DNA from: a virus
Taxonomy: Duplodnaviria > Caudoviricetes
IMG/VR virus record: IMGVR_UViG_2933279956_000001
Coordinates: 1 to 64,000 of that record
Reading direction: 5' to 3' (one strand)
DNA: 64,000 nucleotides
In this document: in pieces, positions 1-64,000 of the stretch
Layout of the letters: every line of letters begins with the position of its first letter
How positions within the stretch are numbered: position 1 is the first letter of the stretch
The notes under the pieces: model-generated
What the model was told of the DNA's origin: nothing
Seen by the model: the letters and a program-made list of their open reading frames with translations, nothing else
Database searches by the model: none
Made by a program: the position numbers and the translations under genes

Positions 1-651
1 GCCTCTGGCCGGGCCCAGCCGGACCCGCGCGCCGACGTCCAGACCTGGAAGCCGGTACCGGCGATCCTCGATGCGCTGGAGGAGTCGTACGAGCTCGCCT
101 TCGGCACCGTCGAGCCCACCGGCAAGCGGCTCCTCGTCGCCGTGGACTCCTCCGGGTCGATGAGTAGTCGGTGGGGCGGAGGCGTGGTCGTCGGCGGCTC
201 CTCGATCGGCTCCCCGTACGAGGTTGGCTGCGCCATGGCCGTCATGCTCTCCCGGATCGAGAAGGGCAACGTCCACGTCATCGACGTCGACACCAGCGTG
301 CATGCCTCAAAGGTGACGCCGCGGACCAACTTGCGTGAGATCGCCTCCTGGCGGCCCTCGGGAGGCGGAACCGACCTGTCGCTGCCGTTCGACTGGGCGC
401 GGCATGAGCGGATGGCGGTGGACGGCTTTGTCCTCTTCAGCGACATGGAGACGTGGGCAGGCAGAGCCCACGCTTCGCAGGCGCTCGACGCCTACCGGAG
501 CGCGATGAACCCGGCCGCCCGCGTGGTGCTCGCGACCATGACGCCGAGCGGCTACACGCTGGGCGAGCCCAGCGATGCGGGGGTGCTGAACCTGGCCGGC
601 GTGGACGCGTCGCTGCCGCAGGTCGTGAACGGGTTCATCCGCCGCGGATAG
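1..651 (+). CDS. rsr: Ro60/TROVE RNA-binding protein, C-terminal part with vWA domain (5' end outside window)
   Basis: Frame is open from base 1: ILDALEESYELAFGTVEPTGKRLLVAVDSSGSM (MIDAS DxSxS), GGTDLSLPF, FVLFSDMETW, LNLAGVDASLP, typical of Ro60 C-termini. Confidence 0.85.
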   Translation, partial: ASGRAQPDPRADVQTWKPVPAILDALEESYELAFGTVEPTGKRLLVAVDSSGSMSSRWGGGVVVGGSSIGSPYEVGCAMAVMLSRIEKGNVHVIDVDTSVHASKVTPRTNLREIASWRPSGGGTDLSLPFDWARHERMAVDGFVLFSDMETWAGRAHASQALDAYRSAMNPAARVVLATMTPSGYTLGEPSDAGVLNLAGVDASLPQVVNGFIRRG

Positions 652-665
652 CCCGGCACGCGAAT

Positions 666-698
666 GTGCCCCGCCTCCTGGTTCAGGAGGCGGGGCAC
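666..698 (+). terminator. Stem-loop after the TROVE gene
   Basis: GTGCCCCGCCTCCTG-gtt-CAGGAGGCGGGGCAC perfect inverted repeat just after the stop codon. Confidence 0.7.
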
Positions 699-876
699 TT
701 GTCGTTGGAGATGACACGATCAACACGCGGCCGATCCTGAACGCCGGAGTAACGAGCACGCCTTGTCGAGCAGCACCGCACCCCGATGATCCGGGCGGGG
801 GACAGACAGGCAGTATGACCATCTGTAAACCGCCTCTTGGCCTTGCCGATCACGAAGCCCGGGTACGAGCCGATGC

Positions 877-1863
877 ATGGCGCTGCCGCACTACGCGCCC
901 ATGCTGGCCGCACCCGGATCACCACCGCCGCCATCGCAGGACGACGCGTGGGGCGTCGAGATGAAATGGGACGGCGTCCGCGCACTCGCCTACGTCGAGG
1001 ACGGCGCCGTGAGGCTGATGTCGCGCAACCTCAAGGACATCACCATCGCCTACCCCGAGATCCAGCTCATGGCGGGAGCGGTGGGCGGCCACGCCGTGGT
1101 GCTCGACGGCGAGCTCGTGGCGTTCGACGATGCAGGGCGGCCCAGCTTCGGCCAACTGCAGGCCCGGATGCATCAGCGTAACCGGGCGAGGATCACTGAG
1201 CTGGTCGGCACGGTGCCCGTCACGTACCTCATCTTCGATCTTCTGCACGTGAACACGGCCAGCGCGACCGCCATGCCGTACGTAGAGCGCCGGGAGCTCC
1301 TGGAGGCCACCGTGCGGCCGGGCTACAGGTGGCAGGTGCCCACCTGGTTTCGAGGCGGCGCCCAGGCGGCGCTGGAGTCCTCCGAGCAGCTCGGGCTCGA
1401 AGGCGTGGTCTGCAAGCGGCTCGCGTCGCCGTACCGACCCGGCCGCCGCTCGGCCGACTGGACCAAGGTCAAGAACTGGCACGCCGCCGAGGTCATCATC
1501 GGCGGATGGCAGCCCGGCGCCGGCCGCCGTTCCGGCGCGATCGGCTCACTTCTGCTCGGCGCTCATGACCGCCAGGGTCGCCTCGTCTACGTGGGGCACG
1601 TCGGCACCGGCTTCACCGCGACCACGCTTCGCAGCCTCCGTGAGCGCCTGGCGCCGCTGGAGCAAGAGGCATCGCCGTTCACCAGTCCGGTGCCGCGCGA
1701 GTTCGCGCGCACCGCGCGCTGGGTCGAGCCGGTGCTCGTTGGCGAAGTGCGGTACGGGGAATGGACTGCAGATCATCGGCTTCGGCACCCAAGCTGGCGA
1801 GGGCTGAGAGCGGATGTGGAGCCGTCGGCTGTTCTTGAGCCTGGCCTGCGAGACGTCAGCTAG
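877..1863 (+). CDS. ligD: ATP-dependent DNA ligase (LigD/LigC-type NHEJ ligase domain plus OB fold)
   Basis: EMKWDGVR (KxDGxR), LDGELV, FDLL, EGVVCK, YRPGRRSADWTKVK, YVGHVGTGF, LRHPSWRGLR. Confidence 0.9.
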   Translation: MALPHYAPMLAAPGSPPPPSQDDAWGVEMKWDGVRALAYVEDGAVRLMSRNLKDITIAYPEIQLMAGAVGGHAVVLDGELVAFDDAGRPSFGQLQARMHQRNRARITELVGTVPVTYLIFDLLHVNTASATAMPYVERRELLEATVRPGYRWQVPTWFRGGAQAALESSEQLGLEGVVCKRLASPYRPGRRSADWTKVKNWHAAEVIIGGWQPGAGRRSGAIGSLLLGAHDRQGRLVYVGHVGTGFTATTLRSLRERLAPLEQEASPFTSPVPREFARTARWVEPVLVGEVRYGEWTADHRLRHPSWRGLRADVEPSAVLEPGLRDVS

Positions 1864-2304
1864 TTCCATAAAGGGGTACAAACCTCAGGAAAGGCCCAAG
1901 AAACTAGCTCGATATCAAGACAAGCCTTCTTCGGCTGGTGCAGACCAATTCCTTCCATAAGGCTTCGACCTGCGGTTATTGCTTCTCGAAAGTTTTCTCG
2001 CGTCTGCGGCTACTCGTTACACGCGGATTGCCAGTATCTTTTCCTACGTGCACCTGTTCGGCGGCGCTCAACCGGCCGCGCTCTCCGCCAGCCAGACTTG
2101 GCCTGCTGGGCCATCGGGCTGGCTTTTGCGCGTTCTGGTGCGATCTACCCGAATCGGTCTCCGTGCCTCTTTCTCCTTCTGCCCCTTCTGCTGGTTGCAA
2201 GCGCTTTCCGGTAACCGCGTATACGGGCTTGCCGTAGTGGCGTGTCTAGCCCCTTCACGTGTGGTCGACGTGGGGGCTGCGGTAACCAGACCAGGGGAAG
2301 ATGC

Positions 2305-2571
2305 ATGTGCAAGAAAAAGAAGTCCGGCAAGAAGAAGCTGGACAAGCCCGGCAACAAACCGGACAATCCCGCACCTCAGCCAGAGGTAAAGCCGGAGGAG
2401 TCCAGAGAGAAGTCGGGCAAGCCCGAGGAGAAGCCGGAAGAGTCTGTGGAGAAGGCGGACAAATCCGAGGAGAACTCGGACAACTGGGTCAGGAAGTGGC
2501 TTCCCGCCGCTGGAGGTGGCGCTTCAGTCGGCAGATTGATTCTCGACCTGATCGACAAGTTCAGAGGGTGA
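2305..2571 (+). CDS. Small Lys/Glu-rich protein with amphipathic C-terminus
   Basis: AGGGGAAG RBS; 88-aa ORF followed by a strong hairpin. Confidence 0.55.
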   Translation: MCKKKKSGKKKLDKPGNKPDNPAPQPEVKPEESREKSGKPEEKPEESVEKADKSEENSDNWVRKWLPAAGGGASVGRLILDLIDKFRG

Positions 2572-2622
2572 CCGCCCTGGGCCGCACCGGTGACAGCCGA
2601 TGCGACCACAGGGCGACCAGCT

Positions 2623-2690
2623 AGCAAAGAGGGGTTTCCCGCCGGAATCCGGTCCGTGCACGGACCGGGGCGGGGGCCCCTCTTTTGCTT
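2623..2690 (+). terminator. Compound hairpin/terminator
   Basis: AGCAAAGAGGGG...CCCCTCTTTTGCT outer stem enclosing the CCGGTCCGTGCACGGACCGG palindrome. Confidence 0.6.
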
Positions 2691-2943
2691 GGACGCCAAG
2701 TCTGTCGACTCAGGTCCAAGCCCTTCACCTAGCGAAGGTATACGCGCCGTGTTCTTTTGACTACCAGAACAGAGGTGTCGGCACTCATGTGGCACCTTTT
2801 GTCCTACTTCATCACGATTATAGCGACATTCCGCGACTGACATAATCCCCAACTCTCGCGCGGAATTCTAGAGACTGCGCGAGATGTCACCGGATTGGCA
2901 CGAAGTCCTCGCCAAAGGTTCATTGCCCGATTTGCGCAAAATG

Positions 2944-2984
2944 AAAAAAGGGCTCCACCCAGCCGAGTGCTGGGTGGAGCCCTT
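2944..2984 (-). terminator. Intrinsic terminator downstream of the minus-strand lysis genes
   Basis: Minus strand AAGGGCTCCACCCAGC-actcg-GCTGGGTGGAGCCCTT followed by a T run. Confidence 0.75.
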
Positions 2985-3341
2985 CGAGGTGCAGAGGTGC
3001 GGCGCGGGTGATTACGGCGTAATCACCCGGAGCGATCAGGTGCGCGCTACCCAGTTGAGTCCATGCCAACTCGGCATGAGATGAGTCAGCGGGGATGCCG
3101 GATCAATACGTTCCTCTGCCGGCTCCAGCATCGCTAATTGTGACGTGGAAACTACACATTGTAGTGACGGATAATGCGTCACCACTCTCTGATTTGAGGC
3201 GAACGGAACCTGTGATCGGAGTGGCTGTGACATCAGCCAGAGGGACGCGACCGATTGGTCTATACCTCTCTGGCCACCTCTACTTAGTAAGATGTGCCGT
3301 CGCTACTGCTGCGCAGAGGTCCAGCCGAGGATGCCGCCGGA

Positions 3342-3599
3342 CTATCGACGATCCAGAGGCAGATCAGGACGGCGGGTGTGCTTCGCCTTATAGCCGGACA
3401 CGTACGTGATCAGACCCGGCACCAGCGGGACAGCCAGCGTCTCCAGCCAGTCCGGCAGGAACGCGATCAGGTCCAGGTCTGCGTTGATGGCCTGCAGAAC
3501 GGTGAGGCCGGCGAGCAGCCCCAGGTACGAGCCTGCGGTCGCGGCAGTGACCTTCCGCTCAACGGGCGGCTTGCCGTACTGGATCGGATCTCCGTGCAT
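3342..3599 (-). CDS. Holin
   Basis: 85 aa, two TM segments, PVERKVTAAT...YVSGYKAKHT motif of actinophage holins; downstream of endolysin. Confidence 0.8.
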   Translation of the reverse strand: MHGDPIQYGKPPVERKVTAATAGSYLGLLAGLTVLQAINADLDLIAFLPDWLETLAVPLVPGLITYVSGYKAKHTRRPDLPLDRR

Positions 3600-3650
3600 G
3601 ATGAGCCTCCTAAGGCATGGGGAAGCCCGCCCGGCCGGGCAGGCTGAAGA

Positions 3651-4136
3651 TCAGTTCGTCTCGTCGAGGAGCCCGGGAACACGGACGCCAGGCGCATCCC
3701 ACAGAACACGCGCCACGGACTCGACGTCGCTTCCGGCGCGAGGCCGCGCCGGGCATGACCATGAGCCGCGCGGTGGCCGTACCGCCGACAGCGACCACCC
3801 GGCCGCCCGCAACGACGCGCCGTCCTCATCAGCCCGCGTATACGTGATCAGCCTCTGGTAGCCGAGCGCTCGCGCTGCTCTCCACGCAGCCCCGAGAAGC
3901 AGCGAGCACACGTTCGCGGTGCCATCCGTCGCCAGCCGCGTCACCTCCAACACCCGGCCGGTGTCCAGCAGACGGGCGACAGGTCGGCCGACAATCACCA
4001 CGCCCACGAGGTCGTCGGCCACCGCGGCACCGATCGAGAACTTGTGTCCGGGCGGCGGACGCAGACGCCGATGATGCTCGTCAACGAACGCGGCGGCCAG
4101 CGCGAACGTCACGGGGACCAGCTGCAGCCGGGTCAC
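3651..4136 (-). CDS. XF1762-family (Mom-like GNAT-fold) protein
   Basis: AAAFVDEHHR, GVVIVGRPVARLLD, LEVTRLATDG, CSLLLGAAWRAARALGY, ITYT...GASLRAAGW; GTG start overlaps the endolysin stop. Confidence 0.8.
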   Translation of the reverse strand: MTRLQLVPVTFALAAAFVDEHHRRLRPPPGHKFSIGAAVADDLVGVVIVGRPVARLLDTGRVLEVTRLATDGTANVCSLLLGAAWRAARALGYQRLITYTRADEDGASLRAAGWSLSAVRPPRGSWSCPARPRAGSDVESVARVLWDAPGVRVPGLLDETN

Positions 4137-4936
4137 ACGCCGGGTTTGGTCCACGTCCACGTCGAATCCCACGTGGCAGCGTCCACCTCGCCCGAGGCTG
4201 GCAGGCCGACGGCGTGCTGCCAGCTGCGGCACACCGATCGCGACTTCGGCCCGTAGACGCCGTCAACGTCGATCTTCCATCCGCGCTTGGCCAGCTTGGC
4301 CTGCCACACCCGGACGTCCTCGCCCTCCACGTACGGCTCCGCCAGCTTGAGCACGCGGCCGGGCCAGCGCGGGACGCCGTCCTTCCACACGATCTCCGGC
4401 GCGGGCTCGCTGTCCTTGGGTCGCTTCGCGCCCGCCTTCACCCACCGGTACAACGCCGCCCCCGGGCACGAAGTCGCGTACCCGTCCCGATGCCCCCTCA
4501 CCTCTCGGCCGGCACCGCCTTCCTTGCGGAGGTAGTCGATGGCGTCGCAGATCGCGCGCAGCAGGTCGTCGTTCGGCTCGGTGAAGCCAGAGTCGCCGAT
4601 GAGCGCAAGCACCGCGTAATGCTGAGAGTTGAGGCCAGGGCCGTTCGCGGCCGGGACCACGCCCGGCCCGCGGCCGACGAACACCCTCCGGTGCGGGCAG
4701 GCGACCATGTTGTAGCCCAGGTCGATGTACCTCTCGCCGCGGCCACCGGACATGTGCATCTGCTGGAAGCGCAGCACGAGCTCGATGCACTTGCGGTGGT
4801 TTCTCGCCTCGGCGATGTCGGCGGGCACGTGCCCGCCGGTGTAGTGCACCTTGACGCCGCGGGTGCGGGCGATGCGGGTGTACTTCGCGGTGGGCCGCTT
4901 CGCGCCCCAGCCCTTGCGGCTGACCATCCGGATCAA
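4133..4936 (-). CDS. Endolysin: PGRP-type N-acetylmuramoyl-L-alanine amidase with C-terminal peptidoglycan-binding domain
   Basis: SRKGWGA, VHYTG, YIDLGYN, GHRD..TSCPG; C-terminal WQAKL..VDGVYGPKS..WQ. Confidence 0.9.
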   Translation of the reverse strand: MIRMVSRKGWGAKRPTAKYTRIARTRGVKVHYTGGHVPADIAEARNHRKCIELVLRFQQMHMSGGRGERYIDLGYNMVACPHRRVFVGRGPGVVPAANGPGLNSQHYAVLALIGDSGFTEPNDDLLRAICDAIDYLRKEGGAGREVRGHRDGYATSCPGAALYRWVKAGAKRPKDSEPAPEIVWKDGVPRWPGRVLKLAEPYVEGEDVRVWQAKLAKRGWKIDVDGVYGPKSRSVCRSWQHAVGLPASGEVDAATWDSTWTWTKPGV

Positions 4937-5175
4937 CGGGTCACCTCCTGTTCGTCGTCGGGGTGGTCGAGGTACACGAAGCCGGTCTTGCCGTCGTGGC
5001 CATGGACGGCGATCGCGTCGTCGATGCTGTTCCACTGCACGGTCGACGGCCGGTCTCCGCGCCAGCGGATCACGACGGTCCCGTCCGGCCACTGGACGCC
5101 GTCGGCGACGACGCCGGTCCCGGACACGCCGGAGACATCGGTGTGCCGCATCAGCATGAAACGGCGAGTGATCAA
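4933..5175 (-). CDS. Small actinophage protein
   Basis: RHTDVSGVSGTGVVADGVQWPDG...HGHDG; translationally coupled to endolysin. Confidence 0.7.
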   Translation of the reverse strand: MITRRFMLMRHTDVSGVSGTGVVADGVQWPDGTVVIRWRGDRPSTVQWNSIDDAIAVHGHDGKTGFVYLDHPDDEQEVTR

Positions 5176-5372
5176 GGAGCCTCCTCAGGAGGGGTGAGCT
5201 GGAGCCATTCAGCGACGGTCATGCCGTACGCGGCGGCGGGGACGTGCAACGGGAGGACGGCGGGCACAACCAGCACCCCGTCGTCCACGGGCATCACCAG
5301 CAGGAGACGCCACCTTTCGGTCGGTGACGGGCAGAGAGATACTGACCACGAGAACCGGACGTGGAGGTGCTC

Positions 5373-5546
5373 ATGGGCAAGAACAGCAACCGAGCCGCCC
5401 GCACCCCGGCCAAGTGGGACGCCGCCGCTCTGGCGCGCGTCCAGCGGACCGCCGCGGGCAACCCAGGCAGCAAGACGGCGAAGAGCGGGTTGGCGCCCAG
5501 GGCGCAGTCCGCTCACGACCGGCAGAAGGGGTCAGCCTCGGGTTAG
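5373..5546 (+). CDS. Small basic SMP/LEA-like protein, antisense to the late operon
   Basis: GGAGG RBS; AALARVQRTAA..SKTAKSGLAPRAQSA motif. Confidence 0.6.
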   Translation: MGKNSNRAARTPAKWDAAALARVQRTAAGNPGSKTAKSGLAPRAQSAHDRQKGSASG

Positions 5547-5849
5547 CTGGACGAACGTCATCGCCGCGGCGGCGATCGTCACCATGAGGCCGACGACGGT
5601 GATGATCAGTTTGGTGCGGTCGGCGAGCTGAGTCCGGGTGACGGCCTCGCGCTCCAGCTCGCCAATCCGCCTCTCCAGCGCCTCCCGCTCGGCGCGGTCC
5701 AGTTCGACCTGGCGGGCAAGCTCGGCATGCCGGTTGTCCACCTGATCAAGCCGCTGCAGGATCAGCGTGGTGGACCCGTTCGTGCGCTCGAACCCGACCT
5801 CCACCAGGCCACGCAGCTCCGCCAGGGCCAGGGCGAGGTTCTCATCCAC
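5532..5849 (-). CDS. Coiled-coil protein with C-terminal TM helix (lysis-cassette accessory)
   Basis: Heptad-like N-terminus and hydrophobic LIITVVGLMVTIAAAAMTF. Confidence 0.7.
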   Translation of the reverse strand: MDENLALALAELRGLVEVGFERTNGSTTLILQRLDQVDNRHAELARQVELDRAEREALERRIGELEREAVTRTQLADRTKLIITVVGLMVTIAAAAMTFVQLTRG

Positions 5850-6516
5850 CAGCCACCCCCCACGGCTTGCGGCCCGTCCACGTCGCCGGCGGCTTCATCG
5901 CGTACGCCGGGGTGACAGGGGCGGCCTGGTTGCTGCGGTAGTAGTCGACGGCCAGACGGCGCGCCTCAACGCGGGCGGGGTCGAGCCGGACCATCGTCCT
6001 GATCGGCTCCAGCGGGTCCGCGGGCGCGGTCACGTCCAAGCCGACGTAGTCGAGCACCCCCTGCCGGAACGCCTGGTTCTCGGGCAGCATCTGCACGCGG
6101 TGCTCCTTGACGGCAGCGATGCGGGCCCGGTGCGCGGCCAGCCGATCGCTGTCCGGGACGCCGGGCGTCCAGCACGTCGGCAGGCCGTGCGTCGCCTCCA
6201 GCTGCGCGGCCGCAGCCGGGTTCAGCCGGGCGAGAGCGTCGTCCGGGTCCGGGATCCACGGCTCGTGCAGGACGACGTCGAGCAACGTGTCGAGGTCCTC
6301 GGGGTCGATGCCGTACTCGGCGGCCCGCCACTCCCACGTGGAGTGCGGAATGATCAGCATGTGGGCGCCGCCGTCCGCGCGCACCGCGGCGACGCCCCAG
6401 ATGGGTTCGGCGCCGTCCGGCGCGGGATGCTGCTCGGCGTGCGCGCCGCCGGCTTGCAGCAGGCTCGTGTGGCTGTAGCCGAGTTCGGCGTCCCACAGGG
6501 TCCAGGTCTCCGCCAC
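5842..6516 (-). CDS. Tail-tip partner protein B (paralog of 9961-10434)
   Basis: IPHSTWEWRAAEYG..LDTLLDVVL..DPLEPIRTMVRLDPARV; directly follows tail-tip gene B. Confidence 0.7.
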   Translation of the reverse strand: MAETWTLWDAELGYSHTSLLQAGGAHAEQHPAPDGAEPIWGVAAVRADGGAHMLIIPHSTWEWRAAEYGIDPEDLDTLLDVVLHEPWIPDPDDALARLNPAAAAQLEATHGLPTCWTPGVPDSDRLAAHRARIAAVKEHRVQMLPENQAFRQGVLDYVGLDVTAPADPLEPIRTMVRLDPARVEARRLAVDYYRSNQAAPVTPAYAMKPPATWTGRKPWGVAGG

Positions 6517-6545
6517 CGGCGGTCTCCTCTCGAAAGGGGAAGGGG

Positions 6546-9329
6546 TCAGTGGCGGTGTGACCACCAGTAGAACGCCTTGCCGGACAGCACGCCGCCGCCC
6601 TGCGACCAGCCGATCGAGAAGCTCGACTGGCTGGACATGTCGAGCGCCCAGTAGAAGTTCGGGTTCGACGCGCCGTCGCGGACCACGCTGACCGGCCCCA
6701 TGTTGGAGGCCATGGTCGCGCCGTAGTGGATCGTGACCCCGACGAACCCGGACGCCACCGTCCCGGACCCCGCGTGCACGGTGTCGTACGGGTCGGCGCT
6801 GTTGGTGTCCCAGACGCGACCCCGCAGGTACCAGCGGCCGCTGGAGTTGCAATGGATGTAGGACTGCGAGGAGGAGAAGCCGTCGTTGTAGCCGAACTGG
6901 CCGTACCCCTCGGCGACGTCGAGGCCGCCGCCCTTGCGCGTCGACGACGACGGCTGCCGGATGCCGAGCCGTACCAGGCCAGCCGCGACCTGGAGTTCGG
7001 CCCGTGCTGACCCGGACTGGTTGGTGCCGGAGGTGATGAACGTTGTCGTCTCGCCCGGGTACCAGCCGTCTTCGGCGTAGAACCGGGTGTAGTTGGCGTT
7101 CCCGGCCGGGTAGAACCGCAGGTCCAACGTGCTGGAGTCGAGGACGAACCGCTGCCCGGTCGCCGCCGAGCGGACGATTGACCCGGTGATCGTCTTGCCG
7201 TTGATCGCATTGGCCGAGATGTGCGCGGCGGTGATCGCGTTCGCGGCGATCTTGTCGGCCGTGATGGCGTTCGCGCTGACGTGCGCCGCCTGGATAGCCC
7301 CTGCGATGATCTTGTCTGCAGTGATGGCGTTGGCCATGATGTGCCCGGCCTCGATCGCGAGCGCCCGGATCAGGCGGCCGGTGATCGTGTCGGCGGTGAT
7401 TTTCGCGTCGCCGGGGATGGTGCCGTCGATGATGTGGGTCGCGCCGTCGATGATCGCGCCGATGACGTCGGTGTCCACGAGCGGCTTCGTGGCCACGGTG
7501 ACGCGGACGGAACCGGCGGACTCGTTGCCGAGCCGGTCGGCGGCCGTGAGCCACACTTCGCGGTCGGCGTTGTACGGCTGGCCCGGGATCACCTCGACGC
7601 CGGCGCCGGTCAGGTAGCCGACGCGGGCGCCCGGGTCGCCGCCGTTGAGCGGGTCGCGCATGTAGACGTGGACGCGGTCAAAGTCGGCCGGCATCGGCTC
7701 GCCCGCGCTGCCGTTGCCGTCCCAGGCGACGTGGATGACGCCGAGCCGGGACGCCACGACCGGCGTCGAGGGTACGGGTGGCGGCACGGTGTCGTTCGGG
7801 ATCGTCACCGTCACCGCAGGCGAGGCAACACCCTTGACGCCTTCGTTCGTGGCTCGCACCCACAGCCGATACGTGGCCCCGGTGATGAGCGGGCTGTAGG
7901 TGACGTTCCGGTCGGTGGAGTCGGAGGTGACGATCACGAGCGGCTGCCCGGTCCCGGGCGGTGTCTGCGCGATCAGCTCGTAGCCGTCGACGCCGAGCGG
8001 CTGCCCGGCCACGTCCGTGGTCACGGGCGCCCACGTGGCGGTGATCTGCCCGCGCGGCCATCCGTGCTCGTCCAGGTAGACGTCGGGTTCGACGACGAGG
8101 CCGTCCGCGGCGGCCGGGACGCGGCCGGTGCCGTCCGAGCCGGGGTTGCTGCCGGACCCGCCCGAGCTGATGCCGCCGTTCAGGATGCCGTTCTGGGCGC
8201 GGGCCAGGCGGATGGTCCGCTCCAGGAAGCGGTCGTTGAGCACGAGGTTGCCGCCGAGGACCCCGTCTGCGGCGCACGACAGCGTGATCTGGCGGATGCG
8301 CAGGTCCTGCATGGCGGCGTTGTCGCCGGGGGCGAGCACGTGGTCGCCGGTCCGATAGTCGGCCAGCGGCAGCCAGCGGGCCGCCCCGAATACGAACTGG
8401 CGGGTGAGCTGGACGCGTTCGCGGGCGACGCGCTCCAGCGCATGCTGGCCGAGGAGCGTCGCAGTCCCGTGATCGGCGACGCCGCCCATCGACTGGAATG
8501 TCTCCCACCGGCCCCACGGGGCGGTCGCGGCCGGGTTGGTCACCTCGACGCGCAGGTTGTCCTCACCCGCGATCAAGATGACGGAGGAGGCGTCCTCCAG
8601 CGTCGCCTCGTCCGGGGCCTGGTCGACGTCACGCCCAAGCCGCAGATCCACCGGCGCAGGCCCGGCCGCGAACTGGCGGGCCAGCGCGGTGCCCTCGTTG
8701 AACGCCTGCAGGGTGCGGCCGGACATCTGCCAGTCGAGGACGCCCTGCTCGGCGAGGTTGATGAGGACGGCCTGCAGGTTGGCGCCGACGTCGAGCCCGA
8801 TCGTCAGCGTCTTGTTCCACGCTTGCCCGTCGCTGTCGTGCGTCGGCGTGAAGTCCACCATTAGGCCGGGCAGCGCCCCGCGCTCCTGCCCTTCCCCGAT
8901 GAACGCGGCCAGGATCGCGCCCGGGGTCGCGGCTGCGAACTGCCGCTTGCCGTCGACCAGGCCGCCCGTGCCCGCGTACAAGATCAGCTTGGTGAGCATC
9001 CACGCGTAGCCGGGCATCTGGTAGGCGCGGGCGGCGGACCGGTCGGTGTTCTCCCCCGACCGTTTGATCCGCAGGAAGCGCGCGTTCGCGGGCTCAACCC
9101 ACGCGTCGCCGGTCGAGTACTCCACCGCGACCTCGCACGGCGACTCCAACCAGGTCGCGCCCTGACCGAGCCTGCTGTAGGTCAGCCGCAGCGACGACAC
9201 GTCGTTCAACGGCAGGCCGGCCTCGAACCCGAGGTGCTGGCCTAGCACGCCGAGCCGGGCACCGTTGGGTTGGTAGGCGACCAGGCGCAGGCCGTACCGC
9301 AACGGCTCCCCCGGAATGATCACTTGCAC
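6546..9329 (-). CDS. Minor tail/tail-tip protein B (hub-like N-terminus, FN3-like domains, ITADKI repeats, variable C-terminus), 927 aa
   Basis: Position after tape measure/Dit-like genes; FN3-like YRLWVRATN; repeated ANAITADKI; paralog of 10431-13193. Confidence 0.85.
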   Translation of the reverse strand: MQVIIPGEPLRYGLRLVAYQPNGARLGVLGQHLGFEAGLPLNDVSSLRLTYSRLGQGATWLESPCEVAVEYSTGDAWVEPANARFLRIKRSGENTDRSAARAYQMPGYAWMLTKLILYAGTGGLVDGKRQFAAATPGAILAAFIGEGQERGALPGLMVDFTPTHDSDGQAWNKTLTIGLDVGANLQAVLINLAEQGVLDWQMSGRTLQAFNEGTALARQFAAGPAPVDLRLGRDVDQAPDEATLEDASSVILIAGEDNLRVEVTNPAATAPWGRWETFQSMGGVADHGTATLLGQHALERVARERVQLTRQFVFGAARWLPLADYRTGDHVLAPGDNAAMQDLRIRQITLSCAADGVLGGNLVLNDRFLERTIRLARAQNGILNGGISSGGSGSNPGSDGTGRVPAAADGLVVEPDVYLDEHGWPRGQITATWAPVTTDVAGQPLGVDGYELIAQTPPGTGQPLVIVTSDSTDRNVTYSPLITGATYRLWVRATNEGVKGVASPAVTVTIPNDTVPPPVPSTPVVASRLGVIHVAWDGNGSAGEPMPADFDRVHVYMRDPLNGGDPGARVGYLTGAGVEVIPGQPYNADREVWLTAADRLGNESAGSVRVTVATKPLVDTDVIGAIIDGATHIIDGTIPGDAKITADTITGRLIRALAIEAGHIMANAITADKIIAGAIQAAHVSANAITADKIAANAITAAHISANAINGKTITGSIVRSAATGQRFVLDSSTLDLRFYPAGNANYTRFYAEDGWYPGETTTFITSGTNQSGSARAELQVAAGLVRLGIRQPSSSTRKGGGLDVAEGYGQFGYNDGFSSSQSYIHCNSSGRWYLRGRVWDTNSADPYDTVHAGSGTVASGFVGVTIHYGATMASNMGPVSVVRDGASNPNFYWALDMSSQSSFSIGWSQGGGVLSGKAFYWWSHRH

Positions 9330-9413
9330 AGCTCGCCCCCAGGGTTGTCTTGATACTCAGACAGTGCTGCGCCGAATGCGCTGGAGCCTTACGGGAGGGG
9401 CGCGCGTCTAACG

Positions 9414-9938
9414 GTGAGCAGCGCCTTCCCCAGAGCCGAATGGGCGACGATGAACGACGAGCGTTCAGTGTTAGAGGACCTGTACCGCAACATTCAGCAG
9501 ATCGCCGAGTGGATCCGGTTCGCCGACGCCAAGGCGGGAGCCATCGTCGCGGTCAACGGCGTCATGATCGCTTTCTACGCTGGGCGCCTCGGCGGAAATC
9601 CCAGACCTTCTGCCATCGCCGTGGTGTCCACCTCGGCGGCTCTTGTTGTAGCGGCCTTCAGCGCGCTCCTAGCCGTGGTGACCGTTTCGCCGAGGGCCCG
9701 CCGCCTCGGGGCGAACTCCGCGATTCACTACGGCACCATCGCGGCGCACGCGTCGGCGGAGGCATTCCACCAGACCGTCATGACCGTGTACGCCGATGCA
9801 AAGCAACTGGACCGAGCGCTATCGACCGAGCTATGGATGCTGGCGCGGATCGCGGACCGCAAGTACATCTATGTGGTCTGGGCCATACGTGTATGGATCG
9901 CCGCCTTCCTCCTGGGCGTGGTCACCCTGCTGCTGTGA
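9414..9938 (+). CDS. Pycsar-type transmembrane effector (DUF5706/PycTM-like)
   Basis: WIRFADAKAG, TM-TM-SPR, IHYGTIA, LARIADRKY, final TM. Confidence 0.8.
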   Translation: MSSAFPRAEWATMNDERSVLEDLYRNIQQIAEWIRFADAKAGAIVAVNGVMIAFYAGRLGGNPRPSAIAVVSTSAALVVAAFSALLAVVTVSPRARRLGANSAIHYGTIAAHASAEAFHQTVMTVYADAKQLDRALSTELWMLARIADRKYIYVVWAIRVWIAAFLLGVVTLLL

Positions 9939-9960
9939 CCACAACCCAGCTGCCGCGTCA

Positions 9961-10434
9961 CTACGGTCGAAAGGTCCGTTCGTCCTGTGCCACGAGGAAG
10001 CGGTCGATCTCCATCCGCAGGGCCGCGACCCGCACCGGGTCGATCCGGGTGCTCTTCCGGATGGCGGCCAGCGGATCAACGGCACGCCGGCCGCGCGCCG
10101 CCGCCGCGGTGGTGACGAGTTCGCCGTAGCGTTCCTTGCACGCGGCGATCTGCCCGAGCAGCCGCTCGCGCGCCTGCCCGGCTTCGCCTTCGAGCAGGAC
10201 CTGGCCGTCCGCGTCACCGGCGGCCGCCATCCACGACAGCAGGGGCGCGTACAGCAGCGCGTCGATCGCCTCGTCGAGCGTCTGCAGGCCGTGTTCAGCC
10301 ATCCGGTGCTCGAACGCCTCCTTCGGGATGCTGGCCGCGAACGGTGTCGCGCCCCCGCTCTCGGGCTCGTAGTGGACGAGCCACGTCGTCGGCCCTTCCT
10401 CCACCCGGTCGATGCGCCAACTGCGAACGCTCAT
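9961..10434 (-). CDS. Tail-tip partner protein A
   Basis: IPKEAFEHRMAEHG..LDEAIDALL..DPLAAIRKSTRIDPVRV; ATG overlaps the stop of tail-tip gene A. Confidence 0.7.
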   Translation of the reverse strand: MSVRSWRIDRVEEGPTTWLVHYEPESGGATPFAASIPKEAFEHRMAEHGLQTLDEAIDALLYAPLLSWMAAAGDADGQVLLEGEAGQARERLLGQIAACKERYGELVTTAAAARGRRAVDPLAAIRKSTRIDPVRVAALRMEIDRFLVAQDERTFRP

Positions 10435-13193
10435 GCCACTCCGTGTTGTCTCCAGGCCCACACGTGCAGCGCGACGCTGAAGTTGGGCGGGCTGCCGATG
10501 CCGGACTCGTTAGAGCGGAGCGTGAACCCGGTCGAGACCGGGTTACGGATGTTGAAGCTCAGCCGCTCCGGGATCGGGTTGTCCGGCGTGATGACGACGC
10601 GGGGCGTGGACTGCAACGTGACGTTGAAGTTCACGAAGTACGTCGACGCGGCCGACTGGCCGATCTCGGGCAGCGACCGCATGAACATGACCAGCCCGGC
10701 CTGCGCCTCGTAGGTGAAGGTGCCGCGGAAGGAGGTGTAGCCGGTCGCCGAGCCGCCGCCGTTGTTGAACAGCCACCGGTTCAGGCGTCCGGCGATGTCG
10801 TTGTAGCCGACCTCCAGCCGGTCCGGCTGCGCGAACATGTAGCCGCCGCCGGCGAGGCCGTCGGAGGTCTGCACCATGTGCATGCGCCACTCGTCGCCCT
10901 TCTGGATCACCTCCGAGCGGCGGGTGCCGTCCGGGCTGGTGCCGGAGTAGAGGCGGATGGCGGCGTTGCTGTCGGTCCAGATGCGGGCGTGGTTCGTGCC
11001 GGAGCCCGGCATGAACCGGATCTCGGGGTCGGCCGCGCCAGCCGGGTTGATGATGATGCGGCGGCCGGTGAGCCCGGTGGCGAGCTGGCCGACGATGGAG
11101 ACCGCGCCGGACGCGGACGACACCAGCACCGTCTGCACGCCGGACCCGTTGTACGCCTCCAGCCCGGCCGTACTGAGTTCGACGCGGGCGCCCGTCGGCG
11201 TCCCTGCGACGAGGCGGGACACCAGCGTGAGGATCGCCTCCAGCTTGTCGGCCGTGATCGCGTTCGCCGAGATGTGGCTGGCTTGGACGGCTCCGGCGGA
11301 GATCTTCGCCGCGGTGACGGCGTTCGCGACGAGCGCGCCGGTGGTGATGGAGTTGTTCGCCGCGTCTCCGGCGACGAGCGGCACCGTCGCGATGGTGGCG
11401 GACGCGGAGCGCGGTGAGGCGTTGCCGCTGCGGTCGACGGCGGTGAAGGAGAAGTCGCGGTCGACGCCGTACGGCAGGCCGGGGACAACGATGGAGCCTG
11501 CCGCCAGCAGGTAGCCGATCTCCTGCCAGCCGGGCGCGAGCGGGTCCTGCATCCACACGAGGACCCGGTCGAGGTCGGACGGCATCGGGGAGGCTCCCAC
11601 GCCGAGGCCGTCCCAGGTGACGTGCACGACCCCGAGCCGGGTGGCCAGCGCGGGCGCGGTCGGCGTGGGCGGCGCCGTGGTGTCGTCCGGCACCGTCACC
11701 GCCACCGAGGAGGAGAACGGGCCGCGTGCGCCGAGGTTGATGGCGCGCACCTTGAACTGGTACTGCTCGCCGATCACCAGCGGGGAGAACGTCGCGTTGA
11801 CGTCCCCGGCCTGCGTGAGCGCGACGAGGAACCACGGCTGCCCGACCTCGTTGACGCGCATGAACAGCTCGTAGCCGCCCACGGTGAGCGCGACGCCGTT
11901 CACGTCCGCCGTCACCGCGCCCCACGATGCCGTCACCTGACCGCGCGGGAACCCGGCCTCGTCGATGTAGGCGACCGGGTCCACGATCAGCCCGGCCGGA
12001 GCCGCTGGCGTGCGCGGTGCCGGGGCCTCCGGTGCTGGCCTCGCTCCGGACCCTCCGTCAGCGGTGCTGCCTCCGACGATGCCCGCGGTACGGCGGGCCA
12101 GCCGCAGGTCGCGTTCGAGGAGGCGGTCGTTGAGGACGAGGTTGCCGCCGACGACGCGGTGCTCGTCGAGCGTGACCGTCATCTGCCTGATCCTCAGGGA
12201 CTCCATGGCCCCGGCCTCGCCGGGGGCGAAGATGCGGTCTCCGGGCCGGTAGTCCCTCCACGGGAACCACCTGCTGTCCGCAGTGACCAAGATCCCTCGG
12301 GTGCGTTGGACACGTTCCCGATCACCGCGCGCTAGGACGGACGCTGCGAGGAGTTGAGCGGTCCCGGAGTCAGAGACACCCCCCTGACCCACGTACGTCT
12401 CCCAGGGCCCCCACGGACCGTGATTGCTGGTGGAGACGGTGATCTGGAACCCGCCCTCACCCCGAACGAGGACCCTGGACGCCCGGTCCTCCAGCGTCCC
12501 GGTCTCAGGGGCCTCCACCACGTCGCGGCCGTACCGAAGGTCCACCGGAGCTGGGCCCGTCGCGAGGTCGCGCCCGAGCTGGGTGTCGGCGTTGAACAGC
12601 TGGACCGTCCGGCCGGTCGTGCGGAAGTCGAGCACGGCCTGCTCGGCGAGGTTGATGAGCACCTTGAGAGCGTCGATGCCGAGCTCGTAGTAGATCGTGA
12701 GGATCTTGGCCCACGCCTGCCCTGCGGAGTCGTGCGTCGGCGTGAAGTCCCACGTGATGCCCGGCGCGACTCCCCGCGCTTGGGCCTCCTGGAGGAACGT
12801 CTGCATGATCGCGCCCGGCGTCGCCGACAGGAACGCTCGCTTGCCGTCCACGAGCGGCGCCGGGCCCGGGTACAGGACGACCTTGGACAGCTGCCAGATC
12901 CAGCCCGGCATCTCGTACGCCGACACCGCGGCGCGGTCAACGCCGTCGGCACGGCGCTTGATCCGCAGGAACCGGCCGTCCGGCGGCTCCGTCCAGACGA
13001 GTCCGTCGCTGCTCCACTCGATCGCGATCTCGCACGGCTGCGCCAGCTGGGCCGCGCCGGTCGAGCGGCCGCTGTAGGACAGCTTCAGCGCGGGCACGTC
13101 ATCGAGCGGCTGCCCGATCTCCGCCTTGAGCGGGTTCGGCAGAACACCCAGCCTCACCCCGTTCGGGGCGTACGCAACGAGACGGAGGTCCAC
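10431..13193 (-). CDS. Minor tail/tail-tip protein A, 920 aa
   Basis: LRLVAYAPNG start, FN3-like YQFKVRAIN, SANAITADKL repeats; GGAGGT RBS. Confidence 0.85.
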   Translation of the reverse strand: MDLRLVAYAPNGVRLGVLPNPLKAEIGQPLDDVPALKLSYSGRSTGAAQLAQPCEIAIEWSSDGLVWTEPPDGRFLRIKRRADGVDRAAVSAYEMPGWIWQLSKVVLYPGPAPLVDGKRAFLSATPGAIMQTFLQEAQARGVAPGITWDFTPTHDSAGQAWAKILTIYYELGIDALKVLINLAEQAVLDFRTTGRTVQLFNADTQLGRDLATGPAPVDLRYGRDVVEAPETGTLEDRASRVLVRGEGGFQITVSTSNHGPWGPWETYVGQGGVSDSGTAQLLAASVLARGDRERVQRTRGILVTADSRWFPWRDYRPGDRIFAPGEAGAMESLRIRQMTVTLDEHRVVGGNLVLNDRLLERDLRLARRTAGIVGGSTADGGSGARPAPEAPAPRTPAAPAGLIVDPVAYIDEAGFPRGQVTASWGAVTADVNGVALTVGGYELFMRVNEVGQPWFLVALTQAGDVNATFSPLVIGEQYQFKVRAINLGARGPFSSSVAVTVPDDTTAPPTPTAPALATRLGVVHVTWDGLGVGASPMPSDLDRVLVWMQDPLAPGWQEIGYLLAAGSIVVPGLPYGVDRDFSFTAVDRSGNASPRSASATIATVPLVAGDAANNSITTGALVANAVTAAKISAGAVQASHISANAITADKLEAILTLVSRLVAGTPTGARVELSTAGLEAYNGSGVQTVLVSSASGAVSIVGQLATGLTGRRIIINPAGAADPEIRFMPGSGTNHARIWTDSNAAIRLYSGTSPDGTRRSEVIQKGDEWRMHMVQTSDGLAGGGYMFAQPDRLEVGYNDIAGRLNRWLFNNGGGSATGYTSFRGTFTYEAQAGLVMFMRSLPEIGQSAASTYFVNFNVTLQSTPRVVITPDNPIPERLSFNIRNPVSTGFTLRSNESGIGSPPNFSVALHVWAWRQHGVA

Positions 13194-13231
13194 TTCACCT
13201 CCAACTCCACCGCGCGAGAGGGGTCAGGCAG

Positions 13232-13780
13232 TCAGCCCAGGGCGATGATCGGGTACTTGCTGTACGACTGCCACAACCCAGGCGAGCCGAGGCGAAGCAC
13301 CGCGGGCGGTTCGCCGACCGACATGCTGATGTAGCTGGCGGGGTTGAAGATGAAGGGCCCGACCTGAGGGCCTGGGTTGTACAGCTTCACGTGGCTGTCG
13401 GACACGCCAGCGACCGAGACATACACCATCACCTTGCGCAGCTCGTCCGAGGCGGCGATCGGCGCCGGGAAGTGCGCGTTGTGCCAGCCCGCGATCGGCA
13501 TCGCATCCGAGGGGTTGGTGATGCCGATCGGCAGCATCGAGCCACTGGCCGACTGGTAGACCGCCGCGGTGAAGGTGCCCGTGGTGGTAGGCGTCCCCCG
13601 CAGGGCGATCGAGACGCCGATACAGGATCGGCCAGGCGGGATGTACAGCGGCATCGCATAGGCCAGGTGCACGTCTCCGGGTGGGGTGATCACCTCGTCG
13701 TTGATGAGGTAGGTGGGGATGCTCTGGGTGATCCCGTACTGGCCGGGCCCAGTGTGCTCGAAATGCCGGTGCGGGGGCAC
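13232..13780 (-). CDS. Beta-rich protein in tail region (start uncertain)
   Basis: Protein-like composition, same strand as tail genes; frame stays open upstream to ~13825. Confidence 0.55.
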   Translation of the reverse strand: MPPHRHFEHTGPGQYGITQSIPTYLINDEVITPPGDVHLAYAMPLYIPPGRSCIGVSIALRGTPTTTGTFTAAVYQSASGSMLPIGITNPSDAMPIAGWHNAHFPAPIAASDELRKVMVYVSVAGVSDSHVKLYNPGPQVGPFIFNPASYISMSVGEPPAVLRLGSPGLWQSYSKYPIIALG

Positions 13781-14109
13781 CTCGGCCGCGTCGGACAGGG
13801 CGAGGTCGGCGTTGATCGTTGATTCCCTTCATCGGTGGGAGAGTCGGCGCGGATCCCGCCGTCAGCGGGTGAGGCGGAACAGGCACATGGGCCTGTCTGA
13901 CGGTCTGGGCGGGCAATCCGGAGAGCAAGTTCAAGATTTTTCCGTGACACAAACCAGCATCGAAAATGTGTCAGAGAGAGGCAGTGACCAGCCAATGTCT
14001 TTAAACAGACGTTGAACGCATGGAGCCCTCGGGCGGGTTTCCCTCTCACGCGACGAACGCGATGCGAGTATTCTTTGTCTCACCATCTAGCGAAAGGCGG
14101 CGATCGCGC

Positions 14110-14217
14110 ATGCGCGCGTTAGACCCGAACAACGGGCGGGGGGAGCAGCGGCTCCTGGCCGTCAAGATCCTGGTGATCTTCACCGAGTGGATCATCCGGC
14201 ATTGGCCGTTCACCTGA
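14110..14217 (+). CDS. 35-aa hydrophobic peptide (MRALDPNNGRGEQRLLAVKILVIFTEWIIRHWPFT)
   Basis: GAAAGG upstream; followed by hairpin 14255-14297. Confidence 0.45.
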   Translation: MRALDPNNGRGEQRLLAVKILVIFTEWIIRHWPFT

Positions 14218-14386
14218 CCACATAAGGCCAGGTGAGGACCACAACCTCAACATCCGAGACCCCCCGTTCACGCTTGCAGGCAGGGCGGGGGTTCTCGCTG
14301 TCTCGTCTCCAGCTTAGCAACTTCGCCTGCTTTGCGAAATTAACATCTCGAACGATATCCGCAAAGCTAGTGGCAGAGATAAATAT

Positions 14387-14538
14387 CTAGCGGTAGTCAA
14401 ACCGGAAAGTAGTAACTGCGGCTAGCAATTCGCGGAAGCTTGATATCAGTAGTGGAAATCTAGATTTTGACTAGCGTTGTGATATCCCTGGAGAACTTGC
14501 TACGGCTAGTAAGACGTGGAAGTACTAACTACCGCTAG
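14387..14538. repeat. Degenerate ~150-bp palindrome, AT- and CTAG-rich
   Basis: Nested inverted pairs centred on AAATCTAGATTT (14456-14467). Confidence 0.7.
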
Positions 14539-14571
14539 TTGTTGCATCCGGCTCGACTGCATCGCCGCAGG

Positions 14572-15450
14572 TCACAGGTAGGCACGGCGTCCGCGGATCT
14601 CCAGCTTCGACGCCGCGGTGGTCGACGTCGCCGAGCTGGTGACCAGCACCACGCGGGAGAACGGGTCGCCGACGCCGATCGTCGGGGTCAGGTGCAGCCA
14701 CCGGAAAGCCGACCCGGGGCCGGTCGCCTGGATGTCGCCGGTCACGTCGACCACGTCCGGGCCGGGCGTCAGGTCCCACGTGTCGATGGTCGCCTTCGAC
14801 GCGCGCATGGCCGCGCAGTCGATGAGGAGCCGCTCGCCGGCGAGGAGGCCGGACGGGCGGCGGATGGTGGCGCCGGTGGCCACGTCGACCACGGTGGGGT
14901 TCACGGCCGGGCCGGTGATGCGCAGGAGCGCGTCGGTGATGGGGCCGGTCGCTCCGGCGAAGGTGGTGACGGGCTGGCTCGCGCCGTTCGCTGATCCCTC
15001 CCACGTGGACGGGATCGGGTCGCGCCAGAAGACGCCAGGGATCTTCACCACGGCGGTGAAGCGCGCCCTGGCCGGGCCGGGGTCGAGCTCGATCTCGGAG
15101 GTGGTCTCCACGGTGACGTCGGCGACGCGGACGATCGACCCGGTCGTGTAGGTGAGCGTCATGAGCCGGTGGCGGACGCCGAACACGGCGGCGAGCGCTT
15201 CCAGGTTGGTCTCCAGCTGTTCGACGCCGCCGTTGGAGCCGTCCGGGCGGATGCCGTACGCGCCGACGACGATGGGGAGCGTGGTGGCCTCCAGGTCGAG
15301 GCCGTGCACGGGGATCTCGCCGGAGCGGCCGGGCACCTTGAGCGAGACGGCGCGGACGCCCGGGAGCGGCCGTCGCTTGGTGCCGACCTTGGCTCGCCAG
15401 CAGCCTGCTGGGTGGTCAAGCGGTACTCCGTCGAGCGTGTACGTCGGCAT
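14572..15450 (-). CDS. Distal tail (Dit-like) protein
   Basis: First same-strand gene after the tape-measure genes; VPGRSGEI, IPGVFWRD, ITGPAVNP, ends RRAYL. Confidence 0.75.
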   Translation of the reverse strand: MPTYTLDGVPLDHPAGCWRAKVGTKRRPLPGVRAVSLKVPGRSGEIPVHGLDLEATTLPIVVGAYGIRPDGSNGGVEQLETNLEALAAVFGVRHRLMTLTYTTGSIVRVADVTVETTSEIELDPGPARARFTAVVKIPGVFWRDPIPSTWEGSANGASQPVTTFAGATGPITDALLRITGPAVNPTVVDVATGATIRRPSGLLAGERLLIDCAAMRASKATIDTWDLTPGPDVVDVTGDIQATGPGSAFRWLHLTPTIGVGDPFSRVVLVTSSATSTTAASKLEIRGRRAYL

Positions 15451-15709
15451 CGTCCCCTCCCCTCTCGGTCCGATGAGCTTCCTCGGGAGTACTTCGGGTT
15501 CCGAGTACCGCCGATGGACGGGCCTGGATACCGCGCCACGCGACCGAGGCTGGCGGTCGCGTACCGCCGGTGTTTACACGCCACTTCAACCAGCAGGCAG
15601 ACGACGGGACAAGCCGCTGCTCGTTAGCGTTTGACCACTTCAAGCCCCCGCTTTCGGAAGCCAAGAGGGCTCAACGGAGGGCTCAGGAGCAACACACAGG
15701 AGGTCGCAC

Positions 15710-16009
15710 ATGCGTACGACGTGGAAGGTAGCCGCTGCTGCTGTCACCGTCGCGGCCGGGATCGGCCTGGCGGGTCTGCCTGCCGCGGCAAGCACCTCGA
15801 TGGGGTACTTGCCGAGCTGCGCGAAGGTCAAGCACACGACGGGCATCACGTCCCAGACGGTCAAGGTCACCAACAACTGCTCCTACGGCGTCGCGTGGTA
15901 CGTCGACAAGGAAGGGCCGAACAGCGTCTGCTTCTACACCGGTCCGGGCCGGTGGCAGAGCCACAAGTGGCGCAAGATCGATGCCTACCACGGCACGTTC
16001 ACCTGCTAA
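15710..16009 (+). CDS. Secreted 4-Cys protein, tendamistat (alpha-amylase inhibitor)-like spacing
   Basis: AGGAGG RBS, Sec signal peptide, LPSC..NNC..VCFYTGPG..C-terminal C. Confidence 0.65.
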   Translation: MRTTWKVAAAAVTVAAGIGLAGLPAAASTSMGYLPSCAKVKHTTGITSQTVKVTNNCSYGVAWYVDKEGPNSVCFYTGPGRWQSHKWRKIDAYHGTFTC

Positions 16010-16029
16010 GACGTGCCCGTGGCCGACGG

Positions 16030-18333
16030 TTACAGGACACCCAGCATCCCGGCATAGGCCAGCCCGCGGTTGACGGTGTCGGAGGTGGGCTCGGCGACCG
16101 GGTTGATCGCGGTGACGTGCACGGTCACCGCTCCCCCGGTACGGCTCCCGCCGCCGGTGACCGTTCGGCCGGTGGTGGCCAGGTTCGCCGACAGCTCGGG
16201 CGTGAACGCACGGCCGAGCTGTCCGGCGATCGACCGGGCCGCCGTCAGTACGGCGCGGGTCTGGCCAAGCATGCCGTCGCGCATGCCCAGCATCGTGTTG
16301 GCGCCGATCGCGGCGAACAGCGTGGACGGGGAGCGGATGCCGAGCGCCTGCCTCACCCAGTCCGGCATGATCGAGGAGAAGAAGGTGTAGAGGGTGTCGC
16401 GGAACCAGCCGGCCGCTGACGCGATCCCGTTCCACAGCCCTTGCAGCAGCTGGACGCCGAGCTGGCCGACGATGAGCAGGAACTCGCCGATGCCGCGGGC
16501 CGCAACCGCGATGGCGCCGGGGAGATCGCCGCGCAGGAGGCGGGCCGCGCCGTCAAGGAGCTGGATCAGCGGCGGCAGCAGCGACGTCGTCAGCTGAACC
16601 AGCGGCGGCAGAACGGGCAGGATTACCGGGAGCAGGTCGGCGAAGCTCTTGACCATGGACAGCAGGTGCGGGGCCGCGTCCCGCAGCCCAACCAGGAGGG
16701 CCTGGCCGATCTGCCCGGCCACCTGACCGACGAGCACGATCACCGGCCCCAAGATCGGGACCAGCCCAGTGACCAGGTGCGCGATCAGCAGCGCCAGCTG
16801 CGGAAGCAGCGGAGCCAGCGCAGGAACCAACTGGTTGACCACGGTCACACCGAGGCTGGCCAGCAGCGGGATCACCGGCTGCAGCGCGAGCAGCGCCTGA
16901 CCGAAGGAGACGACCAGCAGCTGCAGCGACGGCAGCGCCGCCTGCACCCCGGCAGCGATCGCGCCTGCGATCAGCGCGGCAACCTGGCCGAGCACCGGCA
17001 GCAGCGGGGCCGCCGCAACGAAGATCGCCGACACGGCTCCGCCGAGCAGATGCAGCGCGGGCGCGGCCACCTCGACCGCGCGCCGTACCCCCTCGAAGAT
17101 GGCGGAGATTCCCGGGTAGAGCGCAGCCAGCGCGGGCACCAGGCCTTGCACAGCGGTCGTCAAGATCGGCCCGACCTGGACGGCCAGCGCGCCGATGAGC
17201 GGGGCCAGCACCCCGACGCCCTCCGCGACAGCCACCAGGACGGGCGCGAGCGCGGACGCCGCGTCCCCCATCGCGACGAACATCGCGGTGAGCGTCCGCT
17301 GGCCGCCTGCCGAGTTCACCCACGCGTTGATCCGGTCCAGGATCAGGCCGAGGACGCCGAGCGCGTCGCCGCCAGCCGCGCGCATCGCAGCGAACACCCC
17401 AGACGCGATCCCCCACAGGTCGACGGCAGCCGTCGCGAGCTGGCGCAGCACGGTGACGGCGCCCTGCATCCAGGCGAGCGCGCGCCCCGACTCGGCGGCC
17501 GCGGTGAGGAAGTCACCGAACCGCGCCGCCGCCGCGGCGATCTGCGGGACGAGTCCGGCGCTGAACTGCGCGCCGACCGCAGCGATGCGGGCCAGCCCGG
17601 CCAGCAGCGGATCGATCGCCACCGCCGCGGCGTCGATGGCCGCGCGCAGCGACCCGAAGACGACCGCGAGGGTGGAGACGGCGACCTGGGAGCGGCCGAA
17701 CGCGGCCACCCGGGAGACGGAACGACCGATCGCGTCCGCGACCCCGGCCATGCCGGAGGTGACCGGCCCGGCCAGCACCGCGGCCAGCATGCTGAGCTGC
17801 CCGGCCAGGGGTGCGAACAGCGCCTCCTGCACGGTCACCCGAATGCCGTCCAGGAGCGGCTTCAGGACGCGCAGTTCCCGCGCCACCGCCTGCGCGGCCG
17901 GGGACAGCCGGGCGACCGCTTCCTCGAACTTGGCGGCGTCGTCACCGAGGGCCGCGGAGAACGCGTCGCTGACGCCGTACAGGGCGACCGCGAGCGTGCC
18001 CGCCCCGACAGCGGCGAGCGCCAGCAGGCCCGGCATGGCCGCGACCGCGCCCAGCGCGGGTGCGAGCGCCGCCCCGAGCGACAGCAGCGCGTTCCCTACG
18101 CCGGCCGCCGCAGCGCCGAGGACCGCCACCCGGGCGGCGGCCGCGACGATGCCGACGCCGAACTGAAGCAGCTGTCCGGCCGTCGCGCGGGCGCTGGCTC
18201 CGATCGAGCGGGCGTCCCGGTCGAAGCCGATCGCGGCCAGACGCGACGACGTGGTCGCCTGCGTGAGCGCGCGGATGAACTGCCGGTCCCGCAGGTCGAT
18301 GGAGATGAACAGCTCTCCGACGTTGATCGCCAC
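16030..18333 (-). CDS. Tape measure protein 2 (767 aa)
   Basis: MAINVGEL start, Ala/Leu/Gly helical repeats with periodic Pro, LGIRSPSTLF motif. Confidence 0.85.
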   Translation of the reverse strand: MAINVGELFISIDLRDRQFIRALTQATTSSRLAAIGFDRDARSIGASARATAGQLLQFGVGIVAAAARVAVLGAAAAGVGNALLSLGAALAPALGAVAAMPGLLALAAVGAGTLAVALYGVSDAFSAALGDDAAKFEEAVARLSPAAQAVARELRVLKPLLDGIRVTVQEALFAPLAGQLSMLAAVLAGPVTSGMAGVADAIGRSVSRVAAFGRSQVAVSTLAVVFGSLRAAIDAAAVAIDPLLAGLARIAAVGAQFSAGLVPQIAAAAARFGDFLTAAAESGRALAWMQGAVTVLRQLATAAVDLWGIASGVFAAMRAAGGDALGVLGLILDRINAWVNSAGGQRTLTAMFVAMGDAASALAPVLVAVAEGVGVLAPLIGALAVQVGPILTTAVQGLVPALAALYPGISAIFEGVRRAVEVAAPALHLLGGAVSAIFVAAAPLLPVLGQVAALIAGAIAAGVQAALPSLQLLVVSFGQALLALQPVIPLLASLGVTVVNQLVPALAPLLPQLALLIAHLVTGLVPILGPVIVLVGQVAGQIGQALLVGLRDAAPHLLSMVKSFADLLPVILPVLPPLVQLTTSLLPPLIQLLDGAARLLRGDLPGAIAVAARGIGEFLLIVGQLGVQLLQGLWNGIASAAGWFRDTLYTFFSSIMPDWVRQALGIRSPSTLFAAIGANTMLGMRDGMLGQTRAVLTAARSIAGQLGRAFTPELSANLATTGRTVTGGGSRTGGAVTVHVTAINPVAEPTSDTVNRGLAYAGMLGVL

Positions 18334-18381
18334 CGGCCCTCCCCTCCGAGGGTTGAACCGGCGTGTCGACGCCCTGGCGAG

Positions 18382-20433
18382 CTAGACCAGGCCGAGAACG
18401 GATGCGAACTGCAGGCCCTTGTTCGTCGCGGTGCTCGTGGACTCGGCGACCGGGTAGTAGTTCGTCTGGTGGATCACCGTCTGCGGGCCCGTCCGCGGTG
18501 CGCTCGCCTGCGGGACGGCGACCTTGGCGCCGAACGTGGCACCACCCATCGACCCCGCGAGCCCTCCAGCGGTTCCGGCGAGCATCTGCGCGGCCTGCTG
18601 GGCGGGGCTGTAGCCGCTCATCGCCGAATGCATGGAGTGGCGCAGCGTGCCGGTGAGCCGCTCGGCAACCGACTTCACGGACCCTTCCTGCGACAGCAGG
18701 CCCTGCACCCAGCCGCGGACGGTGTCGACGCCGAGGGCGGCCATGAGCGTGGACGGGGACCGGATGCCGAGCAGGTCCTTGATCCACTTGATGAAGCCGG
18801 TGAACAGGCCCCCGACGGTGGAAGTGAAGGAGTTCCACGCGTTGACGAAGCCGTTCTTGATGCCGTTGACCAGGTCCGTGCCGAGGGACCAGAGCTTCTT
18901 GAACGCGCCGGTGATCGTGTTGCCGAAGGCGACGACACCCGACTTGATCGTGTCGAACGCGCCCTTGAAGTCGCCCGTCAGGAGCTTGGCCAGGGCGGTG
19001 ACGACGCTGATGACCAGCGGCAGGATGGCCGTGCTGAGCTGAACCAGGGGCGGCAGAAACGGCGTCACCGCGCCCACGACCTTGGCGAAGATCGTCGCCA
19101 GGAGCGTCAGGATGGGCGACAAGGCCTTGATCAGTTGCAGGATCGGCGGCAGCAATGCCTGCCCCAGCTGCCCAAAAACCGGAAGAATGGGCGTCAAAGC
19201 ACCCAAAACGATGGACACGGCTTGGACGAGTGCGCCGCCCAGCGCGGCCGCGATCTGCCCGACGATCGGCAGCAGCGGAGCAAGCGCCGGAAGAAGCGCG
19301 CTGGCCAGCGTGCCGACCAGTTGGGCGATCGGCGGCAGCAGCGGAAGCAGCGCGACGATCAACTGCCCGAACGCGCCAGCGATCTGCCCGACCACCGGCG
19401 TGAGCTGCGACAGCACCGGCTGCAGCGCCGTCGTGATCGTCTGCGCGACCTGCACCAGCACCGGCAGAAAGGCCGACGCCAGCGTGCCCGCGAGCTGCAG
19501 AATCGGCGGCAGAAGCGGAATGATCGCAGCGACAATCCGCGCGAAGCTCATGATCAGCTGGCCGAGCACCGGCGAGATCCGCAGCAACGCCGGACCCAGC
19601 TGAGCCGCCAGCGTCTGGGCGATCAGCGTGAGCCCGGCGAACAGCGGCCCGGCCAGCGATCCCGCCACCTGGACCAGCACCCCGAGCAGCGGCCCGAGCG
19701 CTTGAAGAACGCCACCGATCCCGGTCACCAGCGTGGCCAGCAGCCCGCTGTTGGCACCCAGCGCGGCCGACACCGGCGCGAGAAATCCGGCCAGCTGCCC
19801 ACCGAACTGGCCGAGGCTGCCAGCGAGCGCGCCCAGCAGCGGCGTCACCGCCCCGACGAGCCCCGACACCGCAGGCAGAATCGGCTGCAGAAACGCACTC
19901 AACCCTGTCGTGAACTGCGCAAACAGGGGCACCATCTGCGTGAACATGCCTTGCAGCGCCGGAGCCAGCTGCGAGGAGAAGATGCTCTTCAACGAGCCGG
20001 CCGCCGCGATCAGTGGCCCCTGGAAAACCGACGCGGCGTTCGCCAGGTCGGCCTTCACCGACGACGACAAGTCCGCGAACGCGGCCTTCACCGCAGGCGC
20101 GGTCGCGGCGGCCTTGATGCCGATGATGCCGATGCCGACGACAGCCGCCGCGGCCGCCGCCGCGATCATGCCTCCGGCCGCGACACCGGCCGCGCCGACG
20201 CCCGCCAGCAGTGCGCCGCTCTTCGCCCCGGCGGCCGCGAGCGCCATTCCGGCGCGTGCCCCGGCCGAGACGACCGTGGCCGCCATCCGGGTCGCGGCCA
20301 TCCCCGCGCCGATCATGGCCGCGTGGATGCCGGTGGCGTGCACCCGGATTCCGGCGACGGCCCGCCCGAACGGGCCGGACATCTGGTCGCGGAAGTCGAG
20401 CGTCGCGTATAGCTCGCCCACGTTGATGCCCAC
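18382..20433 (-). CDS. Tape measure protein 1 (683 aa)
   Basis: MGINVGEL start, LLPPI-type repeats, LGIRSPSTLM; follows the tail chaperones. Confidence 0.9.
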   Translation of the reverse strand: MGINVGELYATLDFRDQMSGPFGRAVAGIRVHATGIHAAMIGAGMAATRMAATVVSAGARAGMALAAAGAKSGALLAGVGAAGVAAGGMIAAAAAAAVVGIGIIGIKAAATAPAVKAAFADLSSSVKADLANAASVFQGPLIAAAGSLKSIFSSQLAPALQGMFTQMVPLFAQFTTGLSAFLQPILPAVSGLVGAVTPLLGALAGSLGQFGGQLAGFLAPVSAALGANSGLLATLVTGIGGVLQALGPLLGVLVQVAGSLAGPLFAGLTLIAQTLAAQLGPALLRISPVLGQLIMSFARIVAAIIPLLPPILQLAGTLASAFLPVLVQVAQTITTALQPVLSQLTPVVGQIAGAFGQLIVALLPLLPPIAQLVGTLASALLPALAPLLPIVGQIAAALGGALVQAVSIVLGALTPILPVFGQLGQALLPPILQLIKALSPILTLLATIFAKVVGAVTPFLPPLVQLSTAILPLVISVVTALAKLLTGDFKGAFDTIKSGVVAFGNTITGAFKKLWSLGTDLVNGIKNGFVNAWNSFTSTVGGLFTGFIKWIKDLLGIRSPSTLMAALGVDTVRGWVQGLLSQEGSVKSVAERLTGTLRHSMHSAMSGYSPAQQAAQMLAGTAGGLAGSMGGATFGAKVAVPQASAPRTGPQTVIHQTNYYPVAESTSTATNKGLQFASVLGLV

Positions 20434-20452
20434 CCCGGCCCCCTTCAGCTGG

Positions 20453-20752
20453 TCAGTCCGGTGGAGGAGGGGAGAGGGCGCGGGCCAGGCGCGTGTCAGC
20501 GTCGAGCAGGCCGAGGATGCGGGTACGAAGCCACCGCCAGGAGCGGCCCTCCAGCGAGCGCGGCGATTCCAGGTCGATGCCGTACACCTGGTGCAGGTCG
20601 CATTCGACGAGCTGCCAGCGGGCTAGGACTTCTTCCCAGCCGACCGCTTCGCCGCCGCCTTCGTGGCCCGGGGCCGGCTCGTACCACTCCCAGAGGCCGG
20701 TCGCTTCGTCGTAGTTGCCGCCGCCCCGGGGTCCGGGGCTGCCGCTTCCCCC
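20453..20752 (-). CDS. Tail assembly chaperone frameshift extension (gpGT-like)
   Basis: -1 frame entered at GGGGGAA (20752-20746); WQLVECDLHQVYGIDL..SWRWLRTRILGLL. Confidence 0.75.
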   Translation of the reverse strand, partial: GGSGSPGPRGGGNYDEATGLWEWYEPAPGHEGGGEAVGWEEVLARWQLVECDLHQVYGIDLESPRSLEGRSWRWLRTRILGLLDADTRLARALSPPPPD

Positions 20753-21099
20753 GCCTGGCCACCCGACTCCCAGTAGCGCATGGCCGTGTCGACGCCCATG
20801 GTGATCCACAAGAACGCGGTCACCCCGGCCAGCTTGATCTTCAACCAGTCGACGCCGTTGGCGCGAAGCTGGCCGTAGACGGGGCCGAGAACCCGCTGGT
20901 ACATGTCGAGCTCCTGGCCGTCGTCCAGCATGGCCGCGTCCACCTGGCCGCCGTTGGCCGCGACCACACCTGCCGCCATCAGCCGCTCGCACAGCACGCC
21001 GGTTTCGGCGTCCGGCGCCGGGACGACGTAGCGCTTGCCGCCGATCGGCAACGCCAGCGTGCTGTCGAAGAAGTCGTCAAGATCCTTGAACTCGGCCAC
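20623..21099 (-). CDS. Tail assembly chaperone (gpG-like)
   Basis: Lies between major tail and tape measure genes; contains slippery G GGG GAA. Confidence 0.8.
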   Translation of the reverse strand: MAEFKDLDDFFDSTLALPIGGKRYVVPAPDAETGVLCERLMAAGVVAANGGQVDAAMLDDGQELDMYQRVLGPVYGQLRANGVDWLKIKLAGVTAFLWITMGVDTAMRYWESGGQAGEAAAPDPGAAATTTKRPASGSGTSRPRATKAAAKRSAGKKS

Positions 21100-21102
21100 G
21101 GG

Positions 21103-21570
21103 CTACGCCGTCGGGTTCGTGATCTCGACCGGCTTGCCCTGGCCGATCACTTCGGCGTCGAACGGCTCCAAGTCGGTGGTCTTGCCGCCGCCGCCCTTGT
21201 AGTCGACGGTGCCCCACCCTTCGTAGGCGTCGGGGGCGCCGTCCTTGCGGTACCACCGCACGTGGAGGTTGGCTTCCATGCCGACGATGAGTCCGGCCTT
21301 GCGCAGGAGCTCCTGTCCGGCGTCGGGGATGAACGGGCCGGGCTGGTTCTCACGCTTGCGGTTGCCCTTGATCTTGAGGGTCCACGCGCGCTGGGTGGTC
21401 GCCTCGGATGCCCAGCCGTCTCCGTCGAAGTCGGAGTCGTCCTCGGTCTTGCTCTTGATCTCGGGCTCGAACGTGGTCAGGCCGCGGACTCGGGTCCAGG
21501 TCGCAGCCGCGCTGGGCGTGGCGTCGACCTCGAAGACCCAGTCCTTGGCGAGCAGACTGCGCTGGCTCAC
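21103..21570 (-). CDS. Major tail (tube) protein
   Basis: WTRVRGLTTFEP, DDSDFDGDGW, PDAGQELLR, VRWY; synteny. Confidence 0.85.
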   Translation of the reverse strand: MSQRSLLAKDWVFEVDATPSAAATWTRVRGLTTFEPEIKSKTEDDSDFDGDGWASEATTQRAWTLKIKGNRKRENQPGPFIPDAGQELLRKAGLIVGMEANLHVRWYRKDGAPDAYEGWGTVDYKGGGGKTTDLEPFDAEVIGQGKPVEITNPTA

Positions 21571-21640
21571 GGGGTGCCTCCTCGGGCATGCGGGAAGTTC
21601 TCGGCAGCGGTTTAGCTGCCAAGATGGGGAAGTCAGGGAG

Positions 21641-22093
21641 TTAGGGGCGATGGAGGCTGGGCCGGGCGACCATCAGGTCGTAGCTGTCGGCGCGTTCCCA
21701 GCGGCCGGAGGCGTCACGGTCGAGCGGGGCCACGATGCGGCGTTGCGCCAGCAGCACGAACACGCCGGTGGCGAGCTGACAGTTGGACAGGCCCTGCAGG
21801 ACGTCGTAGACGCCATCGGCCAGGTCGTCGACGACGCGCGGGTCCTGGCCACCGCGCATGCGGGCCTGGACCTGCACCATCGCGTCAGCGTCGGTGACGC
21901 TGTCGGTCCACGTTCCGGCCCCGTACACGGCGAAACAGATCGCGTTGTCCGGGCTGGGCGGCAGGCCGCCGATCGTGAGCGCCACCTGGTCGCCGGCGTA
22001 GACGCCGTCCGGGTTCCACACGCCGACCCCGTGCTGGGCGTGCAGCTCGGCCAGGCCGGACAGCAGGTCACGCGTCCAGGACCGGGCGCTCAT
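21641..22093 (-). CDS. Tail terminator / minor capsid-type protein
   Basis: VQVQARMRG, DDLADGVYDVLQGL; directly upstream of the tube gene. Confidence 0.75.
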   Translation of the reverse strand: MSARSWTRDLLSGLAELHAQHGVGVWNPDGVYAGDQVALTIGGLPPSPDNAICFAVYGAGTWTDSVTDADAMVQVQARMRGGQDPRVVDDLADGVYDVLQGLSNCQLATGVFVLLAQRRIVAPLDRDASGRWERADSYDLMVARPSLHRP

Positions 22094-22443
22094 TCGAGCG
22101 CCTGCGCGATCGCGGCCGCGATGAGCGCCTCCACGGTCTCGGCCGCCTCGGCGGCGGCGTCCTCGAGAAACTTCGCCTGTCCGGGCGGCAGGTGCCGGGC
22201 CTGGAGGTCCTCGTGCACGATGGCGGCGTACGGGGTGTCGTAGGAGACGGCGGCGCGCAGGCTGGTCTCGTCCACGGTTGCGGCGCCGGACTGCTGCAGG
22301 CGGGCGGTGTCCACCGGGGTGATGGCGCGGGACTCAGTGAGGATGTGTTCGGAGGCCAGCCGCAGCCCGTTGACGGCGGCGTCGTGGACGTTGTCGGTGA
22401 TGGTGTTCGGGCTGATGCGCTGGTCCCACCGGGCTCCGCTCAT
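22090..22443 (-). CDS. Neck/tail completion protein (HK97 gp10-like)
   Basis: TPVDTARLQQS, VSYDTPYAAIVHE, GQAKFLE. Confidence 0.75.
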   Translation of the reverse strand: MSGARWDQRISPNTITDNVHDAAVNGLRLASEHILTESRAITPVDTARLQQSGAATVDETSLRAAVSYDTPYAAIVHEDLQARHLPPGQAKFLEDAAAEAAETVEALIAAAIAQALE

Positions 22444-22754
22444 TGGCACACCGCCTCTACGTGGTCCGGAGTTGGGAGGCCGCCGCCATCGCGGATGTAG
22501 GAGCCGATGACGGTGGTGGTGCGGCCGTTGACGCTGACGCGGGATCCGGCCGGGCACACGGTGCCGGGCAGCAGGTACAGAGTCAGTTCGGAGACGACCT
22601 CCGACCCCTCGGCGTCGCGGACCATGCGGCGTTCGTCGTCGGCCAGGCAGACGACGGTGACGGCCGGTCCGTAGATGGGTCCGTAGGCGCTGTCTCCGAG
22701 GTAGGGCTCGATGACCGCCTGGTGGCGCAGCAGCCATGCGGGGAGCACGGTCAC
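22440..22754 (-). CDS. Head-tail stopper/joining protein
   Basis: 104 aa; YGPIYG, RMVRDAEGSEVVS; synteny. Confidence 0.7.
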   Translation of the reverse strand: MTVLPAWLLRHQAVIEPYLGDSAYGPIYGPAVTVVCLADDERRMVRDAEGSEVVSELTLYLLPGTVCPAGSRVSVNGRTTTVIGSYIRDGGGLPTPDHVEAVCQ

Positions 22755-22757
22755 GGG

Positions 22758-23162
22758 TCACCTCCAGGCGGTCGCGTCGATCACCACTCCGGGCAGCAGT
22801 CCTGCGCGCCGCAGGATCGCTTTGGCGTCCTGCGCGTGCCGGGGCGGGCCGCTCGCGTCCGACCCGGAGGCTCGTTCCAGCCGTACCGACCCGATGTCGG
22901 TCTTCTTGAACGCGCTGGCGACGCCGTACGGGTCGCCGACCTCGCGCGCCCAAGCCGCCTGCGCGCACGTCGCCCGCGCGATCGCCGCCCGAAGGTCGGC
23001 GTCGACCGGCATCTCCGAGCTGTCGGTGGCGTAGACCGCGCCCTGGAGCAGCTCGTCGATCCGCTCGCTCGCGCGCTCCAGGTCGCCGTCAATGTCGGCC
23101 GGGGCGGGCTTCTTCGTGTAGGCGGTGTAGTCGGCCGCGGTGGCGTACACGAGGAGCGCCAC
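22758..23162 (-). CDS. Head-tail adaptor
   Basis: VYATAADY, LERASERID, ATCAQ; synteny. Confidence 0.75.
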   Translation of the reverse strand: MALLVYATAADYTAYTKKPAPADIDGDLERASERIDELLQGAVYATDSSEMPVDADLRAAIARATCAQAAWAREVGDPYGVASAFKKTDIGSVRLERASGSDASGPPRHAQDAKAILRRAGLLPGVVIDATAWR

Positions 23163-23163
23163 G

Positions 23164-23514
23164 TCAGCCTGCCGGAAGGCTGATCAGCTTCACCGACACG
23201 CCGGTGACGGCCGAGTAGTCGATGTGGAACTTGCCGTTCGCCTGCCGGTAGATCGGCTTGAACGGGCCGATCATCATCAGGCCGGTGGTGGCCGGGATCG
23301 TCACCGACCTGTCGGTAACCGTCTGGCCCTCGATCAGAATGGGGATGTCGAACAGCAGATTCTTGGCGGACGCGTCGGTGTTCTTCGCGACCAGCAGCAT
23401 GCGGCCGTTGTCGGCGACGGCGTGCCCGTCGGCGATCGCCGGAGTGAACCCTGCGGTGAGGTCCACGCCGGACATCGACGCCTCGGCGACGGTGGTGAGG
23501 TCGGTTCTAGCCAT
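23164..23514 (-). CDS. Putative virion structural protein
   Basis: Beta-rich 116 aa protein, coupled within the head operon. Confidence 0.6.
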   Translation of the reverse strand: MARTDLTTVAEASMSGVDLTAGFTPAIADGHAVADNGRMLLVAKNTDASAKNLLFDIPILIEGQTVTDRSVTIPATTGLMMIGPFKPIYRQANGKFHIDYSAVTGVSVKLISLPAG

Positions 23515-23893
23515 CGTCGTCCTCCTCGGTGCCGAACTCGGTGATGAGCGCCTGCTTGGACAGGGCGCGTGCGTCGCGTTCGGGCATGCCGCGCCAGATG
23601 GCGTAGGCGACCCATTCGCGCTTGTTCTCGTGCTCGGCGGGCCGGATCACCTGAGCTGCCGGGTCCGGCTGGACGGGTGCTCCGTCGTCGGCCGGGTCCG
23701 GCTCGGACGGGGCGCCGATCAGCAGCCAGTTCTCCAGCCGGTCCAGACGCGTCGACCTGGTCGAGTACTCGGCGGTCTGGCCCGTGTTGACGTTGCGGTA
23801 CTGGTACGTGGACGCCACCGCGACGGAGATGGCGTCGGCGTCGGCGAGGGCGCCGGCCTTGTTGATGTTCTCCCTGGCCGTCATCGCGCCCAT
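23507..23893 (-). CDS. Head-region protein with C-terminal short helical domain
   Basis: RPAEHENKREWVAYA...LSKQALI. Confidence 0.55.
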   Translation of the reverse strand: MGAMTARENINKAGALADADAISVAVASTYQYRNVNTGQTAEYSTRSTRLDRLENWLLIGAPSEPDPADDGAPVQPDPAAQVIRPAEHENKREWVAYAIWRGMPERDARALSKQALITEFGTEEDDDG

Positions 23894-23919
23894 GTGATCG
23901 GTGGGAGTGCGCGGCCCCA

Positions 23920-24273
23920 TCAGAAGTTGGCGTCCTTCTCGATGTCGATCTGGATGATGAGGTCCGTCGGGGTGCCCGCCGCGGACACGACGGTCGCGGC
24001 GAGCGTGTCACCCGCCTGCAGCCGCCGGTTGCCGGTCGGGCCGAGCGCTGCGGCCATCCAGGTGGCCGCGGTGCTCACGGACAGGTCCGAGGCGAGCATC
24101 GACGCGCCGTTCTTGGTGGCGTTGACCGCTGCGGCCGTGCCGCCGACGCGGTAGGCGCGCACGGCGACGACGCGGCACGGCACGGACGCGCGCCACAGCA
24201 CGAAGGTGCCTGCGGCGATGTCGGCGCCCTTGAGCGTGATGGACTTCTCGGTAAGACGTGGCTTGTACGCCAT
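23920..24273 (-). CDS. Putative capsid decoration protein
   Basis: AAGGAG RBS; beta-rich; immediately after the major capsid gene. Confidence 0.55.
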   Translation of the reverse strand: MAYKPRLTEKSITLKGADIAAGTFVLWRASVPCRVVAVRAYRVGGTAAAVNATKNGASMLASDLSVSTAATWMAAALGPTGNRRLQAGDTLAATVVSAAGTPTDLIIQIDIEKDANF

Positions 24274-24338
24274 GAAGGGTTTCTCCTTATCCGATGGGTG
24301 AACCCTTCTCGGAAGCGAAAACGCTTCCGAGAAAGGCG

Positions 24339-25253
24339 TTAGGGAACGTCCACGTCCTTGACGAGGACCGCCCGGTTGGGGTCCAGCGTCTTGGTGCCGT
24401 ACAACGTGTCGATGCTGACGACGTCCTGCTTCAGGTCGATGTCGTAGTCCATGACCACGCGCAGGCTGAAGCCCTTGTAGTTGGCGACGACCGCGTTCGC
24501 TGCGCCCTGCGGCAACACCAGCGGCCTCGTGACCAGGCAAAACGCCGTCCTATGGAAGGCGACGCCGACCTCGCTGGTGGAGTTGCCGGTGGTCTGCGGC
24601 GGCACCTTCACGTTCTGCGTGGAGAACGCGTCGAACCCGAACACGCGCCGACCCAGCGAGGCCTCGCGCAGGCCATCAGTGTCGCCGCGGACGTCGAGCT
24701 GGTGAAACAGCGGGTCGGACAGCCAGTTGGCCTTCGTCTGCGGGCCGATGACGACGCTGCGCGCGGACGGGGCGACGTTGCGCTCGTTCAGCACGCGGTC
24801 GGCGTCGATGCAGGTCTTCGGGGTGTTCCACGCGTGCAGGTTCGGCGGGCCGCCGTTGCCGACCTCCTGCGTGATGTCGTCCCGCAGGACCAGCAGGTCC
24901 CGGTCGATCTTCTGCGAGATCGCTTCCATCGCCGGGTTGAGCAGCTGCGTCGCGAAATCTTCAATTCTCAACGTCATTTCTTCGGCGGTGACCGCGAAGC
25001 TGACGTCGGCGAAGTGGTTGAGCTTGACAGGGATCGCGGTCTCGGTCGCGTTCTGGATCTGGATGCCCTGCGACCGGTCGTACTCGTAGGCGTCGAACGT
25101 GGCAGGCTTGCGCACGTTGACGGTGTCGCCCACCTTGCCGGCGAAGTCCTCGTCGAGGTCCCTGTGGACCAGCTGGGCCATGACGCAGGTCTCGTACAGG
25201 GTTGCCAGGGCGGCCCGTGCGATCACGGATGGCGTGAGAAAGGTGTTGGCCAT
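24339..25253 (-). CDS. Major capsid protein (P22 coat-like family)
   Basis: MANTFLTP, KVGDTVNVRKP, VAFHRTAF, SIDTLYG. Confidence 0.9.
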   Translation of the reverse strand: MANTFLTPSVIARAALATLYETCVMAQLVHRDLDEDFAGKVGDTVNVRKPATFDAYEYDRSQGIQIQNATETAIPVKLNHFADVSFAVTAEEMTLRIEDFATQLLNPAMEAISQKIDRDLLVLRDDITQEVGNGGPPNLHAWNTPKTCIDADRVLNERNVAPSARSVVIGPQTKANWLSDPLFHQLDVRGDTDGLREASLGRRVFGFDAFSTQNVKVPPQTTGNSTSEVGVAFHRTAFCLVTRPLVLPQGAANAVVANYKGFSLRVVMDYDIDLKQDVVSIDTLYGTKTLDPNRAVLVKDVDVP

Positions 25254-25278
25254 AGGGGGCCGTCTCCTTCAGAGGTGG

Positions 25279-26040
25279 TTAGGAGGACGACTTCTTGCGC
25301 CGTTCACGGCGGAAGTCGTCGACGGACTTGTCCTCGGCGTCCGAGCCGGGGCCGGGCCCCGCGCTGAACTCGCCTCCGGACTTGGTCGGCGGCCCGGACA
25401 GGCCGGACGCCTTGAACTTGGGGTTGTCCTCCACCGCGAGCTTGATCACCTCGTCCAGGCGGGCGGCGAAGCCATCCGTGTCGGGGTCGAGGCCGTGGAT
25501 GTTCAGCACGAACGAGCGCGAGTCGAGCAGCGCGTCGGGGTCGGCGCCGACCTTGCCGGACGAGCGGTGCACGGCCAGTTCCACGAGGGTGCGGCGCAGC
25601 CGGTCGGCGTTGTCGGCGGCCCGCTTGTCGGCCTCGGCCGCCTTCTCGGTGAGCTGCTGGACGAGGATCTGCGGGTCGACGGGCTTCGCGGATTCGTCCT
25701 CGACGAGGCCGAGCGCGATGCCGATCTGACGGGCGACGTCTTTCGCAGCCTCCTCGCGGGCGGCTGCGGCGGCCTCCTCCTGCTTGGCGGCCACCTGGTC
25801 AGGCGACAGCAGGTCGCGGCTCTCGCCGTTACGCAGCTTGATCACCTGCTGGCGGGCCCGCTGCAGCTCCTCCTGCGCCCACTTCGGCAGCTGGTCGATC
25901 TTGCGGGCGTCCAGGTTCGCCTGCTCCTGCTTGGCCGCCTCCTCCTGCGCGGCAGGCGCGGGCGGGGCGGGCGTGGTGGCAGCCTCTGCGGATTCGGTCT
26001 GCACCTGCCCGGCGGCAGCTTCCGGCGCGGTCTCCGACAT
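25279..26040 (-). CDS. Scaffolding protein
   Basis: Acidic/Ala-rich; LPKWAQ, ALLDSRSF, NPKFK, KSGGEF; upstream of capsid gene. Confidence 0.8.
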   Translation of the reverse strand: MSETAPEAAAGQVQTESAEAATTPAPPAPAAQEEAAKQEQANLDARKIDQLPKWAQEELQRARQQVIKLRNGESRDLLSPDQVAAKQEEAAAAAREEAAKDVARQIGIALGLVEDESAKPVDPQILVQQLTEKAAEADKRAADNADRLRRTLVELAVHRSSGKVGADPDALLDSRSFVLNIHGLDPDTDGFAARLDEVIKLAVEDNPKFKASGLSGPPTKSGGEFSAGPGPGSDAEDKSVDDFRRERRKKSSS

Positions 26041-26070
26041 GGGACAACTCCTGATGGGACGGGGTCGGCC

Positions 26071-26185
26071 GCCCGGCCAACGGGCTGCATCCGACGTGAA
26101 GCGGCTCCGGCCGCGCCCGGCCAACGGGCAGATCCGGCTCGGACTAACCACCCCCGTGTTGGTGCTCGCCGCCCGGCCAACGGGC
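26071..26185 (-). repeat. Three identical 15-bp mini-hairpins GCCCGGCCAACGGGC
   Basis: Copies at 26071-26085, 26115-26129 and 26171-26185 in the scaffold leader. Confidence 0.85.
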
Positions 26186-26220
26186 TGCGCGAGACTCCTG
26201 GGGGAAACTTGTGGGGTGCC

Positions 26221-27354
26221 CTATCGGGCGGGACGGTCGGCGTAGGCGACCGGCCTTGGTCCGGGTGCGGAGGCCCGGTGCTCCTTGAGCCGGGCCCGGT
26301 ACTCGGAGGCCTTCGCCGCCGCCTTCTTCCGGGTGGCTTCGTCACCGAGCGCTTTCGCTGCGGACCGGCGTCGCTCCCACGAGCGGGCCTGACGTTGCAG
26401 CTGTCGCTCCTGCTGACGCGCCTTGTACGCGGCCTCCCGCTCGGCTTTCGTTCCGGCCGCCCGGGGCGGCTGGGTGAGGCCGGGCAGGTACGCCGACAGC
26501 GAGTGCGTGCACCGCGGATGCTGGAGTCCGGCCGCCCGCGCCTGCGCGATCGTCGCGGCCACGTTCACCTCGACGGGCTCCCGCGTCACGGGATTGGCTT
26601 CGGTGCGGGCGCCGGGCTGGCCGTCCTGGGTGAGGATCGTGCCTTCCCAGGGGGCGCACACCGGGCACGTTCCGGCCGCCGAGCGGGAGACGATGACGAG
26701 GTCCATGCCGTTGGCCCGCAGGGATGCGAGGTGGCCGTCGGTGGCGGCGCGGGCCTGCGCCGTCCGCATCGCCATCTCCACGTACGACGACAGCGACCAA
26801 GCGCGGCCGCGTTCGTCGGTGAACCCGGTGACGCCGTGCGCGGCGAAGATGTCCATGGCGCGGGCCGCCGCCTTGCGCGGGTCCTCGGCACCGGCGAGCA
26901 CGCGCGCAGACATTTCAGCGATCACCTTGCGGTAGAGGTCCTCGACGAGGCGCAGCGCGCTGTCGTGAACGGAGTCGATGCCGCGGACCGTTTGCGCGGC
27001 CAGCTCGGCAACGCCCTGCCCAGGATTGATCGCCTTCTTGGCGCCGACCTGGCGGAGCTCGGCCAGCGCCCGGGTGACGCCGCGCCGCCACGCTGCGGTG
27101 ACGCCACGCTGCACCGCGCGCTCCATCGCCTTCTCCAGGCGGGCGAGGATGCGTTCGGTGTCCTTACGCAGCTGAGCGAGTTCGGCGGCGCGGACAATCG
27201 CCCATTCCGGCTCGTCCAGCTGACGGGAGACGCGGTCGGCGATCATGTCGAGGAGCGCCTGCTCGGCGTCGGCGTACATGGCCGACAGGAGCCGGGCCTG
27301 GGCGACGGCGTCGAGGACGTCGGCCGCGTCCTGCGGCGTCGCGACCGCCATCAC
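26221..27354 (-). CDS. Minor capsid protein (Phage_min_cap2 / MuF-like)
   Basis: GRAWSLSSYVEMAMRT, CPVCAPWEG, GLQHPRCTH. Confidence 0.85.
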   Translation of the reverse strand: MMAVATPQDAADVLDAVAQARLLSAMYADAEQALLDMIADRVSRQLDEPEWAIVRAAELAQLRKDTERILARLEKAMERAVQRGVTAAWRRGVTRALAELRQVGAKKAINPGQGVAELAAQTVRGIDSVHDSALRLVEDLYRKVIAEMSARVLAGAEDPRKAAARAMDIFAAHGVTGFTDERGRAWSLSSYVEMAMRTAQARAATDGHLASLRANGMDLVIVSRSAAGTCPVCAPWEGTILTQDGQPGARTEANPVTREPVEVNVAATIAQARAAGLQHPRCTHSLSAYLPGLTQPPRAAGTKAEREAAYKARQQERQLQRQARSWERRRSAAKALGDEATRKKAAAKASEYRARLKEHRASAPGPRPVAYADRPAR

Positions 27355-28910
27355 GCGTCGAGGTCGTCGGGGACGTACTTGTCGACGAGCTCGTCCGGCG
27401 ACTGCACGTTGAGGCCGTGCTCGTCCTTGATGCGCTCGACCTCGGCCCGGATCTGGGTGTCATCCCAGTCGGGGTGCAGCCAGCGCACGCGCGTGTCCGC
27501 GCTCGCTGCCTGCGCCCGGTTGACCATGTCGAGGGTGCGTGAGAGCGCTTCGGGGTCGGGCTGGACACCGTCCGGCCACTCCACCGTCGCCCTCTCCGAC
27601 ACGACCTTGGTGCCGTAGATGGCGTTGTCGACCGCGAGCAGGCATTCGGCCAGCCAGGCGAGACAGGGTGTCCAGTAGCCGATCTTGCGGCCCCGCGTCA
27701 CGAAGCTTTTGCGCTCGCGGGAATGGATCTCCGTCGCCGTCGCTGCCGCCCCTTCACCGGCTTCGCCGAAGCTTTGCACCGAGTAGCCCGCACCTCGAAG
27801 AATTTGCGCCAGCAACGACTTGGCGGTCTGCTGGTGCTCCTCCACCCGGATCGCGAACTGCGACAGGGTGATCATCTGGTTGGAGGAGCCATTCGGCGGC
27901 GGCAGCATCCCCAGCGCCGAGTAGATCTCCCGGTCCGGATCCCACATCGAGCCGCGGCCGCGGCCGGTGTTCTGGAGGAACACCTCGGGGATGATGATGC
28001 GCGCCTTGCCCAGCCGCAGGTCCCGCATCCAGCTAGTCCAGGTTTCGTCGAGGGCGTCCATCAGCGACTCGACGCCGGCGTAGTCGGAGCGGCCCAACGA
28101 GGTGCCGCGCAGGGTTCGGTGCGGGCGCATGTTCGGGACGTAGAAGACGAGCAAGCCCTTGTAGCCGCTGTCGAAGCCGCCGTCGGCGTCGACCATCTCG
28201 GCGAACACCGCGGTGTCCGGGTGCTCGGTCAGCGGGATCTGGATGCCGAGCCGGTCGTCGTCGCCCTCGAACAGGCCGTGGTAGACGCGGCCGGGTTCGT
28301 GCCGTTCAAGGTGACGCCACACGATCTTGTCGTCGGCGCGCACCACCCGCCAGAACGTGACGGCGCGCAGCTGGCCGATGCTGAACTCGGGGACGGCGCA
28401 GTCGGGCGGGAGCGCGTCCACGATGGGGTGGTCGTACAGGTCGGTGTTCCAGCCGACCCGCACGTAGACGCCTCCGTAGGCGGCCGCGAGCTCGGCCGCT
28501 TCCAGCCACACGCCATACGCGCCGGACTCGGCAAGGACCTGCTCCAGGCGGGCCTGACCGGTGGAGCCGCTGACCCGCAGCGTCGGCGGCTCGGAGAACA
28601 GCAGGTCGCCGGAGGTGGCGGCCACGTCGGAGGCGACCGGGACGTGCAACTTCGTGGAGCGGGACTGGCCGGCCGGGATCGGCGTCGACCAGAAGAAGCG
28701 GGCCACCCGGTTGATGAAGCCGCCGCCGAAGGTCAGGGGCCGGTCGTAGCCCTTGAGGTCGAGGCCCACGCTGGGGACGTGGCCGCCGCCGTACACCTCC
28801 GACAGCCGGTCGGGGTCGCCGCTGTACCAGGCGCCCCACGTCTTGTACAGCTTCGTCTCCGCGCGCTGCGACGGAGGCGGCCACTCCTGGTCTCGATCAG
28901 GCAGCGGCAT
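27351..28910 (-). CDS. Portal protein
   Basis: LHVPVASD, LERHEPG, LGRSDY, ALDETWTSWMRDLRLGK, TATEI. Confidence 0.9.
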   Translation of the reverse strand: MPLPDRDQEWPPPSQRAETKLYKTWGAWYSGDPDRLSEVYGGGHVPSVGLDLKGYDRPLTFGGGFINRVARFFWSTPIPAGQSRSTKLHVPVASDVAATSGDLLFSEPPTLRVSGSTGQARLEQVLAESGAYGVWLEAAELAAAYGGVYVRVGWNTDLYDHPIVDALPPDCAVPEFSIGQLRAVTFWRVVRADDKIVWRHLERHEPGRVYHGLFEGDDDRLGIQIPLTEHPDTAVFAEMVDADGGFDSGYKGLLVFYVPNMRPHRTLRGTSLGRSDYAGVESLMDALDETWTSWMRDLRLGKARIIIPEVFLQNTGRGRGSMWDPDREIYSALGMLPPPNGSSNQMITLSQFAIRVEEHQQTAKSLLAQILRGAGYSVQSFGEAGEGAAATATEIHSRERKSFVTRGRKIGYWTPCLAWLAECLLAVDNAIYGTKVVSERATVEWPDGVQPDPEALSRTLDMVNRAQAASADTRVRWLHPDWDDTQIRAEVERIKDEHGLNVQSPDELVDKYVPDDLDA

Positions 28911-28984
28911 TCAGACCTCCTCAACAGGGCAGCGGAACCGCTTCCGAGAACTGCCGGACAGATCCGGGGCTCGGAGCACGTAGG

Positions 28985-29938
28985 TCAGGTGATAGGCACG
29001 AGCCCGGACGGCAGCACGGGCACCTCGTCGCCGCGCGAGACGCGGATCCACGCCTGGTAGGTGCCGTCCGGCAGCGGGGAACTGCTGCCGGGGCCGACGA
29101 GCACGAGGGCCTTCATGCCCTTCTTCGTCGGCTCGCCCCACGTGGCAGGCCGCCAGTCCGACTCGATCGGCTTCACGCCCGGAACAGTGAAGGCGGCCTC
29201 GACGGGTTCGCTGCCGTTGGCGTAGTCGACGGCGAACTCCAGGTGCTCCCGGCTGAGCGAGTTCACTGGGTCCACGGAACCTCTCCTCCCTGCGAAGCGG
29301 ACGGCCCACCTGCGCTGTGGCAGGCCAACCTGCAGTGGCGGACGGCGACGCAGCATGGCGCGGGCCGTGCCGGTCTCAACGGCGCGGTGCAGGACGCCGG
29401 TCTTCGTCGCGGTGAACGCCAGCGCGGTCCCGCTCTCGGTAGCCGCTGCTGTGGGCGCCGTACGGGCGTAGGTGAGCGGCGCGGCCAGACCTGCTGCGGA
29501 AGCGCGGCCGAGCTGGCCGATCTTGACGGCGGTCACCGGCAGCGCCTGGTCGTGCTCGACCAGGCGGTTCACCTGCGCTGTCGAGGTGATCGGGAATGCC
29601 GTCGAGGTTTCGACGGCGACGCCGAGCACGGCGGTCTTCACCGCGGTCATCGGCAGGGCCGTCTGCGTGGACTGCGCTCGGTCGGCCGGTTGCGTCCGCG
29701 CGGCGGCCATGGGCAGCACGGTCCCGGTGTCGGTCGCGGCGGCCAGCGGCCGGGTGATGACCGGGGTCATGGGCAGCGCGGTACCGGTCTCCGCTGCCGC
29801 GGTGAGCGCGGCGGCGTGAGCGGCCGTCAGGGGCAGCGCCGTTGACGTCTCGGCGGCGGGGCCGACCTTGGGCGGTTCAGCGGCGGCCGGGCGGACGATC
29901 AGCGCCCGGTTCGGGAATCCTCGTCCAGCGCGAGCCAA
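28985..29938 (-). CDS. Ala/Thr-repeat protein fused in frame to a small Ig-like ORF (second RBS/GTG at ~29275)
   Basis: Repeated AxETxTALPxT units; C-terminal LVGPG..LPDGTYQAWIRV..EVPV. Confidence 0.6.
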   Translation of the reverse strand: MARAGRGFPNRALIVRPAAAEPPKVGPAAETSTALPLTAAHAAALTAAAETGTALPMTPVITRPLAAATDTGTVLPMAAARTQPADRAQSTQTALPMTAVKTAVLGVAVETSTAFPITSTAQVNRLVEHDQALPVTAVKIGQLGRASAAGLAAPLTYARTAPTAAATESGTALAFTATKTGVLHRAVETGTARAMLRRRPPLQVGLPQRRWAVRFAGRRGSVDPVNSLSREHLEFAVDYANGSEPVEAAFTVPGVKPIESDWRPATWGEPTKKGMKALVLVGPGSSSPLPDGTYQAWIRVSRGDEVPVLPSGLVPIT

Positions 29939-29959
29939 CGCCGCCCCCTCCCGTGGTCG

Positions 29960-31309
29960 TTACCAACTGCCCGCGCGGTGCGCGGCCGGCAGAGCGCCCC
30001 GGGCGGTTCGCGTCCCGGTGCGGGTCGGCAGGACGGACGGGCCGACCTTGTCCGGGCCGAGCGCGAGGTCGTCCAGGTAGTAGGAGGAGGTGGCGTCGCC
30101 CTCCAGGTGGAACTCGACGGTGGCCGGGGGTCCGCCTGGCCAGGTGAGCCCGGTGGCGATCACGTAGTCGTCGTGGTCGGCGGAGTGCGGGTCCAGGTAC
30201 GTCCACGCCTCCACCGCGCCGGCTCCGGCGTCGATGGTGTAGCGGAGCTCGACGCGCGCCCACGCGTTGCTGGGCAGCGGCACGCCGGTGGATGCCACCA
30301 GGGTTGCGGCGGCGTCGGCGTAGATGTGAAGGCGTCCGTCGTCCATCAGGTACGCCTTGGAGACGACGCCGGTGGAGCCGAGGAGGGCGAACAGGCCAAC
30401 GAACCCGCTCGGGACGCCGACACGGTGCACGTACATGCGGACGCCGTACAGCGGGCCGGGCAGCGAGATGTTCGTCCAGTCCAGGTGCGTGTCCGTGCCG
30501 GGGAGCGGGTTCACCACCGACAGGCCGGTGCCGCCGAGCCGTTCCGCGTTGGTGTAGCGGGGCTGCCCGACGACGTTGCCGAAGGCGTTGCCGGTGCCGC
30601 CGGAGTTCGCGGTGGAGACCGTCGCGCCGTTGGTGCCGCCGTCGAAGGTGTTGACCTCGTGACGCGCGGTGCTGCCATCGTCCGGCATGAGCTCGACGAC
30701 GGCGACCGACCATTGCGGGTTGGGCGCGGTGGTCGCGAAGTTCATCGACATGACGGCGTCCCGCCCGGTCGCGGCCGCCGACTTCCGGACAGCGATGCCG
30801 TCCATGGAGGATCCGGCGTCATACGCTTCGCCGACGTCGCTGGAGGAGCAGGCGCCCGCCCCGGAGTAGTCGACGCCGACGCCGGCGGCCCACGTGCCGG
30901 GTTTCGTCGCGGTGTAGCAGACCGGCGTGTAGTCGGCGACGGTGCCGAACCCTTGGAAACGCTTGCCGACCGGGTGGATGGGGTGGACGTCGCGGGCGAC
31001 GAGCACCTTCAAGGCGGCGTCGTCGGTGCCGGTGGCCAGCGTGACCGTGAGCCCGGTCAGGGCGGCCGGTGCCCGCGTGGTGACGATCGCGGCACCGGAG
31101 TTGCCGTCGGTGTTCTGCAGCTGCTTCCTCCACACCAGGCCGGCGCCGACCGCGTTCGTGGTCACGGTGTAGGTGACGTCGCGGATCTCGCTGCCGCACA
31201 GCGCGACGAGCGTCGCCCCGGCCGGCACGTTGAACGCCGCCGTGGTGACGACGCCAGAGGTGTCGGAGAAGACCAGCGGCGGCGACGCGGCGAAGCTGAT
31301 GTCGGCCAC
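29960..31309 (-). CDS. Two-domain beta-sandwich (lectin-like) putative virion protein
   Basis: C-terminal half NTFDGGT..ANSGG..WARVE..YYLDDLA, paralogous to 32337-32999. Confidence 0.65.
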   Translation of the reverse strand: MADISFAASPPLVFSDTSGVVTTAAFNVPAGATLVALCGSEIRDVTYTVTTNAVGAGLVWRKQLQNTDGNSGAAIVTTRAPAALTGLTVTLATGTDDAALKVLVARDVHPIHPVGKRFQGFGTVADYTPVCYTATKPGTWAAGVGVDYSGAGACSSSDVGEAYDAGSSMDGIAVRKSAAATGRDAVMSMNFATTAPNPQWSVAVVELMPDDGSTARHEVNTFDGGTNGATVSTANSGGTGNAFGNVVGQPRYTNAERLGGTGLSVVNPLPGTDTHLDWTNISLPGPLYGVRMYVHRVGVPSGFVGLFALLGSTGVVSKAYLMDDGRLHIYADAAATLVASTGVPLPSNAWARVELRYTIDAGAGAVEAWTYLDPHSADHDDYVIATGLTWPGGPPATVEFHLEGDATSSYYLDDLALGPDKVGPSVLPTRTGTRTARGALPAAHRAGSW

Positions 31310-31327
31310 GACCCCCTCCCCCCGAGG

Positions 31328-31819
31328 TCAGATGCGTTCGACCCACATGCAGGCCGACACGCTGACGGCGGCCGGGAACTTGGCGCGCAGCACGAACCCG
31401 GTCGACGGGGCGCAGTCCGGGGAGTCGCCGAGCGGCAGGTCGTAGACAAGCAGGCCGCCGTTCGGCGTGATCGGGTACGGGTCGATGATCGACAGCACGG
31501 TCGGCTCGGCCGTCCAGGTGTGGGCGGCGGTGAAGCCGGGCGGGATCGGCCTGCCGTACACCTGCTGCGGCGTCACCGCGGTGGAGGCGGTGCCGGGCGC
31601 GTTCGCCGCGAACGTGGCCTGGCACAGCTCGATGTCACCCGGTACGGCTGAGGCGGACACGCCGTACAGGCCGATGCGGATCTTCTTGATCTCCAGCCCG
31701 AACTCGGCGGGCGCGCGGAACCCCAGGACGCTCTTGGCCACATTCGCGGCGAGCGCGACCGGCGTGGTGACGTGGGTGGTGGAGTTGATGGTCGCGACGG
31801 TGTAGCCGGTCTTCGACAT
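31328..31819 (-). CDS. Putative virion structural protein
   Basis: 163 aa, beta-rich, in the terminase-portal block. Confidence 0.6.
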   Translation of the reverse strand: MSKTGYTVATINSTTHVTTPVALAANVAKSVLGFRAPAEFGLEIKKIRIGLYGVSASAVPGDIELCQATFAANAPGTASTAVTPQQVYGRPIPPGFTAAHTWTAEPTVLSIIDPYPITPNGGLLVYDLPLGDSPDCAPSTGFVLRAKFPAAVSVSACMWVERI

Positions 31820-31821
31820 GG

Positions 31822-32295
31822 TCAGGCCGCCTCGAAGAAGCCGAGCGGGTCGATCTGGACGGCGATGTTGTTGCCGTCCGGGGTCATCGTGAAGTCGTGG
31901 CAGGTGAGCGGGATGATCGCCGAGTCCGGCGACGCCGCGGCGGGCCGGTAGGCGATGACGATCTTCGCCCAGGGGCCTCCGGCCGTCTGCACGGCGGTGA
32001 ACGTCTGGTCGGGGATGTCGAGCCGCATCCGGTCGGCGGCGTCGTCGGCCGCGACCGCGTGCAGGTCGACCGCGGCCAGCACCTTGCGGGCGTAGCCCGC
32101 GTTGCCGGCCTCGTTCGTGGCCCCGGCCAGCACGTCGGCCAGGGTGTCCTTGTCCTTCAGGACGGCGTCGGATTCGAGGCCGGTCTCGGCGAGCGCCACC
32201 ACGAGGAGGCTGCTGCCTGCGGGGTCTCCGATCTTGACGCGGTGGTAGAGCTCGGCGATACGGCCGAGCGAGATGTTGAACGCGAAGTTGGCCAC
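31822..32295 (-). CDS. Putative virion structural protein
   Basis: AAGGAGG RBS; MANFAFNISLGR..GYARKVL..IPLTCHDF. Confidence 0.65.
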   Translation of the reverse strand: MANFAFNISLGRIAELYHRVKIGDPAGSSLLVVALAETGLESDAVLKDKDTLADVLAGATNEAGNAGYARKVLAAVDLHAVAADDAADRMRLDIPDQTFTAVQTAGGPWAKIVIAYRPAAASPDSAIIPLTCHDFTMTPDGNNIAVQIDPLGFFEAA

Positions 32296-32336
32296 GCGGC
32301 CTCCTCCTTGGTAGCGGGAAACGGTGACGAGGCCGC

Positions 32337-32999
32337 TCACCAGGAGGCGGCGCGGTGCGCTGCTCCGCTCCTGATCACAGGCTGCGGGCGCAGGTCGTGC
32401 AGGGGGCCGATCCAGCCGGTGTCGGACCAGGCGACGGAGTCGAAGTACCAGGCGGCGTTCGCGTCGTTGCTGCCGCCGTAACGAGCAGCCCGCCAGGTAC
32501 CGCCGCTGGCCACGACTCCGGTCAGCTGGATGGCGGGCGTCTCGCTGTCCGGGTCGGTGTAGATGCGGGCAGTGGCCGTGCTGGAGGCGGACGCCGACGC
32601 CTGCAGCTCCACCCGCATCCAGCCCTCGGGCGTGAACGCCTGCGAGGCAACCCACGTCTCGGCGCTGCCGTTGGAGGAGGTGAGAGCGATGAAGCCGTCG
32701 TTGACGTCAACGCGGATGTAGTTGCCATTGGCCAGGTGCAGGTCGACGAGGCCGAAGGAGTAGTCGCTGGGCCGGTTGTAGGCGCGCACCCAGCGGGTTC
32801 CGGTGCCAGACAGCGGGTGTTCGACCCATCCGGCGTTGAGGGCGGGCACGATCGCGCAGGCGGCGCCCTGCATGCCGGGGGTGGCCGCGTAGGAGGTGTT
32901 GGCGGCCGAGAACGGTGTGCCGCTGGCTCCGCCGGAGTTCGCCGGCGTGATGGAGGTGCCGGGGGTGCCGCCGTCGAAGGTGTTGGCTGCTCCGGCCAC
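32337..32999 (-). CDS. Lectin-like beta-sandwich putative virion protein
   Basis: NTFDGGT..ANSGG, WMRVE, WYFDSVAWSD, ends AAHRAASW. Confidence 0.65.
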   Translation of the reverse strand: MAGAANTFDGGTPGTSITPANSGGASGTPFSAANTSYAATPGMQGAACAIVPALNAGWVEHPLSGTGTRWVRAYNRPSDYSFGLVDLHLANGNYIRVDVNDGFIALTSSNGSAETWVASQAFTPEGWMRVELQASASASSTATARIYTDPDSETPAIQLTGVVASGGTWRAARYGGSNDANAAWYFDSVAWSDTGWIGPLHDLRPQPVIRSGAAHRAASW

Positions 33000-33202
33000 G
33001 GCACCACCGCCTTCCCCTCGGGGCTGGTGCTGCGGGGTGCGGGGCGGGGACTGTGCTGCCCCTCAACAGCAGGTCCTGGCCCCGCACCCCGGGGCGGGCT
33101 CGACGCGGGCCGTACGGGGTGCGGCGGCGGAGCCCGGCTTGGTGCCCGCCCTCCTCCTGTGAAGGTTGGTGCGACCTTGGATAGGCAGGAGGAAGGCGGG
33201 GT

Positions 33203-34495
33203 CTAGTAGGAGGGCACCGGTTCCAGGAGCGGCGCCCAGGCGGCCTGCGTGGTGTGCAGGGCGTATCGGGAGGCGTCGAGGGAGTGGTCGTCAAGCTTGA
33301 CGGGCACGTCGTCGCCTTTCTCGGCCTTCTTGTCGTCCCACGAGTAGCTGCCGACCTCGCTCAGCCAGCCGGTGCAAGAGCGGTGCACGCGCAAGTGGTC
33401 GGCGGCGAGGAGGTTGGAGACGGTGCGGATGCCGTCCATGACCGCGTTGTCGCCCATGGTCGGGTAGAAGCCGGTCCGGTGCAGCTGGGTGATGAAGCTT
33501 GCTGCGGACGGGTCAACGACGAGCCACTCGGCCGAGACGCCGGACGTACCGGGTCCGTAGCTGTCGGGGAAGGTGTCGAGCCAGTGCAGGAGCCGGTCGG
33601 CGTACTCGCTGTCGGTGAGTTGGCGGCGTTCCTTCTTGGAGTCCCACCGCCATTCGCCGGCGAGGTAGACGCGGCGCTGCCCTTCGTGGTCGGGGGTGGA
33701 GACGCCGACCAGGACGGCGGCGAACGGGTTGACGGTGCCGTAGTCGATGCCGACGGACACCCAGCGTTCCATGAGCGGCAGCCGGTCGACGACGTGCCGG
33801 TCGGGGTCGAACATGTCGAAGATCGCGCCTTCGGCCATGCACCACTCGCCGAGCACGTAGCGGCGGTACCACAACCCGGTGTACTCAGATTTGAGGTTGG
33901 CCACGTACAGCGGGTCCAACGACGGGTTGTCGTCGAGGGTGAAGTGCCACCAGGCGAGGTCGAGTTCGCCAGCGCGCAGCAGGAACCTTTTGCGGACCCA
34001 GTGGTTGGGGGCGTCGGGGTTGGTCGTGGCGAAGATCTTGCTGCCGGGGACGCTGCACCTGGCCAGGAGCTGATCCCAGAACGTCTCCGGGATGAGCGTC
34101 GCCTCATCCACGTAAGCGCCCGCGCACGTCATGCCGCGCAACCGAGACTCAGCTCGGACGTCGTTCGCGGAGATGATCTCCACGCGGCGGCCCAGGATGT
34201 TCGCGGTCGGGGCGCCGCGGGTGTACCAGATCTTCTTTGCCACCGGCCCGGTCAACGACGGGTCCATGAGCGGCTCGAACACGTTCCGCGAGATGGTGTC
34301 GATCGTCTTGCCCACGATGACGAGCGAGCCCCCGCGCGGTGCGGTCGCCACGTACATCAGCCACCGCAGCAGGCTCGCGATGGTCTTTCCGGAGCGCACC
34401 GCCCCTGTCCAGATGTTGATGCGGGCGACGGCTTCGCCGATGGAGCGCAGCTGTTTGTCCGACATCGTGACCAGCGCGGCCGCCGCCAAGCTCAT
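33203..34495 (-). CDS. Terminase large subunit (PBSX-like)
   Basis: Walker A GAVRSGKT, Walker B AYVDE, TTNP, GIDYG, DDHSLDASRY. Confidence 0.95.
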   Translation of the reverse strand: MSLAAAALVTMSDKQLRSIGEAVARINIWTGAVRSGKTIASLLRWLMYVATAPRGGSLVIVGKTIDTISRNVFEPLMDPSLTGPVAKKIWYTRGAPTANILGRRVEIISANDVRAESRLRGMTCAGAYVDEATLIPETFWDQLLARCSVPGSKIFATTNPDAPNHWVRKRFLLRAGELDLAWWHFTLDDNPSLDPLYVANLKSEYTGLWYRRYVLGEWCMAEGAIFDMFDPDRHVVDRLPLMERWVSVGIDYGTVNPFAAVLVGVSTPDHEGQRRVYLAGEWRWDSKKERRQLTDSEYADRLLHWLDTFPDSYGPGTSGVSAEWLVVDPSAASFITQLHRTGFYPTMGDNAVMDGIRTVSNLLAADHLRVHRSCTGWLSEVGSYSWDDKKAEKGDDVPVKLDDHSLDASRYALHTTQAAWAPLLEPVPSY

Positions 34496-34980
34496 GGCAT
34501 CACCTCGACCGCCTCGACCTCGACGTCTGCGTGGCCGGCCGTGGGGGCGGGCAGCGCGCTCTTGCCGTTCGCGGCTTGGATCTGCTCGAACAGCACGCCG
34601 AGCAGGGAGATGACGTCGGAGCTTTCGGCGCCGGCGCGGTTGAGCAGGTCGATGCCGAGCAGGCTGCAGCGCTGCTTGATGATGGACTCGGCGCGTTCGA
34701 CGGCTTTCAGGTCGCTCTTCACCGCCTTCGGCCAGACGGCGAGAAGGAGCCGGTCGAGGCGTTCGATCTCCAGCTGCAGCAGTTCCTCGCTGGCGAGCTG
34801 GTCGGCCTTCGCCGCGACCTGTAGGGCGCGCTTGACGTCGTTGGCGGCAGAACCGGAGCTGTCGTAGCCGAGTTCTTCGGCGATAACACGGTACGACATT
34901 CCCGCTTGGCGCATGGTGACGGCCTTTGTCCGCCGCTCATGAATAGGGATGAGCTTTTCCGCCTTCTTATATGTCGCCAT
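34492..34980 (-). CDS. Terminase small subunit (HTH)
   Basis: GMSYRVIAEELGY, ERLDRL, LLGID; overlaps the terL start. Confidence 0.8.
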   Translation of the reverse strand: MATYKKAEKLIPIHERRTKAVTMRQAGMSYRVIAEELGYDSSGSAANDVKRALQVAAKADQLASEELLQLEIERLDRLLLAVWPKAVKSDLKAVERAESIIKQRCSLLGIDLLNRAGAESSDVISLLGVLFEQIQAANGKSALPAPTAGHADVEVEAVEVMP

Positions 34981-35049
34981 GAGGGGAACCCCGAATCAGC
35001 GTCAGAATGACTTATTCCAATATCAAGAAAGGTGCGCTATTCTGCGGAA

Positions 35050-35583
35050 ATGCGCATTCCAAAGATGATCACCGTGAGACAACCGTGGGCGTCACTCAGC
35101 GTTTATGGATATGTGGATAACTCCGGGTCGCTGGCATTCAAGGACGTGGAGAACCGGTCATGGGCTCCCCGCTACCAGGGCCGGTTGCTCATCCACGCGG
35201 GACAGCGTGTTGACCATGAAGGGCTCGACCTCATGGAGAACCTCGGCATCACATTGGCCGGGCCGATGCACCACGGCGTCATCCTCGGCTCCGTTGACGT
35301 CGGCGAGATCATCCGCTCCAGCCCCTCGGTATGGGCTGAGGAGGGCATGTTCCACTGGGTGCAGACCAACCCGACGCCCGCGCGACGCCTCCTTGAGGTG
35401 ACGGGCTTTCAGGGGTTGCGGGACGCTCCGGCCGACTGGGGGCGCGCCTTTACCGCCGCCGACCTGAGTCCCGTTGGGATGCGTCTCAGCCGGGTCCGCG
35501 CTGCTGAAGCGCCAGCGATGGAGCTGCTGCAGCGGCCATCGAGCCCGGCAGATCGTCTCACGGATCTGCTGCGCGGCTTGTAG
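35050..35583 (+). CDS. ASCH-domain protein
   Basis: TVRQPWASL, KDVENRSW, GRLLIHAG, GVILGSV. Confidence 0.85.
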   Translation: MRIPKMITVRQPWASLSVYGYVDNSGSLAFKDVENRSWAPRYQGRLLIHAGQRVDHEGLDLMENLGITLAGPMHHGVILGSVDVGEIIRSSPSVWAEEGMFHWVQTNPTPARRLLEVTGFQGLRDAPADWGRAFTAADLSPVGMRLSRVRAAEAPAMELLQRPSSPADRLTDLLRGL

Positions 35584-36664
35584 CAGGGGCGGCGACGTAC
35601 TCAAACGACGTCACCCCCAGACGGCGCGGATCGAGGGATGTGTGATGCATCCACGTGTGCCGCGAGGAGGTGCCCAGCTTGGTGTCGCGCCGCTGCATCC
35701 GCCAGCGAGGGGATCGACTGCGGTGAGCGATGAGCGCTGGATGCGAGGACACAGCCCGAAGGCGGTATCCCTGCTCGTACAGGTACTGCCCCATCCATTC
35801 CGTCATTCGCCCGCCCAGCCCCAGCCCCTGATAGTCGGGAAGGACCACGGTCCGGTGCGCCATCTTCAGATTCCGTGTGTGCGGGTGCTGAAAATGTCGG
35901 TAGCTGGTGAACGCCGCTAATTCACCATCCACGTATCCGGCGAAACATTGCGCCGACCGATGAAGGTCTGCCGTCAAATAGTGATGACGGCTAAAAGCCG
36001 CCCAGAGGGAGCGGTCCGCTTCCCGGATTTCGAGCCGGAGCGAGGGCCGGGGTTGAACCGACCTCCACGAGAACTCTGCCGACGCCACGTTGTACACCCA
36101 GTCCGGCTGCAGCCAATCGAGGACGTCGTTGTGGCAGGTGACGGCGACCATCTGGCGGCGGCCGCGCCGTACCGCCTTCTGCACCGCGTACGAGGCGACC
36201 TTGGCGACCTGCCGGTCCACCACGGACGTGAACTCGTCGATGACGACCAGGTCCTCACGCTCGGCCAGCGCCCGCGCGAGCATCGCCCGGAACGCTTCCC
36301 CGTTCGACAACGTCTGGTACGGCCGCAGCCACGCCGGCGGCGAGTTCAGGCCTACAGCGCCGAGCAGGCCGACGACGTCCTTGATCGGCATCCCCTTGGG
36401 GAAGTCGTCCACGAGGGCGCGGTCGTGGCTCCACTGCTGCGCGGCCACGACCGCGTCGGGCCACAACGTGCGGGCGATCGTCGTCTTACCCGCCCCGGAC
36501 GGGCCGACGAGCAGGCCAACGTTCCACTCCCGATCTTCGACCGGCAACTCGGCCTGCCACGTAGTGGCCAGCTTGTCCTCGACGGGTACGTCGAACATGC
36601 CTTGCAGCTGGAGGACACGCGCGCTCTTCTTGACGGGGGACGACAATGTGATCTCAGCCCGCAT
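35558..36664 (-). CDS. ABC-type ATPase fused to GNAT (Mom-like) acyltransferase
   Basis: GPSGAGKT, LSNGE, VIDEF, VTCH; then FSRHHYL, RTVVLPDYQGLGLG. Confidence 0.88.
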   Translation of the reverse strand: MRAEITLSSPVKKSARVLQLQGMFDVPVEDKLATTWQAELPVEDREWNVGLLVGPSGAGKTTIARTLWPDAVVAAQQWSHDRALVDDFPKGMPIKDVVGLLGAVGLNSPPAWLRPYQTLSNGEAFRAMLARALAEREDLVVIDEFTSVVDRQVAKVASYAVQKAVRRGRRQMVAVTCHNDVLDWLQPDWVYNVASAEFSWRSVQPRPSLRLEIREADRSLWAAFSRHHYLTADLHRSAQCFAGYVDGELAAFTSYRHFQHPHTRNLKMAHRTVVLPDYQGLGLGGRMTEWMGQYLYEQGYRLRAVSSHPALIAHRSRSPRWRMQRRDTKLGTSSRHTWMHHTSLDPRRLGVTSFEYVAAPATSRAADP

Positions 36665-36689
36665 GCCACCCCCTTTCCGAAGGAGTGAT

Positions 36690-36848
36690 GTGAACCCGTT
36701 TGCCCCATTCGAGCTGTACGTGCGCTGTCGGCGTTGGCACCACACGGGGCCGCTCGGCTGGGAGTGGCCCACCGAGTGCCCGGCTGATGGCTGCGACGAG
36801 CCTGGTGAGCTGCTGCGCAAGCAACGTGTCCGGGAGAAGGTCACATGA
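36690..36848 (+). CDS. Small Cys/His (putative Zn-binding) protein, antisense
   Basis: GAAGGAG RBS plus GTG; VRCRRWHH..ECPADGC. Confidence 0.5.
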   Translation: MNPFAPFELYVRCRRWHHTGPLGWEWPTECPADGCDEPGELLRKQRVREKVT

Positions 36849-37470
36849 GGGCGCGCACCTGCCAGCCCTCGTCGGCCAGGCGCTCCAGGAGCCGGGTCTG
36901 CTCGGTCTCGTTGTCGCAGGTGACGATGATGCCCCACACCGCCGGGGTAACCTCGGCGTCGGCGTCGCCGGGCTCCGGCAGCTCCTCAGAGCCGGAGCCG
37001 GAGGCGAGGTCGCGGGCGATTGACTCCTCCAGGTCGGCCAGCTCGTCAGCGTTGTAGCCGGTCGCGGCCAGCAGTTCGGCGTCGGCCTGGCGCACGTCGG
37101 CGAGCACCTCGGCCAGCAGCGCGTTCTGCCAGCCGCCCTTCTCGGGCGTGCGGTTGTTCGCGATGAGGTAGGCCTCCGCGTCGGCGTCGGAGCGGGACGT
37201 CCAGCCGCGCACGATCGGCGCCAACCACGCGCCGTCGTCGGTCACCTGTACACCCTCGGGCGGCGACACCCCCTCTGCCTGCATGAGCGCCAGGACCTCG
37301 AGGCGGCCGTGGCCGACGACGAGACGGCCGGTGCGCTCGTCGAGTTCGCCGGCGATGACGCAGCCGAACGTCTCGATGCTGGCGCGGATGCTGGGCAGGT
37401 CGTGGTCCTTCGGGTTCCGCAGGGCTCGCGGGATGTCGGCGAGCGGCATGTGCTCGATGCGTCGAGTCAC
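36841..37470 (-). CDS. ParB/Srx-like N-terminal domain protein
   Basis: RNPKDHD, ASIETFG, LVVGHGRL, AYLIANNR; C-terminal IIVTCDNETEQ. Confidence 0.8.
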   Translation of the reverse strand: MTRRIEHMPLADIPRALRNPKDHDLPSIRASIETFGCVIAGELDERTGRLVVGHGRLEVLALMQAEGVSPPEGVQVTDDGAWLAPIVRGWTSRSDADAEAYLIANNRTPEKGGWQNALLAEVLADVRQADAELLAATGYNADELADLEESIARDLASGSGSEELPEPGDADAEVTPAVWGIIVTCDNETEQTRLLERLADEGWQVRALM

Positions 37471-37625
37471 ATAGTGCCCATGGAGAACATGGAGGCGATC
37501 GTGATCCACCGGTCAGCGATCGACATCCAGGCGTTGGCGACGTCGGGCATGTGGGCTGTCTTGGCGGCCTCGCCGAGCGCTGCTGTGGCCTCTTCGAGTG
37601 CCTTCTGCGCGGTGATCGGGGTCAT
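37467..37625 (-). CDS. Small hypothetical protein
   Basis: GGAAGG RBS; coupled to the ParB-like gene. Confidence 0.5.
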   Translation of the reverse strand: MTPITAQKALEEATAALGEAAKTAHMPDVANAWMSIADRWITIASMFSMGTM

Positions 37626-37841
37626 GGGTCTGCCTTCCAGGTGAGGGTGATGTGCCGGAGGAGTTCGGCGTGGACGCGGAAGTCGGCTTCCCGTTGGCGA
37701 CCCACTGCTTCGTGCGATTCGCCGCAATACACGCCGGACAGACTTCGCAGAGAACTTCGATGTGGTAATCCCATCCGGCAGCACGGCATTGGTCCCAGTT
37801 GGAGCCCTCAGCACCGCACCACAGGCAGATGATCGGCACGG

Positions 37842-38909
37842 TCATTCCGCTTGTCCGGTGGTTGCGGGCCGGTAGCCGTTGCGGATGCGGTCGGCGGTGA
37901 GCTTGTGGGCGATGAGGCCGCACGCCAGCGTCGCCCACGCGCCGGTCTGCACGGTGTCCGCGGGCACCTCCACGGCCGAGCTGAGGATGCCGCTCTTGCC
38001 GGGGCGGGTCTCGATGCCGGGCGAGTTCGCTGTCCACTTCACCACCCACGACCATGCGGCTCGCTTACGGCGCGGCCGGCCGTACCGTCGGCGCTGGAGG
38101 ACGAGCTGGACCTGGTGGGAGTCGCCGTCGGGCATGTGCACGAGGCCGAGCGTTGGCCCGTTGACGGTCTCGTAGCTGTACCGCTTCGGGCCGAACAGCT
38201 TCTCGACCAGGTCGAGGCTGATGCGGCCGTGCATCCACCATGGGTCTTCGCGCGCCCACTCGTCTTCGCGCGCCCACCACTGCCAGCGGATCGTCCACTC
38301 GTCCACGGATATGTTGATCACCCGCGAGTAGTAGCCGTCCGGGATCAGGCGGCGCTGCAGCCACGCGCCGAACGCTTCGGTGTGCAGGTAGAGGGCGCCG
38401 AACGGCCACAGCCGCAGGTGGCAGGAGATCGGATGCTCGTCCCCGGCGCAGCCGATGGTGACCTCAGCGGAGAAGACGCCGAACGTCTTGCCGAGCACCA
38501 GCTCGGCACCGAGCGTTCCGGTCGGCTTGTCCGGCCAGCGGCCCGGCTTGCGTGCGTCGTCACGGTGAACGGGACGCTGGGTGAGGCCGAGCAGTTCCGT
38601 CCAGGCGCTGGCCGCGAGGTCGCGGGTCAACGGGGTCCACGGTCCGTCGTACGGCTGGCCGATATCCCACTGCTCGGGGTCGAGGTTGCCCTGCGGGTCC
38701 GGCCGTACACCGCACCGGTCGCAGACGACCCATCGGGCCGCGTGCAAGCCCTTTGCGATGGGGCCGTGTCCGTCGACCACGGGCCGGTGGCCACGCAGGC
38801 GGCACCACAGCATGAGTCGGGGCACGTCGTGCAGCCAGAAGCGGCGGTGGACGAACTTGCCCTTCTTGTGTAGACCGATGCGGAGCTCGTTGCTGGTGTA
38901 CCAGCGCAT
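37842..38909 (-). CDS. Hypothetical Trp-rich protein (355 aa)
   Basis: Long ORF with GC3-biased codons; CRLRGH..CDRCG. Confidence 0.7.
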   Translation of the reverse strand: MRWYTSNELRIGLHKKGKFVHRRFWLHDVPRLMLWCRLRGHRPVVDGHGPIAKGLHAARWVVCDRCGVRPDPQGNLDPEQWDIGQPYDGPWTPLTRDLAASAWTELLGLTQRPVHRDDARKPGRWPDKPTGTLGAELVLGKTFGVFSAEVTIGCAGDEHPISCHLRLWPFGALYLHTEAFGAWLQRRLIPDGYYSRVINISVDEWTIRWQWWAREDEWAREDPWWMHGRISLDLVEKLFGPKRYSYETVNGPTLGLVHMPDGDSHQVQLVLQRRRYGRPRRKRAAWSWVVKWTANSPGIETRPGKSGILSSAVEVPADTVQTGAWATLACGLIAHKLTADRIRNGYRPATTGQAE

Positions 38910-38951
38910 GGAGGTCTCCAGAGGGGGTGGAGGTCGGACTCTCGGATGTGG

Positions 38952-39278
38952 CTAGATGCGAGGCGGCCAGTGCCAAGTGCCGGGCGTGGTGCCTTCGCTG
39001 CGGGCGCGGGCCCAGAAGATGTCGTTGCCGTCGAGGTGCACTTGCAGGCTGACCACCGTGGGGGCGGGGTGGACGCGCACCACCGTGGCCGGGTAGACGT
39101 CGCCGGCGAGGACGCGTTCGCCGACGTGGGCCTGGTGGCCGGTGGCGCCGGGCTGACCGGGCAGGATGGGGGCGCGTCCGCGCTGGTAGGCGTCGTAGTC
39201 GTCGCGGCGGCGGTTGATGGCGTTGGCGTCGTCGTCGCTGAGGGTGTCGTGGACGATGCGGCCGATGGACAGGGTCAC
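38952..39278 (-). CDS. Phage hypothetical protein
   Basis: SIGRIVH..INRRR..LQVHLDGND..GTWHWPPR. Confidence 0.7.
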   Translation of the reverse strand: MTLSIGRIVHDTLSDDDANAINRRRDDYDAYQRGRAPILPGQPGATGHQAHVGERVLAGDVYPATVVRVHPAPTVVSLQVHLDGNDIFWARARSEGTTPGTWHWPPRI

Positions 39279-39571
39279 GAGGGCGCTCCGTGGGCATGGG
39301 AAAGGCCCTGGACCGGGGAGCGTCCAGGGCCCTAGTTGTTGATCATGAAATCTGAGACAAGATCATTCCTGGGGGTTACCGAGGTATCGGGGGGGACGAG
39401 ATCGGTCGTCAGCGTCGCGTACAGCGCGCCACACAAACCACCCAATACGGGGGAAACCGTGTGTACCGACACGAATTCCAGATTGATCATGAGGGTACAC
39501 ACGGTTGTCAAGCACGGCAAGACCCGACAGCCAAAAGGCTTCCGAGAAAGCCACGACCACGTGCCTCCCCG

Positions 39572-39850
39572 CTATCTCTTCCCATCGTCCTTGCCCGCGC
39601 TGGCCCCCTCGGCTACCGACAGGTCGTCAAGGGCTGTCAACGATCCTGCCCACAGGCCCACGTCGTTCGCCGTGGACAACAGCTCCCCTACCAGCTGCCG
39701 CTCATCCTGGGTCAGCGGTGCCGGGGCGGCGGCATCCAGTCGCTTCTTCAACCTCGTCGCGTGCGCGATCACCGACCGTAGTGCATGCCTCAGCTCTACT
39801 GCCGCATGCTGACGAGCCCGGCCGACCTGCTGGTCAGCGTCCATCCCCAT
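39572..39850 (-). CDS. Hypothetical protein
   Basis: GGAGGAG RBS; overlaps the upstream gene. Confidence 0.5.
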   Translation of the reverse strand: MGMDADQQVGRARQHAAVELRHALRSVIAHATRLKKRLDAAAPAPLTQDERQLVGELLSTANDVGLWAGSLTALDDLSVAEGASAGKDDGKR

Positions 39851-40469
39851 CCTCCTCCGGCTCCTTGGTCACGTCGCGGACCAGGTGTGTGAGGACGACA
39901 CCGCGATGCCACACCTGTGCTGCCTCGAACACGACATCGCGACGCTGAAGGTACAGGGCCGCGATCGTCTCGGCGTCCGCCCGGTTCGGCGCCCAGCACA
40001 CCATCGACCAGTCCCGGCCAGCGGGCGTCTGGCCCAGGACTGCGACCTCGTACTGGTTCCACGGCTCCACCGGGGCCCGCCGCGGCGCATGCAGTGGCGT
40101 GTCCTCCACGACGTCGATCCGCGGGTTCAGCTTCTCGTCCAGCAGGTAGGCGGCGGCCTCCTCCAGCGTGTCCGCGACCGCGATGTGCGGCGCAAGCGCG
40201 GCGTCCAGGCGGTCGCTGGTGCTGGCCAGCGCCCGGAACCGCATCCCTTCCGGACCTCGGCCGACCACGCGGCCGCCGACCGGCCGCTCCTCGCGGCGGA
40301 CCCGCCACACGCCGTCGCCGACCTCGATGAGGGCGCCGGGATGATCGAGGAGCCACAGCACCGCAGCGGCGTACGTCAGCGGCTTGTCGCCCAGGCCGAC
40401 GTCGTCGAGGAGCTTGCGCAGCACCGGGTCGCTCGCGGCGCGGCGCTCCAGTTCGGCGCGGTCGTTCAT
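39834..40469 (-). CDS. Hypothetical protein
   Basis: ATGA-coupled ORF with typical codon bias. Confidence 0.6.
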   Translation of the reverse strand: MNDRAELERRAASDPVLRKLLDDVGLGDKPLTYAAAVLWLLDHPGALIEVGDGVWRVRREERPVGGRVVGRGPEGMRFRALASTSDRLDAALAPHIAVADTLEEAAAYLLDEKLNPRIDVVEDTPLHAPRRAPVEPWNQYEVAVLGQTPAGRDWSMVCWAPNRADAETIAALYLQRRDVVFEAAQVWHRGVVLTHLVRDVTKEPEEDGDGR

Positions 40470-40792
40470 GACCGTCGCCGTGGCCTGTCCGGGCGCACCA
40501 GCAGCTGGGTTTCGGACGGCCAGTGGCAGTTGAGCGTGAACAGCGAACTCGTCTCCAGGCCGTACCCGTCGCCCCAGTCGACATACCCGGGTCCGGCCTC
40601 GGTGATGATCTGCTCGTCGGCGACGTCGTCCTTGTCGGTGGCGACGGTCACGAGGATGGGCGCGTCGTCGTCCAGGTGGGCGATCGCGGCACGCAGCTGG
40701 CCTGCCGTCCACGCTGGGCGGCCTTTCATGTCGGTGATGGTGTTCCACGGCACCACCGTGGTGTGGGCGTAGTCGTGCTGCTGTTCGGTCAT
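40466..40792 (-). CDS. Hypothetical protein (DUF6225-like)
   Basis: AWTAGQLRAAIAHLDDDAPI..DEQII. Confidence 0.6.
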   Translation of the reverse strand: MTEQQHDYAHTTVVPWNTITDMKGRPAWTAGQLRAAIAHLDDDAPILVTVATDKDDVADEQIITEAGPGYVDWGDGYGLETSSLFTLNCHWPSETQLLVRPDRPRRRS

Positions 40793-40895
40793 GGCTCCTC
40801 GTCTTTCTCGGCTTCGGGTATCAGGGGCGTGTTCAGCTTGCCTCGTGCGGGCCGGGTTCGTCCCCCGTTTCGGGCGCGAACCCTGTGCAGGGGTA

Positions 40896-41861
40896 CTACT
40901 CGATCGCGGCGGCCACGAGCGTGGACGGGTCATCTTCCAGCCGGTTGCGGGTCTCCAGGTAGATGTCCGTGGTGGAGGAGTTCGCGTGGCCGAGCGCGGC
41001 CTGGATCTGCTTCACGCTGGCGCCCATCTCCTCGGCGATCGACGCGAACGTGTGCCTCAGCTGGTGCGGGTGCAGGCCGGGTAGGCCGGCGGCGCGGCCG
41101 ACGCGGGCGACAAGGTCGTAGACGTCCTTGCGGTTGAGGCGTCCGCCGGTCGAGGTGGCCAGCAGCGGCCCGTCGAGCTGGTCGACGCGGACGCCCGCGT
41201 TCTCGGCGCGGTCGGCCAGGTAGACGTCGAGGGCGTGCGCGGCCGCCGCGGGGATCGGCCGGGTCTGCGGCTTGGCGCCCTTGGTGACGATCCGCAGGGT
41301 GCGGTAGCCGCGCTCCGTACCGAGGTCGCCGACGTCGGCGGCAGTCAGCTCGGTGACGCGGACGCCGGTCTCCAGGAGGAGCCGGATGATCGCCGCGGTG
41401 CGCAGCCGCTGGCGTCCTTCGTCGGCGTCGGCGGAGGCCTTCACCGTCTTCGCCTCGACCCGGGTGAGGGCGACCGTTTCGGAGTGGCGGCGGTTCACCC
41501 GCGGGCGACGCACCCGCGCGAACGCGTTGCCGTCGACGGCGTCCTCGTCGGCGAGGTAGTCGTACCACGACGACACCGCGGACAGGCGGCGGGACATCGT
41601 CTTGGCGGGGATCGGGGCACCGGCTTGGAGTTCGAGCCAGCGTTTGTAGACGTCGCCGTGCTTGCGGCTCGCGGCCAGCGGGTCGAGGTCATGTTCGGCG
41701 CAGAAGGTGAACCAGCGCTGGATGTCGCGGCGGTAGGCGTCGCGGGTGTTGGCCGAGTCGTAGCTGAGCAGCCAGGCCACAGTGAGGTCGCGGGCTTCGC
41801 CGGTCAGGCCGGGCGGGAGGGCGAGGGTTCCGACGCTGGCGGGAACGAGGCCGGCGCTCAC
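40896..41861 (-). CDS. Tyrosine recombinase (XerC/D-like with SAM-like N-domain)
   Basis: SANTRDAYRRD; catalytic R (TGVRVTE), K (TKGAK), HQLRH, LGH, Y (TTDIY). Confidence 0.92.
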   Translation of the reverse strand: MSAGLVPASVGTLALPPGLTGEARDLTVAWLLSYDSANTRDAYRRDIQRWFTFCAEHDLDPLAASRKHGDVYKRWLELQAGAPIPAKTMSRRLSAVSSWYDYLADEDAVDGNAFARVRRPRVNRRHSETVALTRVEAKTVKASADADEGRQRLRTAAIIRLLLETGVRVTELTAADVGDLGTERGYRTLRIVTKGAKPQTRPIPAAAAHALDVYLADRAENAGVRVDQLDGPLLATSTGGRLNRKDVYDLVARVGRAAGLPGLHPHQLRHTFASIAEEMGASVKQIQAALGHANSSTTDIYLETRNRLEDDPSTLVAAAIE

Positions 41862-42235
41862 GCGCCCAGCCTGTCGAGGAACACCTCGCAGTAGATCAGC
41901 TCGATGGCGCGCCAGATGACGTCGTCGTCGTAGCCGGCGCGGGCCCACTCCTGCAGGAGGCCGTAGGCGAGTTCGCCGTCGCCGTTGAAGTAGCAGCCGC
42001 CGGTCACGTATGCGCACGCCGGGTCGTGATGGTCGGCGTCGTCGCGCGAGTGAGGCGCGTGGATGCCGAGGATCGTCGGCTGCCAGCCGCCGGGAAAGGA
42101 GTCCAGGCCGGGGTCGGGGTCCATGCGGTGCAAGGAGAGCTGGACGGCGCCGAGGTCTCCCTGGGCGATCCAGCTGCGTCCGCCGGGGATCGGGTTGTCG
42201 GTGTGGGTGTGGGTGATGCGGTGCAGGTCGGTCAT
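41858..42235 (-). CDS. Hypothetical protein coupled to the recombinase
   Basis: LGIHAP..CAYVTGGCYFNG; GTGA overlap. Confidence 0.65.
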   Translation of the reverse strand: MTDLHRITHTHTDNPIPGGRSWIAQGDLGAVQLSLHRMDPDPGLDSFPGGWQPTILGIHAPHSRDDADHHDPACAYVTGGCYFNGDGELAYGLLQEWARAGYDDDVIWRAIELIYCEVFLDRLGA

Positions 42236-42314
42236 GAGGTTCGCCTTCGTCTCGGGTAGTGAGCTGTGCTCATGTTCCTCGCGAGGTGGGGTTCTCCCGC
42301 GACACCCCCGACCT

Positions 42315-42346
42315 TACACCCCCATAACGAGAATTATGAGGGTGTA
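42315..42346. other. lox/dif-like site (13-bp arms, 6-bp spacer)
   Basis: TACACCCCCATAA-cgagaa-TTATGAGGGTGTA, one mismatch between the arms, upstream of the recombinase operon. Confidence 0.7.
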
Positions 42347-42562
42347 GAAACGATCATGGAAACTCCCCTCGGACAGCCACCCGAATATGGAAAACTGGCT
42401 TGATCGTCGCTCCGCTGAGATCGCTCCCGACTCAGCGCACCACTACGAGCCCCATACAGCAGCACCACCACGGACATCGTGTTCTGGCGTGGAAATCCCG
42501 TTCCACGCCACGGGAGCACACCGACGACCGAGGTGGACACCCGCTGCTGGCATGGAGACGCA

Positions 42563-42766
42563 GTGGACCTGGCCGCCACCCGCCAGCTCGTCGAACAACT
42601 CACCCTTACCGCCATCGCGGTCATCGGCGCTCTCGGCGCCATCGGCACCACCGCATTCCTCACCGCCGCCGGCCTCCGCGCCCTCTGGCGCCACCTCTTC
42701 CCCAAGCGGCAGAAGCCCGAACCGCCTGACCACCACACACCACAGGCCGACGTCATCGGCGATTAG
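42563..42766 (+). CDS. Small membrane protein
   Basis: GGAG RBS plus GTG; one hydrophobic segment. Confidence 0.5.
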   Translation: MDLAATRQLVEQLTLTAIAVIGALGAIGTTAFLTAAGLRALWRHLFPKRQKPEPPDHHTPQADVIGD

Positions 42767-42889
42767 CACTTTGGCAACCATCACCAACCGCACCCCGCAC
42801 GTTAGCAAGGCAGGGAATCTCTACCGTTTCGACCGAAAACTCTGAAACCTTGTCACATAGTCGCGCCCCACCTCCGACATGTGAAACAC

Positions 42890-43054
42890 ATGCCACCACC
42901 CATCGAACCCATGCCATCCATGGAACCCAAGCGCAAGAAGCTGCGCGACACCCTCGACAAGATCACCCTCACCGCCATGCAGGTCGCCGGACTCATCACC
43001 CTGGCGATCTTCCTCATCTGGAGCATCCTGCAGCTGATCAACACCCTCTTCTAA
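42890..43054 (+). CDS. Small membrane protein (54 aa)
   Basis: Basic KRKK then AMQVAGLITLAIFLIWSILQLI. Confidence 0.5.
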   Translation: MPPPIEPMPSMEPKRKKLRDTLDKITLTAMQVAGLITLAIFLIWSILQLINTLF

Positions 43055-43260
43055 CCAAGCCGCGGGCGCGCCCCCCGACCACACCGGCGCGCCCGCATCA
43101 CCCGCTCCACCACCAACAACCGATCCACCCGCACCACCCGACGACCCGCCCCATCCAACCGCGTCGTCCCCGCCGGAAACCACCCCTCCCCCACCCACCG
43201 CCGCACCGAACCCACCGACACACCCACCCGACCCGCCGCATCCACCACCGACAACCACAT
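43051..43260 (-). CDS. Small HTH (excisionase/MerR-like) protein
   Basis: WLSVVDAAGRVGVSVGSVRRWV. Confidence 0.6.
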   Translation of the reverse strand: MWLSVVDAAGRVGVSVGSVRRWVGEGWFPAGTTRLDGAGRRVVRVDRLLVVERVMRARRCGRGARPRLG

Positions 43261-43401
43261 AACCCCAGCATGACCCCACCAAAACCCAACCCCAAGTGCA
43301 GCCGCCCGGGTGGCCGGCCGCCGGGGGGTGGGGGGTGTTCGCGGGCATGAGAAAGCCGCGCCGACCGGGGAAGTGGTCGGCGCGGCTCGTGTGCTGCGGC
43401 G

Positions 43402-43728
43402 TTACAGGTCGTGCGCCCACATGACGTCAGCGAGCACGGACAGTTCGGCAGGCGTCGCGTCAGCCCACGTGGTCATGCGCGACAGCGCCAGGTACGCGGT
43501 GCCGATGACCAGCACGCGCATGCGTCCGGCTTCATCGATCATGTTCACGGCGTGCGAGATCAGCGTCTCCTCCGCGTTGGCGTCCATGACGATGCCCGAC
43601 CAGGTCGGCTCAGGGCTGCGCTCCGTGACCAGCCGTCCCATGACGGCCTGCGGGAGACGGTAGTCCTTGACCAGCTTGGACATGATCAACTGGGCGTCGG
43701 CGAGGATCTCGTCCCGAACCAGGGTCAT
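43402..43728 (-). CDS. Hypothetical protein
   Basis: GAAGGAG RBS; flanked by hairpins. Confidence 0.65.
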   Translation of the reverse strand: MTLVRDEILADAQLIMSKLVKDYRLPQAVMGRLVTERSPEPTWSGIVMDANAEETLISHAVNMIDEAGRMRVLVIGTAYLALSRMTTWADATPAELSVLADVMWAHDL

Positions 43729-43788
43729 GGCTACTCCTTCGTGTGAGAGTGCGCCCACCAGCGGGGATGCTGGTGGGCGCGGTTCGGG

Positions 43789-44205
43789 CTAGCGGAGGAA
43801 GAACGCCGCGTGCGTCGAGACGATCGCCGCGACCATGGGATCGGTGGCGGCGATCATCATGCACGTCAGCAGGGCTTCTGCCTCGCGGCGGGCCGCTACC
43901 TCGTACGGGCTGAGGCGTCCGGCGCGCATGTTCGCGCGAGACTGCGACAGGTCAGTCAGCTCGTGGAAGGTCCCGTGCACGCGCACGAGGGTGCGTCGGA
44001 GGTCACCCGGCATGGACGCGTCGTCCGCGAGGTGGCGGACGACGGTTGCGCACGTCTCGGGGTTGTCCTCGATGACGACGTACCCGAACGGGCCAGTGTG
44101 CAGCGCCGTGGTGACGGTGATCCCGAGACTGACCAGCACGGCCGCGTGTGCGCTCGCGCCCAGCTTGATCATGTCGTCCACGGTGACGCCCACGTTGATG
44201 ATCAT
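43789..44205 (-). CDS. Hypothetical protein
   Basis: AAAGGA RBS; flanked by hairpins. Confidence 0.65.
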   Translation of the reverse strand: MIINVGVTVDDMIKLGASAHAAVLVSLGITVTTALHTGPFGYVVIEDNPETCATVVRHLADDASMPGDLRRTLVRVHGTFHELTDLSQSRANMRAGRLSPYEVAARREAEALLTCMMIAATDPMVAAIVSTHAAFFLR

Positions 44206-44273
44206 GACTTTCCTTTCGTGATCTTGGTTCGGGTGGGAGGGGGCGCGCTGGGTATGCGCGCCCCCGTGTGGTG

Positions 44274-44819
44274 CTACTTCGTGGCTCTGGCCGTCTTCGG
44301 CGCAGGCTTCGGCGTGACGGTCACGGGCTTGCCGTCGTCCTCGTCGCCCACGGCGACAGTGAGGGCATCTAGCGACGCCTGGAGGTCCGCGTTCTCGGCT
44401 TCCAGCGCTGCGACACGAAGCCGCAGGGTGGCCATCTCCTCAGTGCGTCGCATCTCTGCCCGCAGGGTGACCAGGTCGCCGCTCTTGAGCGCGGGCAACT
44501 GGGCCAACGGGCTGTCAGCGTCGGCGTGGAGCGCGTGCATGCCGATGACGTGCCGGAACGCGACGGTCTTGCCCTCGCGCGTGGTCATGACGTCTTCGAT
44601 GCCGCTGTCTTCGGGCAGCTCGATCAGGTCGTTGGTGTAGGTGGCCTGCCCCTTGCCGAGCTTGAAGTCGCCCGACAGGACGTAGGTGGCGATGGTGGGG
44701 ATGCCGACGTGCCGAACCTCGCGGTCCCACGTGCCGCCGCTGTTCGCTAGGCGGGTGTCGCCTTCTACGGTGGCGATGATCTTGTCCAGAATCTCAGTCG
44801 GCGTGAGCTTGATTTCCAT
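44274..44819 (-). CDS. Hypothetical protein with C-terminal coiled coil
   Basis: GAAGGA RBS; LRVAALEAENADLQASL. Confidence 0.65.
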   Translation of the reverse strand: MEIKLTPTEILDKIIATVEGDTRLANSGGTWDREVRHVGIPTIATYVLSGDFKLGKGQATYTNDLIELPEDSGIEDVMTTREGKTVAFRHVIGMHALHADADSPLAQLPALKSGDLVTLRAEMRRTEEMATLRLRVAALEAENADLQASLDALTVAVGDEDDGKPVTVTPKPAPKTARATK

Positions 44820-44885
44820 GATCTTCCTTCGGCTTCAGGTGGTGGGGTGCCCGCCCCCGGCACCTGGGGGCGGGCGGTTGATGGG

Positions 44886-45674
44886 TTAGTGATCTTCGTG
44901 GTTCAGGGCTTGGTGCCCTGCCACGTGGGGACCGCCTTGCACGTCAAGGACGGTCGTGGTCGCGTCGTCCGGGGCGCTCTGCGGCGCGTCATCTTGGATG
45001 CGGTTCCGCTTCCGAGATGCGCGACGTTCCGCGCGCTGGGCGCGCTTGGTGGCCTGTTGACGACGCTTGCGCCACCAGAGCCAGCCTGCGATTCCGCCAC
45101 CGACCAGGGCAGCACCGAGGAGCGTGAGCCCCACGGTTGTGCCGTCACCCGACACGGGCCGGTAGGCCGTGACCACGGGCGGAACGGTCGGGGTCGTGGT
45201 CGGTGACGCGATCACCGGAAGATTCACGGTCGATGCGGCGCGAGGTTCGTCCGGCATCGGGACCGTGGGCGCGGTGATGGGTGCGACGACCGGCGCAGCC
45301 TGCGGGGTTGCCGTGGCTGTGACCGTGGCCGTGAGGGAGACCGTAGGACCGGGGGTGCTGGTCGTGACGGTCGTGGTCGGTCCGGGAGTCGTGACGTGCA
45401 CGGTCGGACCGGGGGTGGTGACGGTCACGGTCGGACCGGGGGTACCGGTCGTCGTGGTGGTAACCGTGACGGGAGGTTGGGTAACCACCTGGGTCGTGGT
45501 GACCGTCTCGCGAACGGTCTCCGTGACGGTGGTGGTCGCGGGAGTCGGGACGACAGGTCCCGACGCGTCGGCGATGCCGACGCCTGAGAGCGTGATGACT
45601 GCCCAGGTGATCGCGAGACATGCGCCGAGCGACAGCGCTGTCCGGGCGATGCTGGACCGGTTGATGAGTGTCAC
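44886..45674 (-). CDS. Thr/Pro-rich surface or membrane-anchored protein
   Basis: Signal peptide, TPGPTVTVT repeats, RPVSG plus TM plus basic tail. Confidence 0.7.
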   Translation of the reverse strand: MTLINRSSIARTALSLGACLAITWAVITLSGVGIADASGPVVPTPATTTVTETVRETVTTTQVVTQPPVTVTTTTTGTPGPTVTVTTPGPTVHVTTPGPTTTVTTSTPGPTVSLTATVTATATPQAAPVVAPITAPTVPMPDEPRAASTVNLPVIASPTTTPTVPPVVTAYRPVSGDGTTVGLTLLGAALVGGGIAGWLWWRKRRQQATKRAQRAERRASRKRNRIQDDAPQSAPDDATTTVLDVQGGPHVAGHQALNHEDH

Positions 45675-46084
45675 GTCCGGTTATCGAGGTTCAGCGCGAA
45701 AGCGTTACGACCTTTGTTAGTCACGGATTTATAACGCCTATTTCCGCAGGTCAGAGCGCTACTTCGTGCGAAATCGCATCGAAGCAGCGAATTAGTTGCT
45801 TCAACAACTACCGGTGGTCGTCGTGCATAGTCAGTCCCCCGCCCTCGTCTCGTCCTTCGTTCGCCTCTCTTCTCTTCCCTTTGTTGATCTTCGGTGCTCG
45901 AAATTGGAAGCGCTGTGGTGGTCGCTGGGACGCGTTTGCGGTCGGGTTGGTCTCTCTATACCGGAGACCCCCGTTTCTGGTCTCAGCGTTGCGCTGGGGA
46001 CCGTCCACGGGGGTCTGGTGGTTCTTTCTCGGTTGCGGTTTCGCTGTCGAGTTCTCCATATTCGGATGTTTGGGTGTAAATCGG

Positions 46085-46312
46085 TCATCGAGGTGGGGTG
46101 TCGTGCTGGTAGCAGTAGGGGGCCTCGCTGTCCCACGGCGACACCCAGATGCACGCGCTGTCGTGTGCGGGCTCGGCGGGTGTCCAGGTGTGCCGGTAGT
46201 CGGGGTGGGTGCGGTGGATGGCGGCGAGGGCCTGGAGGTGTTGGTCGTCGGCTGCGGCGAGTTCTTCGTCGAGGCGGGCGCGGAGGAAGGCGATGATGTC
46301 GTCGCGGTTCAT
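46085..46312 (-). CDS. DUF6221-like small protein
   Basis: IIAFLRARLDEE..LQALAAIHRTHPDYRHTW. Confidence 0.6.
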   Translation of the reverse strand: MNRDDIIAFLRARLDEELAAADDQHLQALAAIHRTHPDYRHTWTPAEPAHDSACIWVSPWDSEAPYCYQHDTPPR

Positions 46313-46918
46313 CGGCGGCGCTGGTGGTAGCGGCTCTTCACGGCTCGGGCGCGGGGCCAGGCGTTGACGCGGAGGCGCTGGAGGAGGTGGACGGCGGCTC
46401 GCCACTGCTGGTCGGTGAAGGCGTGCATCTCGTCAACGAAGGTGAAGGTGGGGGTGACGCCGCGGAAGGGGCCGACGGGTTCGCGCTCGTGGGTCATCGC
46501 TGCTTGTCCAGGTCTTCGTCCAGCGGCCAGTCGAGCTGGTGATAGCCGAGGGCGTAGGCCCTGCAGGTGCAGCAGCTGCGGCCGTGGGTGTGGTCGGGGT
46601 ATGCGGCGAGGTGCTCGCGGATGCCGTTGCGCCAGGGGCGGGGGCCGGTTTCGGCGGCGGCGAGGAGCTCGACAACGTCGGGGTGTTCGGTCACTCGGGG
46701 TCCTTCTGGTGGGCGGCGTGGTCGCGGGCGGCGCGGCCGGCGCCGAGGAGGGGGTGGTACGGCGTGAGCGGGGGTTTCCAGCCGTTCTGGTTGAGCCAGT
46801 CGGCGATGGCGGTGACGTCTCTGTCGAGGAGGGCGGTCTGGATGTGGGGGGCGAGGATGGCGCGTACGGCGGCGCGCATGTCGGCCCATCGCGCTTCGAT
46901 GTCGGGGTCGGCGGCCAT
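46309..46918 (-). CDS. Three coupled small ORFs (46691-46918, 46494-46694, 46309-46497)
   Basis: Successive ATGA/GTGA overlaps; first has an AAAGGAG RBS. Confidence 0.55.
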
Positions 46919-47061
46919 GGCCGGGGCTCCTTTCTCGGTTGCGGTTTCGCTGTCATCTCGTGTGCGTGTTCGGACGGGTTCGCGGGGGTCCTTCCAGTTG
47001 TAGGTGTGCGGGACGTCAGCCGGAGTTGGACACAGTAAAGGGAAAGGTTTTAAGGGATAGG

Positions 47062-47210
47062 GGTTACGGTCACAGCGTGGCCTAACTGGCTGTTTGGTTA
47101 CGGTCACAGCGTGACCTACGGGCCACGCTGTGACCGTAACCTAAGTCAAGATCATTCCAGTGTTGTCCACAGGGTTGTCCACAGCGTTAGGGTGCGGTCG
47201 CAGCGTGGCC
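47062..47210. promoter_or_regulatory. Probable phage replication origin: 21-bp iterons plus two DnaA boxes
   Basis: GGTTACGGTCACAGCGTG(G/A)CC at 47062 and 47096, inverted at 47121, degenerate at 47190; TTGTCCACA at 47163 and 47175. Confidence 0.75.
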
Positions 47211-47588
47211 TTTCCCGGGTGGCAGCCTCACCGACGCGGGCAACTCGGGCACCCGGTAGTCGACGGCATGCCCCCTTCGGGCGAACACCGGTCGGCCACG
47301 CCGGTCCTCCCCCACGGCGACGCGGACCTCGAGGCCGCGGCGCGCGAGCCGCTGCAGAACGTCGGACAGGCCCCGCTCCCCCAGCCCGGCGCGCGCCTGC
47401 AACGTCTCCGTCAACGTGATCTTGCTGCCGTCGTCGCGCCGGTCTCCGCGATGCCACAACATGCGGCGCGTCACCTTGTGCGAGCGCTCCGCGATCAGCA
47501 TCAGCACCAGCCGCTCGGCCCCCGTCAACGGATTCGCCGCCGGTGACTCCAGCCACGCCGCGACCTCGCCCACCAGGCTTTCGGCCAC
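47187..47588 (-). CDS. Putative replication initiator (winged-HTH), short
   Basis: LTGAERLVLMLIAE, LSDVLQRLARRGLE; ends inside the iteron cluster. Confidence 0.65.
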   Translation of the reverse strand: MAESLVGEVAAWLESPAANPLTGAERLVLMLIAERSHKVTRRMLWHRGDRRDDGSKITLTETLQARAGLGERGLSDVLQRLARRGLEVRVAVGEDRRGRPVFARRGHAVDYRVPELPASVRLPPGKGHAATAP

Positions 47589-47653
47589 CCAACCCCCTCA
47601 CACACCTGCGACGCCCTGAGGGATGGGCAACCTGCTGATCACCGTACGACGCC

Positions 47654-48192
47654 TCACCAACCACGCACGACCACCGTCTCCCCGGTCTCGGTGACCTCGG
47701 CCAGCAGCGACACCTCACACTCGTGGCCCACGTCGAAACACGCCGAGCAGATGATGTGCCCCGCAGCCAGGACCGCGGCGCAACCCTGGCAGTAGACCGA
47801 CGTCTCGATGTGCTCATGCACGCAGCCGGTCTTCGCGCACAACACCGCGGCGGCGCCGCACTCCGTCACGCTGTCCCAGAGCCGCACCGTGCACACCGCC
47901 GCGAGCTCGGCGCCCGTCATGACCCGCCCTTGGCGAGTCCTCCATCGGGCTCCCCGACCGGCCGCAGCGGCTGATACCCCTCATGCCAGCCGCAGTAGCA
48001 GCGCAGCGGGGCGCAATACGCCCCCTCACCCGGCTCCGGAAGGCCGGCCAACGCCGCCGGCGTGTGCTCCTCACAGCGTGGCCCCTGAATGTACAAACGG
48101 GCCGGGCTGCGACCGCAGTACCCGTCCCCGGCACCCCGCCAATATCGGCACCCGGCATCCCTTTCGACAGCGGTTTCGCTTTCAACAATCAC
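47654..48192 (-). CDS. Two small Cys-rich ORFs (47917-48192, 47654-47920)
   Basis: CxxC/CxH motifs; coupled start/stop. Confidence 0.55.
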
Positions 48193-49355
48193 AGCGACTC
48201 CTTCAGAAACGCCAAGCCCTCCTTGAGCTTGTTCAGCTTCGCCAGCTCGTGCGTCAGCCGCTGAATCTCGGTTCGCTGGTGCATGTTCTGGACGTCGAGC
48301 CGCTCATTCGCGGCGAGGAGCTGGTCATGCTCCTCCCCCAGGGTGGCCAGTTCTCGCTGCAGCCCGGCCACACGCGCCTCCAACTCGGTCACGCGCACCG
48401 CGGCGTCGTTCGCCTTCTGCAACATCTCGATCAGCTGCCCCACCTCCGGCAAACCCGAAGCAGGCGGAGCCGCAGCAGCCTTCTCCCGACCGGCGTTGGG
48501 CGCCGGAACACCCTTCGCCGCGGCAGGCTTCCGGGCGACGGCGAGGCCGCCGTCATCCCACGCAGTCCGAATCCACCAGATGGGCGGGCTGGCGCGCTTC
48601 TGGCACTTGATGTGGTTCGTCCGCGTCAGGTAGCCGATCACCTCCCGCTCATACACCTCGTCCCACATGCCGCGGATCTGGCGCACAATCGACGTCAACG
48701 CCCCCGTCCACAACACGCCTTCCTCGCGGGCGTTGGTGCCGCGCTCGTCGCCCTGCTTCTTCGCCTCCTCACGCAGCAGCGACCACAGCGCATTCGCGTC
48801 AGCGGCCAGGTCCTCCTTACGGGGTCCGCCCTCGATGCGGGCAACGTCGCCGACTTTCGGCATGGACGCGTCATCTCCTTGCTGTAGCGCCGGAGCCACC
48901 TCTGGCCCGGCCACGGTTTCGGTCTTCGTCTCGGATTCGGGTGGGGGTGGGGTGAGGAACGCGATCACCTCGGCCTCACGGGCATGCAACATCCGCGCCA
49001 TCGGGCCCGCGTCCTCCAGCGGACCCGTCACCTGCAGCAGGCCACCCGCCAGGTACACGTGCACACCCATCGCCCGCGCCATCCTGACCAGGTCCCTCAC
49101 TGACCACGACGACGCTTCCGGCGCCGGCGCCGGCTTCTGCTCCACCGCGGCCGCGAGCGGCGGCCGCGTGGCCAGCGCGCGGATGCGTGAACGCTGATTG
49201 AGCAACTCCTGCCAGGCCAGCTTCAAGCGGACTCGGTGACAGAGGCCCGATTCCGGGTTCGTCACCACCCAGGCGTCGCTCTTGCGTTCGACCCGCAAGT
49301 TCAGCCGGACGGCTTCCTCACGAACCATCTTCTCCACGTCGGACGCCCGGCTCAC
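48189..49355 (-). CDS. Hypothetical multi-domain protein with C-terminal coiled coil
   Basis: GTGA-coupled long ORF. Confidence 0.65.
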   Translation of the reverse strand: MSRASDVEKMVREEAVRLNLRVERKSDAWVVTNPESGLCHRVRLKLAWQELLNQRSRIRALATRPPLAAAVEQKPAPAPEASSWSVRDLVRMARAMGVHVYLAGGLLQVTGPLEDAGPMARMLHAREAEVIAFLTPPPPESETKTETVAGPEVAPALQQGDDASMPKVGDVARIEGGPRKEDLAADANALWSLLREEAKKQGDERGTNAREEGVLWTGALTSIVRQIRGMWDEVYEREVIGYLTRTNHIKCQKRASPPIWWIRTAWDDGGLAVARKPAAAKGVPAPNAGREKAAAAPPASGLPEVGQLIEMLQKANDAAVRVTELEARVAGLQRELATLGEEHDQLLAANERLDVQNMHQRTEIQRLTHELAKLNKLKEGLAFLKESL

Positions 49356-49587
49356 GGCAGCCTCTGAGTGTGCAGGAGGATGGTCAGGCAGCGGATGTAC
49401 CGCTTGCCGACACGGACGTTCACGCCGCGCACTCGGTCGGCCCGGGTCACCCACACGCCGATGCGGCTGCCGGGCGGCTGCCCGAAGTAGATCGCGGCCC
49501 GCATCCAGCGGCGGCCCACCACCACGACGACGTCGCCGCCCGCCTGCACGGGCCAGTGCCGCGACCTGCTGAACGTGATCTCGGCCA

Positions 49588-49908
49588 TCACGAGCCACCA
49601 CTCCCCCGGCCGCCGAACCCCGACCGGGTGATCGTTTTCCCGGACCTGGTCACGATCGTCGTGTCGGCAGGCCGTACCGACGTCGCCCCCCGCACGTAGC
49701 CGCCGCTGCTGTTGCCGCCGTACACGTACACGTAGCCGTGGTGTGAACCACCTTCGCAAAACTGGTCATCCACCACGGCGTAGGAGCCGTCCGGCTGCTG
49801 AACCGCGCGCACGCAGTCGGCCACCACCTCGTGCTCCTGCGTCGCCAACGCCACCACCGCGGCGACAGCGCCGACCGCACCGAGCGCGATCACACCGGTG
49901 CTCCTCAT
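49588..49908 (-). CDS. Small exported protein (DUF1190-like C-terminus)
   Basis: N-terminal TM, ADCV..VDDQFC, ITRSGFGGRGSGGS. Confidence 0.55.
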   Translation of the reverse strand: MRSTGVIALGAVGAVAAVVALATQEHEVVADCVRAVQQPDGSYAVVDDQFCEGGSHHGYVYVYGGNSSGGYVRGATSVRPADTTIVTRSGKTITRSGFGGRGSGGS

Positions 49909-50453
49909 CCGCGCCTCCGCCACACCGGCATGCCGGCCGAATGCGCGAACGCCGCGGCGCCCGCGGACCCCGTCGAGTCGTCCTTCAGGTGCGCAAGCAT
50001 CCCAGTCCGGCCGCCCCGGCCGAGCGCGAGACCGACCATGAATCCATTCCGGTACGGCCCGGCCGCCTTCTCCAGCTCCGGGATGTCCCACCGCGCCGGG
50101 AAGCACTCGACGGCGATGCCGCTGGCGACGGCGGCCCACTCGAACGCGTGCCGGTCTCCGCCCCTCGGCTCCCGCTTGTCCGGGCCGTAGCCGACCAGGA
50201 GCCGGAAGATGCCGTTCTCCCGCTCGTACAGGTCGGCCAAGTCCTCCACGACGCGTCCTCTGCGCGCCCCACGGGAACCCGTGTAGACGAGGGTGAGGAG
50301 ATCCGGTGCCGCCCAGGCGTCTACCGCGGCGTCGAAGTTCGCAAGGACGTGCGTGGCCAGGTCCTCGCTGATCGGATAGTTCCTCAGGATGTCGGCCAGG
50401 AGAGCGCCGAGGTGCCGCTTCTGGCCTGCGGTGAGGAACGGCTGCTCACTCAT
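49905..50453 (-). CDS. SLOG-superfamily (YspA/DUF2493-like) protein
   Basis: VYTGSR, RGGDRHA, FPARW, AAGPYRNGFMV, STGS. Confidence 0.7.
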   Translation of the reverse strand: MSEQPFLTAGQKRHLGALLADILRNYPISEDLATHVLANFDAAVDAWAAPDLLTLVYTGSRGARRGRVVEDLADLYERENGIFRLLVGYGPDKREPRGGDRHAFEWAAVASGIAVECFPARWDIPELEKAAGPYRNGFMVGLALGRGGRTGMLAHLKDDSTGSAGAAAFAHSAGMPVWRRRG

Positions 50454-50793
50454 GCGCGGCCTCCGACTCCTCGGGTCGGCCGCCCTGGGCGGCGGCGCGG
50501 GCCCGGTTGATCGCCCCGTGGTACGGGCACGACCACTCGGTACAGCCGCCGGTGTCGGGGAACGTGAGGTCTCGATCATCTGTCATGTCTGGTTGCCTTC
50601 CTGATCGGGTGTGCGAGCTGGCTTGGCGTGCCACAGCCAGCAGGCGGAGCACCGGAACGCCCGGTGCCGGCGGCCGGTCCTGGCGGTCAGCTGATCCGCT
50701 TCCGCTTTCGCGGCCTGGCGGCGCAGATGGACGCGGTACAGGCACACTTCTGCGGCCCGCCGCAGCTTCCAGCGGGTGCGCGCGTCGAACTGG

Positions 50794-51654
50794 TCAGCAG
50801 GCATCCGTCACCTCGTCGGAGAGCTTTTGCGCCCAGCGGGAGCGGGCCTTGGCCAGGTAGACGTGGGACACGCCGAGTCGCTCAGCGGCCTGCACCAGAT
50901 CGAAGCCTTCGACGGCCATGAGCCAGTCGGAGTCCTCGGTGAGCGCCTGGTCACGAGTCTCACGCGCGCCCCGGTCGGGGACGGCTTCCGGGTCGTCGAT
51001 GCTGTCGTCGTCCCACGCCAGCGGCGGCATCCACTTGGCGGCCCGAGCCCGAGCCCGGGTCATGTTCACTGCGCGTCGCTCCTGCCTAGTCTGCTGAGGC
51101 GGTTCCTGATTCCACAGCCGGTCGTACAGCGCCCGAACTCGTTGAGCTGTGCGTGCCTCGACCTGGGGCAGCTTCAACGTCCACGACAGGACGGATCGGT
51201 CGGTCCCCATCTCTCTCGACAGCCAGGCCAGGCACCAGCCCTTGACCATGAGCGCCTGGATACGACGATGGGTGCCTGTGGCCGAGACGAGCATCCGTTT
51301 CGGAATCTGGTTGTGGGTCGGCCAGAACGCCAGGATGCGTTCAGCTCGCCACGTGTGGATCTTGCTTGGCCCCCTCAGATGTTTGTGCCAGCCAGCGACG
51401 CGCACGATCGTGAAGTAGCCCACACCGGTCAGGTCGGCGATGGCCCGTGGGCCGAATCCTGTCTCGCGGCGCAGGCGCTCCAAGTGCTCCCGAACCGGCG
51501 CAGGATCGGTGAACGGCTGCCAACGGCCTTCCTGCTTCAGTTGCGCCTTGCGGACCTCGTACTGCTTGTGCAGCTTCAGACAAGCCGGGCAGCAGCAACC
51601 GTGTTTGCGGGAGGTGCGACGGCTGTGATCGCTTCCGTCAGCGCGTCCGGACAT
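50794..51654 (-). CDS. HTH DNA-binding phage protein
   Basis: HGCCCPAC, VREHL..GPRAIADLTGV, RRIQALMVKGW, PPLAWDDDSIDDP, AAERLGVS. Confidence 0.7.
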   Translation of the reverse strand: MSGRADGSDHSRRTSRKHGCCCPACLKLHKQYEVRKAQLKQEGRWQPFTDPAPVREHLERLRRETGFGPRAIADLTGVGYFTIVRVAGWHKHLRGPSKIHTWRAERILAFWPTHNQIPKRMLVSATGTHRRIQALMVKGWCLAWLSREMGTDRSVLSWTLKLPQVEARTAQRVRALYDRLWNQEPPQQTRQERRAVNMTRARARAAKWMPPLAWDDDSIDDPEAVPDRGARETRDQALTEDSDWLMAVEGFDLVQAAERLGVSHVYLAKARSRWAQKLSDEVTDAC

Positions 51655-51886
51655 CGGCAGTCACCAGGTCGTCGTACTGTCCTGTCTTCACTGCGTCAGC
51701 GAACGCGGCGAACTCGCCGGGCGTTACGGTGAGCACCGGCCCGTCGGGCACGGTGCTGTCGCGGATGAGCACCAGGCCGTGGCCATGCTCGACATCGGCG
51801 CACCCGGCGGCGCAGCCGGCCGGTGGCCGCCACACCTCCACGCAGGCGCTGTTGCCGTTGCAGGATCGGGGCTTCTCCCAGGTCAT
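51638..51886 (-). CDS. DUF397 protein
   Basis: WEK..SACVEV..LIRDS..GPVL..EFAAF..VKTGQYD. Confidence 0.8.
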   Translation of the reverse strand: MTWEKPRSCNGNSACVEVWRPPAGCAAGCADVEHGHGLVLIRDSTVPDGPVLTVTPGEFAAFADAVKTGQYDDLVTADVRTR

Positions 51887-52221
51887 CAAAGGCTCCTTCG
51901 TTGGCTTCGGGTCTTGCGGCGGGAGTCGAGCGCGATCACGTTGTCCGGCAGCGGCGCCGGTTTCGGCGGCCCCTGCTTGCACGTGGTGCCGAGGACATGC
52001 GGCACGAACCGGTCCTCGCCCGGGTTCAGCGGTGGCGCGTCGACGCCGTCAAGCGAGCGGGATCGCCACACGCGAGGGCTGCCGACCGGCAGGCACGCCA
52101 TGTTCCCGGCCGGGTCCGGGCGCGGGTCGACCGGTAGCCGACGGCCTCTCGCGGTGATCGTCCAGAGAATCCGCCTGCGGCACAGGCCGCAGACGGACAA
52201 CTCACTGGGGTGCGGAACCAT
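51886..52221 (-). CDS. Small Zn-finger-like phage protein
   Basis: CGLCRRRILWTIT..LPVD..PHVLGTTC. Confidence 0.6.
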   Translation of the reverse strand: MVPHPSELSVCGLCRRRILWTITARGRRLPVDPRPDPAGNMACLPVGSPRVWRSRSLDGVDAPPLNPGEDRFVPHVLGTTCKQGPPKPAPLPDNVIALDSRRKTRSQRRSL

Positions 52222-52631
52222 CGCTGTCCGGCACGTAGCCGTGGTGGTACAAGGCCAGCGCCGCCGCCAAGTCGCCGGGGGTGATGTCGTAGCCTTCGAC
52301 GCGGGTGACGATGGAGCCGGTGTGGTCATAGACGGGGTGCACCGGATGCGTGGCCCGTCGCGCCCTCTTCGGCTGCTTTCGGAGGCGCTTTCGCTTCCGG
52401 GATTTGTCTTCGTCTTCGATGTCGTATTCCATGATCGTTCTCCCTATGGTTGATCGTGTGGCCTGTGGCGGGCTGCAGTGCCGAGACCCATCACCGCGAC
52501 GTAGCCGGGCAAGATGAGGGTGACGGTGCCGATCGCCAAGATGATGACGCCGAGCGTCGGGTGATGCTGGAAGCCGTACCAGGACACGGCGGCGACGAAC
52601 ACCTCGGCGAGGAGCAACGCCAGCAGCCGGA

Positions 52632-53114
52632 TCATCGGAAGAGCTCGTTGTAGGTGGCGACCGACCAGATGCGGATGATGCACCCGGGCTCCGGCAGAGC
52701 GTCGGGATGGTCGTCTCCGGCGTACAGCTTCCGGGGGTTGCGGTAGGCGACCACGCAGGCGTCGTCCTTCCAGATGTTGGCGGTCGTGAGCGCATCCTCC
52801 GTCGAACGAATGATCTTCGACAGGTCCGGATACGTGGTGTGGAACGGGCGGCGGACCGTCTTGCCGCGCGGCAGCGAGAAGCTGAAGCCCGCGATGAGCG
52901 GCTCGTTCAACGTGACCCAGTCGGGCCCGGCCGCCGCGCGCGCGGCCTCCTCGACGGCCTTGCGCCACGGGGCGACCTTCTTCGACGACTCCTGCTGGAC
53001 GACGCGGCCGGTGAAGACGCGGTTCTTCCCCTTGCCTTTGTAGATGGGGCGGCCGTTCTTGCTGCCCTGCGGGCCGGGCACACCCAGCGCGGTGATCGTG
53101 ATCAGCGGTTCCAT
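52632..53114 (-). CDS. rusA: RusA-family Holliday junction resolvase
   Basis: PGPQGSK, PDLSKIIRSTEDAL, WKDDACVV. Confidence 0.88.
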   Translation of the reverse strand: MEPLITITALGVPGPQGSKNGRPIYKGKGKNRVFTGRVVQQESSKKVAPWRKAVEEAARAAAGPDWVTLNEPLIAGFSFSLPRGKTVRRPFHTTYPDLSKIIRSTEDALTTANIWKDDACVVAYRNPRKLYAGDDHPDALPEPGCIIRIWSVATYNELFR

Positions 53115-53431
53115 GGTGTGCTCCTGTCCGGCTACCGCCACGACTGCACGGAACGCAGACGACGATCAGTGCCCGGCACGACAGCGGCCGAGGACCGCGG
53201 CCGGCCGCGCACGATGTAGACGGCGCCGATGACTGCGGCCGCGTGCACGAGGGCGCCCACGAACGCCAGATAGCCGACGACGATGGCGAAGATCCACGTC
53301 ATGGTGGTCCTTTCGGTAGGAGTCACACAGGAGCCAGCCGAGCAGGAACCCGGCCTGGGCGGAGAAGACACCCCACCCGGTCAGCAGCCACGGCAGCAGC
53401 TGCTCAACCGGAGTGGGGACGTGCAAAAACG

Positions 53432-53839
53432 TCACTGGCCTGCCTCACCGGAATGCACCCGATGAACGGCGGCCAGCGCCTCGCGGAGGCCGGCGTTGTC
53501 GTCCACTTCGAGAGCCAGGGCGGCCTGCAGGGCGCGCATGCGGCCCTGGTAGTCGCCGCCCTCCAGAGCGCGGGCGGCGAGCTGCTGGGCCTGGGCCAAA
53601 CCGCCTGCGTCGCCGGCGTCGATCGCGGCGATCGCCGTCATGGCGTCGGCGTAGCTGGCCTCGCGCCGCTTGGTCACCTCGTGCCGTTCGCGCTCGTCGT
53701 CCGCGATGCTAAAGGCGTGGATGAGCTGCCGTCCGGCGTCCTGCACGACCCGGCGGAAGCGGCCGGTCAGGTAGAGGAAGCAGCTGATCATGCCGAGGAT
53801 GCCCCACAGGACGCCGTCGACGATGTCCCAGAGGCTCAT
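53432..53839 (-). CDS. Hypothetical membrane-anchored protein
   Basis: GGAGG RBS; N-terminal TM. Confidence 0.55.
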   Translation of the reverse strand: MSLWDIVDGVLWGILGMISCFLYLTGRFRRVVQDAGRQLIHAFSIADDERERHEVTKRREASYADAMTAIAAIDAGDAGGLAQAQQLAARALEGGDYQGRMRALQAALALEVDDNAGLREALAAVHRVHSGEAGQ

Positions 53840-54192
53840 GGGGTGCCTCCGGCGCACTCCGGGTGCGAAGCACCGTCAGGGCAGGCGTCGTAGACGTCGC
53901 GGCTGACGTCGATCTCCCGGTCGACGCCGCCGGTGCGGACGATGAGCGTCCACTCCTCCGCCTCCCACGTCTTCACCGGCACGCACACCCGCTTCTTCTT
54001 CGCGCCGGTGCCGCGCGTGACGCATGCCGACTTCGTCTTGTACTCGCTGGGCTCGTACGCGCGGCCGACCACCACCGCGGCGGCGGGCGTGGACGGCATG
54101 TGCGGCGGGCTGCTTGGTGCGCACGCGACGACCGCGATGAGGAACAGGGACACCCAGAAGAGCGCCACCAGCACGGGGAGAGACAGCTTCAC
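53836..54192 (-). CDS. Putative lipoprotein
   Basis: Hydrophobic leader ending VVAC; YDACPDG..PEC. Confidence 0.6.
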   Translation of the reverse strand: MKLSLPVLVALFWVSLFLIAVVACAPSSPPHMPSTPAAAVVVGRAYEPSEYKTKSACVTRGTGAKKKRVCVPVKTWEAEEWTLIVRTGGVDREIDVSRDVYDACPDGASHPECAGGTP

Positions 54193-55248
54193 TTCTCACT
54201 CCTGATGCGAAAGCTGAAGACGCGGGCATGAGCGGTGCCGAGACGCTGCGCGAGCGCGCGGCTGTCGACGCCGATGCTGGTCAGTTCCCGGTCGAGGCCG
54301 GCCAGGGTGGCGGCCAGGTCACGGCCCAGGCCGTCGGCCAGATTCCCTTCGGCCTCGATCGCGAAAAGCAGCTTGTTGAGCCCGGTCAGCAGCGGCTCGA
54401 TCCGGATGGAGACGTTGTGGAGCGCGCCGAGCAGGTCGGCTACGTCCGCTGGCTCCGCCTCGGCTGTCGTGCACTGGTCGATGAGGCGAGCGCACGCGGC
54501 CAGAGCCGCGGCGACGTCGCTGGGACCAGATGCGGTCATGATCGTTACCTTTCGGTTTCGGGTGGGGTAGAGCGGCGAAGAGCCGCGTGGGGCCGGATGT
54601 CGTTCAGCAGCAGGTCGGCCACGGCGCCGGGCAGGCAGATGCGGTGGCCGAGCAGGACAGCGCGCAGTACGCCGATGGTGGGCAGGCCGCCAGGGTGCCG
54701 CCACAGCGAGCGGTCGCCGTCGCTGGCCTGCGCGGTGAAGGTGCGGCCGCTGTGGTCCCAGGCCACGGTGACGGTGACGCCGTGGTGACTGGCGTAGGTG
54801 TGCGGCTTCACCGGTGGTGATCCTGCGGCGAGGGGATCGGGGGGATGAGGCCGGTCAGGTCGCGCGTGTCGTCGCCACCGGGATTGTGGCTGGGGCACGG
54901 CCCGAACTCCGAGCAGCCGCACCCGGCCAGCGGCGGCTCCGCCAGTCGCAGCCCCGCCGAGGCGCTGGGGGCCGCGGCCGGGACGCCGGCGTGGGCGGCG
55001 GCGAGGGCGCGCTGCTCGACGGCCGCCTGGACGCCGTCGAGGGCGTTGATGATGTCGCGGCGCACCGCGTCGGCGACGGCGATGAGCTTCTGCATCAGGA
55101 GGAGGCCGTCGCCGAGGTCCTGCGGGTCGCGGGGGTTGACGCTGATGCGGTGGGTGCCGAGGGCGAGGGTGATGCCCTCGGGCGTGACGTGGTGGAAGAC
55201 CTGCTCGGGCGTGGGCTGGTCCTGGTTCACGTTGATGGACATGACCAT
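54189..55248 (-). CDS. Three small hypothetical ORFs (54808-55248, 54545-54811, 54189-54539)
   Basis: RBS and coupled starts; typical codon bias. Confidence 0.55.
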
Positions 55249-55319
55249 GGCGGTGCTCCCTTTCAGGAGGTGAGGGGAAGGTGCTGGGCCCCGGGCCGGG
55301 GCCCAGCACGGGGGGGGGG

Positions 55320-56843
55320 TTACGGCTGGTGCTTTTCGGCGCGAAGCTGCTCCAGGAACGCGGCCAGTTCGGCGGCGGTGGCCGCCAGGTGGGAGACGCT
55401 CATCGCCTTCTCGAATCTCTTGGTCAGCTGGGGGATGGTGCCGCCGCGTGCCTGCCACTCCGCGCGCACCTCCGCGACGACGTCGGCGCGCACCAGTTGG
55501 CCGTCATCGCGCGGCGTCTCCTGCTGCTCGGTTGATTCCTTGAGGCGCTCGTAGTGGTCGATGACCTCATGCGCCTGCGCGGGTGTGACCTTCGTGCGGG
55601 TTGTGATCTCGACGCCGACGACGTCGGAGATGGCGGTCCGCACGTCGTTGTCGTCGGTGATGCCGCGCTCGGCCAGCAGCGCGTGAAGCTTGTTCATCTG
55701 GCCGCGGCTCGCTCGGTTGGCCTGCTGGGCTGCGTCGTTGAGGGCGTCTGCGCGGTCGCTGGCCTGCCTCGGCATGTCCGCGATCGGCCCCCGCTCCGGC
55801 GCCGGGCGGCCGTCCTGGACGACGTCACCTTCCATTGTTGGAAGCGGAATAGCTTCCAACCTGGCGATGACGCGGTTGGCCTCGTCCTCGGTGAGCTGCC
55901 GGGCGGACTTGGCCTCGCCGATCGTCTCCTTCACCAGGGCCAGCGCCTGTTCCTTGTTCAGGCCGCGTTCGCGAACGAGTTGGATGATGCGCCTGTCCTG
56001 GTCGCCGGTGAGCCCGCCGGTCGGCGGCCGGCGAAGGGTCACGGACTCGCGGATGGGCTGTGTCGGCTCTGTCTCCTCGGGCTCGATCCGCTCGGTGACG
56101 CGGGCTGGATCGGCGCTGGGGTCGAAGTCCGTGCGGACGCCCTCGTCCACCGCGAGGCCGGTCGCCAGGTCCAGCGCCACCGGTATCGACTTCACGAGCC
56201 GAACGCGGATCATGGTCTTGCGGCCCATCTCGTTGAAATGGTCCCGCCAAGGGCCCACGACGCCGCCGTCCTTCTTGGCCATGGCGTACTTGTCGCGGTG
56301 CTCCTGCATCTCGGCCTGACTCATCGGCTCGGTCAGGATGCGCTGGGTTCCGTACTCCCCCTGAATCTGGGCCAGGGCATAGAAGCCGAGGACCGGGCCA
56401 CGGTCCGTGCCCAGCGTCGGCATCCTGTGGACGAGCAGATCCTGGCCCAGGTCCATCTCGAACATGTCGCCTCGGCGGACAATGTTCGACTGGACGGCGA
56501 CCACCTTCGGGTGCCGGTAGGCCAGGTCGGAGTAGCCGCGGTAGCCGATGATCACCTGCGCGTCGGTGCGCCTCTCCTTCCAGTTCTTCATCGGCAGCAG
56601 CCACGCATGCCCCAGTCCTGCGACGCCGGGGCGCAGGCCCAGCTGGGCGCACGTCATCAGGCCGCCCAGGACGGACGGGATGAAGCACTCGGCCAGCTTC
56701 GGCGTGACGCGTAGGCAGTTCAGTGCGTCCTGCTTCAGCTGGGCAACGGTCACGCCTCGGGGCAGGACGGCCTCGAACTCGTCGGTTTGACGGCCGATGC
56801 GGGTGTTCATCTCTTCGATAAGGGCGGGTAGGCGCTCGCTCAC
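55320..56843 (-). CDS. recT: RecT-family single-strand annealing protein with long C-terminal extension
   Basis: TPKLAEC, AQLGLRPG, LGHAWLLP, IIGYRG, GPWRDHFNEMGRKT. Confidence 0.9.
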   Translation of the reverse strand: MSERLPALIEEMNTRIGRQTDEFEAVLPRGVTVAQLKQDALNCLRVTPKLAECFIPSVLGGLMTCAQLGLRPGVAGLGHAWLLPMKNWKERRTDAQVIIGYRGYSDLAYRHPKVVAVQSNIVRRGDMFEMDLGQDLLVHRMPTLGTDRGPVLGFYALAQIQGEYGTQRILTEPMSQAEMQEHRDKYAMAKKDGGVVGPWRDHFNEMGRKTMIRVRLVKSIPVALDLATGLAVDEGVRTDFDPSADPARVTERIEPEETEPTQPIRESVTLRRPPTGGLTGDQDRRIIQLVRERGLNKEQALALVKETIGEAKSARQLTEDEANRVIARLEAIPLPTMEGDVVQDGRPAPERGPIADMPRQASDRADALNDAAQQANRASRGQMNKLHALLAERGITDDNDVRTAISDVVGVEITTRTKVTPAQAHEVIDHYERLKESTEQQETPRDDGQLVRADVVAEVRAEWQARGGTIPQLTKRFEKAMSVSHLAATAAELAAFLEQLRAEKHQP

Positions 56844-57775
56844 GCGGCTTCCTCCTCGGTGGGCTCAGGGGGTGGCAACTTGTCGAGGCCGGGGTCCGGC
56901 TTCACGTAGGGGCGGCCAGCGCTGGACAGCTGCCGGATCGCGTAGGGGCGGCCACCGTGTACGGCCCGGCGGGCGGCCCCCATCCGGTCGGCGACCTTGG
57001 CCATCACGAGGCGTCGTCGGCTATCGGCGGCTTCGACGTCGAGCACGACGGCGTGAAGCTCGTCCGCCAGGTCCTTAGGCAGCTCGACCACGGCGTTGCG
57101 GTCAATCTGCGGGTGCAGTCTGCGCACCGTGGCGTAGGTGGCGGGGTGGTCGTCAAGCTCCGGCCGCTCGTCCCAGAACACGCTCGCGAGGAAATCCTCG
57201 GCCGCGTCACGCAGCAGCGCCGCCTCGTCCGGGTCGTAGTCGATGACGTACTCGCGGAACTCCAGCCGCTCCCCCAGGACGGCGAACCTCCACCGCTTCA
57301 CGCCGAAGGTGTCCATGTACCAGACGACCTGCACCCGGTAGTAGAGCGGCACCTGATCAGTGCCGGGGTGTCCCCAGCCGGAGGCGTAGGAGTCGGCGTC
57401 GGACTTGAACTCCGCCCCTTCGACGAGGACACCGTCGCGCCAGCAGAGCGCGTCCGGGCTGCCGAGCTGGTAACCGCGATCGGCGTGCACGAACGTGCCG
57501 CCCGCCGTGACCTTGAACTCGGGGTGCTGATCGGCGAACCAGGCGCGGATGCTCGGCTCCAGGTAGTGGCCGCGTTCCTGCGCCCGGGTCGACGACTCCG
57601 GGACAAGCAGCCCCTGCTGCAGGCACCACTCGCTGTACGGCGACGCCCACGGCGACTTCCCGATCACCGCGGCGATCGACGACCCTCCGAGCCGGCCGCG
57701 CCGGATGCGGCGGCCGCGGCGGCTGTCGGGCCGGTACCGGCCGAGGTAGCGGGCGGTGCCCGCGTCCCTGGTCAA
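56840..57775 (-). CDS. YqaJ/lambda-type exonuclease
   Basis: LGGSSIAAVIGKSPW, RGHYLEP, GSPDA, EFK, YYRVQVVWYM. Confidence 0.9.
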   Translation of the reverse strand: MTRDAGTARYLGRYRPDSRRGRRIRRGRLGGSSIAAVIGKSPWASPYSEWCLQQGLLVPESSTRAQERGHYLEPSIRAWFADQHPEFKVTAGGTFVHADRGYQLGSPDALCWRDGVLVEGAEFKSDADSYASGWGHPGTDQVPLYYRVQVVWYMDTFGVKRWRFAVLGERLEFREYVIDYDPDEAALLRDAAEDFLASVFWDERPELDDHPATYATVRRLHPQIDRNAVVELPKDLADELHAVVLDVEAADSRRRLVMAKVADRMGAARRAVHGGRPYAIRQLSSAGRPYVKPDPGLDKLPPPEPTEEEAA

Positions 57776-58230
57776 AACGGTGGCTCGTCGTTGAAGAGAC
57801 CCCTTGGCTGTTCCGCGTCGCGGCGGGGGCTCGGCAGCTCCAGCGTGAACGGGCCGTAGCGGCGCTCGGCCTCGGCCAGTTTGAGATTGCCTGGATATCG
57901 TGCGCCGAACTCCGCGTTGAGCGCGACGTAGCCGTCCGTGCAAAGTCGGTCGTTGGCTTCGCAGTCGGGACAGTCGATGTCGACGGCCAGCCAGCGTTTC
58001 CGATTGTGGTCGCGCCACACATCCCCTGGGACGGGCGGCCAATCGACGGAGGCGACCAGTTGATGCCCCGTGTTGGGGTCGTCGGTGCGGAAGTAGACGT
58101 TGGCCATGTTGGCGCATCCCTCGGTGCTTGCGGCTCCGAAGCGGGCCGGGTCCTTGGGATCGATGTAGACGATGCGGCAGGTGCGGGTGACTGTGACGAC
58201 GTCACCGAGGCGGTACAGGGGCTCAGCCAC
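57772..58230 (-). CDS. Hypothetical protein (paralog of 58223-58627)
   Basis: YRLGDVV..WPPVPGDVW..YGPFTLE. Confidence 0.65.
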   Translation of the reverse strand: MAEPLYRLGDVVTVTRTCRIVYIDPKDPARFGAASTEGCANMANVYFRTDDPNTGHQLVASVDWPPVPGDVWRDHNRKRWLAVDIDCPDCEANDRLCTDGYVALNAEFGARYPGNLKLAEAERRYGPFTLELPSPRRDAEQPRGLFNDEPPF

Positions 58231-58627
58231 GGCCAGCCTCCTGACTGGTGCGGGCCTCGCTCGGGACTTCCAGCCGGAATGGGCCGTACAGATGGTCGGC
58301 CTGCGTGAGTCCTTTCTCGTCCTCGTAGCGGTGGCCAATCTCGGACGTGAGCGCGATGCCGAGGCCATCGTCGTCCGCGGCGTGAGCGAACCAGCGCAGA
58401 CCACCGCCGGTCCACACGTCGCCCTGCAGCGGCGGCCACAGCGCCGACGTCACCAGCTGATGCTGGTCAACAGGCTGGTTGCTGCTGAACATGAGCGAGA
58501 AGAACTCGCCGGTGCTGCCCTCGACTTCGACCAGGACCATGGTCGGCTCGTCCGTGCCGGTCTTGGTGACACGACCGACGTAGGTGATCTTCACCAGGTC
58601 GCCGACCTGGTAGACGGGTGCGGTCAT
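58223..58627 (-). CDS. Hypothetical protein
   Basis: YQVGDLV..WPPLQGDVW..YGPFRLE. Confidence 0.65.
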   Translation of the reverse strand: MTAPVYQVGDLVKITYVGRVTKTGTDEPTMVLVEVEGSTGEFFSLMFSSNQPVDQHQLVTSALWPPLQGDVWTGGGLRWFAHAADDDGLGIALTSEIGHRYEDEKGLTQADHLYGPFRLEVPSEARTSQEAGRG

Positions 58628-58629
58628 GG

Positions 58630-59503
58630 TCAGCTCCTCTGCTCTTGGCGGTAGGCGAGGTTGTCGGCGTGCGTCAGCTGCTGCTCGGCCGGGTTCGCCG
58701 CGTCGCGGTACGGCGGGAACGTGGAGTACGGATGGGCGCGGTCATCAGCGGTGATCGCGTCCGTGTAGGCGAGGATCTCCTCGTCGGACGGGTGGCCGAA
58801 CGTGGGGCGGCGGGCCATCAAATCTGCTCCGGCCGCTTGGGCAGCCGCTCACGGACGGCTTCGAGCAGGTCGAGGTCGAGACGGATGAGGTTGCTGCCGT
58901 TCTGGGCGCGGACCTGCTCCTCCAGGTGGGCGGTCAGGTGCCGGAGGGGGCCTTCGGTCCGGGCGGTGATCGCGGCGCGGACGGCGTCCATCACGTCCTT
59001 GCCGACGACGATCAGGCCGCCGCTGCCCTGGGCGCGTGCGCCTTCCTCCAGGAGGGCGATCAGTTCGTCGAGAGGCATGTCGTGGGCCGCGCGCAGGATG
59101 CGGCGGCGCAGCAGCCCGGTTTCGGGGGTGCCCGTCGTGGTCGTCAACGGACACCCCCGGCGGGGGACGCGCTTACGGCTACAGCGTCGCCGTGGGGGGC
59201 GGTGCACTCCGCGCGGGCGTCAGGCGTGATGAGGTTGAGGAGGTCGAGCAGTGGCCGCCACGACACAGTTTTGATTGCGGAATCGCTTCCAAGAATGAGT
59301 GCGGACTCGGCTTCGGCTGGGGCGGGTGCAGGCAGGTGGGCGAGCCAGGAGCCGTCCGGCCGGGCCGCGTACGCGATGTACGACGGCAGGCTGAGGCGGT
59401 GCCGCTGGTAGCAGACGATGACGCCGGCGGCGTGGACGGCGGTGATGGTCCAGGTGCCGCCGTCGGTGGTGAGGACGCGTTTGACGGGGTCGAGATGGGA
59501 CAT
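58630..59503 (-). CDS. Three small early ORFs (59144-59503, 58818-~59145, 58630-58821)
   Basis: Closely packed ORFs with RBSs. Confidence 0.5.
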
Positions 59504-59528
59504 GTGGGCTCCGGTGTCGGGCGAGGGG

Positions 59529-59972
59529 CTATCGGATCGCGGGGTGGTAGGACTCTGCGAGCAGGCGGGTCACCTCAGCGCGCGGGATGAAGTGGCTGCG
59601 GGCCCCTTTGCTGCTATCCAGCGCGTTGGTGTGGATCAGGGCGTACACGTAGTAGTGGCTGACGTTGAGCGCTTCGCCGACTTCGGCGACGGTCAGGTGG
59701 TCGTCGTCGGGTTTCTCGGCGACCTTGGCGGTTTCGAGGTAGCGCACCAGTTCGGAGTGCGGGATGCGGCGGGTTTTGCCCTGCAGCTGGTAGTAGCTGA
59801 TGCGGCGATCTTTCATGTGTGCGATGACCGTTTTGCTGGAGTAGCCGCTCGCGCGGGCGAATTCCGCAACGGTCAAGAGATCGACGTTGTCGGGATCATG
59901 AGACGGAGGGGAGTCCCCCATCTCATGGTCATCAACTCCCTGATGATCATGGTGCTTGTCGTCTGCGGTCAC
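59529..59972 (-). CDS. Tandem HTH_17 (excisionase/Cro-like) protein
   Basis: LLTVAEFA..SSKTV and HLTVAEVGEALNVS repeats. Confidence 0.8.
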   Translation of the reverse strand: MTADDKHHDHQGVDDHEMGDSPPSHDPDNVDLLTVAEFARASGYSSKTVIAHMKDRRISYYQLQGKTRRIPHSELVRYLETAKVAEKPDDDHLTVAEVGEALNVSHYYVYALIHTNALDSSKGARSHFIPRAEVTRLLAESYHPAIR

Positions 59973-59982
59973 TAGCAAACTC

Positions 59983-60091
59983 TAGCGGTTTCTGCGATTT
60001 ACCAACAGTGGATCTGCACACAATTCCGCAGAAACCGCTATTTAAGGGTGATCTGTGCAGATCGTATGGGCGGAAAACGCAGAAACTGCTA
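59983..60091. promoter_or_regulatory. Divergent immunity region with repeated operator-like boxes
   Basis: CGCAGAAAC(C/T)GCTA inverted at 59983-59996, direct at 60027-60040 and 60078-60091; GATCTGCACA/TGTGCAGATC pair at 60011 and 60054. Confidence 0.7.
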
Positions 60092-60146
60092 GCCTGGCGC
60101 CCATGGTCGCGCACCACCGCGAGGCCGCAGCCACTGGAGGACAGTC

Positions 60147-60647
60147 GTGGCCACCACGCGACCGCCCGAAGCCGAACTCATCCACACCCGCCGGATAGCA
60201 AGGCTCGAGAAACTCACCGTTCAAGAAGCCGCCCGCCGCGCTGAAGATCTCAGCGGTGAACGGTTCGCCGAATCCACCTGGCGGCTCATCGAACGCGACG
60301 GCAGCCGAATACCCGGCAAACTGGCCCTCATGGCCCGCGTTGTCGGCAACATCACCCCCGAGGACTTCGACGCCATCGGCAGACCAGACGCCGGCGACGC
60401 CCTGCGTCTGGACCAGCAGCAGCGCGAGGCCCCACCCAGCGTCACGGACGCGGTCCGCGCCCAGATCGCCGAAGAATTCCGCAGCTCCATGCCGGACGAA
60501 CTGTGGGAACTGGCCCAGGCCTACAGCGACATCGACCAGCTCGACGCCTCCCCCGAGCAGCGCGCCGCGATGAAGGCGGCGTTGCGCGAACATCTCGCGT
60601 CCGGGCAACGCCTGCACGACAGCCACCTCAAGATGATCAAAAACTAG
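60147..60647 (+). CDS. Putative immunity repressor (XRE-like HTH)
   Basis: PEAELI..LTVQEAARRA..ESTWRLIE..LALMARVVG..GRPDA; divergent from the early operon. Confidence 0.75.
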   Translation: MATTRPPEAELIHTRRIARLEKLTVQEAARRAEDLSGERFAESTWRLIERDGSRIPGKLALMARVVGNITPEDFDAIGRPDAGDALRLDQQQREAPPSVTDAVRAQIAEEFRSSMPDELWELAQAYSDIDQLDASPEQRAAMKAALREHLASGQRLHDSHLKMIKN

Positions 60648-60660
60648 GGGTCTCCCCCAG

Positions 60661-61638
60661 TTAGCTTGCCTGGCTCAATGGAGAGTCCAGCGCAGGCACC
60701 AGCTTGTGTTGCGCCGCATACACGCCGAGCTGGAAGCGCGTGGTCACGCCGCACCGCTCCATCAGCGCCTCGATCCGGCGGCGAACCGTCCGATCCGAGA
60801 GCATCAGGCCTCTCTGCAGCTGCCGATCCGACGCTCCGCGCGTGAGCAGCCACAAGATTTTCAAGTCCTCATCCGACATCGGCGCCTCGCTGGGCCGGGC
60901 CCCTTGGGCTACCGACCCCACCGGCATCGCCGCCTGCCAGCGTCGTTCGAACTGCTCAACGAGCACATCCATGATCGTGCCCGGACGAATCAGCAACGCA
61001 GATCCGTCTTCATCGGGGTGCCGGGCCGGATACTGCGGCACCATGCCGAGCTGCCGGTCGCCGATCACCATCTTGTGGTCGAGGTGCTTGGTCATGCGGA
61101 TCTCGCACCCGATGCCTTCGGAGTGCTGCAGCCCCGCCACCGCGTCCGGGTCGTCGAGCACCTCCTCCTCCACGATGATGCGGCAACAGGCCAGATGAAG
61201 GTTGGGTATGCCGTCATTGCCGATCATCCGCTTGAACGGCGCCGTATGGAAGGCAAGTACCTCGGTGCGCGCCGTGTCATGGATGCGCTGGAACGCCTCT
61301 CGCATCTGCGCCGGGTCCGCGAGCACATCGACACTCCCCTGCTCGACGGGCACATGGTTGGCCTGCAGAAACAGCTGATCCATGTCCGGCAGCAGAGCGC
61401 GGAGCCGCTCCAGCGCCGCCTGCCATTCCAGCATGGCGGGCGCCAGGCCCAGCGACGGTTTGCACGCCCGCACCGGGTCCACCCCCATGACGAGGCCCCG
61501 CTTGCGCAACGACGTCAAGGCTGCATGGGCCTGCTGACCGTACTGGTCCAGCAGGTCGGGCCTGGGCTGTGGCCCAGAAGCAAGGAGCAGGAGGTAGACC
61601 TCCTGCTCCAGCTGATCCAGCCCGAGAATCTCCAACAT
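60661..61638 (-). CDS. TrmB-like N-terminal / LuxR-HTH C-terminal regulator
   Basis: LGLDQLEQEVY, KMVIGDR, FERRWQAA, LLTRGASD..LSDRTVRRRI..TRFQLG. Confidence 0.85.
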   Translation of the reverse strand: MLEILGLDQLEQEVYLLLLASGPQPRPDLLDQYGQQAHAALTSLRKRGLVMGVDPVRACKPSLGLAPAMLEWQAALERLRALLPDMDQLFLQANHVPVEQGSVDVLADPAQMREAFQRIHDTARTEVLAFHTAPFKRMIGNDGIPNLHLACCRIIVEEEVLDDPDAVAGLQHSEGIGCEIRMTKHLDHKMVIGDRQLGMVPQYPARHPDEDGSALLIRPGTIMDVLVEQFERRWQAAMPVGSVAQGARPSEAPMSDEDLKILWLLTRGASDRQLQRGLMLSDRTVRRRIEALMERCGVTTRFQLGVYAAQHKLVPALDSPLSQAS

Positions 61639-61655
61639 TGAGCCCCCTGGTGTGC

Positions 61656-61931
61656 TCAGTTGTCCCGGACAGCGGCGGCCTTTCTGCGAAACCGGGCTGC
61701 GTGTTCGACCCCGAGCGCATACGCGGCCACCAGTTGGCGGCCCTCGACGTGCCGCCGCCAGGCGAGCACCGTCACGGGTACGGCTACGCCTGCCGACCAC
61801 ATGCTGATCTGCACGAGCGTCTGCCAGGGGCTGGCGTGCAAGGTGACGCTGAGCATGCCGGCGACGATCGTCGTGAGCCAGCACGCCGCCGCGGTGTTGG
61901 CCAGCAGCTGTGTGCTGCGCGGATGGTTCAT
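61656..61931 (-). CDS. Small 2-TM membrane protein
   Basis: GGAG RBS; two hydrophobic segments. Confidence 0.55.
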   Translation of the reverse strand: MNHPRSTQLLANTAAACWLTTIVAGMLSVTLHASPWQTLVQISMWSAGVAVPVTVLAWRRHVEGRQLVAAYALGVEHAARFRRKAAAVRDN

Positions 61932-61981
61932 GGGGGGCTCCAGGGTTCGGAGAGGAACAAGGGCTGGAACACGGCTGGCGA

Positions 61982-62317
61982 TTACCAGCCGCCGGTGTGG
62001 CCCTGCGGCGCAGCGGGCGCCGACGACGACGTGGCCGTCGTGGTGGTCGTGTACGTGACCTGCTTGACGGTCTTGGTCGTGAAGGTGCCGTCGGCGTTCT
62101 TCGTCGTGGTGACCGTCGTCGTCTCGGTGCGCTGTTCCTGCGGCGCCGTGGCGCTGTTCGCGGCCGGCTCCCCGGACGGGCTCGGCTCGGGCGTCTCGGT
62201 CTGTACCGAGGTGGGGGCCGCAGACGGGTCTGGCTCCTGGGCGTGGGCGGCACCGGCCATGGAAGCGATGAGCACCGAGCCTGCGGCAATGGTCAGCAGG
62301 CGGGACGCAAAAGTCAT
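61982..62317 (-). CDS. Secreted low-complexity protein ending in GHTGGW
   Basis: Sec signal with AHA cleavage site, Pro/Thr linker, aromatic C-terminus. Confidence 0.7.
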   Translation of the reverse strand: MTFASRLLTIAAGSVLIASMAGAAHAQEPDPSAAPTSVQTETPEPSPSGEPAANSATAPQEQRTETTTVTTTKNADGTFTTKTVKQVTYTTTTTATSSSAPAAPQGHTGGW

Positions 62318-62631
62318 GGATCGTTCCGTTCGCGAGAGATGAGGGGAAACGGCACAACGTCACCAGCAGCCCCCGACGTGTGCCAGCGAAGGGCCGTTCA
62401 TGTTTCCTCGCAAGGGTAGATCCCTGTGGAGCGGATGTGTCAAATGTTGCACGTGACCGATTTCGGCGGGGCCGGAACCGGCCACGAAATACATGAAATA
62501 GGTAACAATTCCGTCCCGACGCAGGGTGGGGCGCAGACGGTAGATTCTTCCGATGCGATAGTGGCCCCCGCGCGAGATAGGCCAGACCCCTATCTCGTCA
62601 CACGGGGTGACGGACAAAGGAGCAAAGACGC

Positions 62632-62865
62632 ATGTCGCTCATGACGGGGGCCCTGGCCATCATCAGCGGAGCAGCGGCTGCAGCCGCACTGCTCACCTCG
62701 GCGCTCCTCACGCCGGGAGCGCTCGCCCTCGCTGTGTTCGGCATCTCGCTGCCCACGTGCACCATCGCGCTCCTGCGGCTGGCCCGCCACCGGCTGACGC
62801 CCGAAGATGCCTACCAGCAGGGTCTTCGCGAGGGCGCTCCGACGCAGCCGGATCACCCTCGCTAA
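62632..62865 (+). CDS. Small membrane protein
   Basis: AAGGAG RBS; two hydrophobic segments; AYQQG. Confidence 0.6.
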   Translation: MSLMTGALAIISGAAAAAALLTSALLTPGALALAVFGISLPTCTIALLRLARHRLTPEDAYQQGLREGAPTQPDHPR

Positions 62866-62880
62866 GACGGCCTGGTGCTG

Positions 62881-63069
62881 CTACGGCAGCGCGAACTCGC
62901 CGTCTTTGGCGCCCAGCTCGAACGCCGTCCACTCCCGCTCGGTGAAGCGCAGCACCGGCCCGCCGCGGTCCTTGCTGTCGCGCAGCTCGACGACTCCCCC
63001 GGCGAGCCTGACCTCCACGCATCCCCCGGACTCCGAGTGGGGGCTCTTGCCCCAGTCGGGTGTTAGCAC
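62881..63069 (-). CDS. DUF397 protein
   Basis: WGKSPHSESGGCVEV..LRDSKD..GPVLRFT..EWTAF..KDGEF. Confidence 0.9.
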   Translation of the reverse strand: MLTPDWGKSPHSESGGCVEVRLAGGVVELRDSKDRGGPVLRFTEREWTAFELGAKDGEFALP

Positions 63070-63911
63070 GCTGTCTCCTTCATGATCTGTGCGATGAGGT
63101 CCGCTGACTCCGTGACCGTGAGGGCCTGCTGCGTCAGCACCCCGAAACGGCGCTCCCACTGGTCAACGTGCGGACCCTCCTCCATGATCGCAGCAGGGCC
63201 TCCCTCGCAGTACAGGCGGGTCGGGAGGTCAGGAGCCGTCAACAGCACGAACGATCCCATCAGGCCGGCGTGCTCGTGCACCTCGGCCGGCATCACCTGG
63301 ACGGCGATGTGCCGCTCGCGGCCTGCGGTCAGGAGCCGCTGCAGTTGCTCGCGCATCATCTGCGGGCCACCGAGGCGGGCACGTAACGCGTGTTCACCGA
63401 CGACGACCTCGAGGTCAGGCGGATCATCGCACCCCAGAATCCACTGGCGGGCGATGCGAGCGCGGGCGATCATGGCCACCGTGGACGGCTCGTCCCACGG
63501 GTGTACGGCGGCGATGACGGCGCGCGCGTAGTCGCGGGTCTGGAGGAGGCCGGGAATCAGCTGGGGCTGCCAGGTGCGGATGAGGCGGGCCTCAGTCTCC
63601 AGCGACACATACGGCACCGGCAGGACGCGTTCGTAGTCCTTCCACCAGGATCGCTGGTGGGCTGCGGCCAGCAGCTGCAGGCACTCGGTCCGGATGGGTT
63701 CGTCGGCGCCGACGCCTAACGCGTCGAGGAGCCGGTGGACATCGCCGGCCATGACGCGTTTGCGGCCAGTCTCCAGGGTGCCGACCTTCGCCGTCGACCA
63801 CGACACCAGCTGGGCGACCTCGGCAAGCGTCAGCCCCCGCTCGATTCGCAGGCCGCGCAGGCGCTGCCCGAGCATCTCCAATCGGAGAGGTGGGCTAATA
63901 CGCGTCGGCAT
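63063..63911 (-). CDS. XRE-HTH plus DUF5753 regulator (WhiJ/Scr1-like)
   Basis: LGQRLRGLR, LETG, YVSLE, LIPGLLQTRDYARA, RIARQ, SADLI. Confidence 0.9.
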   Translation of the reverse strand: MPTRISPPLRLEMLGQRLRGLRIERGLTLAEVAQLVSWSTAKVGTLETGRKRVMAGDVHRLLDALGVGADEPIRTECLQLLAAAHQRSWWKDYERVLPVPYVSLETEARLIRTWQPQLIPGLLQTRDYARAVIAAVHPWDEPSTVAMIARARIARQWILGCDDPPDLEVVVGEHALRARLGGPQMMREQLQRLLTAGRERHIAVQVMPAEVHEHAGLMGSFVLLTAPDLPTRLYCEGGPAAIMEEGPHVDQWERRFGVLTQQALTVTESADLIAQIMKETAC

Positions 63912-64000
63912 GGCACCAGATTGTTCCGCCTCAGATTTGTCGGCATAAGGGTGCCCTGCACATCTTGATGTGGATGTGACAGAAATTCTGCCGAAGCGGT

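What the first reader, a model, noticed from the sequence alone, without database searches (positions are those of the whole stretch)
5842..20433. Dual-tail prophage: duplicated tape-measure and tail-tip modules on a single tube/Dit set
Seen: two complete tape-measure ORFs and two complete ~920-aa tail-tip ORFs, each tip followed by its own paralogous partner gene, but only one tube, chaperone pair and Dit-like gene. All six duplicated ORFs are well diverged yet unbroken, which argues for selection on both copies. Established: siphoviruses normally have one tape-measure gene that sets tail length and docks on the tip hub. Inference: one genome builds two or more virion types differing in tail length and receptor. 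This would be host-range bet-hedging; no reverse transcriptase or adjacent invertase is visible. This is the best candidate for an undescribed system here.
Basis: partly seen in the sequence, partly recalled or inferred. Interest (0 to 1): 0.85.

Follow-up and report, generated by a model that had tools for sequence, protein, structure and literature searches.

The report
Prophage with doubled rulers and tips
A prophage of soil actinomycetes carries two intact tail-length ruler genes and two intact tail-tip genes beside a single tail tube, an arrangement kept in many related prophages, so one phage may build more than one kind of tail.

Summary
On the minus strand lie two complete tape-measure (TMP) genes (683 and 767 aa). 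Downstream lie two ~920-aa tip genes, 44% identical, each followed by a small paralogous partner gene. The record has only one tube, one chaperone and one Dit gene.

It is not an artefact or decay. 28 of 43 sources (window plus 42 related loci, nearly all Streptosporangiaceae) have both tips intact, and 13 also have both TMPs intact. Close-pair dN/dS is 0.19-0.47 for all four genes.

The modelled tip has a lambda gpJ / T5 pb3 / Tal-type hub, two FN3 domains and a beta-rich C-terminal domain. Each partner co-varies with the C-terminal domain of its own tip (rho 0.93 and 0.79) and not with the other tip. These are two independently swapped host-recognition cassettes.

The two rulers' lengths are not matched (683/767 here, 1148/761 in L007), which argues against their sharing one tail.

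My best reading, untested, is that alternative tips and rulers give mixed progeny without a genetic switch. I found no description of tandem TMP genes or double hub genes in print. Interest is moderate to high.

The parts
21103..21570 (-). major tail (tube) protein, single copy
   Evidence: phrog_3884 E 1.3e-47; one place in the record
20623..21099 (-). tail assembly chaperone (G), single copy. An overlapping ORF at 20453-20992 lies in the -1 frame and is read as the T extension (inferred).
   Evidence: phrog_3860 E 2.4e-31 and Pfam DUF7426 E 1.9e-45; one place in the record; the -1 frame follows from the coordinates
18382..20433 (-). tape measure protein 1 (683 aa), slot 1
   Evidence: PHROG TMP families; own GAAGGGGG ribosome site; slot-1 TMPs form one clade, 13 of 13 plus the single TMP of L046, support 100
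16030..18333 (-). tape measure protein 2 (767 aa), slot 2
   Evidence: PHROG TMP families; own GGAGGGGAGGG ribosome site; clade 2a of the TMP tree
15710..16009 (+). small opposite-strand ORF (99 aa) in the insert between TMP2 and Dit; whether it is a gene is uncertain
   Evidence: high third-position GC. The minus frame continuing from TMP2 has 4 stops. No family hit.
14572..15450 (-). distal tail protein (Dit)-like, single copy
   Evidence: phrog_33 E 6.8e-6; one place in the record; 44-73% identical homologues in 38 of 42 related loci in the same position
13232..14571 (-). variable insert between Dit and tipA: a 182-aa ORF (13232-13780) of no known family, plus about 740 b of low-GC DNA with no coding signal (13830-14570)
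   Evidence: frame plot; no family hit; weak homologues of the ORF in L008, L010, L016 and L029
10431..13193 (-). tip A: hub (Tal/gpJ-like, residues 1-370), two FN3 domains (400-605), a low-confidence linker, and a beta-rich C-terminal domain (660-915)
   Evidence: AlphaFold2 mean pLDDT 79.9. Foldseek: lambda gpJ 8k35_A E 7.3e-16, T5 pb3 7zhj_b, Mu gp44 1wru, 80alpha 6v8i_AE. Slot-1 clade support 99.
9961..10461 (-). partner A (166 aa), co-varies with the C-terminal domain of tip A
   Evidence: Spearman rho 0.93 with the tipA C-terminal domain, 0.57 with its hub, 0.22 with the tipB C-terminal domain
9414..9938 (+). opposite-strand insert: PycTM-like two-TM effector (174 aa), not part of the tail
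   Evidence: Pfam PF18967 E 5e-13, 49.8 bits against a cut-off of 27.2; PADLOC PycTM E 1.2e-21; no cyclase in the record
6546..9329 (-). tip B: the same hub and FN3 plan as tip A, a longer fibre stretch with 20-aa repeats, and a different C-terminal domain
   Evidence: 44% identical to tipA over 853 aa; 60-nt repeats at 7181-7399; slot-2 group in the tree
5842..6564 (-). partner B (240 aa by the first GTG), co-varies with the C-terminal domain of tip B
   Evidence: rho 0.79 with the tipB C-terminal domain, 0.15 with its hub, 0.02 with the tipA C-terminal domain. AlphaFold2 pLDDT 87.3, pTM 0.81. No PDB or BFVD match at E <= 0.001.

Best explanation
This is the tail module of a temperate siphophage lineage of Streptosporangiaceae (Nonomuraea and relatives).

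Shown:
- The module holds two tandem host-recognition cassettes. Each is a Tal/gpJ-type hub-plus-fibre protein whose C-terminal domain is exchanged together with a small downstream partner gene.
- In a sub-lineage that includes the window, it also holds two tandem complete tape-measure genes.
- All of these genes are kept by purifying selection.

Inferred:
- Both tips carry a complete hub domain. In single-tip relatives that domain belongs to the only tip protein after Dit. There is one Dit and no other baseplate gene.
- So a hub trimer of tip A or of tip B most likely nucleates its own tail on the shared Dit, chaperone and tube.
- One burst would then hold a mix of A-tipped and B-tipped virions, with no invertase or reverse transcriptase needed.
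- Where two rulers are present, either can be loaded, because both keep the same N- and C-terminal motifs. Tails would then come in two lengths.
- By the 1.5 Å per residue rule, which I recall and did not compute, the window's phage would give about 102 and 115 nm. The L007/L009 phages would give about 172 and 114 nm.
- Ruler and tip are not paired one to one.
- The partner is most likely a folding chaperone or distal adaptor for its own tip's receptor-binding domain.
For: Conservation of the tips:
- 28 of 43 sources have two intact tips of at least 850 aa.
- All 28 slot-1 tips fall in one clade of 29 rows (support 99). All 28 slot-2 tips fall in one group of 31 rows (support 84).

Conservation of the TMPs:
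- 13 sources have two intact TMPs. All 13 slot-1 TMPs fall in one clade (support 100).

Selection (NG86 dN/dS over six close pairs):
- TMP slot 1: 0.24-0.35
- TMP slot 2: 0.20-0.40
- tip slot 1: 0.21-0.47
- tip slot 2: 0.19-0.46
- Dit: 0.10-0.27

Hub fold of tipA: lambda gpJ, T1, T5 pb3, Mu gp44, 80alpha Tal, mycobacteriophage Douge and VgrG.

Single-copy states exist:
- Eight single-tip relatives (L033, L037, L038, L040, L041, L042, L044, L046) have only Dit, one tip and, in 7 of 8, a partner-like gene (none found in L044).
- L046 has one slot-1-type TMP and one slot-2-type tip. So each type can apparently stand alone.

Cassette behaviour (25 loci, 300 pairs):
- partnerA against tipA C-terminal domain: rho 0.93
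- partnerB against tipB C-terminal domain: rho 0.79
- tipA against tipB C-terminal domains: rho 0.19

Ruler lengths, slot 1 / slot 2:
- window 683/767
- L029 684/808
- L011 660/694
- L008 928/760
- L007 1148/761
- L009 1147/761
- seven loci 638-666/732-734
The ratio runs from 0.85 to 1.5. That is hard to fit with two rulers lying in register in one tube.

Other points:
- Each of the six genes has its own start and purine-rich ribosome site.
- There is one Dit, one tube and one chaperone.
- Precedent for a mixed burst of virions with two Tal forms: Tuc2009/TP901-1 (passage of PMC6115969).
Against: - There are no virion data of any kind. No phage of this lineage is among the deposited phages, and no RNA run was found.
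- Both tips are kept in almost all members of the lineage: 28 intact doubles against one clean loss (L046) and one broken slot-1 tip (L043). That pattern would fit an obligatory composite tip at least as well as two optional alternatives.
- The hub fold was modelled for tipA only. For tipB it rests on homology.
- Correlations over pairs of related loci are not independent observations.
- dS is compressed by about 92% GC at third positions, so dN/dS values are rough, though all are below 1.
- Prophage genes can stay intact for some time without being used.
Confidence: 0.5

Rival explanations
1. Composite tip: every virion carries both tip proteins. This could be as a mixed hub trimer, or with one hub-like domain docked elsewhere on the tip complex. 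The phage would then display two receptor-binding domains at once, as many phages with two receptor-binding proteins do.
For: - Co-retention is near universal: 28 sources have both tips intact, against one clean loss and one broken copy.
- The hubs of the two slots co-vary (rho 0.68).
- Both are under similar purifying selection.
- Mixed trimers are known for the related VgrG hub. This is recalled, not tested here.
Against: - Both proteins carry the whole hub. Single-tip relatives need nothing else after Dit.
- There is only one Dit and no adaptor gene.
- The stretches after the FN3 domains differ by insertions of about 12 and about 30 residues and then diverge. That makes a mixed trimeric fibre awkward.
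- L046 keeps only one tip type.
Confidence: 0.25
2. Only one member of each pair builds the tail at a given time, or the second copies have another role. For example, TMP1 could be an accessory ejected protein that helps cross the envelope or evades a ruler-targeting exclusion system. One tip cassette could be a spare held for recombination, or expressed under other conditions.
For: - The slot between chaperone and TMP takes foreign inserts. Single-TMP relatives hold a methyltransferase-like ORF there. So TMP1 may have arrived as an insert.
- Slot-2 TMPs are of two different clades, which suggests replacement.
- The cluster is cut by inserts, one on the opposite strand right before tipB. These could uncouple expression of the modules.
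Against: - TMP1-type proteins stand as the only TMP in L046 and in L053 (G040), so they are real rulers.
- Both TMPs keep the N- and C-terminal motifs shared by the single TMPs.
- No promoter or terminator signal above shuffled expectation was found between the genes.
- All copies are under purifying selection.
Confidence: 0.17
3. The two rulers form a mixed trimer in every tail, so there is one tail type as far as length goes.
For: - The conserved N- and C-terminal motifs are the same in both.
- The genes are adjacent, 36-137 nt apart, in all 13 loci.
Against: Lengths are not matched. Slot 1 ranges from 638 to 1148 aa and slot 2 from 694 to 808 aa, and the sign of the difference flips between loci. 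No globular Pfam domain explains the extra length of the long TMP1s.
Confidence: 0.06
4. Assembly artefact, or redundant copies in decay.
For: - The only sequencing run that holds the region is probably its own source.
- A few related loci are decayed: L013, L014, L023, L043, L045, L047 and L048.
Against: - The same gene order occurs in independent genomes, several of them complete chromosomes.
- A second assembler's contig of 30,106 b spans 5500-21500 with 0 differences. It uses the same data, so this is weak support.
- Copies are only 29-44% identical.
- dN/dS is well below 1.
Confidence: 0.02

Closest known systems
Lambda gpJ / T5 pb3 / Tal-type tail-tip hub proteins of siphophages
   Same: Hub fold at the N-terminus followed by FN3 domains and a distal part. 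The gene sits after TMP and Dit.
   Different: Here there are two paralogous hub-plus-fibre genes in tandem on one Dit. All 14 deposited phage records with a detectable relative of this hub have one place only.
Tuc2009 / TP901-1 Tal: full-length and truncated Tal give a mixed virion population
   Same: One genome and one burst give two kinds of tail tip, read as infection bet-hedging (passage in PMC6115969; the original paper was seen only as a title in a reference list).
   Different: There, one gene gives two forms by proteolysis. Here there are two separate genes with different C-terminal domains and their own partner genes. Nothing has been shown at the particle level.
Mu G segment / P1 C segment: alternative fibre C-terminus plus chaperone cassettes (recalled)
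   Same: Two alternative cassettes, each made of a fibre C-terminal part and a small downstream gene that travels with it. The co-variation was measured here.
   Different: No invertase and no flanking inverted repeats. Both genes are complete and co-oriented, so both can be expressed at once. The partners match no known chaperone family.
Diversity-generating retroelements of phage BPP-1 (recalled)
   Same: A way for one phage genome to offer more than one receptor specificity.
   Different: No reverse transcriptase in the record and no template/variable repeat pair.
Tape measure proteins as single-copy tail rulers (lambda gpH, TP901-1 TMP; PMC5099701 seen in a search listing only)
   Same: Both genes hit TMP profiles, lie between chaperone and Dit, and share terminal motifs.
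   Different: Two complete genes in tandem with unmatched lengths, conserved in 13 genomes. No report was found in four searches aimed at this.

Membership tests
Tape measure protein | Similarity to TMP sequence profiles | tested here: met
   TMP1 hits 22 PHROG families, best phrog_58 at E 8.6e-26. TMP2 hits 13, best phrog_6090 at E 8e-61. tblastn hits lie under annotated TMP genes of actinophages.
Tape measure protein | Gene sits between the tail chaperone and Dit | tested here: met
   The order is tube, chaperone, TMP1, TMP2, Dit.
Tape measure protein | Protein length sets tail length | not testable with these tools
   Needs EM of particles. Only the predicted lengths can be given.
Tape measure protein | One gene per genome (the usual state, not a formal criterion) | tested here: not met
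   Two complete genes in the window and in 12 related loci.
Tal / gpJ / gp27-like tail-tip hub | Hub fold | tested here: met
   The tipA model matches 8k35_A (E 7.3e-16), 9l9p_S, 7zhj_b, 1wru (TM-score on target 0.66), 3cdd_C, 6v8i_AE and 8zdo_s. For tipB the fold is inferred from homology over the hub.
Tal / gpJ / gp27-like tail-tip hub | Gene follows Dit | tested here: met
   tipA follows Dit, directly so in L028, L026 and L027. In 7 of 8 single-tip loci the tip starts within about 180 b of the Dit stop; the exception is L037, with a gap of about 1.2 kb. tipB follows partnerA.
Tal / gpJ / gp27-like tail-tip hub | A trimer closes the tube under the Dit hexamer | not testable with these tools
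Distal tail protein (Dit) | Similarity to Dit profiles, and position | tested here: inconclusive
   phrog_33 at E 6.8e-6 only, with no Pfam hit. The position and conservation fit.
Tail fibre plus assembly chaperone cassette (Mu S/U, T4 gp37/gp38, lambda stf/tfa type) | The fibre C-terminus and the downstream gene are exchanged together | tested here: met
   rho 0.93 and 0.79 with the partner's own tip C-terminal domain; 0.22 and 0.02 with the other tip's.
Tail fibre plus assembly chaperone cassette (Mu S/U, T4 gp37/gp38, lambda stf/tfa type) | Partner belongs to a known chaperone family or fold | tested here: not met
   No hit in Pfam, PHROGs or PADLOC. None of the listed PDB or BFVD matches reaches E <= 0.001, despite a confident model. 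No usable Atlas hit.
Invertase-switched fibre cassettes | Serine invertase and flanking inverted repeats | tested here: not met
   PF00239 gives 0 matches in the record, while the control rings in 12 of 14 genomes. The inverted repeats found are short and 70-88% complementary.
Diversity-generating retroelement | Reverse transcriptase and a template/variable repeat pair | tested here: not met
   PF00078 gives 0 matches in the record. There is no near-identical direct repeat.
Pycsar (for the insert at 9414-9938 only) | A cyclase next to the effector | tested here: not met
   The effector profile is met. PF00211 gives 0 matches in the 103.8-kb record. Other cyclase families were not searched.

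The most novel reading that the evidence does not exclude
One prophage genome is built to release, from every burst and without any DNA switch, up to four classes of virion: two tail rulers times two hub-fibre tips, all assembled on one shared Dit, chaperone and tube. This would be constitutive structural bet-hedging in both receptor choice and tail length or envelope passage. The arrangement has been kept across a family of actinomycete prophages.
Probability: 0.3. Interest if true: 0.8.

Novelty: new variant of a known kind. Interest (0 to 1): 0.62.

Why it matters
The tape measure is treated as a one-gene ruler and the Tal/gpJ hub as the single plug of a siphophage tail.

A lineage that keeps two complete rulers of unmatched length and two complete hubs under selection raises an open assembly question. 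How does a tail initiator choose among alternative parts, and can one genome make a mixed burst without a switch?

The question is directly testable. Several hosts are cultured strains with complete genomes. The L007/L009-type phages predict two tail lengths about 60 nm apart, which ordinary negative-stain EM can resolve.

The co-varying pair of tip C-terminal domain and partner also defines a new, unannotated host-range cassette. The partner has a confidently predicted fold with no significant match in the PDB or BFVD searches.

Tried and rejected
- Read-through fusion of TMP1 and TMP2. In the window a single stop separates them in the same frame. Only 6 of 13 loci have the two genes in one frame, so I dropped the idea.
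- The ~235-aa ORF before the TMP of single-TMP relatives as a remnant of TMP1. It has no similarity to any TMP (best E 0.31). It looks like a C5 DNA methyltransferase: motifs seen by eye, and Pfam PF00145 at E 4e-4, below the cut-off.
- Pairing of each TMP with one tip. The TMP1 C-terminal 120 aa co-vary with the slot-2 hub (rho 0.74) a little more than with the slot-1 hub (0.61). TMP2, Dit and the slot-1 hub co-vary at 0.78-0.82. With 13 related loci, and with adjacency explaining the second set, this is inconclusive.
- L046 TMP as a TMP1/TMP2 chimera. It aligns end to end with the long TMP1s of L007-L009, so I rejected this.
- Partner function. There was no family, fold or Atlas match.
- Tip C-terminal domains against PDB sequences. 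tipA gave only weak hits (E about 0.01) to choline-binding autolysin repeats. tipB gave none. I did not use these.
- Promoter and terminator scan. It found 1 promoter-like and 3 terminator-like sites, no more than in shuffles.
- Wider sampling anchored on TMP1. A family-level search gave 3 of 401 genomes with a match. Of the three, G001 holds L009 and another (G189, fetched as L052) is identical to L011.
- Expression. No RNA holder is listed.
- Reads. The one DNA run is probably the source of the record. Its contig spans the region unchanged, which is not independent support.
- Supplementary files of papers were not consulted.


Full report
**What is there**

The window is the first 64 kb of a 103,804-base IMG/VR virus record. 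It has about 70% GC.

A prophage lies on the minus strand:
- integrase at 40896-42017 and terminase at 33203-34495
- ORFs whose positions and order I read as portal (27351-28910) and major capsid (24339-25253); these two names rest on no family search here
- tail terminator at 21641-22093
- tube at 21103-21570
- tail chaperone at 20623-21099, with an ORF in the -1 frame

A third-position GC frame plot and profile searches give the map of the finding:
- TMP1, 18382-20433, 683 aa
- TMP2, 16030-18333, 767 aa
- Dit-like gene, 14572-15450
- tipA, 10431-13193, 920 aa
- partnerA, 9961-10461
- tipB, 6546-9329, 927 aa
- partnerB, 5842-6564
- then the lysis genes, with the endolysin at 4133-5092

The two TMPs are 29% identical over about 500 aa (E 2e-34) and share N- and C-terminal motifs. 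The two tips are 44% identical over 853 aa. The partners are weak paralogues.

The record holds one Dit, one tube and one chaperone and no further tip or TMP. Each gene has its own start codon and purine-rich ribosome site.

**Not an artefact, not decay**

One relative came from viral contigs (L007). A scan of genome contigs with an alignment of four tips gave 41 more loci (L008-L048). Nearly all are Streptosporangiaceae: Nonomuraea, Planomonospora, Microbispora, Streptosporangium, Sphaerisporangium and others. L044 is from Pseudonocardiaceae, and no family is given for L037 (Allonocardiopsis).

A tblastn map and ORF calls show the following.

| State | Sources |
|---|---|
| Two intact tips (at least 850 aa each) | 28 of 43 (window plus 42 loci) |
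| ...of these, two intact TMPs | 13: window, L007, L008, L009, L011, L012, L020, L025, L028, L029, L030, L035, L039 |
| ...of these, one intact TMP | 10: L015, L017, L018, L019, L021, L022, L026, L027, L031, L032 |
| ...of these, TMP region cut off, fragmented or displaced | 5: L010, L013, L023, L024, L036 |
| One TMP, tips incomplete in the locus | L016 (its second tip appears to lie in L034, at the other end of the same contig); L043 (slot-1 tip in two ORFs) |
| One tip right after Dit | 8: L033, L037, L038, L040, L041, L042, L044, L046 |
| Remnants | L014, L045, L047, L048 |

Between close pairs, NG86 dN/dS is 0.24-0.35 for TMP slot 1 and 0.20-0.40 for TMP slot 2. It is 0.21-0.47 for tip slot 1, 0.19-0.46 for tip slot 2 and 0.10-0.27 for Dit. 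Across all nine pairs and seven genes the highest value is 0.86.

There are no near-identical repeats. The copies are old.

**History**

On the hub domain, all 28 slot-1 tips form a clade of 29 rows (support 99). All 28 slot-2 tips lie in one group of 31 rows (support 84). Fragments under 850 aa were left out of this tree. So the tip duplication predates the spread of this lineage, and both copies have been inherited together.

On the TMPs (41 rows of at least 600 aa, fragments left out), all 13 slot-1 TMPs plus the single TMP of L046 form one clade (support 100). Slot-2 TMPs fall in two clades. Ten single TMPs form their own clade. So a slot-1 TMP was added in front of, or kept beside, two different kinds of second TMP.

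In single-TMP relatives the same slot holds a methyltransferase-like ORF.

L046 has one slot-1-type TMP and one slot-2-type tip. L053 has a slot-1-like TMP as its only TMP, in an unrelated tail.

**What the proteins are**

An AlphaFold2 model of tipA (67-sequence alignment, mean pLDDT 79.9) has four parts:
- a hub, residues 1-370
- two FN3 domains, residues 400-605
- a poorly predicted linker
- a beta-rich C-terminal domain, residues 660-915

Foldseek places the hub with lambda gpJ (8k35_A, E 7.3e-16), T1, T5 pb3, DT57C, Mu gp44, the 80alpha and Douge baseplates, and VgrG. Both tips are therefore Tal/gpJ-type plugs of the tube with a fibre attached.

Among deposited phages, 14 records have a detectable relative of this hub, and each has one place only.

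The partner model is confident (pLDDT 87.3, pTM 0.81). It has no match at E <= 0.001 in the PDB or BFVD and no family hit.

**Two independent cassettes**

I took pairwise identities over 25 loci (300 pairs).

| Compared | Spearman rho |
|---|---|
| partnerA against tipA C-terminal domain | 0.93 |
| partnerA against tipA hub | 0.57 |
| partnerA against tipB C-terminal domain | 0.22 |
| partnerB against tipB C-terminal domain | 0.79 |
| partnerB against tipB hub | 0.15 |
| partnerB against tipA C-terminal domain | 0.02 |
| tipA against tipB C-terminal domains | 0.19 |

Each C-terminal domain travels with its own partner, and the two cassettes are exchanged independently. This is the behaviour of fibre-tip plus chaperone cassettes. 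The pairs are not independent data points, but the contrast is large.

**How it most likely works**

Shown: there are two functional-looking hub-fibre genes and, here, two functional-looking rulers, with one Dit, one chaperone and one tube. There is no reverse transcriptase, no serine invertase and no repeat pair.

Inferred:
- In single-tip relatives the hub protein is the only gene between Dit and the partner. So each paralogue should be able to plug the same Dit.
- The stretches after the FN3 domains differ by insertions. This favours homotrimers.
- Mixed bursts of A-tipped and B-tipped particles are then the simplest outcome.
- The rulers share end motifs, but their lengths are not matched.

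| Locus | Slot 1 / slot 2 TMP length (aa) |
|---|---|
| window | 683 / 767 |
| L029 | 684 / 808 |
| L011 | 660 / 694 |
| L008 | 928 / 760 |
| L007 | 1148 / 761 |
| L009 | 1147 / 761 |
| seven loci | 638-666 / 732-734 |

That speaks against both rulers lying in one tube and for alternative rulers.

A precedent for mixed tips from one genome exists in Tuc2009/TP901-1, where it arises by proteolysis of one Tal (PMC6115969, passage).

I put 0.5 on this reading and 0.25 on a composite tip carried by every particle. The rest goes to conditional or accessory use, mixed ruler trimers, or decay.

**Is it known**

Four full-text searches for two, second, tandem or duplicated tape measure genes and for two tail lengths gave no report. 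The hits concerned chaperone pairs, repeats inside one TMP, or unrelated fields (passages read). One search for two Tal or hub genes also gave none. A further search was used to find the Tuc2009/TP901-1 literature.

The library lacks most subscription journals, and supplements were closed. So this is "not found", not "not in print".

I rate it a new variant of a known kind: ordinary siphophage parts in an unusual, conserved and testable arrangement.

**Limits**

- No RNA data exist.
- The hub fold was modelled for tipA only.
- The 1.5 Å per residue rule and the Mu, P1, BPP-1 and VgrG comparisons are recalled, not tested.

Noticed in passing
window 9414-9938 (+): An opposite-strand 174-aa ORF sits between partnerA and tipB. 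It matches the Pycsar effector PycTM: Pfam PF18967 at E 5e-13, above the cut-off, and PADLOC PycTM at E 1.2e-21. No class III cyclase (PF00211) is found anywhere in the 103.8-kb record. It is a lone defence-type effector carried inside a tail operon.
   Followed up: partly
window 13194-14571: A variable slot between Dit and tipA. It holds a 182-aa ORF of no known family (13232-13780) plus about 740 b of low-GC DNA with no coding signal (13830-14570). In L007 the same slot holds two opposite-strand ORFs, and in L010 it holds about 8 kb of other DNA. In L028 Dit abuts tipA directly.
   Followed up: partly
window 15451-16029: A 580-b insert between TMP2 and Dit that is absent in L009. Its third-position GC signal fits a plus-strand 99-aa ORF (15710-16009) of no known family.
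   Followed up: partly
L015, L017, L018, L022, L027 (for example L017:4956-5663): In single-TMP relatives a ~235-aa ORF sits between chaperone and TMP, exactly where TMP1 sits in double-TMP phages. It has C5 DNA methyltransferase motifs seen by eye. The Pfam PF00145 hit is below the cut-off (E 4e-4).
   Followed up: partly
window 29960-31309 and 32337-32999 (-): Two ORFs between terminase and portal share a ~230-aa domain (29% identity, E 1e-7) and the same C-terminal ending. Neither has a Pfam family. This is an odd place for a duplicated gene.
   Followed up: partly
L016 and L034: These two loci are the two ends of one 95,680-b Planomonospora contig. The tail module appears to run from one end into the other, which suggests a circular or permuted element. 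L029 is labelled as an unlocalised plasmid contig.
   Followed up: no
window 35558-36937 (-): A 459-aa ORF upstream of the terminase combines P-loop/ABC-type ATPase hits with a GNAT acetyltransferase domain (Pfam E 2e-8 and 5e-6).
   Followed up: no
window 7181-7399: Three tandem 60-nt units (20-aa repeats) in the fibre stretch of tipB, with one related unit in tipA at 11234-11332.
   Followed up: no
window 877-1863 (+): An ATP-dependent DNA ligase (Pfam E 9e-37 and 6.5e-32) lies just beyond the lysis end of the prophage. Whether it belongs to the phage or the host is not known.
   Followed up: no

Follow-up and report, generated by a model that had tools for sequence, protein, structure and literature searches.

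We analysed a window of 64,000 nucleotides (positions 1 to 64,000 of IMG/VR virus record IMGVR_UViG_2933279956_000001), in which positions 16030–20433 are the exact span of two adjoining minus-strand ORFs, referred to here as T1 (upstream) and T2 (downstream). The surrounding genes form a predicted siphovirus-type tail module (Table 1). On the minus strand, the genes run tube, chaperone, T1, T2 and Dit. The module has a single tube gene, and a single chaperone gene for the two putative tape-measure proteins (TMPs). T1 and T2 lie at the position of TMP genes, namely between the chaperone, with its −1 extension, and Dit, which is the expected downstream neighbour of a TMP gene.

Table 1. Coordinates of the tape-measure pair and of neighbouring tail genes in the window.
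Feature	Position	Strand	Description
Major tail (tube) protein	21103..21570	minus	155 aa; phrog_3884 major tail protein, E 1.3e-47
Tail assembly chaperone, lambda gpG-like	20623..21099	minus	158 aa; phrog_3860, E 2.4e-31
Overlapping −1 frame, predicted extension of chaperone (gpT-like part)	20453..20992	minus	frame analysis
T1 (upstream tape-measure paralog)	18382..20433	minus	683 aa, GTG start, type-A N-terminal third
T1–T2 spacer	18334..18381	minus	48 nt; holds T2 Shine-Dalgarno GGAGGGGAGG
T2 (downstream tape-measure gene)	16030..18333	minus	767 aa, GTG start, type-B N-terminal third
Dit-like distal tail protein	14572..15450	minus	292 aa; phrog_33 Dit, E 6.8e-06
Large tail-tip protein, first of two paralogs	10431..13193	minus	920 aa; phrog_31834 tail protein, E 4.7e-35
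Large tail-tip protein, second of two paralogs	6546..9329	minus	927 aa

The −1 frame of the chaperone gene is open from 21076 to 20453, with GGGGGAA at 20752 as a candidate slip site of non-canonical type; a family search with the −1 extension gave no match. From this gene arrangement, a −1 frameshift in the chaperone gene is predicted. The Dit protein was compared with the product of the gene at this position in the 46 relatives that have a Dit match; identity was 57–71% in 44 of them and 45% in the other two (L059 and L060). The two large tail-tip proteins were 44% identical to each other across 853 aa. A link between this duplication and the TMP pair was rejected, because seven single-TMP elements (L013, L015, L030, L035, L042, L052 and L053) also carry two tail-tip proteins. 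A promoter and terminator scan of positions 14000–22000 returned nothing, including any terminator-like site between T1 and T2, with a consensus that is ill-suited to actinomycetes. The probable co-transcription of the pair proposed in an earlier note on this sequence is in line with the absence of such a site, which is a weak test for an actinomycete.

The start codon of both ORFs is GTG, not ATG, and with the initiator the proteins read M-G-INVGEL (T1) and M-A-INVGEL (T2), as the earlier note had proposed. Ten of the first 17 residues are identical, LGIRSPSTL is present in both proteins, and the C-terminal ends, PVAESTSTATNKGLQFASVLGLV in T1 and PVAEPTSDTVNRGLAYAGMLGVL in T2, are identical at 13 of 23 residues (manual counts), so that the shared motif and the similar ends described in that note were both found again. 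The lengths and the 48-bp gap that it gave were also reproduced when the ORFs and the spacer were measured. Each gene has its own start and ribosome-binding site, as claimed, since a Shine-Dalgarno sequence precedes each GTG; GGAGGGGAGG lies within the spacer, six bases 5' of the T2 start, and GAAGGGGG lies 5' of the T1 start. In the window, T1 and T2 are in one frame and are separated by TAG and 16 sense codons. T1 residues ~151–450 are nearly without charge (3 D/E/K/R in 300 aa), and T1 also bears the C-terminal LGIRSPS module and the end motif.

T1 matched 22 PHROG families, 16 of which are annotated as TMP (best phrog_58, E 8.6e-26), and T2 matched 13 families, 12 of them annotated as TMP (best phrog_6090, E 8e-61). 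Solved TMP chains (PDB 6v8i, 8zdo, 8v3w and 9j1k) were also matched by the profiles, and 6v8i, which is gp57 of Staphylococcus phage 80alpha, was matched by the profiles of both paralogs. Thus, the earlier suggestion of two tandem tape-measure genes is supported for each ORF, neither of which lacks a TMP profile match. Judged from sequence, T1 and T2 are both complete genes of the tape-measure family. Searches of Pfam-A (E up to 1) and NCBIfam (E up to 0.01) gave no TMP-family match for T1 or T2, which is compatible with TMP membership because the models in these databases cover just some TMP lineages. The sole matches there, Baculo_PEP_C and BCLP, were rejected as apparent artefacts of composition that did not reach the threshold. 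In AlphaFold2 models, T1 37–622 and T2 17–709 were nearly all helix, with low mean pLDDT (40.5 and 39.6, respectively). T1 1–230 retrieved only 'phage tail protein' clusters from the protein atlas, which we treat as leads only.

The pairwise alignment called for in the earlier note gave 29% identity over 486 columns by BLASTP (E 3e-34), and in the profile–profile alignment by hhalign T1 220–683 aligned with T2 350–767 (probability 100, E 6.8e-72). This likeness is far above chance, and by these alignments T1 and T2 are paralogs. The earlier note had described the cores as different; this holds for the N-terminal thirds (about 18–220 in T1 and about 18–350 in T2) and not for the hydrophobic middle and the C-terminal module, which are homologous. 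The end motifs are common to T1, T2 and the single TMPs of related elements. A split or interrupted single TMP gene was rejected, because an N-terminal start motif, an LGIxSPS module and a C-terminal end motif occur in each ORF, and because the aligned parts of T1 and T2 overlap rather than complement each other; the statement that the ORFs are not two halves of one gene is thereby borne out. Nucleotide matches between T1 and T2 in the window were limited to 51 nt (84%) and 50 nt (78%), so that recent duplication or gene conversion was rejected for the window, and the copy is therefore old and has survived a long divergence.

The tandem pair is not a local accident. It was found intact in 18 distinct related elements from Streptosporangiaceae, namely the window, four of 10 IMG/VR contigs and 14 of 46 genome loci, with one locus duplicating an IMG/VR contig. 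The carriers are prophage-like elements of Nonomuraea-type soil actinomycetes. In a tree of MCP, MTP and Dit with 43 rows, all 18 carriers fell inside one clade of 22 with 100/100 support, and all 21 rows on the other side of the tree had one TMP. One clear case of T2 loss was found in the pair clade, in L022, where the sole TMP is a T1-type protein with an extra C-terminal module, so T1-type proteins may act alone. In another element, L006, T1 and T2 have both decayed together. The difference in length between the two proteins is 84 residues in the window and ranges from −388 to +100 in the relatives, and the size relation is not conserved, because in four elements T1 has 928–1148 aa and T2 760–761 aa. 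Within subgroups, on the other hand, lengths are constant (663/732, 653/675 and 638/734–738). The stretch after the SPS motif is variable in T1 (99–156 aa) and fixed in T2 (102–105 aa). In L005, L020, L041 and L022, a C-terminal LGIxSPS-type module is internal, with further TMP sequence beyond it. In the A+B pairs, the two N-terminal thirds are unrelated to each other.

In a tree of the C-terminal modules with 66 rows, the 18 T2 modules grouped with 25 single-TMP modules, and the 18 T1 modules were placed beyond a 96% branch from this group; the 23 singles of the other clade were separated from all remaining rows by a 96% branch. By this tree, T2 is orthologous to the single TMP of the sister elements, and T1 is a clade-specific extra copy of one origin, the tree being compatible with a single duplication in the clade ancestor. 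The earlier note had asked whether duplication or capture from another phage gave rise to the pair; one ancestral duplication fits the tree, a result that concerns the C-terminal module and not the N-terminal third of T1. We also considered whether the extra C-terminal modules of L022 and of the L005-type T1 proteins are derived from T2, which would have meant that T1 needs the module of T2. The tree gives this no support, and it was rejected, because on the T1 side of the tree the four second modules cluster on a separate long branch. A sub-lineage in which a T1-like core later replaced the T2 core and both genes were kept suggests that it is the position-specific C-terminal modules that selection maintains.

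Both T1 and T2 are under purifying selection, as dN/dS was below 1 in 34 of 34 informative non-duplicate ortholog pairs (0.15–0.53 for T1 and 0.10–0.49 for T2); within subgroups, T1 values were 0.15–0.37. A GGAGG-type site was present 5–10 nt upstream of all 18 T1 and all 18 T2 genes, and the T1–T2 spacers measured 33–137 nt. The two genes are in frame in nine of the 18 pairs, three of which have a further stop in the spacer. Programmed stop-codon read-through to a fusion protein was accordingly rejected, as a shared frame with no further stop occurs in only six of 18 pairs and every one of the 18 T2 genes has its own Shine-Dalgarno sequence and start codon.

The closest counterparts are the single TMPs (746–791 aa) of sister elements in Nonomuraea, Sphaerisporangium, Thermocatellispora and Sphaerimonospora, which are collinear with T2 over its full length at 37–41% identity and share its N-terminal motif, type-B N-domain, LGIxSPS module and end motif. 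Their neighbours are alike, with the chaperone upstream and Dit downstream, but these elements have one TMP gene, whereas the clade of the window has the added upstream paralog T1. In 80alpha, which has a single TMP gene, the likeness to gp57 (1154 aa; 6v8i, 9mu2) is confined to the C-terminal third, where the type-B profile matched chain positions 928–1111 (E 8.5e-24) and the T1-type profile 811–1095 (E 9.3e-17). Each of the matching solved TMP entries holds three chains, in agreement with a tail lumen occupied by three chains. Positions 307–573 of the 1699-aa chain of the gp16 TMP (PDB 8zdo, 8zdq) were matched by the type-B N-domain that T2 has in common with the single TMPs (profile 125–390; E 2.8e-28); T1 profiles did not match this chain. 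T2 122–446 was 36–42% identical to the TMPs of Streptomyces phages phiSAJS1, Mischief19, Xkcd426 and TurkishDelight, and in Mischief19 the same TMP gene also matched the C-terminal module of T1 (409–602) at 25%; each of these records has one annotated TMP gene under the match, at one place. The N-terminal and middle parts of T1 gave no match among 50,697 phage records at E 1e-5. In the portions of the literature retrieved, Nonomuraea prophages included, two complete tandem TMP paralogs were not described; what was retrieved concerned chaperone pairs, alternative TMP alleles and repeat units. One such paper describes TMP growth by tandem duplication of short repeat units within one ORF (PMC3271669). 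There, as here, new ruler material comes from duplication of TMP sequence; in our case, by contrast, the duplicated unit is an entire gene, complete with start, stop and ribosome-binding site, and both copies were kept.

Taken as a whole, the explanation we favour, to which we tentatively give slightly less than an even chance, is that T1 and T2 both function as tape-measure-family proteins in one siphovirus-type tail. Their translation would be independent, from a common late operon, and we infer that both are expressed and present in the virion. T2 would be the canonical ruler, given its orthology to the one TMP that sister elements have, and T1 would be a paralog of long standing, with a single origin in the clade ancestor, that selection has retained. 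The same chaperone and hub would load both proteins into the lumen of the same tail, since both keep the 17-residue N-terminal and the ~25-residue C-terminal motifs and there is one chaperone, one tube and one Dit gene. The proteins would most likely lie side by side in a mixed trimer, and T1 may be specialised for the membrane channel formed on ejection of the lumen proteins, a role suggested by its unusually long uncharged hydrophobic core. That the ruler consists obligately of two gene products, as a T1/T2 mixed trimer with which the lumen and tip would lose their three-fold symmetry or as two trimers in series, is possible, but we would not call it probable. The difference in length is awkward for chains in register in a mixed trimer. 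The lengths from the N-terminus to the GDF motif in T1 and T2 co-vary weakly (rank correlation 0.6), and we set this aside as support because it is not significant with four independent A+B subgroups.

Alternatively, as the earlier note implies, homotrimers of T1 and of T2 could nucleate separate tails, so that two virion classes, with tails of ~100 and ~115 nm, come from one infection. The tail lengths of roughly 115 and 100 nm in the earlier note stand as arithmetic: at 0.15 nm per residue, 683 aa correspond to about 102 nm and 767 aa to about 115 nm. With complete end motifs in both proteins, each could dock in the hub, L022 has a T1-type protein as its sole TMP, and the unrelated N-terminal thirds would disfavour a mixed coiled coil in the A+B pairs. 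We nevertheless regard separate tails as unlikely, because self-sufficiency should make loss tolerated and common, yet 18 of 22 clade elements keep both genes intact, both genes are under purifying selection, the size relation is not conserved, and no advantage is known for having tails that differ by 12 nm. It is very unlikely that a T1 trimer is stacked on the N-terminus of a T2 trimer, giving a ruler of ~1450 residues and roughly 215 nm, and we are just as doubtful of its origin as a whole-gene tandem duplication of the ruler in which the internal stop codon was kept. The gene order agrees with the N-to-C order of such a stack, the internal LGIxSPS-type modules in four elements are evidently tolerated within a chain, and growth of TMPs by tandem duplication has been described (PMC3271669). 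Against this, the end motif is retained at the extreme C-terminus of T1; elsewhere it always lies at the hub-docked end of the chain, and in mid-tail it would be without a partner. Moreover, no precedent for a non-covalent serial ruler was found in the literature retrieved, and an in-frame read-through fusion is not conserved. Nor do we find it at all probable that T1 is dispensable, either as a redundant copy drifting to loss or as a TMP-like non-virion protein. The variable stretch after its SPS motif, against the fixed one in T2, and the match of T2 alone to the sole TMP of relatives would suit this, but T1 is intact in all 18 paired elements, has low dN/dS and invariant length within subgroups, has survived a long divergence, and in L006 decays only together with T2.

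The textbook tape measure is a single-protein molecular ruler, with one gene, one trimer and one tail length. In annotation pipelines that expect one TMP, the second copy may be entered as 'hypothetical' or as 'phage tail protein', names that sources already use, and prediction of tail length from gene length would be ambiguous for elements that carry the pair. Two co-inherited complete paralogs under purifying selection need an added rule beyond the textbook ruler. The rule could be a mixed trimer, a pair of tail classes or a serial ruler, and from each of these follows a distinct and simple prediction for the distribution of tail lengths and the composition of the virion. If an obligate two-product ruler is true, it would be the first division of tail length and DNA-channel formation between TMP paralogs.

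Two tail genes lying in tandem between the chaperone and the Dit (distal tail protein) gene, T1 upstream and T2 downstream, are both complete tape measure protein (TMP) paralogs with their own translation starts, and they are kept together by selection beside one chaperone, tube and Dit gene. The coordinates and lengths claimed for them in the earlier note were confirmed (see the table), as were the 48-nt gap between them, the LGIRSPSTL motif and the quoted end strings, which occur in both ORFs, and a separate RBS for each, since a strong Shine-Dalgarno site precedes T1 and T2 alike. The quoted start strings were also present, but the start codon is GTG in both ORFs. The assignment as TMPs held as well, because each ORF matched PHROG TMP families and solved TMPs. 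Specifically, T1 matched 22 PHROG families (16 annotated as TMP; best E 8.6e-26) and T2 matched 13 (12 annotated as TMP; best E 8e-61). Among profiles built from orthologs and compared with solved structures, the type-B profile (A3; T2-like N-terminal third) matched gp16 of 8zdo (E 2.8e-28), gp57 of phage 80alpha in 6v8i (E 8.5e-24), FtbJ in 9j1k and CD1366 in 8v3w, and the T1 profile (A2) matched 6v8i (E 9.3e-17) and 9j1k (E 2.3e-13); each of these four entries contains three TMP chains. Pfam and NCBIfam searches with T1 and T2 returned no TMP match, and AlphaFold2 models of both were nearly all helix with a pLDDT of only ~40. Judged by position and sequence, both proteins can be placed in the TMP family.

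The genes lie in a siphovirus-type late module on the minus strand of the window (~69% G+C), which spans positions 1 to 64,000 of an IMG/VR virus record of 103.8 kb (completeness 97%, CheckV). The -1 frame across the chaperone gene is open down to 20453 and plausibly encodes a gpT-like extension. The tyrosine integrase and RecT mark the element as temperate.

Features of the window, in order of position
Feature	Position	Strand	Remark
ORF with Ro60-type vWA domain	142-651	+	PF25045, E 2e-34
Large tail-tip protein	6546-9329	-	927 aa
Large tail-tip protein	10431-13193	-	920 aa
Dit-like protein	14572-15450	-	
T2-Dit gap	15451-16029		579 bp, 65% G+C
ORF in T2-Dit gap	15710-16009	opposite	99 aa, GC3 0.88
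T2	16030-18333	-	767 aa
ARAGORN 'tRNA-Arg (gcg)'	17521-17611	-	91 nt
T1	18382-20433	-	683 aa
Tail assembly chaperone	20623-21099	-	
Major tail protein (MTP)	21103-21570	-	
Four connector or head-tail proteins	between MTP and MCP	-	
Major capsid protein (MCP)	24339-25253	-	
Minor head protein	26221-27354	-	
Portal	27351-28910	-	
Three ORFs with coding-like GC3	28985-31819	-	317, 449, 163 aa
Large terminase	33203-34495	-	
Tyrosine integrase	40896-42017		
RecT	55320-56843		

Three ORFs set the terminase apart from the portal; they had no Pfam or NCBIfam match and almost no PHROG matches. A Ro60/Rsr-like gene was apparently truncated by the record end, leaving its C-terminal part as the ORF that opens the record (142-651), and an Rfam scan of the whole window found neither a Y-RNA nor any other family at gathering score. 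Note that many host contigs carrying related elements of the genome scan (L016-L061) are 88-127 kb long, near the record size, which suggests an extrachromosomal, plasmid-prophage state for some copies; other copies sit within 9-12.8 Mb chromosomes. Beyond the window, the record carries a ParB_N-domain gene at ~73.4-73.7 kb, and PMC5431353 describes a plasmid-phage of Nonomuraea, PhiNon1 (59 kb), and one of Streptomyces, pZL12.

The alignment proposed in the earlier note gave 29% identity between T1 and T2 over 486 columns (BLASTP, E 3e-34), and hhalign profile comparison aligned T1 220-683 with T2 350-767 (probability 100, E 6.8e-72). Thus, the picture of conserved ends around different interiors stood for the N-terminal thirds, which could not be aligned, but not for the remainder. 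The first 17 residues also match (10/17 identical), and both proteins carry the N-terminal and extreme C-terminal motifs, so that they are, as claimed, not halves of one gene. DNA-level similarity was confined to stretches of 51 and 50 nt, and the copy is therefore old. The type-B N-third of T2 is common to Streptomyces phage TMPs and 8zdo, with residues 122-446 being 36-42% identical to TMPs of cultured Streptomyces phages. The N-third and middle of T1 (type A) had no match among 50,697 phage records and at least six in a large protein collection; all five with a source name came from Streptosporangiaceae, under the names 'phage tail protein', 'hypothetical protein' or 'Tape measure protein'. 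Charged residues are strikingly scarce in T1, with three D/E/K/R across residues 151-450, and the uncharged stretch of T2 is shorter (residues 451-550). The tRNA called within T2 is most likely a false positive of G+C-rich coding DNA, as Rfam found no tRNA there at gathering score. The gap between T2 and the Dit-like gene, which abut or overlap in most relatives, is 166-490 bp in the related loci L005, L020 and L026; the sole ORF with coding-like GC3 in the window's gap had no Pfam match.

IMG/VR scans yielded 11 loci on 10 contigs, and scanning GTDB genomes, one for each species, yielded 46 loci, almost all in Streptosporangiaceae such as Nonomuraea, Streptosporangium, Spongiactinospora and Planomonospora. 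Intact pairs, scored by motif-based ORF calling as two TMPs in tandem between chaperone and Dit, were present in four IMG/VR contigs (L005, L007, L008, L009/L010) and 14 of the 46 genome loci (L016-L021, L023-L029, L041); with L028, identical to L008, counted once, and the window included, this makes 18 distinct elements. The remaining genome loci comprised 24 with one full-length TMP and eight that were partial, frameshifted (L031) or remote. All 18 T1 and all 18 T2 genes have a GGAGG-type site upstream. The spacers measure 33-137 nt; the two genes are in frame in only nine pairs, and three of these nine have another stop, so the arrangement does not serve read-through fusion. L006 and L031 are decaying copies. 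In L006 (6885-10838) both TMP genes have decayed: T1 carries an internal deletion, an unrelated ORF has been inserted, and T2 is frameshifted and lacks ~200 residues; L031 (6995-8842) retains a frameshifted A'-type T2, and no capsid, tube or Dit genes were detected nearby.

A marker tree of concatenated MCP, MTP and Dit (43 rows; duplicates L028, L032, L033 and L037, L009, and loci without full markers left out) separated two groups of elements (100/100). A lone type-B TMP is present in each of the 21 rows of the first group; the second has 22 rows, namely the 18 paired elements, L006, L022, whose sole TMP is T1-type (858 aa), and two elements of Planomonospora, each with one type-B TMP of 972 aa. 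In a quick-method tree of the C-terminal LGIxSPS-type modules (66 rows), the 18 T2 modules grouped with 25 single-TMP modules, across a 96% branch from the 18 T1 modules, and T1 subclades mirrored T2 subclades; a 96% branch also set the 23 single-TMP modules of the other clade apart from everything in the 22-row clade. As to duplication versus capture, this topology, rooted as the marker tree, fits a single duplication ancestral to the 22-row clade followed by co-inheritance, which would favor duplication, at least for the C-modules.

Segment BLAST distinguished A+B pairs (window, L005, L019, L020, L041, L008, L025, L026, L023) from A+A' pairs (L007, L010, L016-L018, L021, L024, L027, L029). 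In the latter, the T2 N-third (38-43% identical) and middle (46-50%) are T1-like and the C-module is still T2-type (49-53%); T2 has acquired the T1-like parts and kept its own C-module. The type-B N-domain is thus dispensable, and what is retained is two genes with position-specific C-modules. Some T1-type genes are far longer (858-1148 aa; L005 4872-8318, L019, L020, L041, L022 6995-9571), being extended C-terminally by ~240 aa that include a second module of LKIKSPS type; on the C-module tree these second modules make up a separate long branch. L005, L019 and L041 also have an N-terminal insertion of ~210-220 aa.

Nei-Gojobori dN/dS was below 1 for both genes in all 34 informative, non-duplicate ortholog pairs. 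Within subgroups it was 0.15-0.37 for T1 and 0.10-0.43 for T2; between the window and L005, L020 and L023 it was 0.39-0.53 at a dS of 0.63-0.85, where saturation is likely. Lengths of T1 and T2 were invariant within subgroups. Beyond the SPS motif, T2 always has 102-105 aa, as do the singles, and T1 has a variable 99-156 aa.

The two large tail-tip proteins are also paralogs (44% identical over 853 aa) that share the N-terminal start LRLVAYxPNG and combine an fn3-like region with a fibre-like C-part. Such pairs occur in single-TMP relatives too, often with a first copy of just ~380 aa, so the tail-tip duplication predates the TMP pair and is independent of it.

No account of two complete TMP paralogs in tandem turned up in openly available full text, although a precedent may exist; what came up there concerned chaperone pairs, alternative alleles in different phages, a frameshift in a draft sequence, and repeat units within one gene.

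How might one tail use two rulers? The N-terminal and extreme C-terminal motifs stand at the chain ends in all members and are kept by both T1 and T2, which suggests that shared partners would load both into one kind of tail. A system of separate homotrimers with tails of two lengths seems unlikely, since loss of either gene, which self-sufficient trimers should tolerate, is rare; the same rarity makes it improbable that T1 is dispensable. An end-to-end ruler of ~1450 residues is just as doubtful as the latter, because T1 retains the C-terminal end motif. Our preferred reading, held tentatively, is that T1 and T2 are loaded side by side as a mixed trimer; L022 and the T1/T2 length differences argue against over-confidence in it. 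T2 would be the canonical ruler, and T1, via its long uncharged core, may be specialised for forming the channel through the membrane at ejection.
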